In this document: positions 1-64,000 of the stretch, piece after piece
How the letters are laid out: every line of letters starts with the position of its first letter
How positions within the stretch are numbered: the first letter of the stretch is position 1
NCBI GenBank assembly: GCA_963759495.1
Contig: CAVWZL010000003.1
Coordinates: 43,234 to 107,233, forward strand
Origin: an uncultured Chloroflexia bacterium
GTDB lineage: Bacteria; Chloroflexota; Limnocylindria; Limnocylindrales; CSP1-4
DNA: 64,000 nt
Reading direction: 5' to 3'
Program-made: the position numbers and the translations under genes
The notes under the pieces: generated by a model
What the model saw: the letters and a program-made list of their open reading frames with translations, nothing else
What the model was told of the DNA's origin: nothing
The model's database searches: none

Positions 1-2
1 AT

Positions 3-350
3 GCCGTGGCGGGCAACAACGACGGGCCGGAGCTCGTCGGGCGGTTCGGTCGCGAGAAGGTCATCGCGCTGGCGGGCGTGCGCATCGGGCTGACGCACGG
101 TGACCTGGGCCCTGGTCCCACGACCCCGGAGCGCGCCCGCCGGACATTCGAGTCGCGCTCGGTCGACGTCGTCGCGTTCGGGCACAGTCACGCGCCGCTG
201 GTGAAGCAGGTCCCGAATGGGCCGCTGCTGGTCAATCCTGGCTCGCCGACCGACAAACGGCGCGAGTACCGCTACTCGTGGGCGCTGCTCGAGGTCGGCG
301 ACGGACCGCCGCGGGCCGAGATCCGGTTCTTCGAGGACCGCTCGGCCTGA
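3..350 (+). CDS. metallophosphoesterase (YfcE/MJ0936-like phosphodiesterase), 5'-partial
   Basis: The ORF 6..350 is open to the window edge. Its C-terminal motifs (GHSHAPLV, VNPGSPT) match the calcineurin-like phosphoesterase fold. Confidence 0.6.
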   Translation, partial: AVAGNNDGPELVGRFGREKVIALAGVRIGLTHGDLGPGPTTPERARRTFESRSVDVVAFGHSHAPLVKQVPNGPLLVNPGSPTDKRREYRYSWALLEVGDGPPRAEIRFFEDRSA

Positions 351-360
351 GTCGAGGCCG

Positions 361-2083
361 TCAGGTGGGGTCGGCGAGGTGGCGCAGCGCGGCAAACGTG
401 GCCCGAACCTCGGCCGCCGTCGATGCATCCAGCGCGCCGCGCGCCGCATCCCTGAGCGTGGCGGCAGCTGATCCCCGGATCGCGCGACGGACGGGGGCCA
501 GGCTCGAGTCGGCCATGCTCAGCACCGTCACGCCGAGTCCCACCAGCGCGAGCGCGGCGACGGGATCACCGGCCATCTCGCCGCAGACGGAGAGCTCGAC
601 GCCGGCCGCCTCGGCATCGGCCGCGGCTGATGCGATCAATCGAAGCATCGCGGGATGGAGCGAATCCCGGTAGCGCTCGAGCGACGGGTTGCCGCGGTCT
701 GCGGCGAGCGTGTACTGGAGCAGGTCGTTCGTGCCAAGGCTCGCGAACCGCAGTCTGCGCGAAGAACGTCCGGGCGACGAGCACCGCTGACGGGATCTCG
801 AGCATGACCCCCAGGTCCACGTCGCCGTGGGGCACCCCGGCGGCCGCCAGACCGGCCCGAGCTTGCTCCACGAGGTCGAGCAGGATCGCGACATCGGCGG
901 CGTCGGCGACCATCGGTGCCATCACCTTGACCCGCCCGGTCACGGCCGCACGCATCGCGGCCCGGAGCTGCGTGACGAAGATGGCGGGCTGCTCGGGCGC
1001 GAGCCGCAGCGCGCGAACGCCGAGGAACGGGTTTGCCTCGGGCGGAATGGGCAGATAGGGGATCGGCTTGTCGCCACCGACGTCAAGCAGCCGGATCGTC
1101 ACCGGCCCGGGTGCAAAGGCCTCGACGACGGCCTGGTTCGCGGCCGTCTGCTCATCCTCGGTGGGCGGTGACGAGCGTTCGACGAACAGGAACTCGGTTC
1201 GGAACAGGCCCACGCCACGCGCCCCGCGCGCGACGGCCCGCGCGGCCTCCGCCGGCGTGCCGATATTGGCCAGCAGCGTCACCTCGACCCCGTCCCGCGT
1301 GACGCAGTCCAGCCCCGCCTCCGCGAGCGCGACCTCGGCTGCGGCGACGGCCGCCCGCCGTCGACCTTCGAGTCGCTCGCCGGCCGCCTCGTCGGGCTCG
1401 AAGACGACCTCCCCAGTGCCGCCGTCGATGACGAGATCCGCGCCGGCGGTCCCATCCGTACCGTGAAGGAGCCCGCGGACCCCGACGACCGCGGGGATCC
1501 CGAAGGCGCGGGCGAGGATGGCGGCGTGCGAGGTCGCCGACCCGGCCTCGAGCGCGAGCCCGAGCAACCGGTCCCGCGGCAGCCCGGCGGCAAGTGACGG
1601 CGGGATGTCCTCCGCGACAACAATGGCGGGCCCGTCGAGCGTCACGGCACGCTCGAGACCCGCAAGCCGGTAGGCGATCCGCTCGGCGACATCGAGGACG
1701 TCCTCGGCCCGCGCGGCGAGCAGCTCGTCACCGAGTGCGCGCAGCTGGTCTGCAACGGCAGCCGCGGCCATCCGGATCGCGCCGATGGCATCGTGTCCAT
1801 CGCGGATCGCCTGGGTCGCGGCGTCGAGCAGCGAGGGATCCTGGGCCATTGCGGCCTGGGCATCGAAGATCTCGCCCTCCGCCGCACCGGTCGCGGTGAG
1901 CTGGGAGGCCAGCGCCTCGAGCTCGGCCGCGGCCTCGTCCCGTGCTTCGATCAGGCGTTCGACCTCCGCGTCGGCGGCCTCGGGCGCTATCCGGCCGCCG
2001 ACCGGGGCCTGCGAGGAGCCGAGCCGAACCCACGGGCCGCGCGCGACGCCCGTCGATGCGGGCACGCCCCGCAGCGCGCGCAT
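361..2083 (-). CDS. ptsI: phosphoenolpyruvate-protein phosphotransferase (PTS enzyme I), with an apparent frameshift near 750-770
   Basis: ORF 566..2083 carries the EI N-terminal, phosphohistidine (GSATSHAAILARAFGIPAVVG) and PEP-utilising (GLFRTEFLF, IRLLDVGGDKP, MLEIPSAV) motifs. The EI C-terminus (SLGTNDLLQYTLAADRGN...SVCGEMAGDP) continues in ORF 361..894 in another frame. Confidence 0.8.
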
Positions 2084-2088
2084 GGAGC

Positions 2089-2670
2089 TCAGGCGGGCGT
2101 GGTCGAGGCGGGGAGTGCCTCGAACCGGATCTCGGCGTCGAACGGGTCCTCTCCCGCGATGTAGGCCGGCTCGGGGAGCATGCCGTAGCCCCCGATCGCA
2201 TCAGTCCAGCGCAGCCCCTTGCACGTCGCCGTACCGCGCATGCCCTTCGCATCGGCCGTCTCGATCGTGACGATGCAGCGCGACGGGTCGTAGGTGGTCC
2301 AGTGCTGCCCGCCCGACACGCGGTCGAGCGTCACGAAGGCGCTGCTCCCGAACACGCTCCCCGTCGCGATGCCGGACACGCGCAGATACCAGCCGTCGCC
2401 ACTCGAGAATGTCGCCTCGCCGCCAAGCCACTCGTCCCCGTACATCGCGGCGCTGCCGAGCTCGCCCAGGGTCATCTCGGCGTCGTCCCCGATCGTCACC
2501 CCGGCGCTTCCCTCGATGAACGTCGCGATGGGCGCGGGCGGGAAGTCCCCGGGATCGGTCATGTCGTAGCCGTAGAGGTATTCGCAGCCGGCGAGGGCGA
2601 CGACGACCGCGCCGAGCGCGAGGCTCAGGCCCGCAGCCCGGCTCGCGCGAGCCGAACCGCCCCGGGCCAT
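2089..2670 (-). CDS. lipoprotein of unknown function
   Basis: Signal peptide with lipobox LAGC. The gene sits immediately upstream of ptsI on the same strand. Confidence 0.55.
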   Translation of the reverse strand: MARGGSARASRAAGLSLALGAVVVALAGCEYLYGYDMTDPGDFPPAPIATFIEGSAGVTIGDDAEMTLGELGSAAMYGDEWLGGEATFSSGDGWYLRVSGIATGSVFGSSAFVTLDRVSGGQHWTTYDPSRCIVTIETADAKGMRGTATCKGLRWTDAIGGYGMLPEPAYIAGEDPFDAEIRFEALPASTTPA

Positions 2671-2671
2671 C

Positions 2672-3610
2672 TCAGAGCCCGCTGTACGCGTGCAGGCCCG
2701 AGAACCAGAGCGATCCGGAATAGGTGATCAGCACCATCACGAAGCCGAGCACGAGCAGCAATGCTGCCGGCCGGCCCGCCCACGAGCGCTGGTTTCGCGC
2801 GTGGAGGTAGACCGCGTACGTCAGCCACGTGACGAGCGCAGCGGTCTCCTTCGGGTCCCAGCCCCAGTAGCGCGACCAGGCGATCGAGGCCCACCAGGAG
2901 CCGAGGATGATCATCGTCGCGAAGATCGGAAACCCGATGATCACGGCGCGATAGGCGACCTCGTCGAGCACCTTGTGCGACGGGAGCCACGAGAACCGAT
3001 CGGTCGTGCCCTGCACGAGGTAGCCGACGCCGGCGGCAAAGCTCGTCGCGAAGATCCCGTACGAGATCACCGCCATCCCGACGTGGATCGTGAGCAGCGG
3101 CGGGTTCTGGAGCGCGGGCTGGAGCGGGTCGATGGCGGATGGGAGGCTCGAGGCGTACAGCAGGAGCGCGAACGCCACGCCGACCGGGATGAAGCCGATC
3201 GAGCCGATGGCGTACCGGCGCTGCAGATAGAGGTATCCGCCGACGATCGACGTCGCGAATGCGGCGCTGAACTCGTAGAGATTGCCCCAAGGTCCGCGTC
3301 CCACGAGCACGCCGCGGATGGCGAGTGCAGCGGCAAGGGCGGCGAACCCGGCCAGGACGAGCCCGAGCCCGAGACGGGACAGCGGGCTGGGTGATCCAGC
3401 GAGGTCGGGACCTGCGGCACGGGCACGCTCTCGACCGGACACGAACGACCCGGTGACGACGCCCGCGTACGCAGGCTGCTGGCGGGCGGGCACGAGGTTG
3501 AGCGACCGACGGCCGTTGGCCAGCATCACGGCGTGGCCGACGTGTCCGGCAAAGCCGAGGCCGACGAGGATCGTCCCGAGCGAGTAGAGGGCGAACGAGA
3601 CCTGTTCCAT
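2672..3610 (-). CDS. ccsA: cytochrome c-type biogenesis protein CcsA/ResC
   Basis: Polytopic membrane protein with the tryptophan-rich WWD motif (SWWASIAWSRYWGWDPKETAAL) diagnostic of haem-handling CcsA/CcmC proteins. Confidence 0.8.
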   Translation of the reverse strand: MEQVSFALYSLGTILVGLGFAGHVGHAVMLANGRRSLNLVPARQQPAYAGVVTGSFVSGRERARAAGPDLAGSPSPLSRLGLGLVLAGFAALAAALAIRGVLVGRGPWGNLYEFSAAFATSIVGGYLYLQRRYAIGSIGFIPVGVAFALLLYASSLPSAIDPLQPALQNPPLLTIHVGMAVISYGIFATSFAAGVGYLVQGTTDRFSWLPSHKVLDEVAYRAVIIGFPIFATMIILGSWWASIAWSRYWGWDPKETAALVTWLTYAVYLHARNQRSWAGRPAALLLVLGFVMVLITYSGSLWFSGLHAYSGL

Positions 3611-3654
3611 GCGTTGCTCAGGGACGCGTGAACGGCGTCATTGGTTGCGGCCGC

Positions 3655-4131
3655 TCACGCGACGGCCGCACCGCCCGGCTTTGCGCGGCCACGACGGACC
3701 GTGACGCCCCGGTTCTCGATCTTCAGCACGAGCCCGCAGTTGCCGCACGTGTCGATCGCCGCAGCGCGGCCGACGCCGCACATCGGGCACGTGACGGCGA
3801 GGTCCTGGCGGCACACGTCGCAGCGCGTCGTCCCCGAGGTGTAGACGAGGGCGTCGCGACGGCACTGCGGGAGTCCGACCGGGTACACGGGCTGGCCGCC
3901 CTCGTCGAGCAGGGCCTGCTTCGGGCCTTCCTCGTAGCTGACCTTCACGCGCGGCTTCCGGACCTGGTAGATGAACGTGCCGAGCATGAAGAACGTCACG
4001 AGCGGGCCGACCACGCCGAGGAAGATCAGCAGCGGCAGCAGGGCGATGACAGAGTTCCAGTCCGGCATCACGAACAGCGACGTGACGTCGAGAAACGTGT
4101 TCCAGAGGCCCTCGAGGGCGTCGATCAGCAT
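3655..4131 (-). CDS. membrane protein with C-terminal double zinc-ribbon (CxxC x4), unknown function
   Basis: Two N-terminal TM helices followed by C-x2-C...C-x2-C...C-x2-C motifs. Confidence 0.45.
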   Translation of the reverse strand: MLIDALEGLWNTFLDVTSLFVMPDWNSVIALLPLLIFLGVVGPLVTFFMLGTFIYQVRKPRVKVSYEEGPKQALLDEGGQPVYPVGLPQCRRDALVYTSGTTRCDVCRQDLAVTCPMCGVGRAAAIDTCGNCGLVLKIENRGVTVRRGRAKPGGAAVA

Positions 4132-4182
4132 GTCGTCCGCATCGTACCAGCCAGTGTCGCGGATCGGCGTCCGGGTGAGGGG

Positions 4183-4764
4183 TCAGAGCGGCGGTCGATT
4201 GCCCCGCGAGCGGCGGCCCGGCGGACGGTGCCCGGGACCCCGTTTCGTGGTGGCGCCACGGCCGGGCTGCCAGCGCGGCGCGTCCTCGTCATCGACGTCC
4301 GGGGGACTCGGCGAGCGAGCGTTGCCGGGACCCGGTGACGAGAGCTTCCGCGCCTCGAGCCGGCCGAGCAACCACGCCGCGCCGGCCGATCGGGCGCCCC
4401 GGATCCGGAGCCGGTTCCGCAGGTCGCCGTCGTCGGTCACGGCAAGGACACCGGCCGTCGCTGCGCCCCCCTCCGTGCCCGCCACCTCGTCGACGAGCGA
4501 GAGAATGACGGCGTCGGCGCTCCGTGCGCCCGAGTAGCGCACCCGGACACCTGCCGCAATCCGCTCGCCGCGCAGGCCGTGCTCGGGCGGGCCGTCGAAG
4601 ACGATCTCGATGTCGATTCCGGCCGGGATGATGCCGCGCAACCGTCCGATGAGGGCCGCGGATGGCAGCCGCTCCGCGCTTCGGGAGAGGGCGTGGAGGA
4701 GGTTGGTGCCGTCGACGATGAGGCGTGACGTCGCCTCGAGCGGGTCGCGCGGTCGACCGCTCAT
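4183..4764 (-). CDS. NYN/PIN-like domain protein (YacP-like RNA-binding/RNase)
   Basis: N-terminal LIVDGTNLLHAL motif typical of YacP/NYN domains. The C-terminal tail is Arg/Pro-rich. Confidence 0.5.
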   Translation of the reverse strand: MSGRPRDPLEATSRLIVDGTNLLHALSRSAERLPSAALIGRLRGIIPAGIDIEIVFDGPPEHGLRGERIAAGVRVRYSGARSADAVILSLVDEVAGTEGGAATAGVLAVTDDGDLRNRLRIRGARSAGAAWLLGRLEARKLSSPGPGNARSPSPPDVDDEDAPRWQPGRGATTKRGPGHRPPGRRSRGNRPPL

Positions 4765-4799
4765 CGAGGCTGCTGTCGCTGCGGCTGCGTCACGGCCGC

Positions 4800-7757
4800 C
4801 TATTGTGCGCTGATCCGCTCCGCCAGCGTCCCGAGCATGGCCATCGCGGCCTCTGGTCGCTCGGTGAGGATCGCGCGGAGGCCCTCGCCCCCGATGACGA
4901 GGCCACGGACCGGCGTCTCGGCAATGACCGTCGCCGCGCGGGGCCGGTCGCGCAGGACTGCGAGCTCGCCGATGTGGTCGCCCGCCTCATACGTTCGGAG
5001 CAGGCGCTCCGTGTCGCCCTCGGTGCGGACGACCCGGACACGACCGTCGACCAGCACGATCAGCTCGTCGCCGCTGTCGCCTTCGCGCACGAGCGCCTCG
5101 TCCTGCCCGTAGAGCCGTTCCGTGGCGGTCGCGGCGAGTCGTTGCAGGTCCTCGGGGTCCAGCTGGCTGAAGAGGGGTACGCCGCGCAGGAACAGCATGC
5201 GATCGAGCTCGCCAAGCGTCCCATCGGTATCCGCCATGGTCGGTCCTCCGTTGTGCTGCATGGGGCCAAGCCTGGAGCGGACGGCCGGATCGGGGTCGTT
5301 GCCGGCCCGCGCCGCGAGTGCGGCCTGCTGTCGCGCGAGCGCCTCCGCGCCGGCGCGAATCGCGATCGTCCGAAGCCACGGATCCGGGTCGTCCATGAGC
5401 TCGTGCACGGCGGCGTCCGCTGGCGCGCCGGCGCGCGAGCCGTCGCTGTCGAGCAGCCCCACGATCCCCTGGGCCAGCCGCCGGTCACCCAGCGCATCGA
5501 TTGCCTCGATCGCCTGGGCACGCGTGTCGGGATCGGGCGAGCGCAGACACCGACGCAGCAAGCCTGACGCCTGGGGCGCACCAAGCGCTGCAACCGCAGT
5601 CATCAGCTGGTCCTCGATTCGGCGACCGCGTCGATCGACCACGACGCGCAGGAACGCGAGCGCAGGGTCGTTGGCCCCGTCGCCGAGCGCGGTCGCGTGC
5701 CGTCGAAGCGCGCTCGCGCGCTCGACGCGTCCCAGCGCCCAGGTCCGGATCGGCCCGCGGCTCGTGGCGCCGGCACCGGCCAGTGCGAGGACGGCAGCTT
5801 CCTGCGCGCGCTCCGAGCCACGACCCAGGATCTCGACGAGTGCCTGGGTCGCCGTTCCGTGGCGTGCGATGGCGGCGGCTGCCGCGCGACGGACGGTGCC
5901 GGCATCGTCGTCGAGCGCGGCGAGCAACGCCTCGGTGGCCGCCTCGCCGGCCGGAAGAGCGCCCAGGGCGCGTGCGGCGGCAGCACGAATGCGCGCATCC
6001 GGATCACCGAGTGCGGCAGTGAGGGTCGCAGCCGGGGCCAGGTCCCCGAGACGGCCCGCAACGTCGAGGCCCGCGAGGCGCGTGGTGACGTCGCTCCCTC
6101 CCAACAGCTCGTCGAGTGCCGTGCGCGCACCGTTCGTGTCGCCCGACGCGGCGAGTGCGGCGACCCGCTCTGCTCGCACAGCGGGATTCGACTCCGCGGC
6201 GAGACGTTCGGCTGCTGCACCGGCCCTGCCTGGATCGAGCGTGGCGATCGCACGCAGCGCGGCGGCGCGGACCTCGGGGTCGTCATCGGCCAGGCGTTCC
6301 GCCAGGGCATCGGTCGCGTCCCGACTGCCCAGGCGCCCGAGCAGGTCGGCAGCAAGCCGGCGCGTGCCGGCCGCCGGATCGCGAAGGGCCGCCGCGAGCT
6401 CGTCCGACACCCCGGGCGCCCGTCCGAGTGCCTGGAGGCCGGCGCCGCCTTCGAGGACCTGCTCTGCGAGGCCGGCCCGCAGCGTTCGGACGAGCGCCTC
6501 GCCGTACCGCCGGCGGATCCGAGCCACGACCCAGGTCAGGGCGAGGGCCGTCAGCAGCCCCATGAGGAAGATCGGTGCCTGGGTCGCGCTGAACAGCGCC
6601 GTCGCGACGAGCAGGAGCACCCCGGAGAGGCTGATCCCGAGCTGTCCGGGCACGCCATCGATGAACGCCAGCACCTGCGGCCGCCGGTCCGACGGCACGA
6701 CCGTGAACATGGCGCTCCAGGCCGCGTTCGAGAGGCTCCGTTGCGCGACCTGCTGCACGACGACGAACCCGACCGCCGTCGCGAACGTGAATTGGACGAG
6801 CCACGTCGCAAAGCCGAGGAGGTAGACCACGGGCAGGATCAGTGCCGCCGTCGCGACCCCGAACCGGGCGTACACCCGGTTGGCGAGCGCGAGGGACACG
6901 AAGAACGACACGGCCGTGACCCCGGCCTGGATGAGTCCGACGGTCGTCGCGAGACCGGCTTCGTCGCCCTCGAATGCGCGCTGCAGGGCGCCCTGGTACG
7001 GGAACGTGACCGAGAACAAGAGGACGGAGAACAGGACGTACCCCACGGCGACGAGGCGAAGGAGCGGAGAGGCGCGGACGTCGTCGAAGCCGCGCCGGAG
7101 CTGTGCCCGGAGCGACACCCGACTCGGGGCCCTGCCGGCTCCCCGTTCCGTGCCTGCTGGGCTGCCCGGTCGGGCGCCGACGATCCGCGCGACGAGGGCC
7201 ACGGCCGCCACCAGCAGCACGGCATCGAGCACGATGAGGTTCTCGGTCCCAAGCACGGAGGCGAGCGGACCCGATGCGAGGGTCCCGACGAAGCTGCCCG
7301 CGATCGCCGCGCTCGTGCACAGCGGGAAGAGGCGCTTGGCCTGGCGCACGTCGAGCGTCGTTCCTGCCACCGTCCAGACCACCGTGAGCAGCAGGGCGTT
7401 CACGACGTTGACGACGACCCAGAGCAGTCCGTAGACGGCGACGGTGTCCGCGACGGCCGCCACCCGGAGCACGATCAGCGTGCCGGCAAAAGCCACGAGC
7501 AGCCCGACGAAGAACGGACGTCGCGGAACTCGCCCGATCGCGGTCCCGTAGCCGAGCGCGACGACCAGGCTCACGAGCCCGAGCGCGATGAACAGCCAGG
7601 GAAGGGAGGCCGCTCCGACGCGGTTGAGGAAGAGCGTCGTGACGGCCACATCGCCCAGCCCGCGACCGGCCTCGATCGTGGCGAAGAGCGCGGCGAGCAG
7701 TCCGACGAGGCGTCCCTCGCCGGCGCGGACCGCGAGCAGGCCCGCGCCGAGCCTCAC
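4800..7757 (-). CDS. 12-TM MFS/TLC-like transporter fused to HEAT (PBS-lyase type) repeats and a C-terminal cyclic-nucleotide-binding domain
   Basis: 985-aa intact ORF. The N-terminal ~440 aa is polytopic membrane. The middle carries repeated PDPAVRAAALRAL-type HEAT motifs. The C-terminus is a cNMP-binding fold (LFLRGVPLFSQLD...GDELIVLVDGRVRV...GDHIGELAVL...RAATVIA). Its GTG start overlaps the stop of the upstream cyclase gene (GTGA). Confidence 0.8.
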   Translation of the reverse strand: MRLGAGLLAVRAGEGRLVGLLAALFATIEAGRGLGDVAVTTLFLNRVGAASLPWLFIALGLVSLVVALGYGTAIGRVPRRPFFVGLLVAFAGTLIVLRVAAVADTVAVYGLLWVVVNVVNALLLTVVWTVAGTTLDVRQAKRLFPLCTSAAIAGSFVGTLASGPLASVLGTENLIVLDAVLLVAAVALVARIVGARPGSPAGTERGAGRAPSRVSLRAQLRRGFDDVRASPLLRLVAVGYVLFSVLLFSVTFPYQGALQRAFEGDEAGLATTVGLIQAGVTAVSFFVSLALANRVYARFGVATAALILPVVYLLGFATWLVQFTFATAVGFVVVQQVAQRSLSNAAWSAMFTVVPSDRRPQVLAFIDGVPGQLGISLSGVLLLVATALFSATQAPIFLMGLLTALALTWVVARIRRRYGEALVRTLRAGLAEQVLEGGAGLQALGRAPGVSDELAAALRDPAAGTRRLAADLLGRLGSRDATDALAERLADDDPEVRAAALRAIATLDPGRAGAAAERLAAESNPAVRAERVAALAASGDTNGARTALDELLGGSDVTTRLAGLDVAGRLGDLAPAATLTAALGDPDARIRAAAARALGALPAGEAATEALLAALDDDAGTVRRAAAAAIARHGTATQALVEILGRGSERAQEAAVLALAGAGATSRGPIRTWALGRVERASALRRHATALGDGANDPALAFLRVVVDRRGRRIEDQLMTAVAALGAPQASGLLRRCLRSPDPDTRAQAIEAIDALGDRRLAQGIVGLLDSDGSRAGAPADAAVHELMDDPDPWLRTIAIRAGAEALARQQAALAARAGNDPDPAVRSRLGPMQHNGGPTMADTDGTLGELDRMLFLRGVPLFSQLDPEDLQRLAATATERLYGQDEALVREGDSGDELIVLVDGRVRVVRTEGDTERLLRTYEAGDHIGELAVLRDRPRAATVIAETPVRGLVIGGEGLRAILTERPEAAMAMLGTLAERISAQ

Positions 7758-10447
7758 CCGGGGGAGCCGTCCGGGACGGCCACGTCCACGATTGCCGGAA
7801 GCTCCCCGCGCGCTCGGACGTCCTCGAGGAACGCGAGCACCTCGGGTATCGACATCTCCGCCCCGCGGGCCCGGGCGCCGGCGAGCTCGGGGCCTGCAAG
7901 TGCGGCATCAAGCTGCGCGGCCGAGAAGCCGACCTGTAGCCAGCTTTCGACGTCGAGCGGCGGCCGGTACCCGAGCCGGCGTGCGTGCGCCACATAGGCG
8001 CCCATCGCGACTGCCGCCTCGTCCAGCTTTCCGGTAAACAGGAGCAGCATCGCGCCTGCGCGGAGTCCAAGCGTCGCCGATGCCGTGTCGCCCATGCGGT
8101 CCTGCAGGTGCAGGCCTCGAAGGCCACGGGCAAAGGCGTCGGCGAGCTTGCCTTCGGCCACGTCGATACCCGCAAGCCCGGTGGCCGCGAGCGCGACATA
8201 GAAGTCATCGCCGTTGCGCTCGAAGCGGCCGAGGGACGTTTCGACGATCTCGCGCGCCCCTGCGAAGTCGCCGGCCGCCATGTGGACGTAGCCCATGATC
8301 CAGTGGAGCCTCGCGAGTGAGCGCTCCTCGCCCAGCTCGAGGTACAGACGGCGCGCCTCGTCGCGAAGGGCGATGAGCTCCATCTCGGGCCCGTCCGGCC
8401 GGAACTGCGTGTGCATGTAGTTGAAGAGCGCGTCCGCGATCGCCCTGGGGTCTCCGACCGCTCGAGCAATCCGTACCTGCTGCGCGTAGTGGGCGTCGGC
8501 ACCAGGCACGTCTCCCGCCCACCAGCGCAGACCGCCAGCTGCGTCGTGCGCACGGGCGCGCCAGAGGGTCGGCGGATCGGCACCAGGCATCTCCAGGACG
8601 CGGGACGTTGTCGCCCACCCCTCGGCCATCCGCCCGCGGAACTGCCAGTAGCGCCACAGCGCGGCGACGAACCGGTGTGCTGTCTCGGCGTCGCCTGTCT
8701 CGATGGCCCAGTCGATCGCCGCGGTCGTGTTCGCGTGCTCGGCGGTGAGCCGGTCGAGCCATGGGACCTGACCTGTTCCCGGCATGTGGCGGGCCGCCTC
8801 CTCGGCGAGCTCGAGGTAGGTCGCTGCGTGACGGGCGCGGACAGCCTCTGCTTCGCCCAGCTCGGCCAGCCGGGCGCTCGCAAACATGCGGATGGTCTCG
8901 AGCAACCGGAAGCGCGGGCCGACGGCTGCGGGAACGGCCTGGACCAGGCTTTGGTCGACGAGGACGGACAGGCCGTCGATCGCCTCGACACCCGGTTCGA
9001 GGGCTGCACCGGCAACGGCCTCGATCTCGTCGAGCTGCGCCCCACCTGCAAAGACCGACAGGCGGGCAATCAGCCGCTGCTCGGACGGCTCGAGCAGGTC
9101 GTGGCTCCAGCCGATCGTGGCATCGAGCGTTCGCTGTCGTTCGGGCAGATCGCGCGAGCCGGTGCCGGGCAGGTCCAGCCGGCCGGCCAGTCGGGTGGCG
9201 ATCGTCGCCGTGCCCAGCAGCCCAAGGCGAGCCGCCGCCAGCTCGATCCCGAGCGGCAGGCCGTCGAGCCGCCGGCAGATCTCGGTGATGGCCTGGAGCT
9301 CGTCGATCCCGGGCTCGAAGCCGGGCCGCACGCGCCCGGCGCGCTCGACGAACAGACGAACGGCGTCCGCACCACCCGCGTCCTTGTCAGCAGCGGACTC
9401 CGGCATCGCCAGCGGCCGCACGGCGACTTCCTGCTCCATCGAGAGGCGGAGCGGCGCCCGGCTCGTGACCAGCAGCGACAGTCGTGGCGCCGCGCGCGAG
9501 CAGGCCCGTGAGGATCGGGGCGGCTTCGATGACCTGCTCGAAGTTGTCGAGCACGAGCAGGACGGACCGTTCGGCGAGGAACGACGTGATCCGGTCGAGC
9601 GGCGTGCTGTCGGGCGCCTCGAGCAGCGAGAAGGCTGCCGCGATCGCGCCCGGGACCAGGGCCGGATCACGGACGGTCTCGAGCGGCACGAACCACACCC
9701 CGTCATCGAAGCGGCCGGCCTGTGCGCGCGCAAGCTCGATCGCCAGGCGCGTCTTGCCGGTTCCGCCGGGGCCGGTCAGCGTGACGAGACGGTGGGACGC
9801 AAGCAGGCTGGCAGCCTCGCTCAGCTCGCGCTCGCGCCCGATGAAGCTCGTCAGGGGCACGGGCAGGTTGCCGCGCGCCGCCTGACCGCTTCGGATTGCG
9901 GGGAACTCGGCGGGCAGGCCCGGGATGACGAGCTGGTGGAGGTGCTCGGGCCGCCGAGGTCCCGCAGGCGGTGCTCGCCCAGCGATCGCGTCTGCACTGT
10001 GGGCGGAAGCCCGTCCTCGACGAGGGCACGCGTCGCGTCGGAGAGCAGCACCTGCCCCCCGTGGGCGAGCCCCGCGATGCGCGCTGCCCGATGAACATCG
10101 ACGCCCACGTAGTCGTCGCCTCCGAGCGTGCCAAGGCCCGTATGGAGGCCCATCCGGACGCGGATCGGTTGGGCGATCGGCCATGCGGCGGCTGCAAGCC
10201 CGCGTTGCGCATCGACGGCTGCGGCCACGGCGGCCGGTGCGTCGCGGAACAGCACGAGGAACGAGTCGCCCTGCGTGCCGCGTTCGACGCCGCCATGCCG
10301 TCCGAACGCCTCCCGAAGCACGGCGTTGTGATGGTCGAGCACGTCGGTGAAGACGGCGGGACCGACGTCCTGGACGAGGCGGGTGGAGCCCTCGATGTCC
10401 GAGAACAGGAACGTGACGGTCCCCGTCGGCAGCTCGCGAGCGGTCAT
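7754..10447 (-). CDS. class III adenylyl/guanylyl cyclase - NB-ARC (STAND) ATPase - TPR multidomain protein, with two apparent frameshifts near 9946 and 9493
   Basis: ORF 9851..10447 is a class III nucleotidyl cyclase (TVTFLFSDIEGST, RVRMGLHTG). ORF 9387..10466 continues with PEHLHQLVIPGLPAEFP and a P-loop (LTGPGGTGKTRLA). ORF 7754..9733 continues the NB-ARC (LLVTSRAPLRL) and a long TPR array. Same architecture as mycobacterial AC-ATPase-TPR proteins but with no LuxR HTH at the C-terminus. Confidence 0.75.
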
Positions 10448-10751
10448 CGCCCGAGGATACGGCCACGGCGTCGGCCGATCAGGTGCCCTGGGCGATGGCT
10501 GCTCCCGATATCAGCCCTCGTACTCAACCTGGAACTATTGAGCGTGACCCCTTGTCGATCCAGGGCCAATCGTGCACCCCTTTGTGCTCATTCATGCGGA
10601 ATCGATCAGCAGGGCGAATATCGGCGGGCGAGCGGGCCGCGGTGGGGGCTCGCGTGGACCGGGGGCTTCGCCCGCGACCGGCCGGGGCTCCACCTTCGCC
10701 CGCCCGGCCCCACAGCCCTGCCTCCGCCCCAGCTCCGCTACGATCCGCCGC

Positions 10752-11621
10752 GTGAGCCTCCTCCTGCTGGTCGACCTCGACGGGGTCGTGTATCGCGGCG
10801 CCGACCCGGTTCCAGGGGTCGCGGCCGTCCTCGCTGCTCGCGCCGCGGCAGGCGACGACGTGGTCTACGTGACCAACAACTCGATGCACTACCGGGCCGA
10901 CTACGTGACCCGACTCGCGTCGATGGGCGCACCCATCACGCCAGACACGGTCGTCTCCTCCGCCCGCGCAACGGCGCTCTTCGTGGCCGAGCAGGATCCG
11001 CCGCTGCGGCGCGTCCTCGTTCTCGGGGCCGGAGGGCTGGAACGCGAGGCGCGCGATGCGGGGCTCGAGGTGGTGACCGCGGCCCACGCGGCCACCCGCA
11101 TGCAGCAGGAAGGGATCGACGGCTTCGCCGCCGCCGGGTCCCCGGACGCTGTCCTCGTCGGCCTCGATCCGAACCTGACCTATCTGCGGATCGCCGCGGC
11201 CGCCGATTGCGTTCGGGCAGGGGCCCGCTTCTTCGCGACGAACCGAGACCCCGTGTACCCGACGGAGCGCGGCCTCCGACCGGGAGCCGGCTCGCTCGTC
11301 GCCGCGGTGGAAGCAGCGACTGGTGTCGTGCCGACGTCGATCGGGAAGCCCGCCCCGCGTCTGCTCGAGATCGCCGCACACGCCGTGGGTCGTGACCCGC
11401 GCGAGGCGATCATGATCGGCGACGGGATCCTGACCGATCTCGCGGCCGCCAACGCGCTCGGGGCCAGGTGCGTCTTCATGCTGACCGGCGTCTCGACCCG
11501 CGAGCAGCTGCGCGGCCTCGCACCGGCGGACCAGCCCGCGGAAGTGGCCGAGAACGCGGACGAGCTCGCCGCCGCCCTCGACCGCCTGGCGGCCGCGGAG
11601 GTACCCGCCGGCGCGGGCTGA
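10752..11621 (+). CDS. HAD-superfamily subfamily IIA hydrolase (NagD-like)
   Basis: Motif I LLVDLDGVVY, with VYVTNNS and GDGILTDLAAA motifs. The GTG start lies inside the longer ORF 10572..11621. Confidence 0.7.
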   Translation: MSLLLLVDLDGVVYRGADPVPGVAAVLAARAAAGDDVVYVTNNSMHYRADYVTRLASMGAPITPDTVVSSARATALFVAEQDPPLRRVLVLGAGGLEREARDAGLEVVTAAHAATRMQQEGIDGFAAAGSPDAVLVGLDPNLTYLRIAAAADCVRAGARFFATNRDPVYPTERGLRPGAGSLVAAVEAATGVVPTSIGKPAPRLLEIAAHAVGRDPREAIMIGDGILTDLAAANALGARCVFMLTGVSTREQLRGLAPADQPAEVAENADELAAALDRLAAAEVPAGAG

Positions 11622-11657
11622 CGGAACCGGGCGGCACCGTCGCAGCGTCTCGCCGCC

Positions 11658-12476
11658 ATGAAATCCCTGACGGCCCTCGTGGCCCTGCTCTTCGTCGTCT
11701 CAGCGTGCGGCAGCGTCACGGCCAGTGCCGGCCCTTCCGGCACCGCCAACCCGAGTGCCGCGCCGAGCCAGCCGCCGCCGGCCGCCGCCGGACCCGAAGG
11801 ACCGTGGCAGCTGACCGGCGGAACCGTCAACGGCGCCCCGCTCGTCCTCGTCGAAGGGCGGCCCGTCACGTTCATCGTCGAGGGGAAGACCGTCGCCGGC
11901 CAGTCGGCCTGCAACCACTATTTCGGCGAGTTCGGGCTCCAGGACGGACAGGTCCGGCTGACCGGGCTCGGCGGCACGGAGATGGCCTGCGACGAGCCCA
12001 CCATGACCCTCGAGGCGGCCTACATGGCGGGCCTCGCCCTGGTCGAAGCGGCGACGATCGCCGGCGACAGCCTCACGCTCGGAGGCCCCGGCGTCGAGCT
12101 CCAGTTCGAACGGCTTCAGCCACCGCCGACAGCCGAGATCGTCGGAACGGGCTGGCTCCTCGAATCGGTCATCGCAGGAGATGCGGTCTCTTCGACGGTC
12201 GGCGAGCCGGCGACCCTCATGCTCAACGCGGACGGCACCCTGACCGGCTCGACCGGCTGCCGTGCGATCACCGGACGCTATGTCGTGACCGGTGCCGAGA
12301 TCACCTTCAACGAGCTGTCGACCGAGGGCGAGTGTCCGGCCGAGCTCGCCGGGCAGGACGCACACGTCATCGAGGTGCTCGGCGATGGATTCCGGGCCGC
12401 GGTCGACGGCCAGGCGCTCACGCTCTCCGACGCCAACGGCAAGGGTCTCGGCTACCGGGTGCTCGCCGCCGAATAG
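11658..12476 (+). CDS. lipoprotein with tandem META/HslJ-like domains
   Basis: Lipobox VSAC. Two repeats carry the CNHYFG / GCRAITGRY META-domain signatures. Confidence 0.65.
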   Translation: MKSLTALVALLFVVSACGSVTASAGPSGTANPSAAPSQPPPAAAGPEGPWQLTGGTVNGAPLVLVEGRPVTFIVEGKTVAGQSACNHYFGEFGLQDGQVRLTGLGGTEMACDEPTMTLEAAYMAGLALVEAATIAGDSLTLGGPGVELQFERLQPPPTAEIVGTGWLLESVIAGDAVSSTVGEPATLMLNADGTLTGSTGCRAITGRYVVTGAEITFNELSTEGECPAELAGQDAHVIEVLGDGFRAAVDGQALTLSDANGKGLGYRVLAAE

Positions 12477-13549
12477 CCGCCGGCCGAAAGCTCCGGGACG
12501 CCCGCCGCCCACGTATCGAACGACTCGCGGAGCGGCGCGACGGCCGTCTCCTCGCCGAATGCCACGTCCAGCGCGTGCCGGTTCATCGCCCACAGCTCGG
12601 GCAGCGTGACGCCGATCCGCTCGACGGCCCGGACGTATTCCTCCGACAACGTGATGTCGGACACGGTCGTGTCGTCCGTGTTGAGCGTCACCGGGACGCC
12701 GGCCCGGTGGAGGCGCGCCAGCGGGTGGTCGGCCACGGAGTCCACGATGCCGGCCTGCGCGTTCGAGGTCGGACAGAGATCGAGGGTCACGTCGCGCGCG
12801 ATGAGCTCCTCGCACAGCTCGGCGTCGTCGATCGTGCCGGGACCATGCGCGATCCGCTCCGGGTTCACGACGAGGGCACGGCGGACCTGGGCGGCGCCGC
12901 CCCACTCCCCGGCGTGCAGCGTGATCCGCAGGCCGCCGTCCCGTGCCGCTTCGAATGCCCGCGCATGGACGAGCGGGTCGGGGAATGCGGCCTCTGGCCC
13001 GGCCAGGTCCCACCCGATGAGGCCCTGGTCCCGGAACCGGACCGCCGTCTCGGCGAGGACGAGATTGTCGGCCGGGTCGTGCGAGCGCAGTGCCGTGCAG
13101 ATGAGCCGGACGACCGTGCCGGTTCGCCCGCCCGCCTCGGCGGCACCCCGACACACCGCCGCGATCCCATCGGCGAGCGACAGCCCGCCCGCCACGTGGA
13201 GCAGGGGACCCCAGCGGATCTCGACGTAGCGCACGTGCTCGGCGGCCTTTGCCTCGACCAGCTCGGTCGTGATGCGCTCGAGCGCCTCGGCGTCCTGCAT
13301 CAGGGCGATCGGCAGGTCGAACGCGCGGAGGAGCTCGGCCTGGTCCCGGCACCGTTCGGGGGCGACGAGGGCGTCGAACATCCCGGCCCAGTCGCGCGGT
13401 CCGTCGACACCCCGTGTCCGTGCCAGCTCGAGCGCCGTGTCGACGCGGAGGGAGCCGTCGAGGTGCAGGTGGAGCTCGGCCTTGGGCATGGTCTCGACGA
13501 GGCGCCGAAGCGGCGGACCGGACAGCGTGGCGCGGGCGGGTTCGAGCAT
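12452..13549 (-). CDS. add: adenosine deaminase
   Basis: ELHLHLDGS metal-binding motif, HAGE motif and TLNTDD motif. Confidence 0.85.
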   Translation of the reverse strand: MLEPARATLSGPPLRRLVETMPKAELHLHLDGSLRVDTALELARTRGVDGPRDWAGMFDALVAPERCRDQAELLRAFDLPIALMQDAEALERITTELVEAKAAEHVRYVEIRWGPLLHVAGGLSLADGIAAVCRGAAEAGGRTGTVVRLICTALRSHDPADNLVLAETAVRFRDQGLIGWDLAGPEAAFPDPLVHARAFEAARDGGLRITLHAGEWGGAAQVRRALVVNPERIAHGPGTIDDAELCEELIARDVTLDLCPTSNAQAGIVDSVADHPLARLHRAGVPVTLNTDDTTVSDITLSEEYVRAVERIGVTLPELWAMNRHALDVAFGEETAVAPLRESFDTWAAGVPELSAGGYSAASTR

Positions 13550-13602
13550 GACGCGATGCTACGATCCCGGGCCATGAACGACCGGTCGGGCGCGCACCCG
13601 CT

Positions 13603-14571
13603 ATGCCCGCGCCCGTGACCCGAGTGGGGGGCCTCGCCCGCGCACTCGGGTTCACGCTGATCGCGCTGCTCGTGGCGGCAGGCGCCTCCGGCATCGTCGT
13701 CGGGCTCGACCACGTGCCCGGCACGCCGGCACGCGCGGAGCTCACCTGGGCCGCGGACCGGGCAGCCGCCGCGGACCTCGATCGTGCCCAGGCGGGTCTC
13801 CTCGCGCTCGAGCCGCAGCTTGCGGACCTGGGCGTCCAGGCCCGGGGCGCGCTCGCGTCGCTGGCCGGCCAGGACCTCGATACGGTCGAGTCCGCCGTCG
13901 ACGAGGGATCGCGGCTCGTGGCCCGGACCCGGGAGGCGGCCGCAACCCTTCGAGCGCAGCTCGCCGACGTGCCAGGGATCGACGGCCCCGCGGCGCGGCT
14001 CGTCACCTCGGACGCGGTGAGGGATCGCCACGCGGCCATGCTCGAGGCGTTGGATGCCACGGAGGGACTCGGCCCGGCCTGGGCCAGGCTGACCGTGGGC
14101 GCGATTGCCGCCTCGCGCCTGTCCGAGCTCCTGGCAGACCACGATCAGACCATGGTTCGCGCCGTCGAGGCAGGTCGTGCGGCCCGGTACGACGAGGCGA
14201 ACGCCACGATCGACGAGGCGACGGCCCTCCTCGACCAGGCGGATGAGCTGCGGCGCCAGCTGGCCAACACGGTCGACGTGACGACGCTGGTCGAGTGGCT
14301 CCGCCGCAACCGCACGTTCGACGATGCCCTGCGGACGCTCTACTCGGCGCTCGACGCGTCGGGCGGGCGGAGCAACCCTGCCGTGCGTGAGGCACTCGCC
14401 GCACAGGAAGCAGCGCGCGACCAGCTGCCGCCCGACACACGCGGTCTGATCGTGATCATGGCGGAGATCGGCCGGGGCGGGCTCAATGGTGCGGTCATCA
14501 CCATCGAGAAGGCGCGGGGCAGCCTCGCCGCTGCCATCGTCGACCTGACCGTGGAGTCGCCCGCTCCCTGA
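13603..14571 (+). CDS. hypothetical membrane-anchored protein
   Basis: One N-terminal TM followed by an Ala/Leu-rich coiled region. No recognisable domain. Confidence 0.45.
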   Translation: MPAPVTRVGGLARALGFTLIALLVAAGASGIVVGLDHVPGTPARAELTWAADRAAAADLDRAQAGLLALEPQLADLGVQARGALASLAGQDLDTVESAVDEGSRLVARTREAAATLRAQLADVPGIDGPAARLVTSDAVRDRHAAMLEALDATEGLGPAWARLTVGAIAASRLSELLADHDQTMVRAVEAGRAARYDEANATIDEATALLDQADELRRQLANTVDVTTLVEWLRRNRTFDDALRTLYSALDASGGRSNPAVREALAAQEAARDQLPPDTRGLIVIMAEIGRGGLNGAVITIEKARGSLAAAIVDLTVESPAP

Positions 14572-14587
14572 CCCCGCGGCGGCCCGC

Positions 14588-14596
14588 GGGTACACT
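14588..14596 (+). promoter_or_regulatory. putative extended -10 (GGGTACACT) for pepA
   Basis: AT-containing TANNNT hexamer with an upstream G in a GC-rich spacer, about 70 nt before the ATG. A near-identical 20-mer recurs at 23188. Confidence 0.3.
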
Positions 14597-14665
14597 GCGG
14601 GCCACTTCCATCCGCGCGCGCAGCCCTTCCGCGCCGTTCCTCGCCTTCCGGAGGTTCCTGACCCG

Positions 14666-16177
14666 ATGCAGATTCGCGTCGTCCCCGATCAGCCCTGGGA
14701 TGTCCAGGCCGACGTCCTGGTGGTGCCGATCCTCGGCGAGCCGGCCTTCGATGGTCCGCTTGACGAGATCGACCGGCGATCCGGCGGCGAGCTCCGATCT
14801 CTCGCGGCGTTTGGCGAGATCCGGTCGAAGCGCTACGCGACGTCGCTCGCCTCGGCCGGGGACCTTGCTGCGGGCCGTCTGTTGACCGTGGCGGCCGGTG
14901 ACGCAGAGGAGCTCGATCGCGAGGCCGTCGTCCGCGTCGCCGCATCGGCCGAGCGACGCCTTGGTGGTCGCGAGGTACATCGCCTCGCCATCTGGATCAC
15001 CCCGCTTGCGGACGCCCTGGCCGACGGCGCGACGCGCGTGGCCGAGCTCGTGGCCCGTGGCGTCGTCGAGGGCTCGTATGAGCCGCAGGCCATCTATCGC
15101 GACACGGTCGAGACCGCGCCGCCGATCCTCGACGAGCTGATCATCGTCGCGCCCGGTGCCGACGTGGGGGCCCTGACCGCCGCCGCGGAGCGTGGCCAGA
15201 TCATCGGAGAAGGGGCCAACTTCGCCCGCGACCTGTCGAACCGGGCCTCGAACGACGTCTCCCCGGAGGTGCTCGCCGACGAGGCACGCGCGGTCGCCGA
15301 GCGCAATGGCCTGTGGATCGATGTCCTCGAGCCCGACCGGGCCACCGAGCTGGGCATGGGCATGTTCATGGCGGTCGGCCGTGGCAGCGACAACCCGCCG
15401 CGGATGATCGTCATGCGCTCGGGCGGGGAGGGGGAGACCGACGCCCTCGGACGACACCTTGCAATCGTCGGCAAGGGCGTCTGTTTCGACTCCGGTGGGA
15501 TCAGCATCAAGCCGTCCGACCGGATGGAAGAGATGAAGATGGACAAGACCGGTGCGTGCACCGTGATCGCGGCCATCGAGACCGTCGCCCGGCTCGCCCC
15601 GGGCACCCCGCTGCTCGCGCTTGCCCCCGCCGTCGAGAACATGCCCGGCCCGCATTCGACGCGGCCGGGGGACATCGTGACCGCGATGAACGGCAAGAAG
15701 GTCGACATCACGAACACCGACGCGGAGGGCCGTCTCATCCTCGGCGACGCGATGGTGTACGCGGAGCAGCTCGGCGCCACGCACCTCGTCGACGTCGCGA
15801 CGCTGACCGGCGCCGTCGTGCGTGCCCTCGGCCACCTCGTCACGGGGGCCTTCGGGACGCCCCAGGACTTCTACGACACGGTCACGGCGGCCGGCGCCGC
15901 AGCGGGTGAGCGCTACTGGCAGCTCCCGCTCGTCGAGGAGTACCGGGCCGAGATGGAGAGCTGGTACGCCGACTTCCAGAACGCCGGGACGGCCGATGCG
16001 GGCCTGATCCGCAGCGCCCTGTTCCTGCGCGAGTTCACGACGAAGCCGTGGGTCCACCTCGACATCGCCGGCTCGGCCTACTACCGCAAGCCGACCCCCT
16101 GGGCGCCTCGCGGCGCAACCGGCACCTCGCATGCCACGCTCGTGGAGCTGGCGCTCGCCGGCGCCCGGCCGAGCTAG
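14666..16177 (+). CDS. pepA: leucyl aminopeptidase (M17)
   Basis: NTDAEGRL, DVATLTGA and MKMDKTGA motifs. GGAGG Shine-Dalgarno 11 nt upstream. Confidence 0.9.
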   Translation: MQIRVVPDQPWDVQADVLVVPILGEPAFDGPLDEIDRRSGGELRSLAAFGEIRSKRYATSLASAGDLAAGRLLTVAAGDAEELDREAVVRVAASAERRLGGREVHRLAIWITPLADALADGATRVAELVARGVVEGSYEPQAIYRDTVETAPPILDELIIVAPGADVGALTAAAERGQIIGEGANFARDLSNRASNDVSPEVLADEARAVAERNGLWIDVLEPDRATELGMGMFMAVGRGSDNPPRMIVMRSGGEGETDALGRHLAIVGKGVCFDSGGISIKPSDRMEEMKMDKTGACTVIAAIETVARLAPGTPLLALAPAVENMPGPHSTRPGDIVTAMNGKKVDITNTDAEGRLILGDAMVYAEQLGATHLVDVATLTGAVVRALGHLVTGAFGTPQDFYDTVTAAGAAAGERYWQLPLVEEYRAEMESWYADFQNAGTADAGLIRSALFLREFTTKPWVHLDIAGSAYYRKPTPWAPRGATGTSHATLVELALAGARPS

Positions 16178-16221
16178 CCGGGCAGGGCGGGCCGGGCCGG
16201 TCGGACGCTCGAACCCTGGTC

Positions 16222-16893
16222 GTGACGCTCGATTCGCCGCTCGTCGCGGCTCTCTGTGCGCTCGCGGGTGCCCTCCTCGGCTACGCGTCGGACCGGTTCG
16301 CCGTTCGCTGGCCCGAGCACGATCCCGAGGAGGCCGAACAACATCCGGCGGGCCGGGCAGTCGGCTGGCGGACGCTGGTCGTGGTGGCGGTCTCGGCGGT
16401 GGCCTTCGGGCTGCTTCCTGGACGGTTCGCCGACGAGCCCTTCGGCCTGGTGCTGTTCGGTGCGTGGTTCGTGACCCTCGTCATTGGCCTCGCAACGGAT
16501 CTCGATCAGCGGTTGCTCCCCGACGTCCTCACGCTGCCCGTCATCCCGGTCGCGCTCGTCGTGGCCGTCGTGGGATTCAACCCGCTCGTTGGCGCTGGCT
16601 GGGTCGGGGCCGTCATTGCGGCCGTGCTCATCCCCGCAATCCTGTACCTGCCCTCGATCCCGTTCGGGGCCGGCGCCTTCGGCCTCGGGGACGTGAAGCT
16701 GCTGATCGGCGCGGGGCTGCTGCTCGGGCTGTCACGATCGGTCAGCGGCGTCGTTGCCGGCCTGCTGCTGGCCGGGCTCGTGCTCGTGATCCTGCTCGCG
16801 GCGCGGCGGATCGGGCGCCGGTCGTACGTCCCGTTCGGGCCATTTCTCATCATCGGGGCGCTGTGGGCCGTGCTTCTGCTGCCGAACCCCTGA
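16222..16893 (+). CDS. prepilin peptidase / type IV leader peptidase family (A24)
   Basis: Polytopic membrane protein with GLGDVKLL (the GGDVKL-type catalytic Asp motif) and the ATDLDQRLLPD first Asp motif. GTG start within ORF 16048..16893. Confidence 0.7.
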   Translation: MTLDSPLVAALCALAGALLGYASDRFAVRWPEHDPEEAEQHPAGRAVGWRTLVVVAVSAVAFGLLPGRFADEPFGLVLFGAWFVTLVIGLATDLDQRLLPDVLTLPVIPVALVVAVVGFNPLVGAGWVGAVIAAVLIPAILYLPSIPFGAGAFGLGDVKLLIGAGLLLGLSRSVSGVVAGLLLAGLVLVILLAARRIGRRSYVPFGPFLIIGALWAVLLLPNP

Positions 16894-16924
16894 CCACCCC
16901 GGACCATCGTTCTAGTCCGAATGC

Positions 16925-17090
16925 AGGTTGTAACGGGGTAGACTCGACCGGCTAGAATGCCTGACAGCCGGTGCCGCTCGAGCAGGTGCTCACCTCGAAC
17001 GGCGCTCACCCGGTTATGGTCAGCAACCGTCAACGCGCACGCGCAGGCCCCGCGCGAACAACGGAGTCCCGTCACGATGATCTCCACGAG
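16925..17090 (+). ncRNA. structured 5' leader of the M23 peptidase gene, candidate ydaO-like (c-di-AMP) riboswitch
   Basis: About 130-170 nt untranslated leader downstream of TAGACT/TAGAAT -10-like hexamers (16939-16958), with several nested hairpins (ACCGGCT...AGCCGGT, AGGTG..CACCT, ACGGagtcCCGT). GGGGTA and CCCGG...CAGCAACCGTCAACGCG segments resemble ydaO conserved blocks. ydaO commonly controls cell-wall hydrolases in Actinobacteria. Confidence 0.3.
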
Positions 17091-17093
17091 TTG

Positions 17094-18461
17094 ATGCGAG
17101 TTCGCGAGCAACAGAAGACCGTCACCTGGTCCTCGTCGAGCCGACCCCCTCGGCCAAGCCGCCGACTCCTCCTCCTGATCCTTGCCCTGCCGATGTTGCT
17201 CGGCTCGATCGGCGCTGCGCCGAACGCCCCTGGCGCACAGGCTGATGAGCTCTCCGACGCACGCGCCCGCCAGAGCGCGCTCAAGCGCCAGATCAAGCAG
17301 CAGCAGGCGCAGGTCGCGCGCCTCAACGGGATGCAGAAGGGGCTCGCGGCGGATATCTCGGCGACCAAGACCGAGCTCAAGGCGATCAATGCCGACCTCG
17401 CGACGGTCAAGAAGAAGGTCGCGCGCATGGTCATCCGGATCGACGAGGTCCGGACGGCCTATCAGGGGCTCGTCTCGCAGGGACAGGTGCTCGGCGCCTC
17501 ACTGGCGCGGGTCGAGGCCGAGGAGACCAAGCGAGCCGCGGAGCTCGCCGCCCGCAAGCGTGAGCTGAGCGAGCGCATTCGCAGCGCGTACGACACGGAT
17601 CGAACGTCGCTCCTCGAGACGTTCCTGTCAGGCGGCACGTTCACGGACCTGCTCGCCGAGGCGAGCTACATGATCGACGTCGGCGAGCAGGACAAGGCGC
17701 TCGCCGAGCAGATCGAGCGTGACCAGGCCCTTCTCGCCGCGATCCACCAGACCGTCCAGGAGACCCGCGGTGCCAACGAGGTGCTGCGACAGGAGACGCG
17801 TGTCCAGAAGTTGGCGCTCGACAAGAGCCTCGTCGAGCTCAAGGAGGCACAGGCGCAGCTCAAGAAGCTGGAAAAGGCGGCGCAGCGACAGCTCAAGAAG
17901 CAGAAGAATGCCTACGCCGAGCTGATCCGGAACAAGAAGAACGTCAAGGCGGCGATCGCCAAGGCCGAGGCCGGCCAGCGCGCCCTTGCCCGCCGGATCG
18001 ACTCGATCATCGAGAAGCAGCGTCGCGCCGGCAACATCCCGTCGAAGTACAACGGCCAGTTCCGATGGCCCCTGGTCGGCTCGATCAGCGGCGAGTTCGG
18101 CTGCAGCAGCTATCCGGGCTACGGACCGGGCAATGGCTGCGCCCACTTCCACAACGGCATCGACATCGTGGCCCCGCACGGCGCCCCTGTCCGGGCAGCG
18201 GGTAAGGGTGTCGTTGTCTACGTCGGGTGGAACTTTGCGGACGGCGCAGACCCGGCCTGGATCGTGATCATCGCGCACTCCTCGAACCTGAAGACCTGGT
18301 ACGCCCACATGGAGCCGCGCAACCCGGTGAGCGTCGGCGAGCGGGTGAGCGCGGGTGACGTCATCGGGTACGAGGGGAACACGGGGAACTCGACGGGCTC
18401 GCACCTGCACTGGATGGTCGAGCTGAACGGCGCGTGGAAGAACCCGAGGCTGTTCCTCTAG
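17094..18461 (+). CDS. M23 family metallopeptidase with N-terminal coiled-coil (EnvC/LytM-like cell-wall hydrolase)
   Basis: Signal peptide, then a ~250-aa coiled-coil, then a C-terminal M23 domain (HNGIDIVAPHGAPV...GNTGNSTGSHLHW). Confidence 0.8.
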   Translation: MRVREQQKTVTWSSSSRPPRPSRRLLLLILALPMLLGSIGAAPNAPGAQADELSDARARQSALKRQIKQQQAQVARLNGMQKGLAADISATKTELKAINADLATVKKKVARMVIRIDEVRTAYQGLVSQGQVLGASLARVEAEETKRAAELAARKRELSERIRSAYDTDRTSLLETFLSGGTFTDLLAEASYMIDVGEQDKALAEQIERDQALLAAIHQTVQETRGANEVLRQETRVQKLALDKSLVELKEAQAQLKKLEKAAQRQLKKQKNAYAELIRNKKNVKAAIAKAEAGQRALARRIDSIIEKQRRAGNIPSKYNGQFRWPLVGSISGEFGCSSYPGYGPGNGCAHFHNGIDIVAPHGAPVRAAGKGVVVYVGWNFADGADPAWIVIIAHSSNLKTWYAHMEPRNPVSVGERVSAGDVIGYEGNTGNSTGSHLHWMVELNGAWKNPRLFL

Positions 18462-18474
18462 GTCCGCGCGGACC
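18461..18474 (+). terminator. possible terminator hairpin GGTCCGCGCGGACC
   Basis: Perfect GC palindrome overlapping the stop codon of the M23 gene. No U-tract, which is common in high-GC genomes. Confidence 0.2.
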
Positions 18475-18925
18475 CGGCGCCACCCTGCCCCTCGCGGTCG
18501 GGCGTGCCGTGGCGCCGAGAGCAGTGACGGCTCAACCCGTCCCATCCGCCTGGGCGCCCGTCGGTCCGGCACGCTGGACGGACCACGCCGTCCCGCCTGC
18601 CGCAGGACGGCACGAGACGCGCGACATCCATCACAGCTCCCGCCGGACGGCAGACGGGCGGACGAATTGCGCTCGAGCGTGGCCCGGGAACCGAACGGAC
18701 ACGGGCCGGCGTCATTCTCGTGCCACGAGAGCAGCTGCCCGTTGTGGGCGAGGAACCGTCCAGGTTTTGCCCGCTCACGTCTGCGGTTCTCGCCCCACGA
18801 GATGATCGGGAGAGCTGAGCCCGGGATGGGTCCGCTGCTCTCGCCTGACGAGAATCCGGCGCAGGTACTGCCACGAAACGTTGACCCAACCACAATGCCC
18901 ACGGTGCAGGCTGCACCGGGGCCCC

Positions 18926-18935
18926 GTGCTAGCAT
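18926..18935 (+). promoter_or_regulatory. putative extended -10 (GTGCTAGCAT) for glgC
   Basis: TGnTAGCAT, about 45 nt upstream of the glgC GTG. The identical 13-mer CGTGCTAGCATCG recurs at 49148. Confidence 0.35.
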
Positions 18936-18979
18936 CGAGCTCCAGACGCAGACGCCCCAGCTAGGGAGTGGATCCGGGC

Positions 18980-20352
18980 GTGAAGACGACGATGGCGGTG
19001 ATCCTCGCGGGCGGCGAGGGCGAGCGGCTCTCGATCCTGTCGCAGAAGCGCGCCAAGCCCGCGGTGCCGTTTGGCGGCAAGTACCGGATCATCGACTTCA
19101 CGCTGTCGAACTGCGTCAACTCCGATATCACGAACGTCGTCGTCCTGACCCAGTACAACCCGCGGTCGCTCAATGACCACATCGGGCTCGGCCGGCCATG
19201 GGACCTCGACCGCAACTACGGCGGCGTAAAGCTGCGCCAGCCGTATATCGCCCGCGGCCGGGTTGCCGAGTGGTACCGCGGGACCGCGGACGCCGTGCTC
19301 CAGAACCTGAGCGAGCTCGAGCACAGCGACGCGGACACGATCCTCGTGCTGGCCGGTGACCACATCTACAAGATGGACTACCAGCCGTTCGTCCAGGCGC
19401 ACCGACGCCGCCGGGCCGATGTCACGATCGCCGTCCGACGCGTCCCCCTGGCCGATGCCTCTCGAATGGGCGTCCTCGCCCTGGACGACAGCGATCGCGT
19501 CATCGAGTGGCAGGAGAAGCCGAAGCAGCCGAAGAGCGACCTCGCGTCGATGGGCGTCTACGTCTTCTCCAAGAAGGCCCTGCGGAAGTGGCTCAGCGAC
19601 GACCTCGCCGACTTCGGGCGTCACGTCATCCCGGCGATGCTCGATGGGGGCGCGCGCGTCTTCGGCTACCACTTCGATGGCTATTGGCAGGACGTCGGGA
19701 CGATCCAGTCCTACTGGGAATCGAACATGGCGCTGCTGACCGACGCGCCCGAGTTCGACCTGTACGACACCGACTGGGTCATCCACACCCGGTCGGAGGA
19801 GCGCGCGCCGGCCAAGATCGGGCCAACCGCACAGGTGCACCGCAGCCTGATCAGCCACGGCTGCCAGATCAACGGGACGGTCGTGAACTCCGTCCTGTCG
19901 CCGGGCGTCCGCGTCGAGAGGGCGCCGTCGTGCGCGACTCGATCATCATGTTCGACTGCGTCATCGGTGCCAGCGCGGTCGTCGACCGGGCGATCCTCGA
20001 CAAGGAGGTCGTCGTGGGCCAGGGAGCCATCGTCGGCGACGGACCCGATTTCGATCGCCCCAACAAGAAGGAGCCGAACCGGCTCAACACCGGGATCACG
20101 GTGGTCGGCAAGCGGGCCGTGATCCCGCGCGGCGCCCGGCTGGGGCGCAACGTGAAGATTGCCGCCGACGCCAGGGCCGTCGACTTCACGAGCCGAATCG
20201 TCAAGTCGGGCGAGTCGGTCGAGATCCGCGATCCGGTCCGGCGCCAGGCCGTCGACCTTGACGGGGCGTCGGCGGGAACGGCGACCGCAACGCCCCCGGC
20301 CGGTACCGCGGCGGGTGGCGGCGGCGGCAAGCGGGCCGATCCCGAGCCCTGA
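18980..20352 (+). CDS. glgC: glucose-1-phosphate adenylyltransferase, with an apparent frameshift near 19918 (GAGAGGG)
   Basis: [43 protein letters not shown]. The C-terminal beta-helix ([26 protein letters not shown]...[14 protein letters not shown]) continues in ORF 19507..20352. AGGGAG Shine-Dalgarno before the GTG at 18980. Confidence 0.8.
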
Positions 20353-20382
20353 CCCAGCCGGGACGCTCCGCGGCAACTCGGC

Positions 20383-20388
20383 TAGACT
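20383..20388 (+). promoter_or_regulatory. putative -10 hexamer TAGACT
   Basis: Lies 9-10 nt upstream of the ATG at 20398, which suggests a leaderless or near-leaderless transcript. Confidence 0.25.
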
Positions 20389-20397
20389 CCGCGGGCT

Positions 20398-20952
20398 ATG
20401 CCATCCGCCAATCGCGGCGCACCCCCTGTGCGCCCGGCCGATGTCGAGGCGTGGTTCGCGGAGCTCGGTCTTGACCCGCTCGAACGCGCTGACCGCTCGT
20501 CGGTCACCAGCTGGGATCTGGTCCTCGACGGTCGTCGCCGCTTCGACCTTCGTGTCACGGTCATCCTCGACCCGGCCCTCGGGCTGATCTGCTGGGCGCA
20601 CTACGCGCCCCCGATCAACGACCTCTTCCGCAAGTCGTACCGCAAGCTGCTGCGCTGGAACGACGAGTTCCCGTTTGCCAAGTTCTCGGTCGGCGAGGAC
20701 GAGCGCCCGCAGCTGGCCGTTGAGCTGCCACCCGAAGCCGCCACGGCCGACGCGCTCGGTCTGGCTCTCGCCCGGATCGTCGGCATCGCCGACGCCTTGC
20801 TCGACGAGACGCGCGACTGGCTGTGGATCGGCGGCCGCGAGCCGGTCCGGCCCGGAACGCCGGAGCGAACCCCACGCAACCGGCAGCTGCTCGACCGGTA
20901 CACCGACCGCCTGCCGGAGCTCTTCGGCGAGCCGGCGGAGGTGCCGGCATGA
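20398..20952 (+). CDS. hypothetical protein (possibly YbjN-like), translationally coupled to a downstream metalloprotease
   Basis: 184-aa ORF. Its stop overlaps the next ATG (ATGA). Confidence 0.45.
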   Translation: MPSANRGAPPVRPADVEAWFAELGLDPLERADRSSVTSWDLVLDGRRRFDLRVTVILDPALGLICWAHYAPPINDLFRKSYRKLLRWNDEFPFAKFSVGEDERPQLAVELPPEAATADALGLALARIVGIADALLDETRDWLWIGGREPVRPGTPERTPRNRQLLDRYTDRLPELFGEPAEVPA

Positions 20953-23150
20953 GCCGTCGGATCGTGCCGCTCGTCCTGGCGGTGCTGTTCGCAGCAGGTC
21001 TGGTGGCCGCGCCGCCGGCAGCCCAGGAGGTTCGCGCGGCGCTGCCCGACCTCACGATCGTGACGAATGCGCGCTACGACGTGCAGCCCGACGACCGGCG
21101 CGTCCGCGTGACGGTCGACATGACGCTGCAGAACCGGCTGCGTGACACCGCGAGCCGACGCTTCTACTTCGACCGGGCGTTCATCGCGGTCCTGCCGGGC
21201 ACCACCGGCTTCCGGGTCAGCTCGAGCGGGCGAAGCCCGTCCGTGCGTGCCACGCAGCGGAACAAGGACTTCACGCTGCTGCGGATCAGCCTTGGACAGC
21301 GGTTGTTCAGCGGCCGTTCGGCGAACTACCGGCTCACCTTCGAGCTGCGCGACACGGGCGGTGCGAGCACCCGTGACGTCCGCGTGGGCACGTCGCTCGC
21401 GTCGTTCCCCGTGTGGGCGTTCGCATCGGACGACACGCCCGGCAGCAGGGTCACGGTCATCTTTCCGAAGGGCTACACGGTCGAGCAGGAGACCGGCAGC
21501 TTCCCCGAGCCGGAGATCGACGCGGAGACGGGACGGACGATCTTCCGCTCGGGTCGCCTCGACGATCCGTTGCGGTTCTTCGCGTACTTCGTCGCCGACC
21601 GGCCGGGCGCCTACGAGGAGCAGGAGGTCAGCGCGAACGTCGGCGAGACACCGGTCGACGTTGTCGTCCGGTCGTGGCCGGAGGACCCCGAATGGGCCGA
21701 GCGGATTGCCGGGCTGTTCGAGCGAGGGCTGCCGGCGCTGGAGAAACGGATCGGCGTCGGCTGGCCGCGGGACGGCGGGCTCGTCGTGCAGGAATCCGTG
21801 AGCCGGTCCACGGGCGGATATGCCGGCCTGTTCAATCCGACCAGCGGCGAGGTGGAGGTCGCGTACTACGCGGACGACTTCGTCGTGCTCCACGAGGCCG
21901 CCCACGCGTGGTTCAACGGCGAGCTGCTGGTCGATCGCTGGGCACTCGAAGGCTTTGCCTCGTACTACGCACTCGAGGCGGCCGAGGACCTCGGCATCGA
22001 GGCGACCGGGGACGAGCTGACCGACGAGCTGCGCGAGGCGCGGATCCCGCTCAACGCGTGGGGCCCGGTCGGCCGCGAGGAGCGTGCCACCGAGGACTAC
22101 GCCTACGCGGCGACGCTCGCGGTCGCACGCCTCATCGCCGAGCGGGCAGGGGACGACAGCCTTGCCGACGTGTGGCAGGCGGCAAGCGATCGGGCCGGTG
22201 CGTACCAGCCGCCGCAGGCCACCGATGCAGCGACCACGGGCGGCGACGACACGGGTTCCCCGGGGAATGCCGAGACCGTGACCGGGCCTCCCGACTGGCG
22301 CAGCCTCCTCGACCTGCTGGAGGAGCACACCGACCAGACCTACGGGGACCTGTGGCGCGAGTGGATCATCCGGCCGGACGACGCCGCGCTCCTGACTGAA
22401 CGGGACGCCGCGCGCAACCGATACGCGGCGGTCATCGACCAGGCAGCGGGGTGGTCCCTGCCACGGCCCATCCGTGATGCCATGCGCGCGTGGCAGTTCG
22501 AGGCTGCGACCGACCTGCTCGACGAGGCGGCCGAGATCCTCGAGGGTCGCGAGGAGGTCAGTGCGGCCGCGACCGACGCAGGCCTCACGACGCCGGACAG
22601 CCTCCAGACGGCATTCGAGGGCGACGACGGCTTCGGCGACGCGCGAACGCAGATCGACGCCCAGCTCGAAACCATCGACCGGTACGTCGAGGCCGAGGCG
22701 GCGCGGCCGGTCAACCCCGACCCGCTCGTGGAGCTCGGTCTGTGGGACGCCACGCCTGAAGCGGACCTGGCGGCCGCATCCGAAGCCTTTGCCGCCGGTG
22801 AGCTCCAGGTATCGGCAACCGCCGCCGATACCGCGCGACAGACGTGGCTCACTGCCGGCGAGGTCGGACAGGGCCGGGCGCTGGTCATGGCCGCGATCGC
22901 GGTCGGCCTCCTGCTCGCCCTTATCCTGCTGCTCGTCGGGCTCGTCCAGCGCCGTTCCCGCAGGCGAGCATCCCGGCTTGCCTTCGCGACCCCGACCGGT
23001 GGCGACGCGGTGGACACGGGTCCCGACGCCGCGCCCGCCCCGCACCCCGTAGAGCCCGCTCCGGCCCCAGACCCGGACCTCGACGCGACCCAGGTGCATC
23101 CACACCCGCTCCCGCCCGACGGCGCCCCGCCCGGGACGCGCGAGCCGTGA
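20949..23150 (+). CDS. membrane-anchored zinc metallopeptidase, Peptidase_MA_2-like (HExxH...EGxAxY)
   Basis: Signal peptide, HEAAHAWFNGEL...WALEGFASYYA gluzincin motifs, and a C-terminal TM helix (ALVMAAIAVGLLLALILLLVGLV) followed by a Pro-rich tail. Confidence 0.6.
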   Translation: MSRRIVPLVLAVLFAAGLVAAPPAAQEVRAALPDLTIVTNARYDVQPDDRRVRVTVDMTLQNRLRDTASRRFYFDRAFIAVLPGTTGFRVSSSGRSPSVRATQRNKDFTLLRISLGQRLFSGRSANYRLTFELRDTGGASTRDVRVGTSLASFPVWAFASDDTPGSRVTVIFPKGYTVEQETGSFPEPEIDAETGRTIFRSGRLDDPLRFFAYFVADRPGAYEEQEVSANVGETPVDVVVRSWPEDPEWAERIAGLFERGLPALEKRIGVGWPRDGGLVVQESVSRSTGGYAGLFNPTSGEVEVAYYADDFVVLHEAAHAWFNGELLVDRWALEGFASYYALEAAEDLGIEATGDELTDELREARIPLNAWGPVGREERATEDYAYAATLAVARLIAERAGDDSLADVWQAASDRAGAYQPPQATDAATTGGDDTGSPGNAETVTGPPDWRSLLDLLEEHTDQTYGDLWREWIIRPDDAALLTERDAARNRYAAVIDQAAGWSLPRPIRDAMRAWQFEAATDLLDEAAEILEGREEVSAAATDAGLTTPDSLQTAFEGDDGFGDARTQIDAQLETIDRYVEAEAARPVNPDPLVELGLWDATPEADLAAASEAFAAGELQVSATAADTARQTWLTAGEVGQGRALVMAAIAVGLLLALILLLVGLVQRRSRRRASRLAFATPTGGDAVDTGPDAAPAPHPVEPAPAPDPDLDATQVHPHPLPPDGAPPGTREP

Positions 23151-23187
23151 CCTCGCCCGCCGCACGGGTCGTGCGGGCAGGGGCTGC

Positions 23188-23195
23188 GGTACACT
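23188..23195 (+). promoter_or_regulatory. putative extended -10 (GGTACACT) for the NAPRTase-like gene
   Basis: Same motif as at 14588. Confidence 0.3.
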
Positions 23196-23283
23196 CGCGG
23201 CCACTCCGGCCGGGGTGTCGCCCGAGCCGTCCGAGCCGAGGAGGGATCGTGCGTCAGCGAGCGCAGCGACTGGACGCCGGCGC

Positions 23284-24324
23284 ATGAGCCGCCTGCTGCG
23301 GACCCGGCCGTCGGTCGAGATCCTGTCGGGCGATTCGGCGGACGTGTATTTCGCCCGGGCCGACAGCATCCTCGAGGCCGAGGGTCGGGATCCTCTCGTC
23401 ACCATGGAGGTGTTCACGCGCAAGGACGCCGTCCTGTGCGGCGTGGATGAGGCGAAGAACCTGCTGGCCCACGCCCTGGCCGACGCCGACCCGTCCGAGA
23501 CCTGCCTCGAGGCGCTCGATGACGGCGACGAGATCACCTCGAAGGAGATCGTCCTTCGGATCCGCGCCCGGTACCGGCGCTTCGGCCTGTACGAGACAGC
23601 CTTCCTCGGCATGCTCGCGCAGTCCACCGGCTGGGCCACCGCGGCGCGCGAGTGCGTCGAGGCGGCGAAGCCCGACCCGGTGGTCAGCTTCGGCGCACGG
23701 CACGTGCATCCGGACATCACCGATGTCCTCGACTACGCGGCGATGGTCGGTGGCTGCGTGGGGGCCTCGACACCCGCCGGTGCCCGCCTGGCCGGCCTGA
23801 ACCCGACCGGCACCATGCCGCACTCGCTCGTGCTGATCTTTGGCGACACCGTCGACGCCGCCCTCGCGTTCGACCGGCACATCGGCCCGGACGTGCCCCG
23901 GATCGTGCTCATCGACACGTTCAAGGACGAGGCCGAGGAGGCCCTCCGCGTGGCCCACGCCCTCGGGGACCGGCTCTACGGCATCCGGCTCGACACGCCC
24001 GCCGAGCGTGGCAGGGTCACCGCGGACCTCGTGCACGAGATCCGCGCGCGGCTCGACCAGGCCGGCTTCCACCACGTCCGGATCGTCGTGTCCGGCGGGC
24101 TGAACCCGGATCGGATCCGCTACTTCAAGGACGCCGCCGCGCCGGTCGATTCATACGCCGTCGGGTCGTACATCAGCGGCGCCACGCCGATCGACTTCAC
24201 CGGTGACATCAAGGAGATCGACGGCGCCCCGATCGCAAAGCGGGGCCGGATTCCGGGCACCACCGAGAGCCCGCGCCTGAAGCCGGTCGACATCGGGGCA
24301 TGGCGCGAGGGGCGCTCCGGCTGA
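23284..24324 (+). CDS. nicotinate phosphoribosyltransferase family protein
   Basis: NAPRTase-like fold (GTMPHSLVLIFGD, IRLDTPAERG, VSGGLNP). ATG inside ORF 23215..24324. Confidence 0.65.
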   Translation: MSRLLRTRPSVEILSGDSADVYFARADSILEAEGRDPLVTMEVFTRKDAVLCGVDEAKNLLAHALADADPSETCLEALDDGDEITSKEIVLRIRARYRRFGLYETAFLGMLAQSTGWATAARECVEAAKPDPVVSFGARHVHPDITDVLDYAAMVGGCVGASTPAGARLAGLNPTGTMPHSLVLIFGDTVDAALAFDRHIGPDVPRIVLIDTFKDEAEEALRVAHALGDRLYGIRLDTPAERGRVTADLVHEIRARLDQAGFHHVRIVVSGGLNPDRIRYFKDAAAPVDSYAVGSYISGATPIDFTGDIKEIDGAPIAKRGRIPGTTESPRLKPVDIGAWREGRSG

Positions 24325-24367
24325 CTTCCGCGACAGGTCGCGCGGGCCGTGCGACCATCGTGGGGAC

Positions 24368-24790
24368 ATGGAGTCGTCCCCGGCAGACCCCCGCGAAACC
24401 GCATACGACCTCCTGCAGCGAGGCGAGGAGCTGCTCTCCCGCCGGCACCACGCACAGGCCGCGATCGTGCTCGAGCGAGCGTCGCGGCTGGAGCCCGGCA
24501 AGCAGTCGATCCTTGAGGCCCTCGGGCGCGCCTACTACAACAGCGGTCAGCACGAGCGTGCCCGGGCGACCTTCGGCGACCTGCTCGAGCTCGACCCCTC
24601 GGCTCACTACGCCCATTACGCGATGGGTCAGAGCTTCAAGCGCCTGGGTCGCGTTCATGAGGCGCGCACGCACCTCAAGCTTGCGGTAGCGCTCAGTCCC
24701 AGGACCGCGCTGTACAGGCAGGCCCTGGCCCGTCTGCCCGGCGCGGAGTCACGTCTCGACGAGGACCGCCCGACCGCCTCGGAGGGCTGA
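24368..24790 (+). CDS. TPR repeat protein
   Basis: Three TPR-like repeats (AIVLERASRLEPGKQSILEALGRAYYNSGQHERA...). Confidence 0.55.
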   Translation: MESSPADPRETAYDLLQRGEELLSRRHHAQAAIVLERASRLEPGKQSILEALGRAYYNSGQHERARATFGDLLELDPSAHYAHYAMGQSFKRLGRVHEARTHLKLAVALSPRTALYRQALARLPGAESRLDEDRPTASEG

Positions 24791-24792
24791 GC

Positions 24793-25403
24793 TCAGCCGC
24801 TCCGCAGCCGCGCCAGCCAGAGGAGTGCCACGATCGATTTGGCGTCGGCGATCTCGCCGCTGTCGATCGCCGCGAGCGCGTCGGACCAAGGCAATCGAAC
24901 GAGGTGGAGTCGCTCGTCCTCGTCCGGTCCAAGCCGGTCCGCGTCCGCCGGCACCAGCTCGCTGGCCAGGTACAGGTGCATGAGCTCCGAGGTGAAGCCG
25001 GGTGCCGTGAAGAACCGGCTGAGGAGCTGCCACCGCCCGGCGCGATAGCCGGTCTCCTCCTCGAGCTCGCGGGGCGCGGCCAGCGCCGGGTCCTCGATCG
25101 AGCCATCGGGCTGTGGATCGAGGGTGCCGGCGGGGATCTCGAGGAGCAGCCGCTCGGCGGGACTCCGGTACTGCCGGACGAGGAGCACGCGCTCATCGGG
25201 ATCGAGGGCGAGGATCGCGACGGCCCCCGGATGCCACGCGACATCGCGGGTCGCGCGCGTGCCGTCAGCGCGCTCGATGGTGTCGATCCGGAACGTCAGG
25301 TAGCGGCCCTGGTGGAGGACGCGCGAGTCGACGACGCGCTCAACGAGATCGGCCCCGGCGACGTCGTCGTCCGGGGCCGAACCTGTTCGATCGGGGATTG
25401 GCG

Positions 25404-25407
<4 letters not shown>
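24793..25407 (-). CDS. NUDIX hydrolase (ADP-ribose pyrophosphatase-like); start probably non-canonical (CTG) or mis-called
   Basis: Nudix box EDPALAAPRELEEETGY. The N-terminal region (RVLHQGRYLTFRIDTIERADGTRATRDVAWHPGAVAILALDPDERVLLVRQYR) extends in-frame upstream of the ORF-track start up to the stop of the upstream ABC gene, with no in-frame ATG/GTG/TTG before an internal GTG (ERVLLV). A CTG overlaps that TGA. Confidence 0.6.
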
Positions 25408-26549
<1,142 letters not shown>

Positions 26550-26759
26550 CGAGTATTCCTCCTGTCCCGACCGGCGCATCGCGGGCCCATGCATCCAGCC
26601 GCCGCCGAAGCGGACGTCGTGGACGGGCCCCGTACGTGGCTGGCACGGGTTGGCCGCATCGTACGTTCGGGGTCCCGCGCGCGCAACCGGATTTCCGGCG
26701 TTCGCCCCCCGGCCAGGGCATCAACGGCATTGCGAATCCGCGAGACGGGGCCGTGGGCG

Positions 26760-26777
26760 CTACGCAATTTTGCGTAG
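26760..26777. promoter_or_regulatory. 18-bp perfect palindrome CTACGCAATTTTGCGTAG in the upstream region of the MsiK-like gene
   Basis: 8-bp arms with a TT spacer inside a 370-nt intergenic region. TTGCGAA also recurs 20 nt upstream. Confidence 0.3.
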
Positions 26778-26922
26778 GCGATCTCATGCAACTGCCGCAT
26801 GGCCGCCCGACCTACCGCACGGCGATGCTGTGCGAACGTTCTCAGGGCTCGCCCGCATCGGGACATCGACCCATCTCGTCACCGATGTCCCGACGCCGGC
26901 CGGCCCGGGACTCCCGTGCTCG

Positions 26923-27348
26923 CTAGTCGCCTGAGCGACGGGCCGCGGCGTCGTGCGCGCGGCGGTATTCCGACCGGAGCATCTCCACCCGGGCCCGAAG
27001 CTGGGTCGCGGCAGGGGAGCCTGCCTCGAGCTCGCTCAGCCGTCGCTCGGTATCACGCCATTCGGCGAGGACCGTGTGCACGTCGCGCGTGTTTGCCAGC
27101 GTCTCGATCGTCTCGGACCCGGCCAGCTCGCCCTTGCCCACCATGTCGCTGGCGAGGCGGGCCAGGTCGGTCTGCACATCGCTCGCGCCGAGGACCGATT
27201 GGGCCAGCCGTTCGATCTCCTCGGCCAGCTCGACGAGGCGTGGGGACTCGAGCGGCGTCTGGCGCTTCTCCATCTCGAGCTCGCGCAGGCGGTCGAGGCT
27301 GGCCAGGAGCGCGTCGGACGTTGCGTGCAGCTCCGGTTCGATGCTCAA
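26923..27348 (-). CDS. hypothetical coiled-coil protein
   Basis: Intact 141-aa ORF with no recognisable domain. Confidence 0.4.
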   Translation of the reverse strand: MSIEPELHATSDALLASLDRLRELEMEKRQTPLESPRLVELAEEIERLAQSVLGASDVQTDLARLASDMVGKGELAGSETIETLANTRDVHTVLAEWRDTERRLSELEAGSPAATQLRARVEMLRSEYRRAHDAAARRSGD

Positions 27349-27468
27349 GTCGCTGATTTCCCGTTCGGCGTCAACGCCTGGGCTGCGGGCGGACGCGGGG
27401 CCCGAAGCACGTGGACCCTACCAGATCGTCCGCCGATACGCCGTCCGGGGGATTGGCCGCGGGGCCTC

Positions 27469-27915
27469 TCAAACTGACCGTGCGTGCCCGTCCTCGCGGT
27501 CAAGGGAGCGTGCCAAACGCTCGGCCCTCGTGAGGCTCGCGACGGCTGCGGCGTCCCGGATGTAGCGCGCGAGCTGGCGCTCCCGCACCTCGTCCGGGTG
27601 ATGGAAGGTGAAGAAGCGAACCTGGCGAAGCTGGGTTCCGCCGAGGACGCCGTCGGGGTCGTCGATGAGATGGCCGTACTCGAACCCGAGGTGGACATGG
27701 ATCGGCTCGGGGGCGATGAACCCGAAGTACGCCGCTCGCCGGCCGACCGGCACGCGGTAGCCGATGAGCCGCCACCCCGGCCGAACCGCCTCGAGCGCGT
27801 CCGGCACGACGCGGTGGACGATGGCGCGCAGCCGGTCCGCGGCCTCGCGGATCGGGCCGGGAACCGTCTCGAGCAGCAGCTCGGCGGAGAGCTCGTCCAT
27901 GCCTGCATGTTCCAC
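27469..27915 (-). CDS. hypothetical protein (possibly YdhG/DUF1801-like)
   Basis: Intact 148-aa ORF. Confidence 0.4.
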   Translation of the reverse strand: MEHAGMDELSAELLLETVPGPIREAADRLRAIVHRVVPDALEAVRPGWRLIGYRVPVGRRAAYFGFIAPEPIHVHLGFEYGHLIDDPDGVLGGTQLRQVRFFTFHHPDEVRERQLARYIRDAAAVASLTRAERLARSLDREDGHARSV

Positions 27916-28017
27916 CCGAAGCTGCCAGGACCTGTCGCATATACCGGACCGGCCTTATTTTCGGGGTGGTTGGGCCCTGGTGTACGATACCCCCCAGGAG
28001 TATTGCTCGAGGACCCC

Positions 28018-30376
<2,359 letters not shown>

Positions 30377-30401
30377 CGAAACGCCTGTCAGTCGGCGTGG
30401 C

Positions 30402-31688
30402 TCAGGCCGCGACCGGCTCGCGGCGGATCCGGTCAACGGCAACCGGCAGGAACGCCAGCAGGGTCGCGCCCATCAGGACCACACCCCCGGCGAGGAGCCA
30501 GGCGAGACCGAAGCCGCCGACCGCCACGACCGGGATGACGAGGCTGCCGACGAGGCCACCAAGCATCTGCACGAGGGACGCGACGGAGAGGAGCGTCGCC
30601 CGTTGCCCTGCATCCACGCGCTGATGCAGCGCCTCGTTCTTGAGCGGGCCGGCGATGCCCGCAAAGACATAGACGCCAACGTACATGGCGGCGACGACTG
30701 CGAAGGCGGACCCGACCGCCATGCCGCCGAGTGCGAGCGCGATGAGCAGGGTCATCAGGGCGGCAGCACGTGGACCCGACCGCACAGCCGCGGCCGCACG
30801 GGGCGCGATGGCGGAGCCCCCGGCCGACCCGAGGAACGCCAGGGTCACCAGGATCCCGTAGGCACCGCTGGCCTCTTCCTCGCCACCGAGCAGCGCCGCA
30901 AACTGGAGCGGGGAGAGCAGCTCGAGGGCCGACAGGGCGAAGCTGAATGCGGCCATCGCCCCAAGCACGAGGCGGACCGTGCGGTCCCGCGCCGCGAGTC
31001 GCAGGCCCGCGGCCACGGTGCGTGGCACGTCACGCACCACGTCGCCGACGGCCGGCCGAGGGCCTGACCGTGCCGGCTCCCGCATGAGACCCAGGACGGC
31101 CACGAACCCGACGCCGGTCAGGGCGGCCGCGGCAAGGTAGGGGAGTGCCAGCGGCGTCAGCCCGAACGGCAGCGTGAGGCTGGCAGCGATCGTCGGCACG
31201 AACCCACCGACGACCGCGCCAAGGGCGAGCGCGGTTGCCTCCGCGGCCCACCCGCGCGAGATGCCCCGGCGCACCTCCGCATCGGGATCCGCGGCGTGGA
31301 CCGCGTCGACGTACCAGGCTTCGAGCGGTCCGCTCTGGAGCGAGCGTGCGACGCCACCGACCATCATGGCGAGCGCGAAGCCGGCTGCATCCTGCGCGAC
31401 GGCCATCCAGACCATCGACACGACCGACAGCACGCGTGACACGAGCAACGTGCGGCGCCGGCCGAGCACGTCGGCAAGGCTCCCCGTGGGCAGCTCGAGC
31501 GCAATGACGACGGCCGAGTACAGGGCGAAGATGACCCCGACCACGGGCAGGGCGACGCCACGGGCCTGGAGCAGCAGCACCATGACCGGAATGACCAGGC
31601 CCGTCGGCAGCCACTGGAGGGCACTCAGCAGCACGTATCGCCGCTCCGCCTGGACCGCGCTCAGCGGTGGCCGCACGTCGGGGCTCAT
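30402..31688 (-). CDS. MFS transporter
   Basis: 12-TM profile. Overlaps the upstream regulator gene by 4 nt. Confidence 0.7.
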   Translation of the reverse strand: MSPDVRPPLSAVQAERRYVLLSALQWLPTGLVIPVMVLLLQARGVALPVVGVIFALYSAVVIALELPTGSLADVLGRRRTLLVSRVLSVVSMVWMAVAQDAAGFALAMMVGGVARSLQSGPLEAWYVDAVHAADPDAEVRRGISRGWAAEATALALGAVVGGFVPTIAASLTLPFGLTPLALPYLAAAALTGVGFVAVLGLMREPARSGPRPAVGDVVRDVPRTVAAGLRLAARDRTVRLVLGAMAAFSFALSALELLSPLQFAALLGGEEEASGAYGILVTLAFLGSAGGSAIAPRAAAAVRSGPRAAALMTLLIALALGGMAVGSAFAVVAAMYVGVYVFAGIAGPLKNEALHQRVDAGQRATLLSVASLVQMLGGLVGSLVIPVVAVGGFGLAWLLAGGVVLMGATLLAFLPVAVDRIRREPVAA

Positions 31689-32290
31689 GGCTCGAGATCC
31701 TCGTGCCGCTCAAACGGGAACAGCTGGAGGTAGAGAGCAACCAGCGCTGTCGGCTCGCCGGCCTCGGTCGGGGGCGGCGGAGCATCGAGGTAGCGCTGTC
31801 GAACGGCGAGGAGCTCCTCGGTCAGCGCGCGCGTCTGCGACGGGGTCAGGCGGAGTACGTCGTCGGCCATGGTGGCGGCGCGAAGCCATGCGGGGTCCGA
31901 TTCGTCGCGACGGGCGACCCACCGCTCGTACTGCCGCACCGCGAGCTGGACCTGCCGTCGTTCGAGCGCGTCACTGACCGCCATGCCGGCCGGGTCGTCC
32001 GCAAAGTCCGCCGGCTCCCACGAGGTCTCGCGGCTGGCTGCCTGCCACCGCCGATCACGGCCACCGCGCGGATCGGCATCCTCGACGAAGCCGTATCGCT
32101 CGAGCTGGCGCAGGTGGTAGCTGGTCGACCCGCTGGACTCACCCGTTCGGGCCGCCAGCGCGGTGGCCGTCGCGGGGCCGTCAAGCCGGAGCATTGCCAG
32201 CAGTCGTGCCCGGAGCGGATGGGCAATCGCCCGGAGCGCTCGAACGTCGCGAACGACGGTCGTGGTGGAGTCGGACGCGGGGGATGGCAT
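31685..32290 (-). CDS. ArsR/PadR-like winged-helix transcriptional regulator
   Basis: HTH segment VRALRAIAHPLRARLLAMLRLDGPATATALAARTGESSGSTSYHLRQLERYGFV. The ATG is internal to ORF 31685..33022 and is preceded by an operator palindrome. Confidence 0.6.
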   Translation of the reverse strand: MPSPASDSTTTVVRDVRALRAIAHPLRARLLAMLRLDGPATATALAARTGESSGSTSYHLRQLERYGFVEDADPRGGRDRRWQAASRETSWEPADFADDPAGMAVSDALERRQVQLAVRQYERWVARRDESDPAWLRAATMADDVLRLTPSQTRALTEELLAVRQRYLDAPPPPTEAGEPTALVALYLQLFPFERHEDLEP

Positions 32291-32305
32291 GCCTGAACCG
32301 TACCA

Positions 32306-32325
32306 TTGCAAAGAATCATTTGCAA
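32306..32325. promoter_or_regulatory. operator-like inverted repeat TTGCAAA-N6-TTTGCAA in an AT-rich island
   Basis: Perfect 7-bp arms. It lies 16 nt upstream of the divergent regulator start and about 77 nt upstream of the LMF-family gene (GTG 32402, Shine-Dalgarno GGAGGG). Confidence 0.5.
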
Positions 32326-32401
32326 ACATACCTTTGCGAACGCCATCGCGGCGGCTCTGTGACCGATCGGCGACGATGACCGCACTCGCTGGAGGGTTGT
32401 C

Positions 32402-33835
32402 GTGCCTGCCCTGGAAGCACCGGAGTACGAGCTCGCGCGGTTCGTCATCGAACGTGGCCTCGGCGTCCTGTACGCCATCGCATTCCTCGTGGCGGCGCGC
32501 CAGTTCCCGGCGCTGAGCGGTGAGCGGGGCCTCGAACCGGCACCGCGGTTGATCGCGGCCACGACCTTCCGCCAGGCACCGAGCCTGTTCCGCTTCGGCT
32601 ACTCGGACCGGCGGCTCCGCGTCGTCGCATGGACCGGGTTCGTCGTCTCGATCCTCATCGTCCTCGGGGTTGCCCACGCCGCGCCGCTGCCCGTGACGAT
32701 GCTGGCCTGGTTCGTGCTGTGGGTGCTGTACAGCTCGATCGTCAACATCGGCGGCACGTTCTACTCCTTTGGCTGGGAGACGCTCCTGATCGAGGCGGGC
32801 TTCCTCGCGATCTTCCTCGGCAACGCCGACACGCCACCCCTGTTCCCGGTGCTGCTCCTGTTTCGATGGCTCGCGTTCCGGGTCGAGTTCGGGGCCGGTC
32901 TCATCAAGCTCCGCGGCGATCGGTGCTGGCGAACCCTCTCCTGCATGGAGTGGCACCACGAGACCCAGCCGATGCCCAACCCGCTCTCGTGGTTCTTCCA
33001 CCGCCTGCCACGCCGGGTCCACAGGGTGGAGGTCATCGGGAACTTCGTGGCCCAGCTGGTGCTGCCGTTCGGGCTGTTCCTCCCGCAGCCGTTCGCGACC
33101 GTCGCGGCGCTGCTCATGATCGGGACGCAGCTGTACCTGGTCGTGAGCGGCAACTACGCGTGGCTCAACTGGGTGACGATCGTGATCCTGTTCGCGGCCG
33201 TCGATGACGGGACGATCGCGGCGGTGCTCGGCGTCGCGCCGCTGACGGCCGTCCCGGGCAGTGCGCCGGACTGGTTTGTCGGCGCGGCACTCGTGCTCAC
33301 GGCCGTCGTCGTGATCCTCAGCTGGTTCCCGGTTCGGAACATGCTCAGCCCGAACCAGCGGATGAACGCCTCATTCGACCCGTTGCGCCTGGTGAACACG
33401 TACGGGGCGTTCGGGTCCGTCAGCCGTGAACGGTACGAGGTCGTGGTCGAGGGCTCGATGGACGGCGACCCGGACACCGCGGACTGGCGCGAATACGCAT
33501 TCAAGGCGAAGCCGAGCGATCCTCGACGCATGCCACCGCAATACGCCCCGTATCACCTCCGGCTCGACTGGCTCATGTGGTTCCTGCCACTCTCCTCCCA
33601 GTACGCCGATCCGTGGTTCATGCCGTTCCTCGCCCGGCTGCTGGAAGGAGATCGCGCCGTGCTCGCCCTCCTCGGTCCGAATCCGTTTCCGGACGCGCCA
33701 CCGGTGCAGGTCCGTGCCCGGCTCTTCCGCTACCGGTACACGAGCTGGGACGAGCTGCGCGCCACTGGCCGCTGGTGGAACCGGGAGGTCGTGGGGGATT
33801 TCGTCGGGCCGGTGCGCCTCCGGGGGACCGCGTGA
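32402..33835 (+). CDS. lipase maturation factor (LMF1-like) family membrane protein
   Basis: Polytopic, Trp-rich 477-aa protein. GTGA overlap with the downstream oxidoreductase gene. Confidence 0.5.
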   Translation: MPALEAPEYELARFVIERGLGVLYAIAFLVAARQFPALSGERGLEPAPRLIAATTFRQAPSLFRFGYSDRRLRVVAWTGFVVSILIVLGVAHAAPLPVTMLAWFVLWVLYSSIVNIGGTFYSFGWETLLIEAGFLAIFLGNADTPPLFPVLLLFRWLAFRVEFGAGLIKLRGDRCWRTLSCMEWHHETQPMPNPLSWFFHRLPRRVHRVEVIGNFVAQLVLPFGLFLPQPFATVAALLMIGTQLYLVVSGNYAWLNWVTIVILFAAVDDGTIAAVLGVAPLTAVPGSAPDWFVGAALVLTAVVVILSWFPVRNMLSPNQRMNASFDPLRLVNTYGAFGSVSRERYEVVVEGSMDGDPDTADWREYAFKAKPSDPRRMPPQYAPYHLRLDWLMWFLPLSSQYADPWFMPFLARLLEGDRAVLALLGPNPFPDAPPVQVRARLFRYRYTSWDELRATGRWWNREVVGDFVGPVRLRGTA

Positions 33836-35289
33836 CCGCCGCCTCCGCAGCGACGGACGCTGTCGATGCGGTCGTGGTCGGGAGCGGCCCGAACGGGCTC
33901 GCAGCCGCCATCACGCTTGCGCGTGCCGGCCACTCGGTCTCGGTGCTCGAGGCGGCGGCGTCAGCCGGCGGCGGTGTCCGATCCGCAGAGCTGACGCTGC
34001 CCGGGTTCATCCACGACACGTGCAGCGCAATCCATCCCTTCGGCCGGCTCTCGCCGGTCCTCGCCGAGATGCACCTTGAACGGCACGGGCTGCGCTGGAT
34101 CGAGCCGCCGTACAGCATCGCGCACCCGCTCGACGACGGAACCGCGGTGCTCGTCGAGCGTGACGTCGACGCGACCGCTGCGCGACTGGGTGCGGAGGAC
34201 GGGCGCGCCTACCGGCGACAGTTCGGCTGGCTCGCCCGCGAGTTCCCGCGACTGCAGCGCGACATCCTGGCCCCGTTCCATGTGCCGCTCTGGCCCCCTC
34301 GGGCGATCGCGCTTGCGCGCTTTGGCTGGCCCGCGATCCAGTCGGCGGCGAGCCTCGCGAGACGGTTTCGCGGTGAGCCGGCGCGTGCCCTGATCGCGGG
34401 CGTGGGCGCGCACTCGATCCTGTCCCTGACGGAGCCGATCAGCGGGGCGGCCGCGCTCGTGATGCTCGGCTCCGCGCACGCGGATGGCTGGCCGTTTCCG
34501 GAGGGCGGGTCGGGACGGCTGGGCGAGGCGCTGGTCGCCGAGCTCCGGGCGCACGGCGGTGACCTCGTCACGGACCGGCGGGTTGCACGCATGAACGACC
34601 TGCCCGAGCACAAGGCGGCGCTGTTCGACCTGTCACCCGGCGCGCTTGCCTCGATTGCCGGCGACCGTCTGCCCTCAGGCTATCGACGACGCCTCGAGCG
34701 GTTCCGGCACGGACCGGGTGTCTTCAAGATCGACGTGGCGCTCGATGGCCCGATCCCGTGGGCCGCCGAAGGCGCAGGGGAGGCGGGCACGGTCCATCTG
34801 GGTGGCACCTTCGAAGAGATCGCCAGGGCCGAGGGGGCCGTCGCGGCGGGGCGGGTTCCCGATCGGCCGTTTGTGCTCCTGGTCCAGCACACCCCCTTCG
34901 ACCCGAGCCGTGCACCGGACGGCGGGCACACCGTCTGGGCCTACTGCCACGTGCCAAACGGATCGACCGCGGACATGACAGAGCCGATCCTCGGCCAGAT
35001 AGAGCGCTTTGCCCCCGGCTTCCGCGACCGGATCCTGTCCACGGCCCGCCTCTCGCCCGCGGACCTCGAGGCGTACAACCCGAACTACGTTGGCGGCGAC
35101 ATCGCCGGCGGCCGGCTCGACATTCCGCAGCTGTTCACGCGGCCCAGCCTGCGCCTCTTCGACCCGTACGCGACACCCAATCCAGGCATCTTCCTGTGCT
35201 CGGCATCCACGCCGCCGGGCGGCGGGGTCCATGGAATCCCCGGCTGGTACGCCGCCCGCTCAGCGCTGCAGCGGCTCGCCAGGGACTGA
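33832..35289 (+). CDS. NAD(P)/FAD-dependent oxidoreductase, phytoene-desaturase (CrtI)-like family
   Basis: N-terminal dinucleotide-binding motif VVVGSGPNGLAAAITLARAGHSVSVLEA. Confidence 0.7.
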   Translation: MTAASAATDAVDAVVVGSGPNGLAAAITLARAGHSVSVLEAAASAGGGVRSAELTLPGFIHDTCSAIHPFGRLSPVLAEMHLERHGLRWIEPPYSIAHPLDDGTAVLVERDVDATAARLGAEDGRAYRRQFGWLAREFPRLQRDILAPFHVPLWPPRAIALARFGWPAIQSAASLARRFRGEPARALIAGVGAHSILSLTEPISGAAALVMLGSAHADGWPFPEGGSGRLGEALVAELRAHGGDLVTDRRVARMNDLPEHKAALFDLSPGALASIAGDRLPSGYRRRLERFRHGPGVFKIDVALDGPIPWAAEGAGEAGTVHLGGTFEEIARAEGAVAAGRVPDRPFVLLVQHTPFDPSRAPDGGHTVWAYCHVPNGSTADMTEPILGQIERFAPGFRDRILSTARLSPADLEAYNPNYVGGDIAGGRLDIPQLFTRPSLRLFDPYATPNPGIFLCSASTPPGGGVHGIPGWYAARSALQRLARD

Positions 35290-35353
35290 TGCGTCGGGCT
35301 CAGCCCACCGCGTCGCTGGCCGGCGCGCATTTCGGCACCGCACACTGATCAAC

Positions 35354-36734
35354 GTGATCCGTCGTCGGCTCCTGAGCGCGCTCCAGTTCTTTCCACGCGG
35401 AGGCTCGTCGCACGTCGCCCGGGCGCTCGCCGGCGAGCTGCCGGCGCACGGCTGGGACGTGACTGTGCTCTCTGGCTCACGCACGGACCTCGGGGACTTC
35501 TGGTGACGCGAGGCGCTTCTACGGGGGGCTCGATGTCCATCCCGTGTCGTTCGACGAGGCGCTCACCGCACCGGACCCGCTCAATCCGCCGCCCGGCCTC
35601 GCACCGATCCAGCCGTCCTACGAGGACCGGTCCGGCGCTCCGGATCGGGTATTCGCCGTGCTGGACGACCTTGCCTATGAGCGCCAGGTAGCGGCCTGGG
35701 CGGGCGCGCTGGCAGCCGTGGGCGCTGCCGGATACGACGCGCTGCACCTGCACCATCTGACGCCCATCCACGAGGCGGCGTCCCGAGTCGCGCGGGGCGT
35801 ACCGGTCATCGGGCACCTGCACGGCACCGAGCTCCTGATGCTCGAAGCGATCGCGGCCGGTCCGCCGTCGAGCTGGACGCACGCCGACGCATGGGCTGAG
35901 CGGATGCGTCGCTGGGCGCACGGGTGCCAGCGGCTCATCCTGTCCTCGCCCACGCAGATGACGCGGGCCCAGGGCCTGCTCGGGATCGAAGCGGACCGGC
36001 TGGTCGTTCTGCCCAACGGGTTCGACCCGCGCCTGTTCGTGGGAAACGACGTCGATCGCGCGGCGCTGTTCCGTCGCGCGCTCGTCGAGGCACCGCGGGG
36101 CTGGCATGGCGACCAGCACCCGGGCAGCGTCCAGTACCGGAGTGATGAGCTCATGCCCCTCGTCGACGGCGTCGTCGTTGTCACGGTGAGCCGGTTCACT
36201 GCGGTCAAGCGGCTCCCCGTGCTCATCGAGGCATTCGCGCGGGCACGAAACCGCGCGCGGGCACCAGCCGGCCTGGTCATCGTGGGCGGCCATCCGGGCG
36301 AGTGGGAGGGCGAGCACCCAGCCGACACGATCGCTCGCCTCGGAGCGCGTGACGTCTTCCTTGCCGGCTGGTACGACCACGACGAGGTCCCGCACTTCCT
36401 GTCCGCCGCCGACGTGTTCGCCCTTGCGTCGGTGCGCGAGCAATTCGGCCTGGTCCTGGTCGAGGCGATGGCGTGCGGGGTCCCGCCAGTCGCGGTGGAT
36501 CGGTTTGGACCCGCGGAGATCGTGGCCGACGGCGAAACCGGCTGGCTCGTGGAACCGGACGACGTGGGCGGGCTCTCGGCGGCGCTGCTCCATGCGATCG
36601 ATGACCCAGCCGAGCGAGCCCGTCGCGGCGCTCGGGCGCGAACCGTCGCCATCGACCGCTATGGGTGGCCACGTCTCGCCGAGCGGCTTGCCCGCTTGCT
36701 GAATGCGGTCGTCGTCGACACCCCGGCGCGGTAA
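35354..36734 (+). CDS. glycosyltransferase family 4 (GT-B fold), with an apparent frameshift near 35500
   Basis: N-terminal GT4 motif (FFPRGGSSHVARALAGELPAHGWDVTVL) lies in ORF 35009..35506. The C-terminal EQFGLVLVEAMACGVPPVA motif lies in ORF 35544..36734. Confidence 0.7.
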
Positions 36735-36887
36735 GCGCCGGCCGTGGCGGAGTGTTCATGATCGAAGGCAACGCCGCGTCATGGATGAGCACGCCCGTGG
36801 CGATGGGCGGCTGGCGCCGACGATGCATGGATCGTGGTTCGACCGGGGGGGATCCAGGCCCTGCCGCGTGATGTCGTCGCCGGGTGG

Positions 36888-36963
36888 TGGGGTGGCCTAT
36901 GGGGCTCGAACCCATAACCTTCGGAGCCACAATCCGATGCTCTGCCATTGAGCTAAGGCCACC
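36888..36963 (-). tRNA. tRNA-His (anticodon GTG) with genomically encoded G-1 and 3' CCA
   Basis: Cloverleaf: G-1, acceptor GTGGCCT/AGGCCAC, D-arm AGCTCAATGGCAGAGC, anticodon stem-loop TCGGA-TTGTGGC-TCCGA, T-arm ATGGG-TTCGAGC-CCCAT, discriminator C, CCA. Confidence 0.85.
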
Positions 36964-37116
36964 ACGGTGCCAGCGGCGATCGCGCTCGGCGATCCGGCCA
37001 CGGGGCGACCGGAGTGTACCGGAAACCGAGGACAGCAACGCAGACGAACCCTCGTGGCGCGGGCGACCACGGCGCGGCGGAGCGGTACGATCGCGGCCAC
37101 GACGAATGTTGGAGGA

Positions 37117-37520
37117 ATGAGGATGACGGTGGACGCGCCGGCCATGACCGAGGAGCGGCTCCAGGTCTTCTTCGACGCGTGGAACGCGCACGACGTCGAG
37201 ACGATCGTCTCCTGCTTCACCGACGACGGGGCGTACCTCGCGTCGATCGGGCCCGAGGACGCGGGGACGGCGTTCCGCGGGCGCGAGGAGGTCCGTCGTG
37301 GCGTCACCGCCTTCCTGGGCACGTACCGCGGCGCGCACTACACCGACACGACGGTGCTCGGAGGGGCGACCGCGGCCACGCAACGTGGACCTTCCACGGA
37401 ACGCTCGCCGACGGCCGCCGTGTCGTCTACCGCGGCGTTGACGTCTTCCGGTTCGTCGGTGACCACATCGCCCTCAAGGACGCGTACCGGAAGGAACGCT
37501 CCGCGCCAATTGGCGCTTGA
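37117..37520 (+). CDS. SnoaL-like / NTF2-like domain protein, with an apparent frameshift near 37375
   Basis: N-terminal FFDAWNAHDVETIVSCFTDDGAY in ORF 36967..38097. C-terminal TWTFHGTLADGRRVVYRGVDVFRFVGDHIALKDAY in ORF 37014..37520. GGAGGA Shine-Dalgarno. Confidence 0.6.
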
Positions 37521-37542
37521 TGTCCCGCACGAGGCCCGACCG

Positions 37543-38097
37543 ATGACCGATCCGAACCAGACGCCGCTGACCGGGATGCGCGTCGGTGTCCTTTTGGCCG
37601 AGGGCGTCGAGGACCTGGAGTACTGGGTCACCGTCATGCGACTCCGCGAAGCCGGCGCGACCGTGGAGTCGATCGGCACGACGCTCGAGCCGGTCCGCGG
37701 GAAGAACGGGCTCGAGGCCCGTGCAGATCGGCTCGCGGCCGATGTGGACCGCTCCAGCTACGACGGTCTCGTCATTCCCGGGGGCTGGGCACCGGACAAG
37801 CTCCGGCGGTACGAAGCCATGACCGGTCTCGTGCGCGAGGTTCACGAGGCCGGCAAGCCGATCGGGATCATCTGCCACGGCGGCCTCGTTGCGATCTCGG
37901 CGGGGATCATCGAGCAGGGCCGGCCCGCCACGGGCTCGCTTGGCATCAAGGACGACCTCGTCAACGCGGGAGCGCGATGGGTCGACGAGCCGGCGTTCCG
38001 CGACGGCACGCTCGTGTGGGGCCGCGTCGTCGAGGACATCCCGGATTTCGAGCGCGAGCTCGTGGCCTCCTTCGCGGACCATCGCGCGGGTCGCTGA
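37543..38097 (+). CDS. DJ-1/PfpI family protein (type 1 glutamine amidotransferase-like)
   Basis: Nucleophile elbow IGIICHGG with LVIPGGW. Confidence 0.75.
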   Translation: MTDPNQTPLTGMRVGVLLAEGVEDLEYWVTVMRLREAGATVESIGTTLEPVRGKNGLEARADRLAADVDRSSYDGLVIPGGWAPDKLRRYEAMTGLVREVHEAGKPIGIICHGGLVAISAGIIEQGRPATGSLGIKDDLVNAGARWVDEPAFRDGTLVWGRVVEDIPDFERELVASFADHRAGR

Positions 38098-38250
38098 CCC
38101 AGAGGACGCGGAATCGGGATGACGGCGGACCGGTACCTCGGTTCCTGCGTGCCGGGACCACCGGTCGGCTGACCCGACCGGACCCTCTCCCTACGGTGGG
38201 AACTGCACCGGACGCCCTGCCGGTGGACTGCAGCAGGACCCACCGACCGC

Positions 38251-38961
38251 ATGTCGCCCGCGCCCTTCCTTCCCGGTCTCTCGTCCCGGTCGCGCCCGGC
38301 TCGACGCCTGTCCCTGCTGCTCGTGCTCGCACTCGCGATCGGCTCGGGCGGGTCGCTCGTCACCGCCGCGCCGGTCGGGGCGTGGGACGGCGGCGCGCCG
38401 AGCACCCCCTCCGAAACAACGCTCGCAGACCTGACCAACGGCAGCCGGGCGCGCGAGCGTCTGCCCGCGCTCCACAGCGATCCGGCCCTCGTCGCCTTCG
38501 CCCGGGAGCGCAGCCGCGACATGGCCGAGCGCGACTACTTCAGCCATGAGATGCCGGCGACCGGCGCGATGGTGTTCGACACGATGACCGCCAAGGGCTA
38601 CTGCTACGTGCTCGCGGGCGAGAACATCGGGTGGCTCGGGGGCAGGGACGCCGGCGCCGAGGCGCGCGTCCACGAGATGTTCCTGCAGTCGCCGACGCAC
38701 CGAACTGTGCTCCTGGGAAGGACCTGGGACGCGATCGGCGTCGGCACCTTCAAGCGGACCGACGGTCGCAAGTTCTGGACCGTGCTGTTCGCCGAGCGCT
38801 GTGACGAGACCAAGGTCGCCGCGGCGACAACCGGTGCCGAGACGCCGCCGCCAACACGGACCGCCACCGAGTCCCAGCCCGACATCCTCGAATCGCTGAT
38901 CGGTGGCGTGGCCGGGCTCCTTGCCGGGATGCCGCTCATGTGGGTCGCTCGACCCGCCTGA
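38251..38961 (+). CDS. secreted CAP-domain (SCP/YkwD-like) protein
   Basis: Signal peptide. DYFSHEMP...GENIGWLGG...HRTVLLGRTWDAIGVG CAP signature blocks. Confidence 0.7.
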   Translation: MSPAPFLPGLSSRSRPARRLSLLLVLALAIGSGGSLVTAAPVGAWDGGAPSTPSETTLADLTNGSRARERLPALHSDPALVAFARERSRDMAERDYFSHEMPATGAMVFDTMTAKGYCYVLAGENIGWLGGRDAGAEARVHEMFLQSPTHRTVLLGRTWDAIGVGTFKRTDGRKFWTVLFAERCDETKVAAATTGAETPPPTRTATESQPDILESLIGGVAGLLAGMPLMWVARPA

Positions 38962-38966
38962 CGCGA

Positions 38967-38975
38967 TGCTAGACT
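38967..38975 (+). promoter_or_regulatory. putative extended -10 (TGCTAGACT) for bioY
   Basis: TGnTAGACT about 47 nt upstream of the bioY GTG. Shares TGCTAG with the TGCTAGCAT motifs. Confidence 0.3.
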
Positions 38976-39021
38976 CGGGCGAGGGGTCGCCGAGGGAGCG
39001 ACCATCGATCGCGGAGTCGCA

Positions 39022-39690
39022 GTGACGCTCGCTCTCCCCAGGCTCGACCGAACCACCGCCGAGCAGCGCGGCATCACCATCGCCGATTTCCTGGTCCCGA
39101 TCCGGGTCGGTGAGCGGATCAGCTCCCGGGCTCGCCACGTCGCGCTCGTCATCGCGGGCGCCATCCTGATCGCGCTGACCGCGAACCTGTGGGTGCCCAT
39201 CCCCGGCAGCCCCGTGCCGCTCACCGGTCAGACGTTCTCGGTCCTGCTCGTGGGCGGCGCGCTCGGCCTCCGGCGCGGCTTCCTCGCCACGCTGCTGTAC
39301 CTCGTGCTGGGCTTCTTCCTGCCGGTCTACGCGCAACAGTCGTCCGGAATTGAGCGGATTGTGGCCGTCGATGGCGCCACCGTTGTGCTCGGCGCAAGGG
39401 GCGGGTATCTCATCGGGTTTGTCGTCGCGGCCGGGCTCGTCGGCCGGCTCGCGGAGCTGGGCTGGGACCGGCACATCGGCGGCGCGCTCGGTGCCATGGC
39501 CATCGGCAACGTCGTGATCTATGCCATCGGCCTGCCCTGGCTCATGGCCGCCACCGGGCAGACAGCCGCCTGGACGATCCAGAACGGCCTCACGCCATTT
39601 CTCATCACAGATCTCGTCAAGCTCGCAATCGCCGCTGCGGTGTTCCCGTTTGCATGGTGGGTGGTCGGGCGCCGGCCGGACGCGCGCTGA
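39022..39690 (+). CDS. bioY: biotin transporter BioY (ECF S component)
   Basis: VPLTGQTFSVLLVGGALG BioY signature on a 5-6 TM protein. Confidence 0.8.
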   Translation: MTLALPRLDRTTAEQRGITIADFLVPIRVGERISSRARHVALVIAGAILIALTANLWVPIPGSPVPLTGQTFSVLLVGGALGLRRGFLATLLYLVLGFFLPVYAQQSSGIERIVAVDGATVVLGARGGYLIGFVVAAGLVGRLAELGWDRHIGGALGAMAIGNVVIYAIGLPWLMAATGQTAAWTIQNGLTPFLITDLVKLAIAAAVFPFAWWVVGRRPDAR

Positions 39691-40556
39691 TCGCCGAACC
39701 GTCCGCGACGGCCGATCCGGGCCTGTTCGGGCCTGACAGCGAGGCCTGGCGGCTCGACCGCGAGGCGATGCTCCTGCTCGGCGCCGGTCCGCGAGCCCTC
39801 CTGCTCCAGATCGCGCACCCGCTGGTCGCGGCCGGGGTCGCCGACCACTCGGACTTCGAGTCGGACCCGTGGCGACGGCTCGACGGCACCCTTCGGAGCT
39901 ATCTGCGCATCGTGTACGGCTCCACGCCGCAGGCACGCGCCGAGATCCGACGCCTGAATGCGCTCCATCGTGGGATCACGGGCGCCGGCTACAGCGCACG
40001 TGATCCGGAGCTCGCGCTGTGGGTCCACGCGACGCTCGTCGACTCGACCATCGTCTCGTACGACCGCTGGTATGAGCCGATGTCGGAGGACAGACAGGCG
40101 CGCTACTACGAGGAGACGAAGCCGATCGGCCGTGCCTTCGGCATCACGGACGCGTTGCTTCCCGCCGACCTCGACGCATTTCGGGCCTACGTCGCGGGCA
40201 TGCTGGCGCCCGACGGACCGGTCCACGTCAGCCCCGTTGCCCGGGAGCTCGCGCGGGTCATCCTTCGGCCGCCTCTGGCGCCGCTGGCCGGGCTGATCCC
40301 GCAGGTGGCGCCGCTCGCGCGCCCGCTGCTCGAGCGGCTCCCGGTCGAGACGTATGCCTGGACGACGTGGCCGGCGATCGGGCTGCTGCCGGACGGAGTC
40401 CGGGCCGAGTTCGGCTTGCGCTGGGGTCCGCTCCAGCGGTCGGTGAGCGCGTGGCTCGTTTCGGCGTGGCGAGCGTGGCTCCCGCTCATTCCCACCGACT
40501 GGCGCTGGATGCCGCAGGCACGGGCGGCCGACCGACGGATGGCCGGCGAGGGCTGA
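39654..40556 (+). CDS. DUF2236 / MpaB-like oxygenase family protein
   Basis: GPDSEAWRLDREAMLLLGAGPRALLLQIAHPLVAAGV is typical of the MpaB/LCP-like family. The start is uncertain and overlaps the bioY 3' end. Confidence 0.5.
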   Translation: MVGGRAPAGRALIAEPSATADPGLFGPDSEAWRLDREAMLLLGAGPRALLLQIAHPLVAAGVADHSDFESDPWRRLDGTLRSYLRIVYGSTPQARAEIRRLNALHRGITGAGYSARDPELALWVHATLVDSTIVSYDRWYEPMSEDRQARYYEETKPIGRAFGITDALLPADLDAFRAYVAGMLAPDGPVHVSPVARELARVILRPPLAPLAGLIPQVAPLARPLLERLPVETYAWTTWPAIGLLPDGVRAEFGLRWGPLQRSVSAWLVSAWRAWLPLIPTDWRWMPQARAADRRMAGEG

Positions 40557-40565
40557 GCTTCTCGG

Positions 40566-41915
40566 TCAGTACAGCTTCGGGAAGCGCGGTCCGAAGAGCG
40601 TCGAGAGGTCGGCCGAGGTCGCGTCGTCGAGCGCATCGAGCAGCGTCTGCGAGGCGACCAGCCCGTGGCGGTTCTGTGCGATGTACGCGCGGATCGTCTC
40701 CCAGAACCTCGTGTTTCCCATGCGCCGGCGCGCCGTGTCGAGCAGGTTGCCGCCCTGGATGTAGACGACCTCGTAGTAGCACGCGCCCGAATAGCGGTAG
40801 ATCGAGCGGTCGAGACGCGCCGTCGAGCACCCGCTGGACCGTGTGCTCGCGAGGACGTAGCGCGCGGCGAAATCCGTCGCGGCCTCGTCGGTGAACGGCT
40901 CGCGGACCTGGTCGCTGCCGACGAGACCGTAGAACCACTGGTGCGCGGTCTCGTGGGTCACGAGGTAGCGCGTGTTGGCCGCGGCCAGTCCGTACGGCAG
41001 CCAGACGAGCGCAGGTGATTCCATGGCCGTGCCACCGGCTGACTGCACGACGCGGAAGGACGGGTACGGGTAGGGCCCGAGGAGCGTCCGAAGCCGGCCG
41101 AACGCGCGCGCACCTTCGTCGCGGAGCCGTGCCGCGACGGTCGCGGTGCGAGCGACGCCGACGACCTTCGTCGAGCCGACGGTCGTGGTCCTCGTGATGA
41201 AATCCGGGGCGGCCGTGATCGTGAAGTCGCGCACATTGCGCGCCTCGAACACCTGGGCGAGACCGTCGGTCGCGACGCGCTCGCCGCTCGTGGCAAAGAC
41301 AAGGGCCCGGTCGGGCACGATCCTGACCTTCACGTGCGGGCTGGTGGGGGTGACGAACGGATCGCCGAAGTTCGGCCGGTCGAAGTCGATCTCGCGGCTG
41401 ACCCAGGGCAGCCACCGGTACAGGTTTGCGATCCCGTTGGCCTTCGTGAACATCCAGCTCGAGCCCGACAGCGAGGTGCGCAATCGGGCCGCGTAGCGCA
41501 CCTCCACCTGGACGGTCGCGCCGACCGCGAGCACGCCACCGAGCGGCACGATGATCGTCTGGTCGGTCACGGTGGCCTTGACGACGACCCCGTTCACCCA
41601 CGTGCCGGTGAGCGTCATCGTGCCGAGTCGAGCGGCAACGGTGTTGAGCTCGATCCGGTCGATCGAGGAGGGGGACGTGTTGCGAATCGTGGCCACCGAC
41701 TCGACCTTGACGTTGCGCGTCTCCCAGCCGATACGGATGCGCGCGTCGTAGGAGGCCTCGAGCCGGAGACTCGTTCGGTTCACGCTGCCCGGGACGAGCT
41801 GGTGGAGCCCCACGAGGGACGTGGCGTCGGCGGCGGGCACGCCGGGCGCGGGCGCAAGCGTCCCGCTCATGGCGGCGAGCGCGGCGAGCAGGACGAGCGC
41901 GATCCGGCGCATCAC
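40566..41915 (-). CDS. secreted M1-family-like zinc metallopeptidase (HExxH-x18-E)
   Basis: Signal peptide. HETAHQWFYG...TDEAATDFAA. Confidence 0.65.
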   Translation of the reverse strand: MMRRIALVLLAALAAMSGTLAPAPGVPAADATSLVGLHQLVPGSVNRTSLRLEASYDARIRIGWETRNVKVESVATIRNTSPSSIDRIELNTVAARLGTMTLTGTWVNGVVVKATVTDQTIIVPLGGVLAVGATVQVEVRYAARLRTSLSGSSWMFTKANGIANLYRWLPWVSREIDFDRPNFGDPFVTPTSPHVKVRIVPDRALVFATSGERVATDGLAQVFEARNVRDFTITAAPDFITRTTTVGSTKVVGVARTATVAARLRDEGARAFGRLRTLLGPYPYPSFRVVQSAGGTAMESPALVWLPYGLAAANTRYLVTHETAHQWFYGLVGSDQVREPFTDEAATDFAARYVLASTRSSGCSTARLDRSIYRYSGACYYEVVYIQGGNLLDTARRRMGNTRFWETIRAYIAQNRHGLVASQTLLDALDDATSADLSTLFGPRFPKLY

Positions 41916-41962
41916 CCGGGCAGCCTACCGCGGCATCGTCGACCCGGCCTAGACTGCGGGCC

Positions 41963-43340
41963 ATGACCGAGGCCCTGATCGGCGCGATCCGGACGCAGCT
42001 ACCCGAGCTGCGGCTGCTCACCGATCCGACCGACCGGGAGTCATACCGCAGCGACGAGACCGCGTACCTGGTCACCGGGCTGCCGTGCGGTGTGGCGCTG
42101 CCGACCGAGACGCGCCAGGTCGCCGAGCTGGTTCGACTGGCGGGGGAGTTTCGGGTGCCGATCGTGCCCCGCGGGGCGGGGACCGGTCTGTCGGGTGGCG
42201 CGGCAGGAATCGAGGGCGGGCTGACGATCGCGTTCACCGCGATGGATCGGATCCTCGAGATCGACGCCGACAACCTGGTCGTGGTCACCCAGCCCGGGAT
42301 CATCAACGCCGCGCTGAAGGCCGCCGTTGCCGCGCAGGGCCTGTTCTACGCCCCGGACCCCGCCAGCTACGAGATCTGCTCGATCGGCGGCAACCTGGGC
42401 ACGAACGCGGGCGGGCTGTGCTGCATCAAGTACGGCCAGACGCGGGAATCGGTGCTGGGTCTCGAGGTCGTGATGGCCGACGGAACGGTCCTCCGGACGG
42501 GCGGCAAGAACGTCAAGGACGTGGCGGGCTATTCGCTGACCCACCTGATGGTCGGGAGCCAGGGGACGCTCGGGCTCATCACCGAGGCGATCCTGCGGCT
42601 GCGGCCGACCCCACCACCGCGCCTGACCCTGCTGGCCTTCTTTGAGCGTTTGGAGGCGTCGGGCGACGCGGTGGCGGGGATCGCCCAGGCCGGTCTGTCA
42701 CCGGTCACCCTCGAGCTCCTCGATGCGTTCACGATCGCGGCTGTCGACGAGGTGTACGACCTCGGCCTGGACCGTGAGGCGGCCGCGATGCTCATGATCG
42801 AATCGGACCTGCCCGGGGATGCCGCCCGCGGCGGAGATGGACGCCGCCCGGATCGTGTGCGAGGCGGCCGGTGCCACGAGCGTCGTCCTTGCCGCCGATG
42901 CCCAGGAGGCCGACTGGCTGCGCCAGGCCCGACGCGGGGCGTTCCACGCGCTGGAGCGGCTCGGGACGGTGCGGATGGAGGACGTCGGGGTGCCCCGTTC
43001 CCGGGTGCCCGAGCTGCTCGTCGCGATCGCCGGGATCGCCGAGGGCTACGGGGTCCGCTGCGGGACGTTCGGCCATGCGGGGGACGGCAACCTGCATCCG
43101 AACTTCGTGTTCGACCATGACGACCCCGACGCGGAACGGATCACCGAGGCCGCCCGCGGCGACCTGTACCGGGCGGCGATCGCGCTGGGTGGCACGATCA
43201 CCGGGGAGCACGGCGTCGGCCTCGCGCGACGGGCGTATCTCGAGGCGCAACGAGGCCCCAATGCCGTCCGGGTGATGCGCCAGATCAAGGACGCGCTCGA
43301 TCCCCTCGGGATCCTCAACCCGGGTCGCGTGCTGGTTTGA
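41963..43340 (+). CDS. FAD-linked oxidase (GlcD / D-lactate dehydrogenase family), with an apparent frameshift near 42830
   Basis: FAD-binding PCMH domain (VPRGAGTGLSGGA) in ORF 41963..43120. C-terminal domain (CGTFGHAGDGNLHPN...GEHGVGL) in ORF 42819..43340. Confidence 0.8.
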
Positions 43341-43377
43341 GGCGCGGCCCGGGCTCGGGGCCACGCCGAAATCGCGC

Positions 43378-43515
43378 CGTTTACCAACCCGGGTGGTGTT
43401 GAGCACGACCTTCGGGCGAAAACGCACCCAGCTACCAACACGGGGAGTAGATCGCCCGGAACCGGGCCCTTTCGACCGATTCTCCGCGCCGAACACCACG
43501 GGGGTTGGTAAACGG
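43378..43515. repeat. TACCAACnCGGGKG motif x3, including a 24-nt inverted repeat pair
   Basis: CCGTTTACCAACCCGGGTGGTGTT (43378..) and its reverse complement AACACCACGGGGGTTGGTAAACGG (about 43490..), with a third direct copy GCTACCAACACGGGG in between. Confidence 0.4.
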
Positions 43516-43611
43516 ATCCTCCTTGCGTCAGGGGGGAGGGACGGACCAGGCGGCAAGGCCCGGCGGGGAGCGAGCGGGCGCGGCTCCCGCTACTCGGCTC
43601 CGCTGCACATC

Positions 43612-43619
43612 TGTATAGT
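43612..43619 (+). promoter_or_regulatory. putative extended -10 (TGTATAGT) within palindrome CTGCAC-N17-GTGCAG; the SorC gene is probably leaderless
   Basis: The -10 hexamer ends 6-7 nt before the GTG start at 43626. The flanking CTGCAC/GTGCAG inverted repeat overlaps the start codon. Confidence 0.35.
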
Positions 43620-43625
43620 GCAAAC

Positions 43626-44600
43626 GTGCAGACGTCCCGACAGCCAACGAGCGAGTTCGAGCAGCTCGTCCGCGCCAGCCGGCTCTATTACGAGCTCGGT
43701 GAGACGCAGAACGCCATCGCGGCCCAGCTGGGGGTAACACGGCCGCAGGTGTCGCGCCTGCTGAAGCGGGCCCGCGCCGAGGGTATCGTCGAGATCCGCA
43801 TCGTCGATCGCACGACGGCTGACTCGCCTGCAGGGGACGAGCTGCGGGGCACGTACGACCTCGAAGCCGTCCATCTCGCTCCCACGATCAAGGGCCCGGA
43901 GGATCTGACGAGGCGCATGGTCGGCCGGCTCGCAGCGCAGGTCCTGCGTGCGGCGGTGCGCGACGGGATGATCGTCGGCATCGGTGATGGCGCTTCCATC
44001 TCCGCGGTGGCGGATGCCCTCGACGAGGCGCCCGCCGCAGTGTCGGCCACCGTCGTGCCGCTCGCCGGCGGTCACTGGACCGCGGGACCTGAACGCGAGC
44101 CCTTCCGTCGGATCGCCGACGCCCTCGGTGCCCAGGTGCAGGGACTCATGTCGCCGGGACTGGTCGATGACGCTGCGACGCGTCGATCGCTCGCCGCGCA
44201 TGCCGGCGTTCGCGCGGTCCTCGACCTGTGGGAGCGGGTGGACCTGGCCTGCTTCGGGATCGGCGGGCGCAGCTGGAGCACGGCCTCGGTCGGCGAAGCA
44301 GTCGAACGGGAGCTCGACACGGCCGAGGCCGTCGGCGAGGTGCTCATCGCGCCGTTCGACCTGGATGGCAGGTTCGTGTGCGAGCCCTTGCGGGAGCGGG
44401 TCATCGCCTTCGATGCCCGTGGCCTCGGCCGCGTCGCGACGTCGATCGGGGTGGGCTCGGGCGAGTCCAAGGTTCGGCCGATCCTCGGCGCATTGCGTGC
44501 CGGCGTCGTGAAGACGCTCGTGACGGACGTCGCGACTGCCGAAGCAGTCGTCGCCCTCGACCGAGCGACGCTCAGCGGTCCGTCGGGCGTGGCCAGATGA
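43626..44600 (+). CDS. SorC/DeoR-family sugar-binding transcriptional regulator
   Basis: N-terminal HTH (QNAIAAQLGVTRPQVSRLL) followed by a SorC sugar-binding domain. Confidence 0.75.
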   Translation: MQTSRQPTSEFEQLVRASRLYYELGETQNAIAAQLGVTRPQVSRLLKRARAEGIVEIRIVDRTTADSPAGDELRGTYDLEAVHLAPTIKGPEDLTRRMVGRLAAQVLRAAVRDGMIVGIGDGASISAVADALDEAPAAVSATVVPLAGGHWTAGPEREPFRRIADALGAQVQGLMSPGLVDDAATRRSLAAHAGVRAVLDLWERVDLACFGIGGRSWSTASVGEAVERELDTAEAVGEVLIAPFDLDGRFVCEPLRERVIAFDARGLGRVATSIGVGSGESKVRPILGALRAGVVKTLVTDVATAEAVVALDRATLSGPSGVAR

Positions 44601-46054
44601 CTCGCGAGCAAGCCGTTCTCGGTCTCGATCTTGGGACGAACGAGGTCAAGGCCGGGCTCGTCACGCTCGACGGTCGCCTCCTGGCGTCGGCTCGTGCCGG
44701 GTACGCCATGGAGCTGGGCGGGGAGTCGGGGTGGGCCGAGCAGGATCCCGCCGCATGGTGGGATGCGGTCGTCGCGGCCGTCCGCGAGCTCGTCGCCCGG
44801 GACGTGGCGGAGATCGTCGCCGTGTCCGCCGACGGTCACGGGCCGACGCTCGTCGCGGTCGACGCCGACGCAGCGGCCACGCGCCCCGCCATCACCTGGC
44901 TCGACACCCGGTCGACCGGGGAGGCGGACGAGCTCGGTGCCCGAACCGGGGTGCGCGGCTGGGCCCTGGGTGGGCTGCCGGCCGCGCTCTGGGTCGAGCG
45001 GCACGAGCCCGAGGTCGCGAGCCGCACACGCTGGTACCTCGCGACCTGGGAGTACCTCGCGCTCCGGTTGACTGGTGTGGCCGTCGCGCCCCGCGTTGCG
45101 AACCAGCTCGTCGCCGAGCCCCCGGATATCGCCGCGGCCGGTATTCCGCTGGACAAGCTGCCGCCAACCGGCAGTGCAGGCACGGTCGTTGGGGCGGTCA
45201 CCGAGGTGGCGGCCAGCGTCACCGGCCTTGCCACGGGCACGCCCGTGGTCGGCGGGATGGTCGACGCCTTCGCGAGCTACCTCGGGGCGGGCCTGCTGCA
45301 GCCGGGAGACGCCTTCGATCCGGGCGGGACGGCCGGTGGTCTTGGCGTCTACTGGGATCGGCCCGTTCACGTGCCCGGCGGGTTCGTGACGCCCGCCCCG
45401 CTTCCCGGCATGTACAGCGTGGGTGCCGCGATGGCCGCGACCGGTCGAGCGCTCGACTGGCTCCGCCGCGAGGTCCTCGGCGGCACCGTCTCGACCGCGG
45501 ACCTGCTCGACGAGGTGGCAGCGACCCCGCCCGGCGCCGACGGCCTCGTCTTCCTGCCCTACCTGGCGGGGGAGCGGTCGCCGATCTGGGACCCAACCGC
45601 GCGAGGGGTCCTTGCCGGCCTGACGCTCGGCCATGGTCGCGGACACATCGCCCGCGCAGTTGTAGAAGGATCGGCCCTCGCCCTGCGGCACGTCGCCGCG
45701 CCGATGCTCGCTGCCGGGGTCACCGTGCGCGACCTGCGGGTCTGTGGCGGCCCGGCCCGAAGCGACGTCTGGAACCAGGTCAAGGCGGACGTCACCGGCT
45801 TCCGCGTGCTCGTGCCCAAGGTGCTCGAGACGGGCGTCGTCGGCTCCGCGATCCTTGGCGCTGTCGGGATCGGGGCGCATCCGGATCTTCGCACGGCGAT
45901 CGGGGCGATGACCGGGATCGACCGGTCGCTCGAGCCGCGCGACGAGCATCGAGCGACGTACGACGCGCTGTATCGGGCGTACACGGCCCTCTACCCGGCA
46001 ACCGCGCCAATCCTCCGGCCCCTGCACGTGCCCGAGCCGGTGGTCGTTCGATGA
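44597..46054 (+). CDS. FGGY-family carbohydrate kinase (xylulokinase-like)
   Basis: VLGLDLGTNEVKAGL N-terminal motif and FGGY C-terminal domain. ATGA overlap with the regulator gene. Confidence 0.8.
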   Translation: MTREQAVLGLDLGTNEVKAGLVTLDGRLLASARAGYAMELGGESGWAEQDPAAWWDAVVAAVRELVARDVAEIVAVSADGHGPTLVAVDADAAATRPAITWLDTRSTGEADELGARTGVRGWALGGLPAALWVERHEPEVASRTRWYLATWEYLALRLTGVAVAPRVANQLVAEPPDIAAAGIPLDKLPPTGSAGTVVGAVTEVAASVTGLATGTPVVGGMVDAFASYLGAGLLQPGDAFDPGGTAGGLGVYWDRPVHVPGGFVTPAPLPGMYSVGAAMAATGRALDWLRREVLGGTVSTADLLDEVAATPPGADGLVFLPYLAGERSPIWDPTARGVLAGLTLGHGRGHIARAVVEGSALALRHVAAPMLAAGVTVRDLRVCGGPARSDVWNQVKADVTGFRVLVPKVLETGVVGSAILGAVGIGAHPDLRTAIGAMTGIDRSLEPRDEHRATYDALYRAYTALYPATAPILRPLHVPEPVVVR

Positions 46055-46908
46055 CCGATCGCCCCGTCCCCGTGGCTGGGCCCGGCACGATCGAGCTGGC
46101 TGGCGTCACGCTCGCCTTTCCGACGCGCACCGGCGTGCCGCACCCGGTGCTCGGCGGCGTCGATCTGGTGGTCCCGGGTGGCGAGGTGATCGCCCTGATC
46201 GGTCCCAATGGCTGCGGGAAGTCCACGCTGCTCCGCGTGATTGCCGGCTTGCTCACGCCACAGGGCGGCGCAGTCCGGCTGGACGGCACGACCGTTGCCG
46301 GCCCTGATGCACGTGTCGGACTCGTGTTCCAGGAGCCGCGGCTGCTGCCCTGGAGGACAGCGGCGGCGAACATCACGTACCCGCTCGAGCTGGCCGGTTG
46401 GGATGGACCACGACGCGCGGCGCGGCTCGCCGAGCTGCTCGAGCTCACCCGGCTCGACGAGGCCGCAGCCGCAACCCGGCCCGGGGAGCTCTCGGGCGGC
46501 CAACGGCAGCGGGTCGCGCTGGCACGGGCGCTCGCGCTCCAGCCCCAGGTCCTGCTCCTCGACGAGCCGTTCAGCGCGCTCGACGCCCTGACGCGCGAGC
46601 GGTTCGATCTCGAGCTCCTCGCCCTCTGGGAGCGCGCAGCGACCACGATCGTGCTCGTCACGCACAGCATCGCCGAGGCGATCCTCGTCGCCGACCGTGT
46701 GGTCGTGATGAGCCCGCGACCCGGTCGGATCGTGGCCGACCTGCCCGTCGACCTGCCGCGCCCGCGGACGCTCGCGGACATGGATGCGGCCGTGGTGTCC
46801 TCGACGGCCCGTCAGATCCGCGCGTTCCTCGGGGAGCCTGCGGCGGAACCCGTGGCGGCCGGCCAGACGACGGGGCGGCCCGACTCCCATCTGGAGGTCG
46901 CCTCGTGA
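46051..46908 (+). CDS. ABC transporter ATP-binding protein, NitT/TauT (SsuB-like) family
   Basis: GPNGCGKST, LSGGQRQRVALARAL. ATGA overlap. Confidence 0.85.
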   Translation: MTDRPVPVAGPGTIELAGVTLAFPTRTGVPHPVLGGVDLVVPGGEVIALIGPNGCGKSTLLRVIAGLLTPQGGAVRLDGTTVAGPDARVGLVFQEPRLLPWRTAAANITYPLELAGWDGPRRAARLAELLELTRLDEAAAATRPGELSGGQRQRVALARALALQPQVLLLDEPFSALDALTRERFDLELLALWERAATTIVLVTHSIAEAILVADRVVVMSPRPGRIVADLPVDLPRPRTLADMDAAVVSSTARQIRAFLGEPAAEPVAAGQTTGRPDSHLEVAS

Positions 46909-47663
46909 CGAGCTCGCGGTTGCGTGGCTCGCTGCCCGTCCTGGTTGCGCTGGTGACGTTCCTCGGCGCCTGGCAGCTGGCGGTCGTGCTCGGCGGCCTG
47001 CAGCCCTCGATCCTGCCGCCACCCGGGCGCGTTGCCGACCGGTTTCTCCAGGCGTTTCGTGACGGGACGATCCAGCCGCACCTCGGGGTCACGCTGACCG
47101 AGATCGCGTGGGGTTTCGGCATCGGGGCCGTGCTGGCATTGACCGTCGGGTACGCGATGGCCCGCTCCCGGCTCGCCGAGCGCCTCCTGTCGCCATACAT
47201 CGTCGCCGCGCAGGCGATCCCGATCCTCGCGCTCGCCCCGCTGCTCACGATCTGGTTCGGGACGGGGCTCGTGAGCAAGGCCGTGATCTGCGCCCTCATC
47301 GTGTTCTTCCCGATCGCGGTCGCGACGATGGTGGGCGTTCGATCGGTGGACGAGAAGCTCGTCGAGCTCGGGCGCAGCCTTCGGGCGACCCGCCGGCAGC
47401 TGCTCTGGACGATCGAGGTCCCGGCCGCGCTGCCATCGATCTTCGGCGGGCTGCGCGTCGGGGTCACGCTGTCGGTGATCGGCGCCATCGTCGGGGAGTG
47501 GGCCGCGCCAAGCCGTGGGCTCGGCGTCCTGATGCTCCAGGCGCGCGGTGCCCTGTTCGATATCCCGCTGATGTTCGCGACGCTGCTGACGATCGCGCTC
47601 GTCGGCATCGCGCTCTACCTGATCGTCGTCCTCGTGGAGCGCCGGCTCGTCGGCGCCCGCTGA
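46905..47663 (+). CDS. ABC transporter permease, NitT/TauT (SsuC-like) family
   Basis: 6-TM BPD_transp_1 profile. GTGA overlap. Confidence 0.8.
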   Translation: MTSSRLRGSLPVLVALVTFLGAWQLAVVLGGLQPSILPPPGRVADRFLQAFRDGTIQPHLGVTLTEIAWGFGIGAVLALTVGYAMARSRLAERLLSPYIVAAQAIPILALAPLLTIWFGTGLVSKAVICALIVFFPIAVATMVGVRSVDEKLVELGRSLRATRRQLLWTIEVPAALPSIFGGLRVGVTLSVIGAIVGEWAAPSRGLGVLMLQARGALFDIPLMFATLLTIALVGIALYLIVVLVERRLVGAR

Positions 47664-47682
47664 ACCGTCACCGGAGGTCTCC

Positions 47683-48774
47683 GTGTCCGCTCGCTCCATT
47701 CGGTCAAACCGGTCCGCCGCCCTGTTGGCGGTCGGTGCGCTCATCGCGCTGCTTGCCGGCTGCGGGCCGTCGACAACCGCGCCGCCGGTCGAGAGCGACG
47801 GCCCCGACGGGTCGGCGTCCGCCGGCACGACGTCCCCGACGCCCGCCGGAAGCCTCCCGCCGGTCGAGCTCGTGGTGGGGCTCGGCTACATCCCGAGCGT
47901 CCAGTTCGCCCCGTTCTACTACGCGCAGCAGCAGGGCTACTACGAGGAGGCCGGGCTGATCGTCGAGTTCCAGAACCGCATCGATCCCGACCTCATCACG
48001 CTCGTCGGCCAGGGCACGATCGACATCGGGCTCGGGGACGGGACGAGCGTCATCCCCGCCGTCAGCCAGGGCATCCCTGTGCGCTACATGGCCACGGTGT
48101 ACGGCAAGTTCCCCTCGATCGTGTTCGCGAAGGAGTCGGCCGGGATCGAGACCGCTGCCGACCTTGCGGGAAAGCGTCTGGGGACGCCGGGGCGGTTCGG
48201 GTCGAGCTGGGTGATGGTGCAGGCACTGCTCGGGTCGGCCGGTCTCTCCGAGGAAGACCTCGAGATCGTCGAGTACCCCGATTTCGGCCAGGGTGCGGCG
48301 GTGGCGGCGGGCGCGGTCGATGCCGCCACCGGATTTGCGAACAACGAGCCCGTGCAGCTCGAGCTGGGCGGGGACCCGGCATCGCTCCTGCGCGTCGACG
48401 AGATCGTGCCGCTGCCGGGTCCGGGGCTCATCGCCGGCGTCGGGACGCTCGAGGAGCAGCCCGAAGCCGTCCAGGCCTTCGTCGTTGCCACGCTCAGGGC
48501 GATGGAGGAGGTCAGCGCGGATCCAGCCGCCGGACTTGACGCCGCAATCGAGGCCGTGCCCGAGCTCGCGACCGACCGTGCGACACAGGAGGCCATCCTT
48601 GCGGCCACGATCGACGCGTGGAGGGGGACGCTCCAGGCCGAGCGCGGGCTGGGGGCGGTCGATCGCGACGGCTGGCAGGAGTCGATTGCGTTCCTCGAGG
48701 ACCTCGGTCTCGTCCCGAACCCGATCACGATCGAGGACGTGCTCCGCGACGATCTCCTGCCGCCCGGCGACTGA
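47683..48774 (+). CDS. ABC transporter substrate-binding lipoprotein, NMT1/THI5/SsuA-like
   Basis: Lipobox LAGC. Periplasmic-binding fold typical of NitT/TauT systems. Confidence 0.75.
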   Translation: MSARSIRSNRSAALLAVGALIALLAGCGPSTTAPPVESDGPDGSASAGTTSPTPAGSLPPVELVVGLGYIPSVQFAPFYYAQQQGYYEEAGLIVEFQNRIDPDLITLVGQGTIDIGLGDGTSVIPAVSQGIPVRYMATVYGKFPSIVFAKESAGIETAADLAGKRLGTPGRFGSSWVMVQALLGSAGLSEEDLEIVEYPDFGQGAAVAAGAVDAATGFANNEPVQLELGGDPASLLRVDEIVPLPGPGLIAGVGTLEEQPEAVQAFVVATLRAMEEVSADPAAGLDAAIEAVPELATDRATQEAILAATIDAWRGTLQAERGLGAVDRDGWQESIAFLEDLGLVPNPITIEDVLRDDLLPPGD

Positions 48775-48879
48775 GGCGCAACGGGGGCGCCGGACCCGTA
48801 TCCCGAGCGGATTTGGCCATTTTCGGGCATACTATTCCGATCCCGGTCACGTCTGCGTGGCCTGCCATGCCCAGGGGAG

Positions 48880-49074
48880 ATGCATCGCTTGAACACCCGT
48901 CCACCCGCCAAGCCCGTCACCCCCGAGCCGTTCAAGCACGTCATCGACGAGTACAAGCACCGCGACCAGACGATCACCTGCACGTGTGGCTGGCACGGCA
49001 GCTCGGCACAGATCGATCGCGGTCCGTCGGAGTGGACGGCGCACCTCATCGAGGTTCGCGGCAAGAAGCGCTAG
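48880..49074 (+). CDS. small hypothetical protein (64 aa)
   Basis: Intact ORF in the intergenic region with a Cys/His pair (CTCGWH). Coding status uncertain. Confidence 0.25.
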   Translation: MHRLNTRPPAKPVTPEPFKHVIDEYKHRDQTITCTCGWHGSSAQIDRGPSEWTAHLIEVRGKKR

Positions 49075-49149
49075 CCCCTCGGGTTTGCGATCGCCACGTT
49101 CTGATACGCGCGGTCGGTCCCTGACCGCGGCCTGACCGCACCTCGGCGC

Positions 49150-49159
49150 GTGCTAGCAT
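49150..49159 (+). promoter_or_regulatory. putative extended -10 (GTGCTAGCAT) for the amidohydrolase gene
   Basis: Identical 13-mer CGTGCTAGCATCG as upstream of glgC. A GTG lies 9 nt downstream at 49168, which would suit a leaderless start. Confidence 0.35.
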
Positions 49160-49167
49160 CGCCGACC

Positions 49168-50520
49168 GTGACCCCCCGTTCGCTCCTCCCCGAGCGCGCG
49201 CCGTTCGCCCTCCGGGCGCGACTCCTGACACCGCTCGACGACGGTGGCACGTTGCATGAGCCCGATGGTCTGCTCGTGGTCGACGCCGGCGGTCGGATCT
49301 CGTTCGTGGGTGCGGCATCGGAGCGCCCGGCCGACGTTGAGGGTGCCGTCGATGTCCGGCCGTGGGTCGTCATGCCGGGCATGGTCGATCTTCACGCGCA
49401 CCTGCCGCAGCTACCCAACGCGGGTCTCGGGGCCGGACTCGATCTCCTGACCTGGCTTCGCGGGTACGTCTTTCCCGTCGAGCGCGACTTCTCGGCGGAG
49501 CGGGCCGCGATCGCAGCGCCGGCCGCGTGGCGCGCCTTTGCTGCAGCCGGCACCACGACCGCCCTCGTGTACGGGGCCGTCTTCGAAGCGAGCCTCGACG
49601 TCGCCTTCGCGGCGGCCGAGGAGCACGGCATTCGTGCGGTGATCGGCAAGGTGATGATGGATCGGATCACCTACGACGAGACGATCGATCCCGCGACGAT
49701 CCTCGACCGGTCGCTGCGCGAGTCGACCGACCTGTGTGCGCGCTGGCACATGCGCGACGAGGGCCGGCTCCGGTACGCGTTCACGCCGCGATTCGCCGTC
49801 TCGTGCTCGGCCGACATGCTGCGCGAGTCAGCCGCGGCGGCGCGTGCGGCGGGGGCGTACTGGCAGACGCACGTCTCCGAGGACCGCGGCGAGATCGCGG
49901 AGGTTGCCCGGCTGTTTCCAGAGGCGCTCGACTACGTCGACGTGTACGACCGCGCCGGCGCGCTGGGGGAGTCGACGGTGCTCGCCCACGCGGTCCACCT
50001 GTCCGATCGCGAGCTGGCCCGCCTCGTCGAGACCGGGACGCGGGTTGCCCATTGCCCGGCGTCCAACCTGTTCCTTGCCTCGGGCGTGATGCCGCTTGGC
50101 CGGTACCTGGAGGCCGGCTTGATGGTGGGGCTCGGGTCTGACGTGTCGGCGGGGCCCGACCTGTCGATCTTCGGCGCGATGCGCGTGGGCTTCTACGCGT
50201 GGAACGCGCTGCGGGTGGAGGGCCGGCTCACTGCGCCGGTGCTCCCGCCCCTCGAGTGGCTGCGGATGGGCACGCTCGGCGGCGCCCGGGTGCTGGGCAT
50301 TGACGACGCTGTCGGATCGCTGGAGGCCGGCAAGGAAGCCGACGTGATCGTCGTGGACCCGTCGCTCGTGGCGCCGGTCCCGGGCGAGGAGGACGACGCG
50401 GCCGAGGACCTCATCAGCCGGCTCATGTTCCGGGCTCACCCCGACATGGTCCGTGCCGCGTGGGTGCGCGGCCGAGCGCTCGCCGGTCCCGGCGACCGCG
50501 CCGCCGGCCTCACAGGATGA
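49168..50520 (+). CDS. amidohydrolase, guanine/cytosine-deaminase (ATZ/TRZ) family
   Basis: Metal-binding HAHLPQ, HVSED, HAVHLSD and GSDVSAG motifs. The ORF-track start at 49150 overlaps the putative -10, so the next GTG at 49168 is preferred as start. Confidence 0.7.
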   Translation: MTPRSLLPERAPFALRARLLTPLDDGGTLHEPDGLLVVDAGGRISFVGAASERPADVEGAVDVRPWVVMPGMVDLHAHLPQLPNAGLGAGLDLLTWLRGYVFPVERDFSAERAAIAAPAAWRAFAAAGTTTALVYGAVFEASLDVAFAAAEEHGIRAVIGKVMMDRITYDETIDPATILDRSLRESTDLCARWHMRDEGRLRYAFTPRFAVSCSADMLRESAAAARAAGAYWQTHVSEDRGEIAEVARLFPEALDYVDVYDRAGALGESTVLAHAVHLSDRELARLVETGTRVAHCPASNLFLASGVMPLGRYLEAGLMVGLGSDVSAGPDLSIFGAMRVGFYAWNALRVEGRLTAPVLPPLEWLRMGTLGGARVLGIDDAVGSLEAGKEADVIVVDPSLVAPVPGEEDDAAEDLISRLMFRAHPDMVRAAWVRGRALAGPGDRAAGLTG

Positions 50521-51157
50521 CAACGGCGCTGCCGCCCGGATCACGACCGGCCGCAAGGGCAGCGAGGATGTCGCGCTGCTGGACGCTGCCGGGCTGTGAC
50601 TCGCGGGCCTCCCTGACGGCCAGGCGGTTGCCGCGCGAGTCTGCGACGAGCAGCAGCACGTGATCCAGTTGGCCGTCGCGCACCTTGAGGGCGAGCTTCC
50701 GCTGGACGGCCTGCAGATCGCGCAGGCGTGTCTCGGCCTCGACTCCGATCGCCCAGCCCGCGCCCGAGATGACGGCATCCCAGGCCCGGCGGTCACCGGC
50801 GATGGCAAGCGGGACCTCGGTGCGCCATCGAAGGCCCGGATGGACCCGCGCCTTAAGCCGCTCGAGGAGCGCGAGGTGGGCGGTGTCGCGAACCGCGTCC
50901 CCTCCGGGGTAGAACCGCAGGGCCATGTCGAGGCCGACGACCGACGCGAGGCGAGCGAGGAGCTCCACGCTCACCTCGGGCTCCTGGCCGCGCTCGACGC
51001 GCCCGACGGTCGAATGCGAGACGAGTGCTTCGCGCGCAACGGCTCTCTGGCTCAGCCCTGCGGTGATACGCGCGAGTCGGAGCTCGCGGGCTGCCTCAGA
51101 CCGATGCCGCTCCGCGGCGCGTCGGGCACGTTCCACCGCGCGCTCCCGGGTTCCCAT
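50510..51157 (-). CDS. XRE-family HTH transcriptional regulator with an uncharacterised C-terminal domain
   Basis: HTH: RITAGLSQRAVAREALVSHSTVGRVERG. The C-terminal ~130 aa has no match I recognise. Confidence 0.6.
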   Translation of the reverse strand: MGTRERAVERARRAAERHRSEAARELRLARITAGLSQRAVAREALVSHSTVGRVERGQEPEVSVELLARLASVVGLDMALRFYPGGDAVRDTAHLALLERLKARVHPGLRWRTEVPLAIAGDRRAWDAVISGAGWAIGVEAETRLRDLQAVQRKLALKVRDGQLDHVLLLVADSRGNRLAVREARESQPGSVQQRDILAALAAGRDPGGSAVVIL

Positions 51158-51428
51158 CGGGCCAAGGATGCAAAGCGTGGCTCACCTGCGGCGTATCGCT
51201 CGCGGCCTGGATCGCCAGACGTTCCAACGGGCGAACGACATCGGCCCGCGCACCCTGTGGCCGGCCCCTTGGAACGGCCGACGTTCCAGCCGACCGTTTC
51301 AGGTTCCCCGGGCGGTCGCCTGGGACGCCCAGCGGTCCATACGACCCTGGGGTCAGGGCTCGTTCGCTGGTTGGAACGGCAGGCGTTCCAGAGGCGGGCG
51401 GCCACCGCCCCAGGACGGGGGGACCGCT

Positions 51429-53028
51429 GTGAGTGACGTCGTGGACATCGTCATCCGGGGCGGCACGGTCGTGGACGGGACCGGAGCCGCCGGCAGGCCC
51501 GCGACCGTCCTCGTGGAGGGGGACGCCATCAGGCTCATCCCGGCCGGCGTGGAACCGCCACCTGCGGGACGGACCATCGATGCCACGGGACGGGTCGTGG
51601 CGCCCGGGTTCATCGACCTGCACAGCCACGGCGGCCTCGAGATCCTGGCCAACCCGCGTCACGAGCCCAAGGTGCGCCAGGGCGTGACCACGGAGGTCGT
51701 CGGCGTGGACGGGCTGAGCTTCGCACCGATCCCGAACCGGGAGGATCTCGACGCGCTGATCGAGATGGACGCCGGTCTCGATGGCGATCCGCCGATCGCG
51801 CATGACTGGGATTCGGTCGCGAGCCTCCTTGTGCGCTACGACGGCGGCATCGCCGTAAACGTGGCGACGCTCATCGGCAACTCAGCGCTCAGGATCGCAA
51901 CCATGGGCTGGAGCGACGACGAAGTCGGGCCCGACGAGCTGAACCGCATGCGCACGTACCTGCGGGAAGGGATCGAGGAGGGCGCGGTCGGCCTGAGCAG
52001 CGGCCTCGACTACCCGCCCGGCAGCTACGCGGCCACGGAGGAGCTCGCCGCGCTCACCCAGGAGGCGGGCAGGGCCGGCGGCTTCTACCACACCCACGTC
52101 CGGTACACGCTCGGTGACCGCTACATGGACCCGTTTCTCGAGGCGATCGAGATCGGCCGGAGAGCCGGAGCACCAGCGCACATCACGCACTTCTATCACC
52201 GCCAGACGCACCCGGGCGGCCCCGAGCCGCTGCTGGCGCTTGTCGACGACGCCCGTGGCGAGGGGCTCGACGTGACGTTCGATACCTACCCCTATGAGTG
52301 GGCCAGCACGAGGCTCCTCATCCAGCTTCCCGGGCTGGATCCAGGACGGCGGCCCAGGCCCGCTCAAGGAACGACTCGCCGACACCACAGCGAGGGACAG
52401 GCTTCGCCGGGAGCTCCGCGAGCGCGGTGCCGCCTACACGAGCCCCGCCGGCTGGGCCGACGTCCGGCTCGGTGCCTTTCGATCGCCGGCCAACCTGCAC
52501 TGGGAGGCACACACGGTTGCCGACCTGATGCAGGCGACGGGGAAGGACGCCGTCGACGTGATCTGCGACCTGCTCCTCGCCGAGAGCCTGCGGGTCAACC
52601 AGGTCACGAGCGGACCCTGGGCGGAGACGCTGCGCCCCTTCGTCCAGCATCCGGTCGGCATGGTGGGCACGGACTCAACGTTCGTCGGGGCCAAGCCCAG
52701 CCCGCGAACCTACGGATCGTTCCCGCGGATCCTCGGCCAGTTCGTGCGCGACGAGGCGCTGCTCAGCCTGGAGGAGGCCGTGCGCAAGATGACCTCCGCG
52801 CCCGCCGCGCGGCTCGGACTCGAGCGCAGGGGAACGCTGCGGGACGGGGCGATCGCGGACATCGTGATCTTCGATCCGGCGACGGTCCGGGCGACCGCCA
52901 CGTACGACGAGCCGCGCTCCTACCCGGTCGGGATCGAGACCGTGATCGTGAACGGCGTCCTCGTCGTCGACGAGGGCACCCACACCGGCGCGCTTCCCGG
53001 GCGCGGCATCAGGAAGGGCCGGGACTAG
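51429..53028 (+). CDS. N-acyl-D-amino-acid deacylase (D-aminoacylase) family amidohydrolase, with an apparent frameshift near 52335
   Basis: N-terminal IVIRGGTVVDGTG...GFIDLHSHG in ORF 50925..53825. C-terminal domain in ORF 52294..53028. The extra C sits in CCCGGGCTGG. Confidence 0.75.
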
Positions 53029-53813
53029 ACCTCGGCCCGGCGGGCCGTCGCGCCGTTCGACACGTCCGCCGAGATGGGTGCCGGCACTTCCGCGGCCCGC
53101 AGCGCATTTTGATGCATCTCGCCGAACATCCGCTCGGTCGCCGCGCGGCCAGCTTCGTGCAGGCTGTCGTCGCCGGTGGCGCTCGCCCAGCCGATCGCAA
53201 GGCGCAGGGTGACGGCACCGGACTCGAGCCACAGGTCGCAGGTGCGGCGGACGCGCTCGACGTAGTGGATTGCCTGGATCTCGTCGGTCTCCGGCAGCAG
53301 GACGCCAAACCGTCCCCGGTCGAGCCGGGCAACATGGTCCGCCTCGCGGGCCAGGCGCTTGACTGTCTCGGCGACCGCCGGGATCAGGCGTTCGCCGGCT
53401 GCCTCACCGAGGCGGGAGGTCAGTCGGTCGAGCCCGTCGAGCTCGATCATCACGATCGTCGCGGCACGGCGATATCGTCGGACACGGGCGTCCTCATCGG
53501 CGATGACCCGACCCCAGCCGGTCGGCGTCAGCATCCCGGTCGCGGGGTCGGTGCCGGCCAATCCGGGGTCATCACCGGTGTTCGAGTCGGCGGCTCGCGC
53601 ACGCACCGGCGCGGGGACCGTCTCATGCAGCGTCATCGCGGTGTAGCCGCGGTCGGCGGTGTCGAACGCGACGGAGGCCGATCCGGCCGACGCAGCGGCC
53701 AGCGACCGTCCACCGCGACGCGTGAAGCGCGGCACGGCGACGGCCAGGGCGATGAGGATCGCGGTCGCCACGAGGGCAGCCACGAGCAGATACGTGACGG
53801 TGTCTTTATCCAT
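53025..53813 (-). CDS. membrane-anchored degenerate GGDEF-domain protein
   Basis: One TM. GGDEF fold with RLDRGRFGVLLPET in place of the RYGGEEF active site, so probably catalytically inactive. Confidence 0.6.
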   Translation of the reverse strand: MDKDTVTYLLVAALVATAILIALAVAVPRFTRRGGRSLAAASAGSASVAFDTADRGYTAMTLHETVPAPVRARAADSNTGDDPGLAGTDPATGMLTPTGWGRVIADEDARVRRYRRAATIVMIELDGLDRLTSRLGEAAGERLIPAVAETVKRLAREADHVARLDRGRFGVLLPETDEIQAIHYVERVRRTCDLWLESGAVTLRLAIGWASATGDDSLHEAGRAATERMFGEMHQNALRAAEVPAPISADVSNGATARRAEV

Positions 53814-54063
53814 GGTCCGGGATGACTCCAGGAAAAAAAGGAAGGAAGAAACGGGCCAGGGACGCGATGTCGAGGCCCGACTATACGGACGGGACGTTGG
53901 AACGGGACCGTTTCCCATCGTCCTCGGACCACTTCCCGGTGACCCACGTCACCACGCGGCACGGTTCGGTGGCGTCCGGGCCGGATGAGTGCGCGCGGAC
54001 GCCGGAACCTCCGTGACGGCTCTCCCGGGTGATACCCTCTCGCGCCAAGGAGAGTGCCGCCGA

Positions 54064-56556
54064 GTGTCCACGGTACCGCGTCCCGCACCCGGTCCGCTCG
54101 TCGTTCCAACGGGTGCCGTCATCCCGGGTCGAGCCGAGCGTCGGGGACCCCTTCGCCGTGAGGGTCCAGAGAAGCTGACCGGCGCCGCGCTGTACACCGA
54201 CGACCTCGTGTTTCCCGGTGCCTGGTACGGCGCGACGATCCGATCGAGCGACGCCCACGCGCGCCTGATCGCGTTCGATCGGGACGAGGCCTTCGACTGG
54301 GGACAGGTCGTGCTCGTGACGGCCGCCGACATCCCGGGTGACAACATCGTGTCGCTCATCAGCGACGACCAGCCTGTCCTCGTCCCGATCGGCGGCGAGA
54401 TCCAGCATCACGCCGAGCCGCTCGCGCTGATCGCGGCGCCCGACCGGGCGACGCTCCGTGCGGCCCGGCACGCGATCACGGCCCGAACCGAGCCGCTGCC
54501 GCCCGTCTTCGACCCGCTCGCGAGCGAGCACGTCTTCGCCCACTACGAGATCGCGTCGGGCAATCTGGACGACGGCTTCGCCGAGGCCGATCTCGTCCTC
54601 GAGGGCACGTACCGGGTCGGGCACCAGGAGCAGCTCTACATCGAGAACAACGCGATGATCGCGGTGCCCGAGGAGCACGGCGGCATCACCGTCCACGGCT
54701 CGCTCCAGTGCCCGTACTACGTCCACAAGGCGATGAAGCGGGCGCTCGCGCTCGACGACATCCAGACGCGCGTGATCCAGGCCGAGACCGGGGGTGGGTT
54801 TGGCGGCAAGGAGGAGTACCCCTCGATCCTCGCGATCCACGCCGCGCTCCTTGCCCGCGCCTGCCGAAAGCCCGTCCGGATGATCTACGACCGGCACGAG
54901 GACATCTCGGCGACGACGAAGCGTCACCCGGCGGTCGTGACCCACCGAACCGGGATCCGTCGCGACGGCACGCTCGTGGCGCAGGACATCGACGTGGTCA
55001 TGGACGGTGGCGCGTACTCGACGCTCACGCCGGTCGTGCTCTCACGTGGCGCGCTCCATGCCGGCGGGCCGTACCGCTGCCCGAATGTTCGGATTCGCGC
55101 GCGGGCGACCCGCACGAACACGCCGCCCAACGGCGCGTTTCGCGGGTTTGGCGCGCCACAGACCGAGTTCGCCGCCGAGATCCAGCTGAACCGCCTGGCC
55201 GAGGCGATCGGCCGGAGCCCGCTCGACGTGCGGCGACAGAACGTGTACGTCCCGGGGGACACGACCCCGACGGGGCAGGTGCTGCGCGAGAGCGTCGCGG
55301 GCGAGGAGGTCCTGGAACGAGCCGTCGAAGCGGCCGAGTTCGAGCGCCTGCGCCAGCGCTTCGCGGCAGAACGCACTGCCCTCGAGCCCGCCGTGACCAA
55401 CGGCAAGGACGGCTCGCTTCGCTCGGGCGCGCGCCAGCGTGCGTCGGGGATCGGGCTGGCGCTGGCCTGGCATGGGGCCGGATTCACGGGCTCGGGTGAG
55501 GTGAAGCTCGCATCGGTTGCGTCGGTCGAGCTGACCGGGGACGGCCGGATCTCGATCCTCACCGGCTCGACCGAGATGGGCCAGGGCACCAAGACGATCT
55601 TCCCGCAGCTCGTCGCCGACGCCCTCGGCGTGCCGTACGAGGATGTCGAGATTGCCCCGCAGGACACCGCCTACGTACCGGATTCGGGGCCGACGGTGGC
55701 GTCGCGCACGGCGATGGTCGTCGGCGGGCTCGTGATCCACGCCGCGCGCCGGCTCCGGGAGACGGTCGAGACGGCGACAGGTCGGGCATTCGTTGACGCC
55801 TACCGGGAGTACGCCCAGGCCAACGGCCCGCTGCGGATCGACCAGCGCTTCGAGCCGTACCCCGGCATCCACTTCGACGATCAGACGTATCGCGGCGATG
55901 CCTATCCCGCATTCGGCTGGGCGGCCTGCGTCGCCCAGGTCGAGGTCGATCTCGACACGGGCGAGGTGGCGGTGAAGGACGTCGTCGCCGCCGACGACAT
56001 CGGCAAGGTGATCCACCCGGTGCTCGCCGAGGGACAGGTCGAGGGCGGCACGCTGCAGGCCGTCGGGTACGCGACGATCGAGGAGATGAAGCTGCGCGAC
56101 GGCCGGTATCTCAACGACCGGCTCGCCACCTACCTGATCCCGACGGCCCTCGATGCACCGCGCATCTCCACGATCCTCGTCGAGTCGCCGTTTCCGAGCG
56201 CGCCGCACCTTGCCAAGGGAGTAGGGGAGCTGCCGATGGACGTCGGGGCGCCCGCCGTCATCGCCGCGATCCACGACGCGACCGGCGTCTGGATCCACGA
56301 GCTGCCCGCCACGCCCGAACGCATTCTCGCGGCGCTCCATGCCGTTGCGCCGCCGCCCGAGACCGGCCGGCCGGGCGTGGCGCCGCAGCCCGGGCGGGCC
56401 GGCCCGGCCACGACCGATGCGGCGGTCGATGCGCCAATCGGGGCCGGCACGGATCCGCGACCCGATGCGCCGACCGACCCATTGCCCCTCCGCGGCGTCC
56501 AGCCCGATGGCGACATCCCGACCGGTGCCGAGCCCGACGACGGAACGTCCGCATGA
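54064..56556 (+). CDS. xanthine dehydrogenase / aldehyde oxidoreductase family molybdopterin-binding subunit
   Basis: Aldehyde-oxidase/xanthine-dehydrogenase a/b-hammerhead and MoCo-binding domains (GGGFGGKEEY, GFRGFGAPQ, TEMGQGT). Start uncertain (GTG at 54064 after an AAGGAG Shine-Dalgarno, or ATG at 53989). Pro/Ala/Asp-rich ~70-aa C-terminal tail. Confidence 0.8.
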   Translation: MSTVPRPAPGPLVVPTGAVIPGRAERRGPLRREGPEKLTGAALYTDDLVFPGAWYGATIRSSDAHARLIAFDRDEAFDWGQVVLVTAADIPGDNIVSLISDDQPVLVPIGGEIQHHAEPLALIAAPDRATLRAARHAITARTEPLPPVFDPLASEHVFAHYEIASGNLDDGFAEADLVLEGTYRVGHQEQLYIENNAMIAVPEEHGGITVHGSLQCPYYVHKAMKRALALDDIQTRVIQAETGGGFGGKEEYPSILAIHAALLARACRKPVRMIYDRHEDISATTKRHPAVVTHRTGIRRDGTLVAQDIDVVMDGGAYSTLTPVVLSRGALHAGGPYRCPNVRIRARATRTNTPPNGAFRGFGAPQTEFAAEIQLNRLAEAIGRSPLDVRRQNVYVPGDTTPTGQVLRESVAGEEVLERAVEAAEFERLRQRFAAERTALEPAVTNGKDGSLRSGARQRASGIGLALAWHGAGFTGSGEVKLASVASVELTGDGRISILTGSTEMGQGTKTIFPQLVADALGVPYEDVEIAPQDTAYVPDSGPTVASRTAMVVGGLVIHAARRLRETVETATGRAFVDAYREYAQANGPLRIDQRFEPYPGIHFDDQTYRGDAYPAFGWAACVAQVEVDLDTGEVAVKDVVAADDIGKVIHPVLAEGQVEGGTLQAVGYATIEEMKLRDGRYLNDRLATYLIPTALDAPRISTILVESPFPSAPHLAKGVGELPMDVGAPAVIAAIHDATGVWIHELPATPERILAALHAVAPPPETGRPGVAPQPGRAGPATTDAAVDAPIGAGTDPRPDAPTDPLPLRGVQPDGDIPTGAEPDDGTSA

Positions 56557-57038
56557 CGGCCTACCGGTTTGCGGTCAACGGGGCCGAGGTCGAGGTCGAG
56601 GCCCCCGGCATGCGGCGGCTGCTCGACGTGCTGCGCGAGGAGCTGGCGCTGACCGGCACGAAGGAGGGCTGCGGCGAAGGCGAGTGCGGCGCCTGCACGG
56701 TGCTCCTCGACGGTGCCGTCGTCGACGCATGTCTGGTGCCCGTCTGCCAGGCGGACGGCTCGGACGTCCGGACGGTCGAAGGGCTGGCCGGCTCTCCGGT
56801 CGTGCCAGGCGGTCCGCCGCGTCTCGATGCTCTCCAGGCCGCGTTCCTCGAAGCCGGTGGCGCGCAGTGCGGGATCTGCACCCCCGGCATGCTCATGTCG
56901 GCACGCGCCTACCTCGATGCCGGCGGAGGCCCCGACGAGGACGCGATCCGCGAGGCCATCGCGGGCAATCTGTGCCGCTGCACCGGCTACACGAAGATCA
57001 TCGAGGCCATTGCGCATGCCGCCGAAGGTGCAGCGTGA
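56553..57038 (+). CDS. (2Fe-2S)-binding small subunit of xanthine dehydrogenase family enzyme
   Basis: CGEGECGACTV and CGICTPGM ... CRCTGY cysteine clusters. ATGA overlap. Confidence 0.85.
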   Translation: MTAYRFAVNGAEVEVEAPGMRRLLDVLREELALTGTKEGCGEGECGACTVLLDGAVVDACLVPVCQADGSDVRTVEGLAGSPVVPGGPPRLDALQAAFLEAGGAQCGICTPGMLMSARAYLDAGGGPDEDAIREAIAGNLCRCTGYTKIIEAIAHAAEGAA

Positions 57039-57893
57039 GCATCGAGCCGCCGGTGGTCACCGCCCGGTCCCTCGCCGAGGCATATGCCGTCCTCGGCGAG
57101 GCGCCACATCGGCCGATTGCGGGCGGCACGGACGTGATGGTGCAGCTCAACGGCGAGCTCGGGGAGCCTCCTGCGCGGATGGTCGACCTCTGGCGGCTCG
57201 ACGAGCTGCGCGGGATCCGGCAGCGTCGATGACGCCATCGAGCTCGGTGCCCTCACGACCTATACCGACATCCGCCAATCGGCGCTGTGTCGCGAGCATC
57301 TGCCGGCGCTCGTCGATGCCGCGGCAACCATCGGCGCGGCCCAGATCCAGAACCGGGGTACGCTCGGCGGCAACGCGATGAACGCCTCCCCGGCCGGCGA
57401 CACGCTCCCGGTCCTGCTCGCGACCGATGCCGTCCTCGTGGCCGGCTCGCTGCGCGGCGAGCGGTCCATCCCCGTCACCGACTTCTGGGTCGCCTACCGT
57501 CGCACGGCCCTCGAGCCCGATGAGCTGCTGCTGCGGATTCGGATTCCGCTCGTGCCGGACCGTGAGCTTCGGTTTCGCAAGATCGGGACGCGCCGCGCGC
57601 AGGCGATCAGCAAGGTGGTCATGTGCCTCGCATGGCGCTCCACCGGCGAGGAAGGTCCGTGGTCCGATGTTCGGCTCGCCCTCGGCTCCGTGGCGGACCG
57701 TCCCGTGCGTGCCATGGCGACCGAGGCCGTCCTCGAGGGGGCGCGGGCGGACGCCCGGACGGCCGATGCGGCGGCGGAGACCCTGGCCGGCGAGCTGAAT
57801 CCGATCGATGACGTGCGGTCCACCGCCGACTACCGGCGGACCGTCGCCGCACGAGTGCTGCACCGACTTGTCCGCGATGCGGGAGGATGGTGA
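57035..57893 (+). CDS. FAD-binding (CoxM/XdhB-like) subunit of xanthine dehydrogenase family enzyme, with an apparent frameshift near 57220
   Basis: PIAGGTDVMVQLN in ORF 56339..57232. The continuation (IELGALTT...NRGTLGGNAMNASPAGD...) is in ORF 57378..57893. GTGA overlap with the FeS subunit gene. Confidence 0.75.
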
Positions 57894-58435
57894 GCATGGA
57901 CGACCCCCGCACCATCCGCATCCCGGACCTGGCCACCCTGAACGAGGCCTCGGCCGCGGAATTCTCGGCCGCCGTTGGGCCGCTGTTCGAGAACGCGCCG
58001 CGATTCCTCGCCCGGCTGGCGGAGGCCCGCCCGTTCGCGTCGGTCGATGGCATGTTCGACGCCGCACGGGAGATCGCGCACGCGATGCCCGATGAGGAGC
58101 AGGTCGAGCTCGTCGACGCGCATCCGCGGCTCGGCGCCCCACCCAGCTCGGTCTCGCCGCTGTCGTACCGGGAGCAGGGCTACAACTCGGCCATCGCCGA
58201 CCAGGACCGCGCCCGCCTGACGTCGCAGTTCGACCGTCTCAACGCGGCGTACGAGACGCGCTTCGGGTTCCGGTACTGCGTCAACGTCGCCGGCAGGTCG
58301 CGTGCTGCCTTGCTGCCCGACATGAAGACGGCGCTGCAGCGGGGCCGGCCCGTCGAGCTGCGCCGCGCGATCGACGCGGTCGTCGACATCGCTCGCGACC
58401 GCTTCTCCCGGCTCGGTGCCGGCCTGGACGGGTGA
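57887..58435 (+). CDS. uraD: 2-oxo-4-hydroxy-4-carboxy-5-ureidoimidazoline (OHCU) decarboxylase
   Basis: HPRLG and RFGFRYCVNVAGRS motifs characteristic of OHCU decarboxylase. Confidence 0.75.
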   Translation: MVSMDDPRTIRIPDLATLNEASAAEFSAAVGPLFENAPRFLARLAEARPFASVDGMFDAAREIAHAMPDEEQVELVDAHPRLGAPPSSVSPLSYREQGYNSAIADQDRARLTSQFDRLNAAYETRFGFRYCVNVAGRSRAALLPDMKTALQRGRPVELRRAIDAVVDIARDRFSRLGAGLDG

Positions 58436-59276
58436 TCGAGCTCGGCCCGAACCGGTACGGGAAGGCCGCGATCCGGCTGGTCCGCGTCTGGCGCGGCGAA
58501 GGACCGCACCGGCTCCGCGATCTCACGGTCGCGATCGCGCTCGAAGGCGACTTTGCGGCCGCCCACACGGACGGTGACAACGCCCTCGTCGTGGCCACCG
58601 ACACGATGAAGAACACGGTCTACGCGTTCGCGAAGGATCGGCTCGAGGGCTCGCTCGAGGCCTTCGGTCGCGCGCTCGCAGAGCACTTCGTGGCCGAGCC
58701 GCAGGTGGATCGCGCGACGGTCTCGCTCCGGGAGCACGGCTGGGCGCCGATCGCGGCTGCCGCCGGTCCCGCTCCGGACGCGTTCCTCCGCGGTGAGGCA
58801 GGCACGCGCGTCGCGACGATCGCAACCGACATGGGTGGCACGACCGTCGAGGCCGGGGTCGAGGACCTGGTCGTGATGAAAACCGCCCGCTCCGGGTTCA
58901 GTGGCTTCCCGCGCGACGCGTACACCACGCTCCCCGAGACCGATGACCGGATCATGGCCACGAAGCTGACCGCGATCTGGCGCTACGGGGCGCCGGACCT
59001 CGCCACGGACGGTGCCCATGCCGCCGTCCAGGCCACGCTGCTCGAGGTCTTCGCCGACCACGACAGCCCGTCGGTCCAGACCTCGGTCTGGCGCATGGCC
59101 CAGGCAATTCTCGAACGGCACGCGGAGGTCGAGGAGGTGCGCATGGCACTGCCGAACCTGCACCACTGGCTCGTGGACCTGCGACCGTTCGGGCTCGAGA
59201 ACGACAACGAGGTCTTCCTCGCGACGACCGAGCCGCACGGGCTCATCGAGGCGACCGTCCGCCGGGGGGAGAGCTG

Positions 59277-59277
<1 letters not shown>
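58432..59277 (+). CDS. urate oxidase (uricase)
   Basis: [19 protein letters not shown]-terminus and tandem T-fold. GTGA overlap with uraD. Confidence 0.8.
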
Positions 59278-60854
<1,577 letters not shown>

Positions 60855-60864
60855 GGCAACGCGC

Positions 60865-61662
60865 TCAGCGCGCCGTCACGCGCTCGACGATGAGGGCCGC
60901 GACGCGCTCGGGTGCCTCCGCGGCGACCAGGTGGGCGACATCCGGCAGCACCGTCATGGTCGCGTTCGGCAAGACAGCGACGAGGTATCGCGCCGTGGCC
61001 TCGTTGTCCGACAGGTCCAGACCGCCCACGACGCAGAGGACCGGCATCGTGGCCGCCTCCAGCCGACCGGAGGCCGGCGGGTCGAGACGCATGGGTGTTG
61101 CCCGGATGCGGTCGGGGCTCTCAGCATCGCGGATCATCGGGCGCAGCCAGTCTCGGGTCGCGCTGGGGAGCCGGTCCTCGGGCTGGCCGAGCCCATCGAC
61201 CCAGAGCCGCAGCTCGAAGTCGACGAGAGCCTCGAGGTCGCCGGCCTGCTCGAGCCGCTCCATCTCCTCGTAGGCCAGCCGCTCCTCGTCCGTTGGCTCC
61301 GGCTGGTGGCCCGAGATGTTCGATGCGAGCAGGACCACGCGCGCGACGCGGCCCGGGTGCTGCACCGCTGCATCGAACGCAATCACCCCTCCGCGCGAGT
61401 TCCCGACGAGCGTCGCCTGGGGGAGATCGAACGCGTCGAGGACGGCCAGCAGATCCTCGCTGTCGCTGAACGGGACGCTCTCCGTCTCCGAGCTGCCGTA
61501 GTTGCGCACGTCGTATCGGATCACACGGAGCCCGGCGTTCACGAGCAGCGGTACGAGCGGATCCCAGGCTCGCGCGTCCACGATCCCGGCGTGCACCAGG
61601 ACGACGGGCGGCCCCACGCCGTCGGCCTGGGCAGCGAGCCGTCCGCCCGGGACGCCGACCAT
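60865..61662 (-). CDS. alpha/beta-fold hydrolase
   Basis: Nucleophile elbow GNSRGG. The ATG is internal to ORF 60865..62082. Confidence 0.65.
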   Translation of the reverse strand: MVGVPGGRLAAQADGVGPPVVLVHAGIVDARAWDPLVPLLVNAGLRVIRYDVRNYGSSETESVPFSDSEDLLAVLDAFDLPQATLVGNSRGGVIAFDAAVQHPGRVARVVLLASNISGHQPEPTDEERLAYEEMERLEQAGDLEALVDFELRLWVDGLGQPEDRLPSATRDWLRPMIRDAESPDRIRATPMRLDPPASGRLEAATMPVLCVVGGLDLSDNEATARYLVAVLPNATMTVLPDVAHLVAAEAPERVAALIVERVTAR

Positions 61663-61673
61663 TCGAGCCTCCG

Positions 61674-63080
61674 TCACGCCACGCCGGCCCGCCCGCGCTC
61701 GACGAACTGGCCTGCGCCGCGGGTTCCCACGAAGACGCCGTCGCGAATGACCGCCCTGCCGCGCACGAAGACGCTCCGGACGGCACCGGCCTTTTCGAGG
61801 CCCTCGTAGGGCGTGTAGTCGCTGGTGTGGTGCAGGTCCGTGGCCAGGATCGTTCCCCGGACGGCGGGATCGAACAGCACGAGATCGGCATCGCGGCCCG
61901 GCTCGATCGCGCCTTTCCGCTCGAAGCCGAAGAGTCGAGCCGGGGTGGTCGAGAGGAGGTCCACGAGGCGCTCGACCGTGATCCGGCCCGTGGCCACGCC
62001 GCGCGCGTAGACGACCGCGAGGAGCGTCTCGATCCCGGGCGCTCCGTTGCTGATGCGGTCGAACGGCACGCCGGACAGGCATTCGGCCTTCTCGAGGGAC
62101 CGCCGATCCGGCACGTGGTCGGTCGCGACGAGGTCGAGCTCACCTGCGGCCAGTCCCGCCCAGAGCGCGTCCCGATCGGCGGGCGCACGGAGTGGGGGAG
62201 CGATGATCGCGCAGGCGACGTCGAGCGGGTCGGACTGCTCGTAGCGGCCGGCGTCCAGCGTCAGGTAGTGCGGGCAGGTCTCGGCGAAGGCCCGCGTTCC
62301 CCGTGCGCGCGCGGCCCGGACCTGGTCGAGCGCGGCCGCGGACGACAGGTGGACCACGTACACAGGCGCATCGGCCGCGTCGGCGAACGCCATCGCCCGG
62401 TGGGTCGCCACGGCCTCGGCGGCAGTCGTCCGGGTCGTGGCATGGAAGCGACCCGCGGTGTCGCCACGGGCCAGCGCGTCGGTCACGGCCGCGTCGATCA
62501 GGACTGGATCCTCGCAGTGGACCTGGAGCATGCCGCCGCGCCGGCCCATCGCCCGCATCGCTTCAAAGAGCTGGCGGTCCCCGAGCCGAAAGTCGAACAC
62601 CATGAAGGCCTTGCAGGTCGGGACGCCCGCGTCGACGACGGCCGGAAGCTCCGCGATCGGGTCGTCCATCGTGCCGCTGATCGCGAGGCTCACCCCGTAA
62701 TCGATCGCCGAGTCATTGCCCGTGGCTGCGCGCCACTCCCGGAGCCCGGTGAGGAGGGAGCGTTCGGCCTGCGGTGAGGAGCCCGTGCCGGGGTTGTTGA
62801 ACGACAGGAACGTCGTGGTCCCCCCGAACGCCGCCGCGACCGAGTCCTGGAAGAAGCGGTCCGGGTGCTCGTCGCTGGCAACGCGGGTGTGCGTGTGCAC
62901 GTCGACGACCCCTGGCAGCACGAGGAGGCCCGCCGCCTCGACCAGCTCATCAGCCGTCTCCTCGTGCGACCCGATGCCAGCCTCGACCGCGGCGATCCGT
63001 CCGTCCTCGACCAGCACATCGGCAAGCCGCGACCCACCCGCCGTCACGACCGTGCCGCCACGGACCAGCAGCCGGCTCAA
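61674..63080 (-). CDS. allantoinase / cyclic amidohydrolase (D-hydantoinase-dihydropyrimidinase family)
   Basis: RGGTVV N-terminus, DVHTH and HCED motifs. Probable TTG start (MSRLLVRGGTVV) placed after the stop of the upstream DUF gene. Confidence 0.75.
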   Translation of the reverse strand: MSRLLVRGGTVVTAGGSRLADVLVEDGRIAAVEAGIGSHEETADELVEAAGLLVLPGVVDVHTHTRVASDEHPDRFFQDSVAAAFGGTTTFLSFNNPGTGSSPQAERSLLTGLREWRAATGNDSAIDYGVSLAISGTMDDPIAELPAVVDAGVPTCKAFMVFDFRLGDRQLFEAMRAMGRRGGMLQVHCEDPVLIDAAVTDALARGDTAGRFHATTRTTAAEAVATHRAMAFADAADAPVYVVHLSSAAALDQVRAARARGTRAFAETCPHYLTLDAGRYEQSDPLDVACAIIAPPLRAPADRDALWAGLAAGELDLVATDHVPDRRSLEKAECLSGVPFDRISNGAPGIETLLAVVYARGVATGRITVERLVDLLSTTPARLFGFERKGAIEPGRDADLVLFDPAVRGTILATDLHHTSDYTPYEGLEKAGAVRSVFVRGRAVIRDGVFVGTRGAGQFVERGRAGVA

Positions 63081-63105
63081 TCGCCCTCGCCGACCTCGGG
63101 CATCC

Positions 63106-63531
63106 TCAGCCCTCGGCCTCCACGATCCGGATCGGCTGGGCGCCTTCCCACAGGCAGCGGCGCCCGACCTCGCGGAGCCGGTCCTGCCAGCCGTCGTCGG
63201 GCTCCAGCGTGGCGAAGTGGTTCGCTGCCAACTGGCCAACCTTCGACGACGTCGCGCAGGCCCCGTACGGGAAGAAGATCTCGCACTCGCTGATGCCACC
63301 GGGATAGATCGCGAGCATCCCGGGCGCCGGATGCGACGTGTGGTTCTCGTAGTCGATGCCCGGCCGGAAGTCTCCGAACGGGATCCACGTGGACTCGCCG
63401 CTCCAGCGGCAGTGGATCAGCTGCGAGTCGACCGGCAGCATCGACCGGATCGCCTCGACCGTCGCAGGCGCGGCGTCCTCCCAGCGGGCGTTAAAGTGCA
63501 GGTCACCGACCTCGATTCGCAAGGTACCCAT
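63106..63531 (-). CDS. hypothetical protein (possible DUF3830/cyclophilin-like fold) heading the allantoinase operon
   Basis: The 140-aa ORF probably starts at the second Met (MGTLRIEVG), because the first Met would overlap the divergent uraH. Confidence 0.45.
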   Translation of the reverse strand: MGTLRIEVGDLHFNARWEDAAPATVEAIRSMLPVDSQLIHCRWSGESTWIPFGDFRPGIDYENHTSHPAPGMLAIYPGGISECEIFFPYGACATSSKVGQLAANHFATLEPDDGWQDRLREVGRRCLWEGAQPIRIVEAEG

Positions 63532-63545
63532 GCGCGGAGGATAGC

Positions 63546-63920
63546 GTGGCCACCCCGCCCGCAACCGGCGTCCCGACGATCTCGACGCACGTGCTCGATG
63601 CCGAGCGCGGCATGCCGGCGGTCGGCGTGCACGTGACGCTGTACCGGCTTGGCGAGGACGCGCGGCCGATCCGCCTGACCCAGGCGCTGACCGACGCGGA
63701 TGGGCGGGTTCGCGACCTGCTCGAACGGCCGATGGCGCCAGGTGACTACCGGCTCGAGTTCACGCTCGTTCGCGACCGTCAGGATCCTGATGCCCCGGCC
63801 GAGAGCGATCGGTTCTTCCGTCGCCTGTCACTCGACCTGCGGGTGACCGACACGGCGCGGAGCTACCACGTGCCATTGCTCCTCGCGCCGTACTCGATGA
63901 CGACGTACCGGGGCAGCTGA
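63546..63920 (+). CDS. uraH: 5-hydroxyisourate hydrolase (transthyretin-like)
   Basis: STHVLD N-terminal motif and the diagnostic C-terminal YRGS tetrapeptide. Confidence 0.8.
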   Translation: MATPPATGVPTISTHVLDAERGMPAVGVHVTLYRLGEDARPIRLTQALTDADGRVRDLLERPMAPGDYRLEFTLVRDRQDPDAPAESDRFFRRLSLDLRVTDTARSYHVPLLLAPYSMTTYRGS

Positions 63921-63922
63921 CC

Positions 63923-64000
63923 TAGTTCATCGACGCAAACGCGTCGATATCGAACCGCGGACGTCCGGCGGTGCCGACCACGACCAGCTTGATCGTGTGG
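63923..64000 (-). CDS. 3'-partial CDS of unknown function
   Basis: Reverse-strand reading ...HTIKLVVVGTAGRPRFDIDAFASMN* ends at a TAG around 63923-63925. Confidence 0.25.

Follow-up and report, generated by a model that had tools for sequence, protein, structure and literature searches.

The stretch of DNA analysed here (the window, 64,000 nucleotides, 71% GC) belongs to a Limnocylindria-like contig (Chloroflexota) of a soil bacterium and carries about 55-60 genes. Nine of these genes contain frame breaks, ten in total and approximately one per 6 kb: two in an adenylate cyclase-STAND-TPR gene and one each in ptsI, glgC, a copA-type P1B ATPase gene, a GT4 glycosyltransferase gene, a SnoaL-like gene, a glcD-like FAD-linked oxidase gene, a D-aminoacylase-like amidohydrolase gene and the gene for the FAD subunit of a Mo-hydroxylase. 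The genes struck are long, in keeping with a chance of being hit that scales with gene length. Each break is mended by a single one-base edit, with a surplus base at seven sites and an absent base at three. In 10 of 10 cases the edit yields a full-length protein that is colinear with its homologues; the cyclase gene requires two edits.

Three independent lines of evidence place these breaks. In GC3 frame scoring, the coding signal switches frame at the breaks with the strand unchanged, and persists in the new frame past them. Pfam profiles are divided between two frames with contiguous profile coordinates, as in PEP-utilizers_C of ptsI (12-194 and 195-290). Division between two frames is likewise seen for Hexapep_GlmU in glgC (13-46 and 45-104), SnoaL_2 (4-70 and 50-100), FAD-oxidase_C in the glcD-like gene (2-70 and 83-248), FAD_binding_5 in the Mo-hydroxylase FAD subunit (5-61 and 63-169) and Amidohydro_3 in the D-aminoacylase-like gene (1-195 and 357-472). 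Searches by tblastn with intact homologues as queries give frame-switched match pairs with contiguous query coordinates at positions ~758, ~9494, ~9950, ~19919 and ~28435, and the same pattern at ~35496, ~42824, ~52329 and ~57219. The SnoaL break is evidenced by the Pfam profile, an alignment to a PDB entry and a near-identical contig (L165, described below). The ten single-base disruptions claimed in the preliminary description are thus all present, and its coordinates were accurate within ~15 nt of the refined positions. No extra breaks, in-frame stops or other divided domains were detected in any scanned ORF of the window.

Two of the affected genes lie on the minus strand. The ptsI gene (361-2083) is broken at 751..757 by a surplus base within CAGACTG, an interval without any run of two or more identical bases. 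The mended protein (573 aa) reads FFAQ followed by LRFASLGTNDL at the junction, where PtsI relatives carry FFD(R/Q)I-RFASLG. Against the homologue P0246 (77-83% identity), residues 1-446 fall in frame -1 and 445-569 in frame -2, and 54 homologues are divided at the break with none spanning it. The cyclase gene (7754-10447) lacks a base at 9945..9958 (site 1), within CTCGG^CGGCCC^GAG. There, the homologue P0001 matches with query residues 5-168 in frame -1 and 169-324 in frame -3, and relatives favour the reading DLG-RPEHLHQL, with R before E(R/H)LHQL in 10 of 10 aligned homologues and RP in 8 of 10. At 9488..9497 (site 2) the same gene has a surplus base within the GC dinucleotide repeat GCGCGCGGCG. 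Query residues 169-324 of P0001 and others match in frame -3 and 322-888 in frame -1, 102 sources are divided, and alignment to 10 intact homologues of ~895 aa accompanies the mended reading LLA(R/A)APRLSLLVTSR.

The other seven genes lie on the plus strand. In glgC (18992-20352) a base is absent between GTCGA and GAGGGC, at 19917/19918, and 12 of 12 relatives are divided there. In a DNA alignment with 11 Limnocylindrales loci the window shows exactly one gap, and the lost base corresponds to position three of an Asp codon (GAC/GAT) in 10 of 11 relatives. The preliminary description had placed this break correctly, but the restoring sequence that it offered, GAGGAG, gives way to GA(C/T)GAG, read as V-D-E-G by 10 of the 11. 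The copA-type gene (28018-30376) has a surplus base at 28432..28438 within CTTCTTC. Its mended protein reads APDLPA-LFTDPVFQ where CopA relatives carry LPA-(I/F)(F/L)(T/N/S)(D/N)P; residues 1-140 of P0242 (86-89% identity) match in frame 1 and 139-772 in frame 2, and the Pfam HMA domain and E1-E2 ATPase sit in different frames. The GT4 gene (35354-36734) has a surplus C at position 35500, inside TT_T, where the window reads ACTTCTGG and an independent copy ACTT-TGG; 14 homologues show DL(E/G)xF-GDA. In the SnoaL-like gene (37123-37520) a T is absent between G and G at 37361/37362, the window reading CTCG-GAGGGGC and an independent copy CTCGTGAGGGGC. The mended protein aligns with PDB 9iq5 without a gap at the break and with gaps elsewhere. 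The broken SnoaL frame runs on into the adjoining DJ-1 gene.

Further downstream, the glcD-like gene (41963-43340) has a surplus base at 42821..42830, most simply a C in GCCGCCCGCG; the surplus C previously proposed in GCCGCCCGCGG agrees with the relatives. The mended protein reads LPGDAA followed by AAEMDAARIV, and the intact relatives P0363, P0364, P0366 and P0427, which divide at 42813-42829, carry LPGxAA-xxE(L/I/M)D at equal length. The D-aminoacylase-like gene (51438-53028) has a surplus base at 52329..52335 within CCCGGGC. Its mended reading, LLIQLPGWIQDGGPGP, corresponds to an ungapped LLIQLPxW(I/V)Q in ~25 metagenome homologues (65-88% identity over this segment), and 31 sources are divided at the break. 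The last gene (57035-57893), formerly described as 'coxM-like', is probably an FAD subunit of the xanthine-dehydrogenase type. It has a surplus base at 57217..57224 within CCGGCAGC, where seven syntenic homologues (63-70% identity) are intact and show LRGI, four residues and DA(L/I); seven sources are divided and none spans the break.

Near-identical sequences from independent assemblies cover two of the sites. The contig L081 matches 35374-36706 with 99.7% identity over 1,333 bp; its sole gap is the surplus C at 35500, and it reads TDLGDFGDARRFYGG in frame. L081 shares the gene body alone with the window, its flanks being unrelated, and is probably itself a long-read contig. L165, a Logan assembly of run ERR11593888, matches 36938-38369 with 99.4% identity over 1,433 bp. 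The sole gap is the T absent from the window at 37361/37362, and the SnoaL ORF is intact (132 aa). Its other coding differences are mostly synonymous, and the DJ-1 protein is identical. The indel is therefore absent from same-species assemblies at both comparable sites (35500 and 37361/37362). For the other eight, protein look-ups and searches with homologues and junction segments found no same-species sequence. Exact-protein look-up succeeded for DJ-1 alone; CoxS, OHCU decarboxylase, a YbjN-like protein, DUF1801 (V- and M-start) and P0123 matched no same-species contig. Seven junction segments joined into one query gave best matches of 82-85% identity, none from the same species, and were of help in localising the PtsI and CopA breaks. 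The contig neighbourhoods of the GT4 relatives P0126 and P0152 are non-syntenic and uninformative for the copA, SnoaL and glcD sites.

The frameshift-aware comparison with orthologues, put forward as a check in the preliminary description, located the breaks and found every retrieved orthologue of the nine genes to be single-frame through them, with L165 as the only orthologue retrieved for the SnoaL gene. The cyclase homologues P0001-P0120 (~895 aa) are intact, as is GlgC in 11 of 12 Limnocylindrales loci, the glgC of L011 being broken elsewhere in the gene. Sequence constraint downstream of the lesions is not relaxed in PtsI, CopA or GlgC. Identity to relatives is 77% upstream vs 83% downstream of the break in PtsI and 86% vs 89% in CopA. 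In GlgC the downstream identity of 67-78% compares with 68-81% among intact relatives, the near-identical L001/L002 pair being left out. Since near-identical copies are in frame, orthologues read through and downstream conservation equals that upstream, the reading of the breaks as an artefact is well supported.

The indels could alternatively be genuine, very recent frameshifts, either strain-specific pseudogenes or segregating inactivated alleles that were assembled faithfully. At a divergence of 0.3-0.6% in substitutions, L081 and L165 are different strains, and both indels could in principle be real strain differences. Moreover, some settings do not require the affected functions, namely PTS enzyme I, glycogen synthesis, copper export and purine catabolism. 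This explanation is nevertheless improbable. It would demand the loss of nine of ~55-60 genes by a single indel each, with a second lesion in the longest gene alone and no nonsense mutation or large deletion, whereas downstream conservation is unrelaxed and the genes struck are long, as if hit in proportion to length. Neither of the two testable sites is common to the 99.4-99.7% identical copies, and the contexts are unlike the slippage-prone repeats of natural indels. Reductive genomes such as that of Mycobacterium leprae accumulate pseudogenes and resemble the window in having many interrupted genes beside intact neighbours. On the other hand, reductive decay brings stops, multiple lesions, deletions, relaxed constraint and sharing between strains, none of which is seen here; in particular, no scanned ORF shows in-frame stops or extra divided domains. 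The earlier preference for a noisy long-read-type assembly over pseudogenisation is upheld by the in-frame near-identical copies, the single-frame orthologues, the lack of stops and the conserved downstream regions.

The sequence context of the breaks bears on a further explanation, namely that a flow-based or early nanopore platform (454, Ion Torrent or R9 nanopore) miscalled the lengths of homopolymers. Pyrosequencing and Ion Torrent errors of this kind also produce one-base indels and apparent frameshifts in housekeeping genes. Four of the ten break intervals hold a run of 3-4 nt that could be repaired by a length change (CCC in the glcD-like gene, CCCGGG in the aminoacylase gene, CCC at cyclase site 1 and GGGG in the SnoaL gene). 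However, such contact with runs of at least 3 nt is also found in 33-48% of random intervals of 7-13 nt. The window holds 470 runs of at least 4 nt, 82 of at least 5 and 14 of at least 6, and none of the breaks coincides with one of the 82 that reach 5 nt. At four sites (ptsI, copA, the FAD subunit and cyclase site 2) the permissible interval is free of runs of 3 nt or more. Run-length changes are excluded at both sites resolved by near-identical copies: the GGGG of the SnoaL site is the same in L165 and the lost base is a T, while the GGGG near the GT4 site is the same in L081 and the surplus C lies elsewhere. The gap in glgC follows GA, outside the GGG, and its position suggests that this indel is probably no run-length change. 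Such a change is compatible only with the glcD-like (CCC) and aminoacylase (CCCGGG) sites and possibly with cyclase site 1. Pyrosequencing and Ion Torrent errors alter run lengths and climb steeply with run length, unlike the two resolved indels, probably the one in glgC, and the set of breaks as a whole, which spares the runs of 5 nt or longer. The proposal that the changes occur at G/C runs is thus not borne out, the contexts being no richer in runs than random ones and the GT4 and SnoaL indels being no run-length changes. The suggested check for homopolymers of 3 or more at the indels was positive in four of ten intervals and negative in the rest, a proportion equal to background. The homopolymer mechanism is unsupported, and with it the pyrosequencing option. 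Homopolymer miscalling is largely refuted and can be given very little weight.

Recoding, by which programmed ribosomal frameshifting or transcriptional slippage would restore the proteins in vivo, has a negligible probability: its sole favourable point is that a +1 or -1 shift would perfectly restore each gene, but both kinds of shift are required, the ten contexts share no common motif, slippery heptamer or long homopolymer, and all retrieved intact orthologues, including relatives at 82-89% identity, are single-frame. With no frameshift or slippery motif conserved among the retrieved orthologues, this reading is already contradicted.

The ten breaks are almost certainly errors of long-read assembly, biology being an unlikely source. 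With high confidence, they can be read as single-base consensus errors of the deposited assembly, the organism's genes themselves being intact; that assembly is most probably a metagenome bin of low coverage, built from Nanopore reads alone and only lightly polished. The existence of the breaks, their one-nucleotide size, the absence of two of them from independent near-identical assemblies and the frames of the retrieved orthologues are direct observations; the platform and the low coverage are inferred. The assembler or polisher would have inserted a base at seven places and removed one at three, in essentially random contexts and at a rate of about one per 6 kb. Gene callers would then break up or shorten nine genes that are normal apart from these errors.

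Nanopore-only or lightly polished MAGs resemble the window in that single-base indels split conserved genes and are absent from near-identical assemblies, and related long-read loci and contigs share the defect. The relatives and near-identical contigs bear Flye-style names, and the contig of P0123 measures 414,972 bp. A Nanopore consensus is expected to lean to deletions; the 7:3 excess of insertions found here is contrary to this. The closest relatives include Microflora Danica (MFD) MAGs, a Nanopore-only set for which Flye was the assembler and polishing consisted of a single Medaka round (PMC12313526). Among syntenic loci, two of six from Microflora Danica contain their own frameshift, vs none of six others, most of which have contig names typical of short-read assemblers. 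The break rate of the window is ~10 times that of the related MFD loci (2 in ~127 kb). Nanopore bins below ~40x require polishing against frameshifts, and R10.4 data largely cure the homopolymer problem (PMC9262707), which fits the non-homopolymer contexts of the window. The classic R9 description is of homopolymer-centred errors; those of the window are not so centred and would fit low-coverage R10.4-type data. Frameshift indels in long-read assemblies are gauged by the IDEEL test and tackled by proovframe (PMC9262707; bioRxiv 10.1101/2021.08.23.457338).

Some further leads were rejected. A search with the N-terminal glcD fragment returned P0365, P0439 and P0458, which follow the off-frame tail of the window. 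A shared frameshift hotspot was discarded, as the query itself carried that tail (a selection bias) and the tails are of low complexity; moreover, the contig of P0439 (L164) is full of one-nucleotide gaps. A NUDIX gene without a canonical start was considered as an eleventh lesion and dismissed, because the CTG overlapping the upstream stop is also present in the relatives L001 and L002, both on contigs named in the manner of short-read assemblers. An association with the GGATCC/GATC methylation motif, derived from three sites, was dropped when the indels were localised away from the motifs.

The frame breaks are an ordinary artefact and no real biological feature, and their significance is purely practical. 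The warning that ORF boundaries in this region are unreliable is borne out by the public record, in which the GT4 frameshift itself appears to be present: P0123, a 396-aa protein of an NCBI/ENA contig, is identical to the truncated window ORF 35544..36734, vs ~458 aa in orthologues. About one in six genes of the window is mis-called, either cut into pieces, shortened or run together with a neighbour. Calls of a 'pseudogene', 'novel short ORF', 'gene fusion' or 'missing pathway step' based on this contig are suspect before polishing. Correction of homopolymers only would leave most errors, and polishing needs to be frameshift-aware, homology-guided or read-based. In the improbable event that real mutations are among the ten indels and were captured faithfully by the assembly, they would reveal a natural Limnocylindria population with segregating loss-of-function alleles in PTS enzyme I, glycogen synthesis, copper export and purine-catabolism genes.

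GC3 frame scoring places a same-strand switch of the coding signal at every position named by the preliminary description, in a window with 71% G+C throughout and a strong third-position GC signal in about 55-60 ORFs. In a three-frame reading, a recognisable protein resumes in another frame past the breaks. Pfam profiles are split between two frames with contiguous profile coordinates: PEP-utilizers_C (12-194/195-290), Hexapep_GlmU (13-46/45-104), SnoaL_2 (4-70/50-100), FAD-oxidase_C (2-70/83-248), FAD_binding_5 (5-61/63-169) and Amidohydro_3 (1-195/357-472). The HMA and E1-E2 ATPase domains occupy different frames, one domain each, and the cyclase, AAA_16 and TPR domains lie in three pieces. 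In tblastn, intact homologues match the window in pairs of segments that differ in frame but continue one another in query coordinates: 5-168 (frame -1), 169-324 (frame -3) and 322-888 (frame -1) for the cyclase P0001, 1-446 and 445-569 for the PtsI protein P0246, and 1-140 and 139-772 for the CopA protein P0242. One single-base edit per site regains a full-length single ORF, with two edits for the cyclase gene. A whole-window junction scan with every homologue collected, covering about 38 kb, yielded junctions at 758 (ptsI), 9494 and 9950 (cyclase-STAND-TPR), 19919 (glgC), 28435 (copA), 35496 (GT4), 42824 (glcD-like), 52329 (D-aminoacylase) and 57219 (FAD subunit), and no other well-supported ones. 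The SnoaL break is documented by the Pfam split, by the near-identical contig L165 and by alignment to PDB 9iq5, where the repaired protein is gapless at the break. Pfam scans of the remaining ORFs found complete domains, zero further splits and zero in-frame stops. The ten single-base disruptions claimed earlier are therefore present in the sequence; they affect nine genes and comprise seven extra bases and three missing ones.

The repaired GT4 protein, used as a query, returned three kinds of match. The 396-aa P0123 (100% identical), from a 414,972-bp NCBI/ENA contig, is the truncated window ORF 35544..36734, and the frameshift thus appears to be present in the deposited record. A separate ENA contig, L081, encodes P0121 (98% identical). 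The third kind comprises more than 100 intact homologues, typically of about 455-475 aa. L081 is 99.7% identical to window 35374-36706, with three mismatches and one gap, and this sole gap is the frameshift (window ACTTCTGG, L081 ACTT-TGG); L081 here reads TDLGDFGDARRFYGG, the same as in fourteen homologues. L165, a Logan assembly contig (run ERR11593888) located by exact-protein look-up of the neighbouring DJ-1 gene, is 99.4% identical to window 36938-38369. Its alignment has seven mismatches and a single gap, which once more is the frameshift, here that of SnoaL (window CTCG-GAGGGGC, L165 CTCGTGAGGGGC), and the SnoaL ORF of L165 is intact (132 aa). Both sites comparable with a near-identical independent assembly (2/2) are in frame there.

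In window 35354-36962, the GT4 gene adjoins tRNA-His (36888-36962, - strand). L081 shares the gene body only (6022-7353, 99.7%), its flanks diverging abruptly at both gene ends, and the neighbourhoods of the more distant orthologues on L082 and L083 are unrelated. Recent transfer or recombination of GT4 is possible, as is a chimeric contig.

All homologues retrieved for the nine genes cross the site in one frame, frameshift-chimeric database entries excepted and the SnoaL comparison being limited to L165 and PDB relatives. Sequence past the breaks is no less conserved: identity is 77% upstream and 83% downstream in PtsI, and 86% and 89% in CopA. GlgC downstream of its break shows 67-78% identity to its relatives, in line with the 68-81% among the intact relatives (leaving out the near-identical L001/L002 pair). 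The affected genes are long and carry one lesion each, except the longest, the pattern expected of hits proportional to length. The claim of sequencing or assembly error rather than decay is thus well supported, by the two in-frame copies, the one-frame homologues and the undiminished downstream conservation. Real recent pseudogenes are an unlikely possibility at the eight sites without a same-species comparison: this reading would need nine independent single-lesion, indel-only inactivations without decay, none of them present in the copies that are 99.4-99.7% identical. The in-frame orthologues contradict recoding, as do break contexts without a shared or slippery motif.

The proposed cause, homopolymer errors at G/C runs, is not supported. 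With the help of relatives, each indel was narrowed to an interval that must contain it: CAGACTG in ptsI, CTCGG^CGGCCC^GAG and GCGCGCGGCG at cyclase sites 1 and 2, GTCGA^GAG in glgC (DNA alignment with 11 relatives), CTTCTTC in copA, a C inserted in TT_T in GT4, a T lost between G and G in SnoaL, GCCGCCCGCG in the glcD-like gene, CCCGGGC in the aminoacylase and CCGGCAGC in the FAD subunit. Only 4/10 intervals touch a run of at least 3, against 33-48% of random 7-13-nt window intervals. The GGGG inside the SnoaL interval and that just upstream of the GT4 site are unchanged, and no break falls at a run of at least 5, though the window holds 82 such runs (14 of at least 6). The errors therefore look context-independent, which argues against pyrosequencing or Ion-type error. 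Low-coverage long-read consensus noise fits the break contexts better, and we infer a long-read platform for the window record.

Such breaks are not unique to this record. Two of six syntenic loci from Microflora Danica long-read MAGs, both GTDB representatives, carry their own frameshift: L003 (MFD04944.bin.2.33) at about 2270 in a HAD hydrolase homologue, supported by 6 other loci, and L011 (MFD09779.bin.2.2) at about 10121 in glgC, supported by 11. None was detected in six other syntenic loci, most with short-read-assembler contig names. Aligned with the window, the related contig L164 (ENA ERZ25039577 contig_76781, a Flye-style name) is interrupted by many gaps of 1 nt. The Microflora Danica MAGs are Flye assemblies of Nanopore data alone, with one Medaka polish (PMC12313526). 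PMC9262707 reports that polishing is still required for PacBio HiFi-like quality in Nanopore bins with less than about 40-fold coverage, and that homopolymers are well resolved by R10.4. The 50%-identity representative library itself contains frameshift-chimeric 'proteins' (P0365, P0439, P0458) with Arg/Gly/Pro-rich off-frame tails; these score highly against off-frame query segments, so off-frame searches can falsely suggest a conserved frameshift.

For GlgC, the cyclase, CopA and PtsI, the closest relatives come from uncultured Chloroflexota (Limnocylindria/Limnocylindrales group), with a top GlgC identity of 85% among species-representative genomes, and twelve loci of this group are syntenic over window ~10.7-26.6 kb. 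The cyclase-STAND-TPR gene and the adjoining gene for a 985-aa MFS-HEAT-repeat-cNMP-binding fusion protein (window 4800-10447) are unmatched in syntenic L003, L005, L006 and L008, which hold homologues of window 2.7-4.8 kb and ~10.8 kb. Two signalling genes may thus have entered as a lineage-specific insertion.

The NUDIX hydrolase gene (24796-25410, - strand) meets its upstream MalK-like gene at about 25404-25410. No ATG, GTG or TTG lies upstream of the NUDIX domain, and a CTG shares bases with the stop codon that ends the ABC ATPase gene before it (GCCTGAC). L001 and L002, which are the closest relatives and have contig names that suggest short-read assemblers, show the same CTGA arrangement. 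This speaks against an eleventh error and for a conserved non-canonical start or translational coupling.

Window 53989-60854 is a purine-catabolism cluster: amidohydrolases come first, then the genes for the large, 2Fe-2S and FAD subunits of a Mo-hydroxylase, and after these OHCU decarboxylase, uricase and malate synthase. This setting makes it more probable that the 'coxM-like' gene encodes the FAD subunit of a xanthine-dehydrogenase-type enzyme than that of a CO dehydrogenase.

Owing to the frameshift in SnoaL, the frame of its N-terminal part runs on without a stop into the DJ-1/PfpI gene downstream (381 codons, 36952-38094, + strand), and a gene caller could report it as a SnoaL-DJ-1 fusion protein. 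This frame and the truncated GT4 ORF P0123 bear out the earlier warning that ORF boundaries and pseudogene calls are unreliable. As features of the sequence record the frame breaks are real. They are an artefact with little biological interest, and in practice neither the ORF boundaries nor the pseudogene calls nor the apparent gene fusions of this contig can be relied on.

Follow-up and report, generated by a model that had tools for sequence, protein, structure and literature searches.

The two neighboring genes described here, which lie in a 64,000-nt stretch of DNA that was analyzed as a whole (the window), probably form one conserved cyclic-nucleotide signaling unit of Chloroflexota, in which a STAND cyclase would address a transporter-like protein with a cyclic-nucleotide-binding (CNB) domain. 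The domain content, the intact catalytic and ligand-binding motifs, the translational coupling, the conserved linkage, and the natural fusions are computed features of the genes. The first-pass annotation had proposed a generator of cyclic nucleotides paired with a membrane receptor for them, a proposal supported by synteny, fusions, and an intact phosphate-binding cassette, but it had placed the host in the Actinobacteria, while the lineage is that of a Limnocylindria-like soil bacterium of the Chloroflexota. Both genes are located on the minus strand, i.e., the cyclase–STAND ATPase–TPR gene with a class III cyclase at positions 10447 to 7754, which is present in three frame pieces, and the transporter-like gene, a 985-aa ORF with a GTG start, at positions 7757 to 4800. 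Their coordinates and ORFs, as well as the domain architectures first assigned to them, agree with the sequence and with the Pfam, profile, and model results, respectively. The coupling that had been claimed is visible in a 4-nt overlap (positions 7754 to 7757, minus strand), where the stop codon TGA of the cyclase gene (7756 to 7754) and the GTG start codon of the transporter gene (7757 to 7755) share the letters GTGA, and a stop/start overlap of the same type is found in the related loci L001 and L082. Such overlapping codons suggest a stoichiometric co-production of both proteins. A promoter and terminator scan of the locus, a region of 72% GC, found none.

The AF2 model of the 985-aa protein (pLDDT 84) contains six plus six transmembrane (TM) helices, a HEAT solenoid, and a CNB domain. 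The NTT/TLC-like 12-TM domain (aa 1 to 435; positions 6453 to 7757, minus strand) was delimited by the model, Foldseek, and a profile, and the structure closest to it is that of the ATP/ADP translocator AtNTT1 (Foldseek, 9j3m, TM-score of 0.71). A family profile of the TM domain (A4) retrieved NTT1 chains as its sole PDB matches (E = 1.9e-5 and 2.2e-4); a phmmer search of the domain against the PDB gave no match. Within the same segment, the invariant motif RQAKRLFP (aa 138 to 145) aligns to EAKRFY of NTT1. In Pfam, the 985-aa protein has a weak MFS_1 match, and TLC and MFS_1 were assigned to 10 and 9 of 26 family members, respectively. Judged by profile and model, the TM domain is of the predicted NTT/TLC fold, at a distant relationship (E = 1e-5), and by homology the transported substrate may be of the nucleotide type. 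The HEAT-repeat solenoid (aa 438 to 835; positions 5253 to 6446, minus strand) is recognized by HEAT_2 (3e-27), HEAT (8e-17), and modeled helical repeats, and the CNB domain (cNMP_binding, 7e-18) occupies aa 850 to 985, which together with the stop codon correspond to positions 4800 to 5210 (minus strand). Its best solved relatives are the regulatory domains of PKA and PKG (E = 1e-22), which align to FGELALLYNAPRAATV. The PKA-like phosphate-binding cassette GELAVLRDRPRAATVIA (positions 4920 to 4970, minus strand) is intact; G930, E931, and R940 of the cassette GELAVLRDRPRAATV are invariant in the family, and the key residues of GELA...PRAATV are identical to those of PKA regulatory subunits. 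The conserved cassette residues, on which the earlier reading of a nucleotide-binding domain had been made to depend, are accordingly present in the alignment as a Gly-Glu pair and an Arg. With NTT, HEAT, and cNBD following each other on one chain, the order used to define the architecture in PMC5381601, the protein is, as far as its predicted domains tell, a member of the already described NTT-HEAT-cNBD family.

The cyclase domain lies in the first frame piece (aa 1 to 165, beginning with ATG; positions 9953 to 10447, minus strand), which is assigned to Guanylate_cyc with an E value of 2.6e-11 and is also covered by a local HMM match at positions 9947 to 10447. The scores of 43.9 bits for this piece and 39.5 bits for the rebuilt protein exceed the curated cutoff of 21.9 bits, and the same domain is found in all 17 orthologues of the cyclase-STAND-TPR protein. 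Ma1120 is the closest solved structure (E = 3e-27, PDB profile search), with the substrate-specifying pair K101/D157 and residue roles as described in PMC4215837. K101 is paired in the alignment with Gly57 of the motif ERGTQGDSF (positions 10259 to 10285, minus strand), which contains the second metal-binding residue, Asp61. Gly57 stands at the canonical position of the adenine-binding Lys, beside the invariant Arg56, and R56 to D61 do not vary among the 17 orthologues. The motif VERGTQGDSF and a possible lack of the adenine-specifying Lys had both been pointed out before; the motif is present in the translation, and the lack of the Lys proved to be a trait of the whole family. A census of 58 linked cyclases counted Arg at this position in 44, Gly in 11, and Lys in 3, while the metal-binding residues Asp17 and Asp61 as well as Asp112 and Arg123 are invariant throughout (58/58). 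Of the canonical Lys-Asp pair of class III adenylyl cyclases, the window copy hence lacks the Lys but keeps the partner, Asp112. The position of the transition-state Asn is occupied by His119 (Asn in 45 of the 58, Ser in 7, His in 5, and Gly in 1), and the transition-state Arg is the invariant Arg123; Ma1120 is active with Ala at the Asn position (PMC4215837). The predicted product is probably cAMP. It may also be another nucleotide, because in EaPycC, a cytidylate cyclase, an Arg at the Lys position (R142) contributes to the selection of CTP (PMC11224242). The hints that the sequence gives on the product are in conflict, the Lys being replaced by Arg or Gly but the Asp retained.

The second piece (aa 166 to 319; positions 9492 to 9952, minus strand), which is read in another frame, comprises a linker and the first half of the STAND NTPase with matches to AAA_16, NB-ARC, and NACHT. 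It contains an intact Walker A motif, GPGGTGKT (positions 9750 to 9773, minus strand), and the Walker B motif LLVLDNFE, and the STAND part is matched by a local HMM at positions 9489 to 9878. The third piece (aa 320 to 897 and the TGA; positions 7754 to 9490, minus strand) encodes the rest of the STAND module, including an arm or winged helix that is detected as HTH_77 in homologues such as L082, and the TPR-like sensor. The latter (about positions 7808 to 8767, minus strand) matches the TPRs of LGN/Pins by profile (E of about 1e-12), and the Pfam matches to TPR_12 and TPR_MalT are weak. Regarding the NB-ARC ATPase of the first-pass annotation, the STAND module as such was substantiated, since AAA_16 is assigned and the NOD module matches the NOD of AfsR (8k60) by profile (E = 4e-14), but NB-ARC itself is borderline in the window protein (23.4 versus a cutoff of 23.5 bits). 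Among the members, AAA_16 was found in 17 of 17 and NB-ARC in 8 of 17. The protein thus has the build of a STAND NTPase, i.e., a P-loop NOD related to NB-ARC/AfsR/MalT that is followed by a repeat sensor. As previously stated, there is no LuxR HTH: a GerE/LuxR domain was detected in none of the 17 aligned members, and PF00196 occurs in 1 of the 120 homologues listed.

Conservation of the gene pair had been named as a check of the proposed link; it was found in the majority of the relatives, and natural fusions exist. Of 81 related loci, 70 have a cyclase-STAND-TPR gene at a distance of no more than 600 nt from the transporter gene; in 19 it lies upstream and in 49 downstream on a shared strand, and in 2 the genes are divergent. 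This linkage is found in loci of the Limnocylindria type and in those of the Anaerolineales type, which are 35% identical and where the partner is a Zn-ribbon-cyclase-AAA_16-TPR_MalT protein; a homologue search that started from the Anaerolineales transporter yielded Anaerolineales sequences only. The pair occurs in several different genomic contexts, and the identities of both genes to those of the window covary across the loci (r = 0.74, n = 43). In the proteins P0411 (2,154 aa) and P0425 (2,129 aa), which are encoded on independent contigs, both halves are combined in a single ORF with the Pfam content HEAT, cNMP_binding, Guanylate_cyc, AAA_16, and TPR_MalT, and the N-terminal half matches the whole NTT-HEAT-cNBD profile. 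They are 47% identical and, in the printed part of their alignment, colinear to about residue 1505, including the junction of the halves. Exceptions are L042 and L078, which have no cyclase neighbor, and L016, with a STAND-TPR-LuxR neighbor in its place, and extra tandem copies of the cyclase gene are present in L005, L043, L048, and L058. Since the pair is kept together in most relatives and fused in some, it probably represents a single housekeeping signaling unit and not an antiphage system.

From these features we infer a mode of oligomerization, a product, a signal direction, and a transported substrate. A cue would be bound by the TPR region of the NLR-like STAND switch, and the STAND ATPase module would then oligomerize, so that the class III cyclase domains at the N termini meet in the dimers that catalysis needs. 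The cyclic nucleotide made by the dimerized cyclase, most likely cAMP, would be bound by the C-terminal CNB domain of the membrane protein, which in its ligand-bound state may alter the activity of the NTT-like transporter via the HEAT solenoid.

The three frame pieces of the cyclase gene result from two frameshifts, which the first-pass annotation had seen as possible signs of a dead gene. Both exist in the deposited sequence and look like assembly errors. Frameshift 1 (−1; positions 9951 to 9953, minus strand) was read from the sequence as an Arg166 codon with two bases only; in the alignment with the intact orthologue L082, the window lacks 1 nt at this place, and the protein alignment runs over the junction free of gaps. 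Frameshift 2 (+1) is an extra base near position 9491 in the GCGCGCGGCG run (positions 9488 to 9497, minus strand), which restores the original frame and corresponds to a 1-nt gap in L082. In total, exactly one base is missing and one is extra in comparison to the intact gene of L082, and an intact orthologue of 899 aa is present in the same genomic context. The joined pieces amount to 897 aa, and their alignment with 16 intact homologues (880 to 930 aa) is gap-free. The closest relative, L001, could not resolve the frameshifts, because its sequence ends exactly at frameshift 2. The same kind of split was found by ORF-pair heuristics and Pfam (a GC3 frame plot was too noisy) in at least three other conserved genes of the window, i.e., ptsI, a FAD-linked oxidase, and an NTP-transferase/LbH gene. 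In view of these genes and the intact orthologue, both frameshifts are most likely assembly errors, and the organism itself probably has an intact cyclase gene. In loci of long-read MFD MAGs, the cyclase gene is split elsewhere, and short-read loci of the same clade are unsplit. We rejected programmed frameshifting, as the splits differ in position among related loci and intact orthologues are colinear.

A recent pseudogenization in the source genome, with two real indels and a transporter that acts alone or with another cyclase, is an improbable explanation of the split gene. It would fit the presence of both frameshifts in the deposited sequence, where the first frame stops at positions 9851 to 9853, and the loss of the cyclase neighbor in relatives such as L042 and L078, but the two indels cancel each other, the out-of-frame segment is conserved like the rest and bears no further damage, and the single frameshifts in the other window genes point to assembly error. 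A different objection concerns the direction of the signal within the same complex. HEAT and TPR arrays both are scaffolds of protein-protein interaction, and in known fusions, e.g., the ion-channel cyclases of Paramecium and Plasmodium, the membrane part regulates the cyclase. The NTT-HEAT part could likewise be a membrane sensor (transceptor); by a HEAT-TPR contact, the TPR/STAND part would read the state of this sensor, which would switch the cyclase on, with the CNB domain providing feedback on cyclase or transporter and the nucleotide acting mainly on other targets in the cell. We regard this reverse flow as rather unlikely. In the fusions, the cyclase immediately follows the CNB domain and shares one chain with the membrane domain, a tethering that fits a control of the cyclase by the membrane part equally well, and a stoichiometric co-production would suit such a complex. 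On the other hand, the only CNB domain encoded in the 64-kb window, as in the loci examined, is that of the transporter, which makes the transporter the obvious receptor, and the STAND proteins characterized to date sense their ligands by the repeat domain (MalT; PMC4381067).

Far less probable still is a defense-like module, in which the STAND protein would sense a phage or stress cue and the nucleotide would open the NTT-like protein, so that ATP, NAD, or other nucleotides are dumped and growth is arrested, as in abortive infection by Pycsar or Avs. The STAND-plus-repeat architecture resembles that of bacterial NLR-like defense proteins, the combination of a cyclase with a CNB-membrane effector recalls the logic of Pycsar, and the Arg at the Lys position is common to most of the linked cyclases and EaPycC (PMC11224242). 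Furthermore, the pair evolves faster (56 to 61% identity) than its flanks (68 to 91%) among close relatives, and the four loci mentioned above have additional cyclase genes in tandem. The PADLOC matches, however, are weak, generic, and at the domain level; the best one to PycC (E = 1.4e-3, 16 bits) covers only aa 11 to 80 of the cyclase, and that to PycTIR is based on the CNB domain only. The PDB profile search led to adenylyl and guanylyl cyclases, with no PycC structure among its 28 matches. The flanking genes are of the housekeeping type (ptsI, ccsA-like, HAD, adenosine deaminase, and 2-oxoacid dehydrogenase), the location is stable with flanks conserved within lineages, and the distribution over most of the related genomes sampled is not patchy. 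No mobile-element genes were found near the pair, and a search of plasmids for it returned CNB-only matches and no full-length copy. The Pycsar-like reading that had been offered initially is therefore unsupported. Nearly as doubtful is a core-genome, NLR-like sensor of stress or infection that would make a noncanonical cyclic nucleotide, possibly a cyclic pyrimidine in view of the Arg or Gly that replaces the Lys, and open an NTT-type conduit for a dump or exchange of ATP/NAD that leads to dormancy, i.e., a chromosomally fixed relative of the Pycsar logic with a transporter as the effector.

The signaling unit favored here shares parts with several known systems. NTT-HEAT-cNBD proteins have been described by Major, Embley & Williams in 2017 (PMC5381601), who raised the possibility of NTT activity being adjusted by the cAMP that an adenylate cyclase makes. 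The domain order, an NTT/TLC-like 12-TM domain followed by HEAT and a C-terminal cNMP-binding domain, is common to both, but that paper reports no linked cyclase and lists only two Chloroflexi sequences, whereas in the Chloroflexota a STAND-type cyclase accompanies the protein as a dedicated partner that is inherited together with it and sometimes fused to it; the Chloroflexota clade is only distantly similar to canonical NTTs. The mycobacterial Rv0386, Rv1358, and Rv2488c type likewise combines an N-terminal class III cyclase with a STAND-type ATPase. Noncanonical substrate-specifying residues are common to Rv0386 and the window protein, which keeps the partner Asp; Castro et al. reportedly found in 2005 that Rv0386 uses Gln/Asn for Lys/Asp and produces cAMP, with a certain GC activity on the side. 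In contrast to this type, the window protein has no C-terminal LuxR/GerE HTH (0 of 17 members), for which reason its output is presumably not transcription, and its gene adjoins that of a dedicated CNB-bearing membrane partner. The NOD aligns to AfsR and the TPR sensor is MalT-like, but the effector is a nucleotide cyclase instead of a DNA-binding domain; the ligand-induced multimerization of MalT (PMC4381067) is the presumed model for the window protein. Like Pycsar (PycC and a CNB-TM or CNB-TIR effector), the pair consists of one gene for a class III-like cyclase and one for a CNB membrane protein. It differs from Pycsar by the fusion of the cyclase to a STAND sensor, a 12-TM NTT-like effector with HEAT repeats, a vertically inherited housekeeping context, and the lack of a specific PycC match by HMM or structure. 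Ordinary signaling by linked genes for a class III cyclase and a CNB receptor has been reported for XC_0250/XC_0249 of Xanthomonas (PMC3770947), where the receptor is a CNB-GGDEF protein, the messenger is cGMP, and neither STAND nor transporter is involved. Secondary transporters that carry a CNB domain at a cytoplasmic C terminus are also known, namely, the sperm Na+/H+ exchanger SLC9C1 and uncharacterized MFS-CNBD fusions noted in bacteria (reviewed in PMC10710835), but these are of an unrelated transporter fold or family and have no HEAT linker or dedicated cyclase partner. SLC9C1 structures were among the whole-chain Foldseek matches with a TM-score of only about 0.12, and the likeness is consequently one of analogy and not of homology.

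The NTT-HEAT-cNBD architecture is already known from PMC5381601, and new here is its dedicated STAND cyclase partner, which was not found in the literature searched. NTT-HEAT-cNBD proteins are widespread in cyanobacteria, other bacteria, and oomycetes, the Chlamydiaceae have conserved NTT-HEAT fusions that are related to them, and STAND-type cyclases are abundant with more than 8,000 homologues in a homologue search. By this pairing, which is conserved, coupled in translation, and in some cases fused, each family gains a concrete partner. It leads to the testable idea that a cyclic nucleotide connects a ligand-switched cyclase with a nucleotide-transporter-like membrane protein, with one of the two controlling the other. 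The NLR-like STAND architecture can thus serve vertically inherited housekeeping signaling and not immunity alone.

On the minus strand of the window (72% G+C), a cyclase-STAND-TPR gene lies directly upstream of a 985-aa ORF (GTG at 7757, stop at 4800-4802), and its TGA (7756-7754) shares bases with the GTG start of the latter in a GTGA overlap. The upstream gene is distributed over three frame pieces: 10447..9953, with a Guanylate_cyc match (2.6e-11); 9952..9492 in another frame, with the Walker A motif GPGGTGKT and AAA_16/NB-ARC/NACHT-type matches; and 9490..7754, again in the first frame, with the remaining STAND module and weak TPR_12/TPR_MalT matches. Joined, they encode an 897-aa protein that aligns with 16 intact homologues (880-930 aa) without gaps over both junctions at 50-66% identity, and the out-of-frame segment is conserved as well as its flanks. 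DNA alignment with the intact orthologue of locus L082, which shares its neighbours and the 4-nt overlap with the window, revealed exactly one base fewer near 9952 and exactly one base more in a GC run near 9491; both frameshifts are present in the window sequence itself.

Three further conserved genes of the window are broken likewise. The ptsI gene (PEP-utilising enzyme I; 361-2083, minus strand) has a single frameshift at about 759/760, with PEP-utilizers_C 12-194 in ORF 566..2083 and 195-290 in ORF 361..894. In the GlcD-like FAD-linked oxidase gene (41711-43340, plus strand; junction about 42.8 kb), FAD_binding_4 and FAD-oxidase_C 2-70 fall in one ORF and 83-248 in the next. The NTP_transferase domain and the expected C-terminal hexapeptide (LbH) domain of a third gene (18965-20352, plus strand; junction about 19.9 kb) lie in different frames, which is probably another single-base assembly error. 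The cyclase gene is often broken in the long-read MFD MAGs, at positions other than those of the window (L003, L014, L018, L030, L031, L039, L044, L049, and L075), and is not broken in short-read assemblies of the same clade. We thus regard assembly indel errors as much likelier than a dead cyclase gene. The break points vary between loci, which makes programmed frameshifting unlikely. The contig of the closest relative (L001, transporter 84% identical) starts, with its positions 1-3, exactly at the equivalent of window position about 9490, the GC-rich site of the second frameshift, which suggests that assembly or sequencing is difficult there.

In the 985-aa protein, Pfam detected HEAT_2 (3e-27), HEAT, cNMP_binding (7e-18), and weakly MFS_1; across 26 family members, TLC was found in 10 and MFS_1 in 9. 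In the AlphaFold2 model (pLDDT 84), 6+6 TM helices, whose central loop is disordered, are followed by a HEAT solenoid (aa 438-835) and then a CNB β-barrel (aa 850-985). The sole good Foldseek match of the TM part was the ATP/ADP translocator AtNTT1 (TM-score 0.71 on the target), with Chlamydia NTT1 next, and a TM-domain profile from 28 loci retrieved only these two proteins from the whole PDB (E=1.9e-5 and 2.2e-4). In the profile alignment, the invariant RQAKRLFP motif corresponds to EAKRFY / EAKKFYP of the NTT1 proteins. The nearest solved relatives of the CNB domain are PKA/PKG regulatory domains (E=1e-22), in the alignment with which the phosphate-binding cassette GELAVLRDRPRAATV corresponds to FGELALLYNAPRAATV; Gly930, Glu931, and Arg940 are unchanged throughout both Chloroflexota clades. 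This 'NTT-HEAT-cNBD' architecture, scarcely mentioned in the searchable literature, was named by Major, Embley and Williams, who described it as widespread in bacteria and also present in oomycetes, with no member characterised, and speculated on its regulation by cAMP (PMC5381601).

Among solved structures, the family profile of the partner protein is closest to the adenylyl cyclase Ma1120 (E=3e-27), followed by other class III cyclases; residues 192-534 match the NOD of AfsR (E=4e-14) and the C-terminal third LGN/Pins TPR arrays. A LuxR/GerE domain is absent from every aligned cyclase-STAND-TPR member. The window residues were assigned by mapping onto Ma1120, with the residue roles of PMC4215837: Gly57 (beside the invariant Arg56) occupies the place of the substrate Lys K101, Asp112 that of the substrate Asp D157, His119 the canonical position of the transition-state Asn (A164 in Ma1120), and Arg123 that of the transition-state Arg R168. 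Asp17 and Asp61 are the metal-binding residues. Among 58 transporter-linked cyclase domains compared, Asp17, Asp61, Asp112, and Arg123 never vary. Arg (44), Gly (11; the ERGTQGD type of the window), or Lys (3) fills the Lys position, and Asn (45), Ser (7), His (5), or Gly (1) the Asn position. The first-pass annotation had correctly surmised from one motif that the adenine-specifying Lys is missing, and this turned out to be a family trait (Arg or Gly in 55/58 linked cyclases).

In guanylyl cyclases, the substrate Asp is replaced by Cys, Ser, Thr, His, Ala, or Gly (PMC4215837). Since Asp112 is kept, whereas guanylyl cyclases vary there, ATP is favoured as the substrate. The CNB domain has a PKA-like 'RAA' cassette, which, from the comparison with that of PKG, we take to be consistent with cAMP. 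What points away from cAMP is the cytidylate cyclase EaPycC, in which CTP is specified by Arg at exactly metal-Asp minus 4 together with Gln at minus 2 (PMC11224242); this Arg stands in the Lys position, as in 44/58 linked cyclases. PADLOC and the PDB profile search found no specific similarity of the cyclase family to PycC. On balance, cAMP is the probable product.

The pairing of the two genes exceeds chance. L001 and 80 loci from genomes were probed with HMMs of the cyclase protein, one for each of its three regions, and with the partner protein of the Anaerolineales. In 70 of these 81 loci, the distance between a cyclase-STAND-TPR gene and the transporter gene is <=600 nt, with the cyclase gene upstream on the same strand in 19, immediately downstream on the same strand in 49 (gaps of 10-150 nt), and divergent in 2. 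Five of the remaining 11 loci have little flank, three carry the cyclase gene 1.8-5.5 kb off, in L071 a degenerate STAND-like gene follows the transporter gene at a distance of 635 nt, and in L042 and L078 no cyclase gene was found near the transporter gene. In L042, an AlkZ-like glycosylase gene takes its place. The neighbour of the transporter homologue in L016 (6816-9869, plus strand) is an alternative STAND partner, a STAND (AAA_16)-TPR-LuxR/GerE regulator that has no cyclase domain. Two or three tandem cyclase-STAND-TPR genes follow the transporter gene in L005 (11387-16609), L043 (13047-20944), L048 (12800-18049), and L058 (12871-18164).

In the Anaerolineales clade, the partner (about 1,180 aa) has diverged and has the domain order Zn-ribbon-cyclase-AAA_16-MalT-TPR, and the pair occurs in at least three genomic contexts, including ptsI/ccsA/HAD/adenosine-deaminase (window) and the 2-oxoacid-dehydrogenase cluster of another Limnocylindria lineage. 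It is hence kept together down to about 35% identity, in three gene orders and in no fewer than three contexts. In L020 (8218-19225) and about 35 similar loci of this second lineage, the pair lies in reverse orientation between the E2 gene and the E1/E3 genes. The whole window neighbourhood is common to L002, L003, L044, and L082. The first-pass annotation had pointed to Actinobacteria for conservation of the pair, but in a species-level genome collection almost all relatives of the transporter belong to Chloroflexota, with 45-61% identity to Candidatus Limnocylindrales / 'uncultured Chloroflexia' and 34-40% to Anaerolineales.

Two proteins with both halves on one chain, P0411 (2154 aa) and P0425 (2129 aa), emerged when 1.8 billion representatives were searched exhaustively with a profile. 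Their N-terminal half matches the entire NTT-HEAT-cNBD profile, and by Pfam each contains HEAT, cNMP_binding, Guanylate_cyc, AAA_16, and TPR_MalT. Each is a single ORF on an independent contig in an unrelated context; in the part of the alignment inspected, they are 47% identical and colinear to about residue 1505, junction included. These fusions are a 'Rosetta-stone' sign that the two window genes work together, and their products probably form a physical complex. The fusion genes neighbour a Ser/Thr kinase-NosD/beta-helix protein gene directly downstream (L083 9995-11986, plus strand) and a GerE-family regulator gene (L084 11481-12533, minus strand), respectively.

A STAND-switched cyclase that acts through the CNB domain and the HEAT repeats on the transporter is, in our judgement, the best explanation and somewhat favoured overall. 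On the model of characterised STAND proteins such as MalT (PMC4381067), a cue that binds the TPR region would free the ATPase module for multimerisation, and because the active site of class III cyclases forms at the dimer interface, this would pair the N-terminal cyclase domains. The membrane partner, translated together with the cyclase, would bind the cyclic nucleotide through its CNB domain and pass the change on to the NTT-like transporter through its HEAT solenoid. The parts, intact motifs, coupling, and co-inheritance or fusion are computed; all dynamic steps, the product, and the substrate are our inference. In the main rival, the complex is the same but the signal runs the other way, from the membrane part, which would be the sensor, to the cyclase, the output, with feedback through the CNB domain. 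The fusions agree with this rival at least as well as with the forward flow; we consider it rather unlikely.

A defence role, e.g., of the Pycsar or Avs kind that the first-pass annotation gave as one of two readings, keeps a small probability through the NLR-like architecture of the cyclase protein, its non-canonical substrate residue, the extra tandem copies at four loci, and the pair's faster sequence change among close relatives (56-61% identity, against 68-91% for flanking genes). Every check run nevertheless favours a housekeeping role: the genes around the pair in the window serve metabolism or assembly (YacP-like NYN, CcsA-like cytochrome c assembly protein, PtsI, HAD hydrolase, META-domain protein, adenosine deaminase), the position of the pair is stable within lineages, PADLOC returned generic CNB- or cyclase-level matches only, no full-length homologue occurs among 72,556 plasmids, and nearly all relatives sampled carry the pair. 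In two contexts that otherwise differ, the pair has an adenosine-deaminase-family gene at a distance of 2-5 kb (window 12452-13549 and L020 4229-5308, both minus strand). The two deaminases are only about 29% identical to each other. Their presence may reflect coincidence or hint at a tie to purine/nucleoside metabolism. Rfam also detected, above gathering score, a malK-III RNA motif (26547-26649, minus strand; 74.6 bits) and a tRNA gene (36891-36962, minus strand) in the window.

Both proteins fall in already known, uncharacterised families, and the logic of encoding a cyclase beside its CNB receptor is already known from XC_0250/XC_0249 (PMC3770947). A dedicated, conserved, and occasionally fused partnership of a STAND cyclase with an NTT-HEAT-cNBD protein was not found in the searchable literature. 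The pairing would overturn nothing, but it makes two orphan families testable together.
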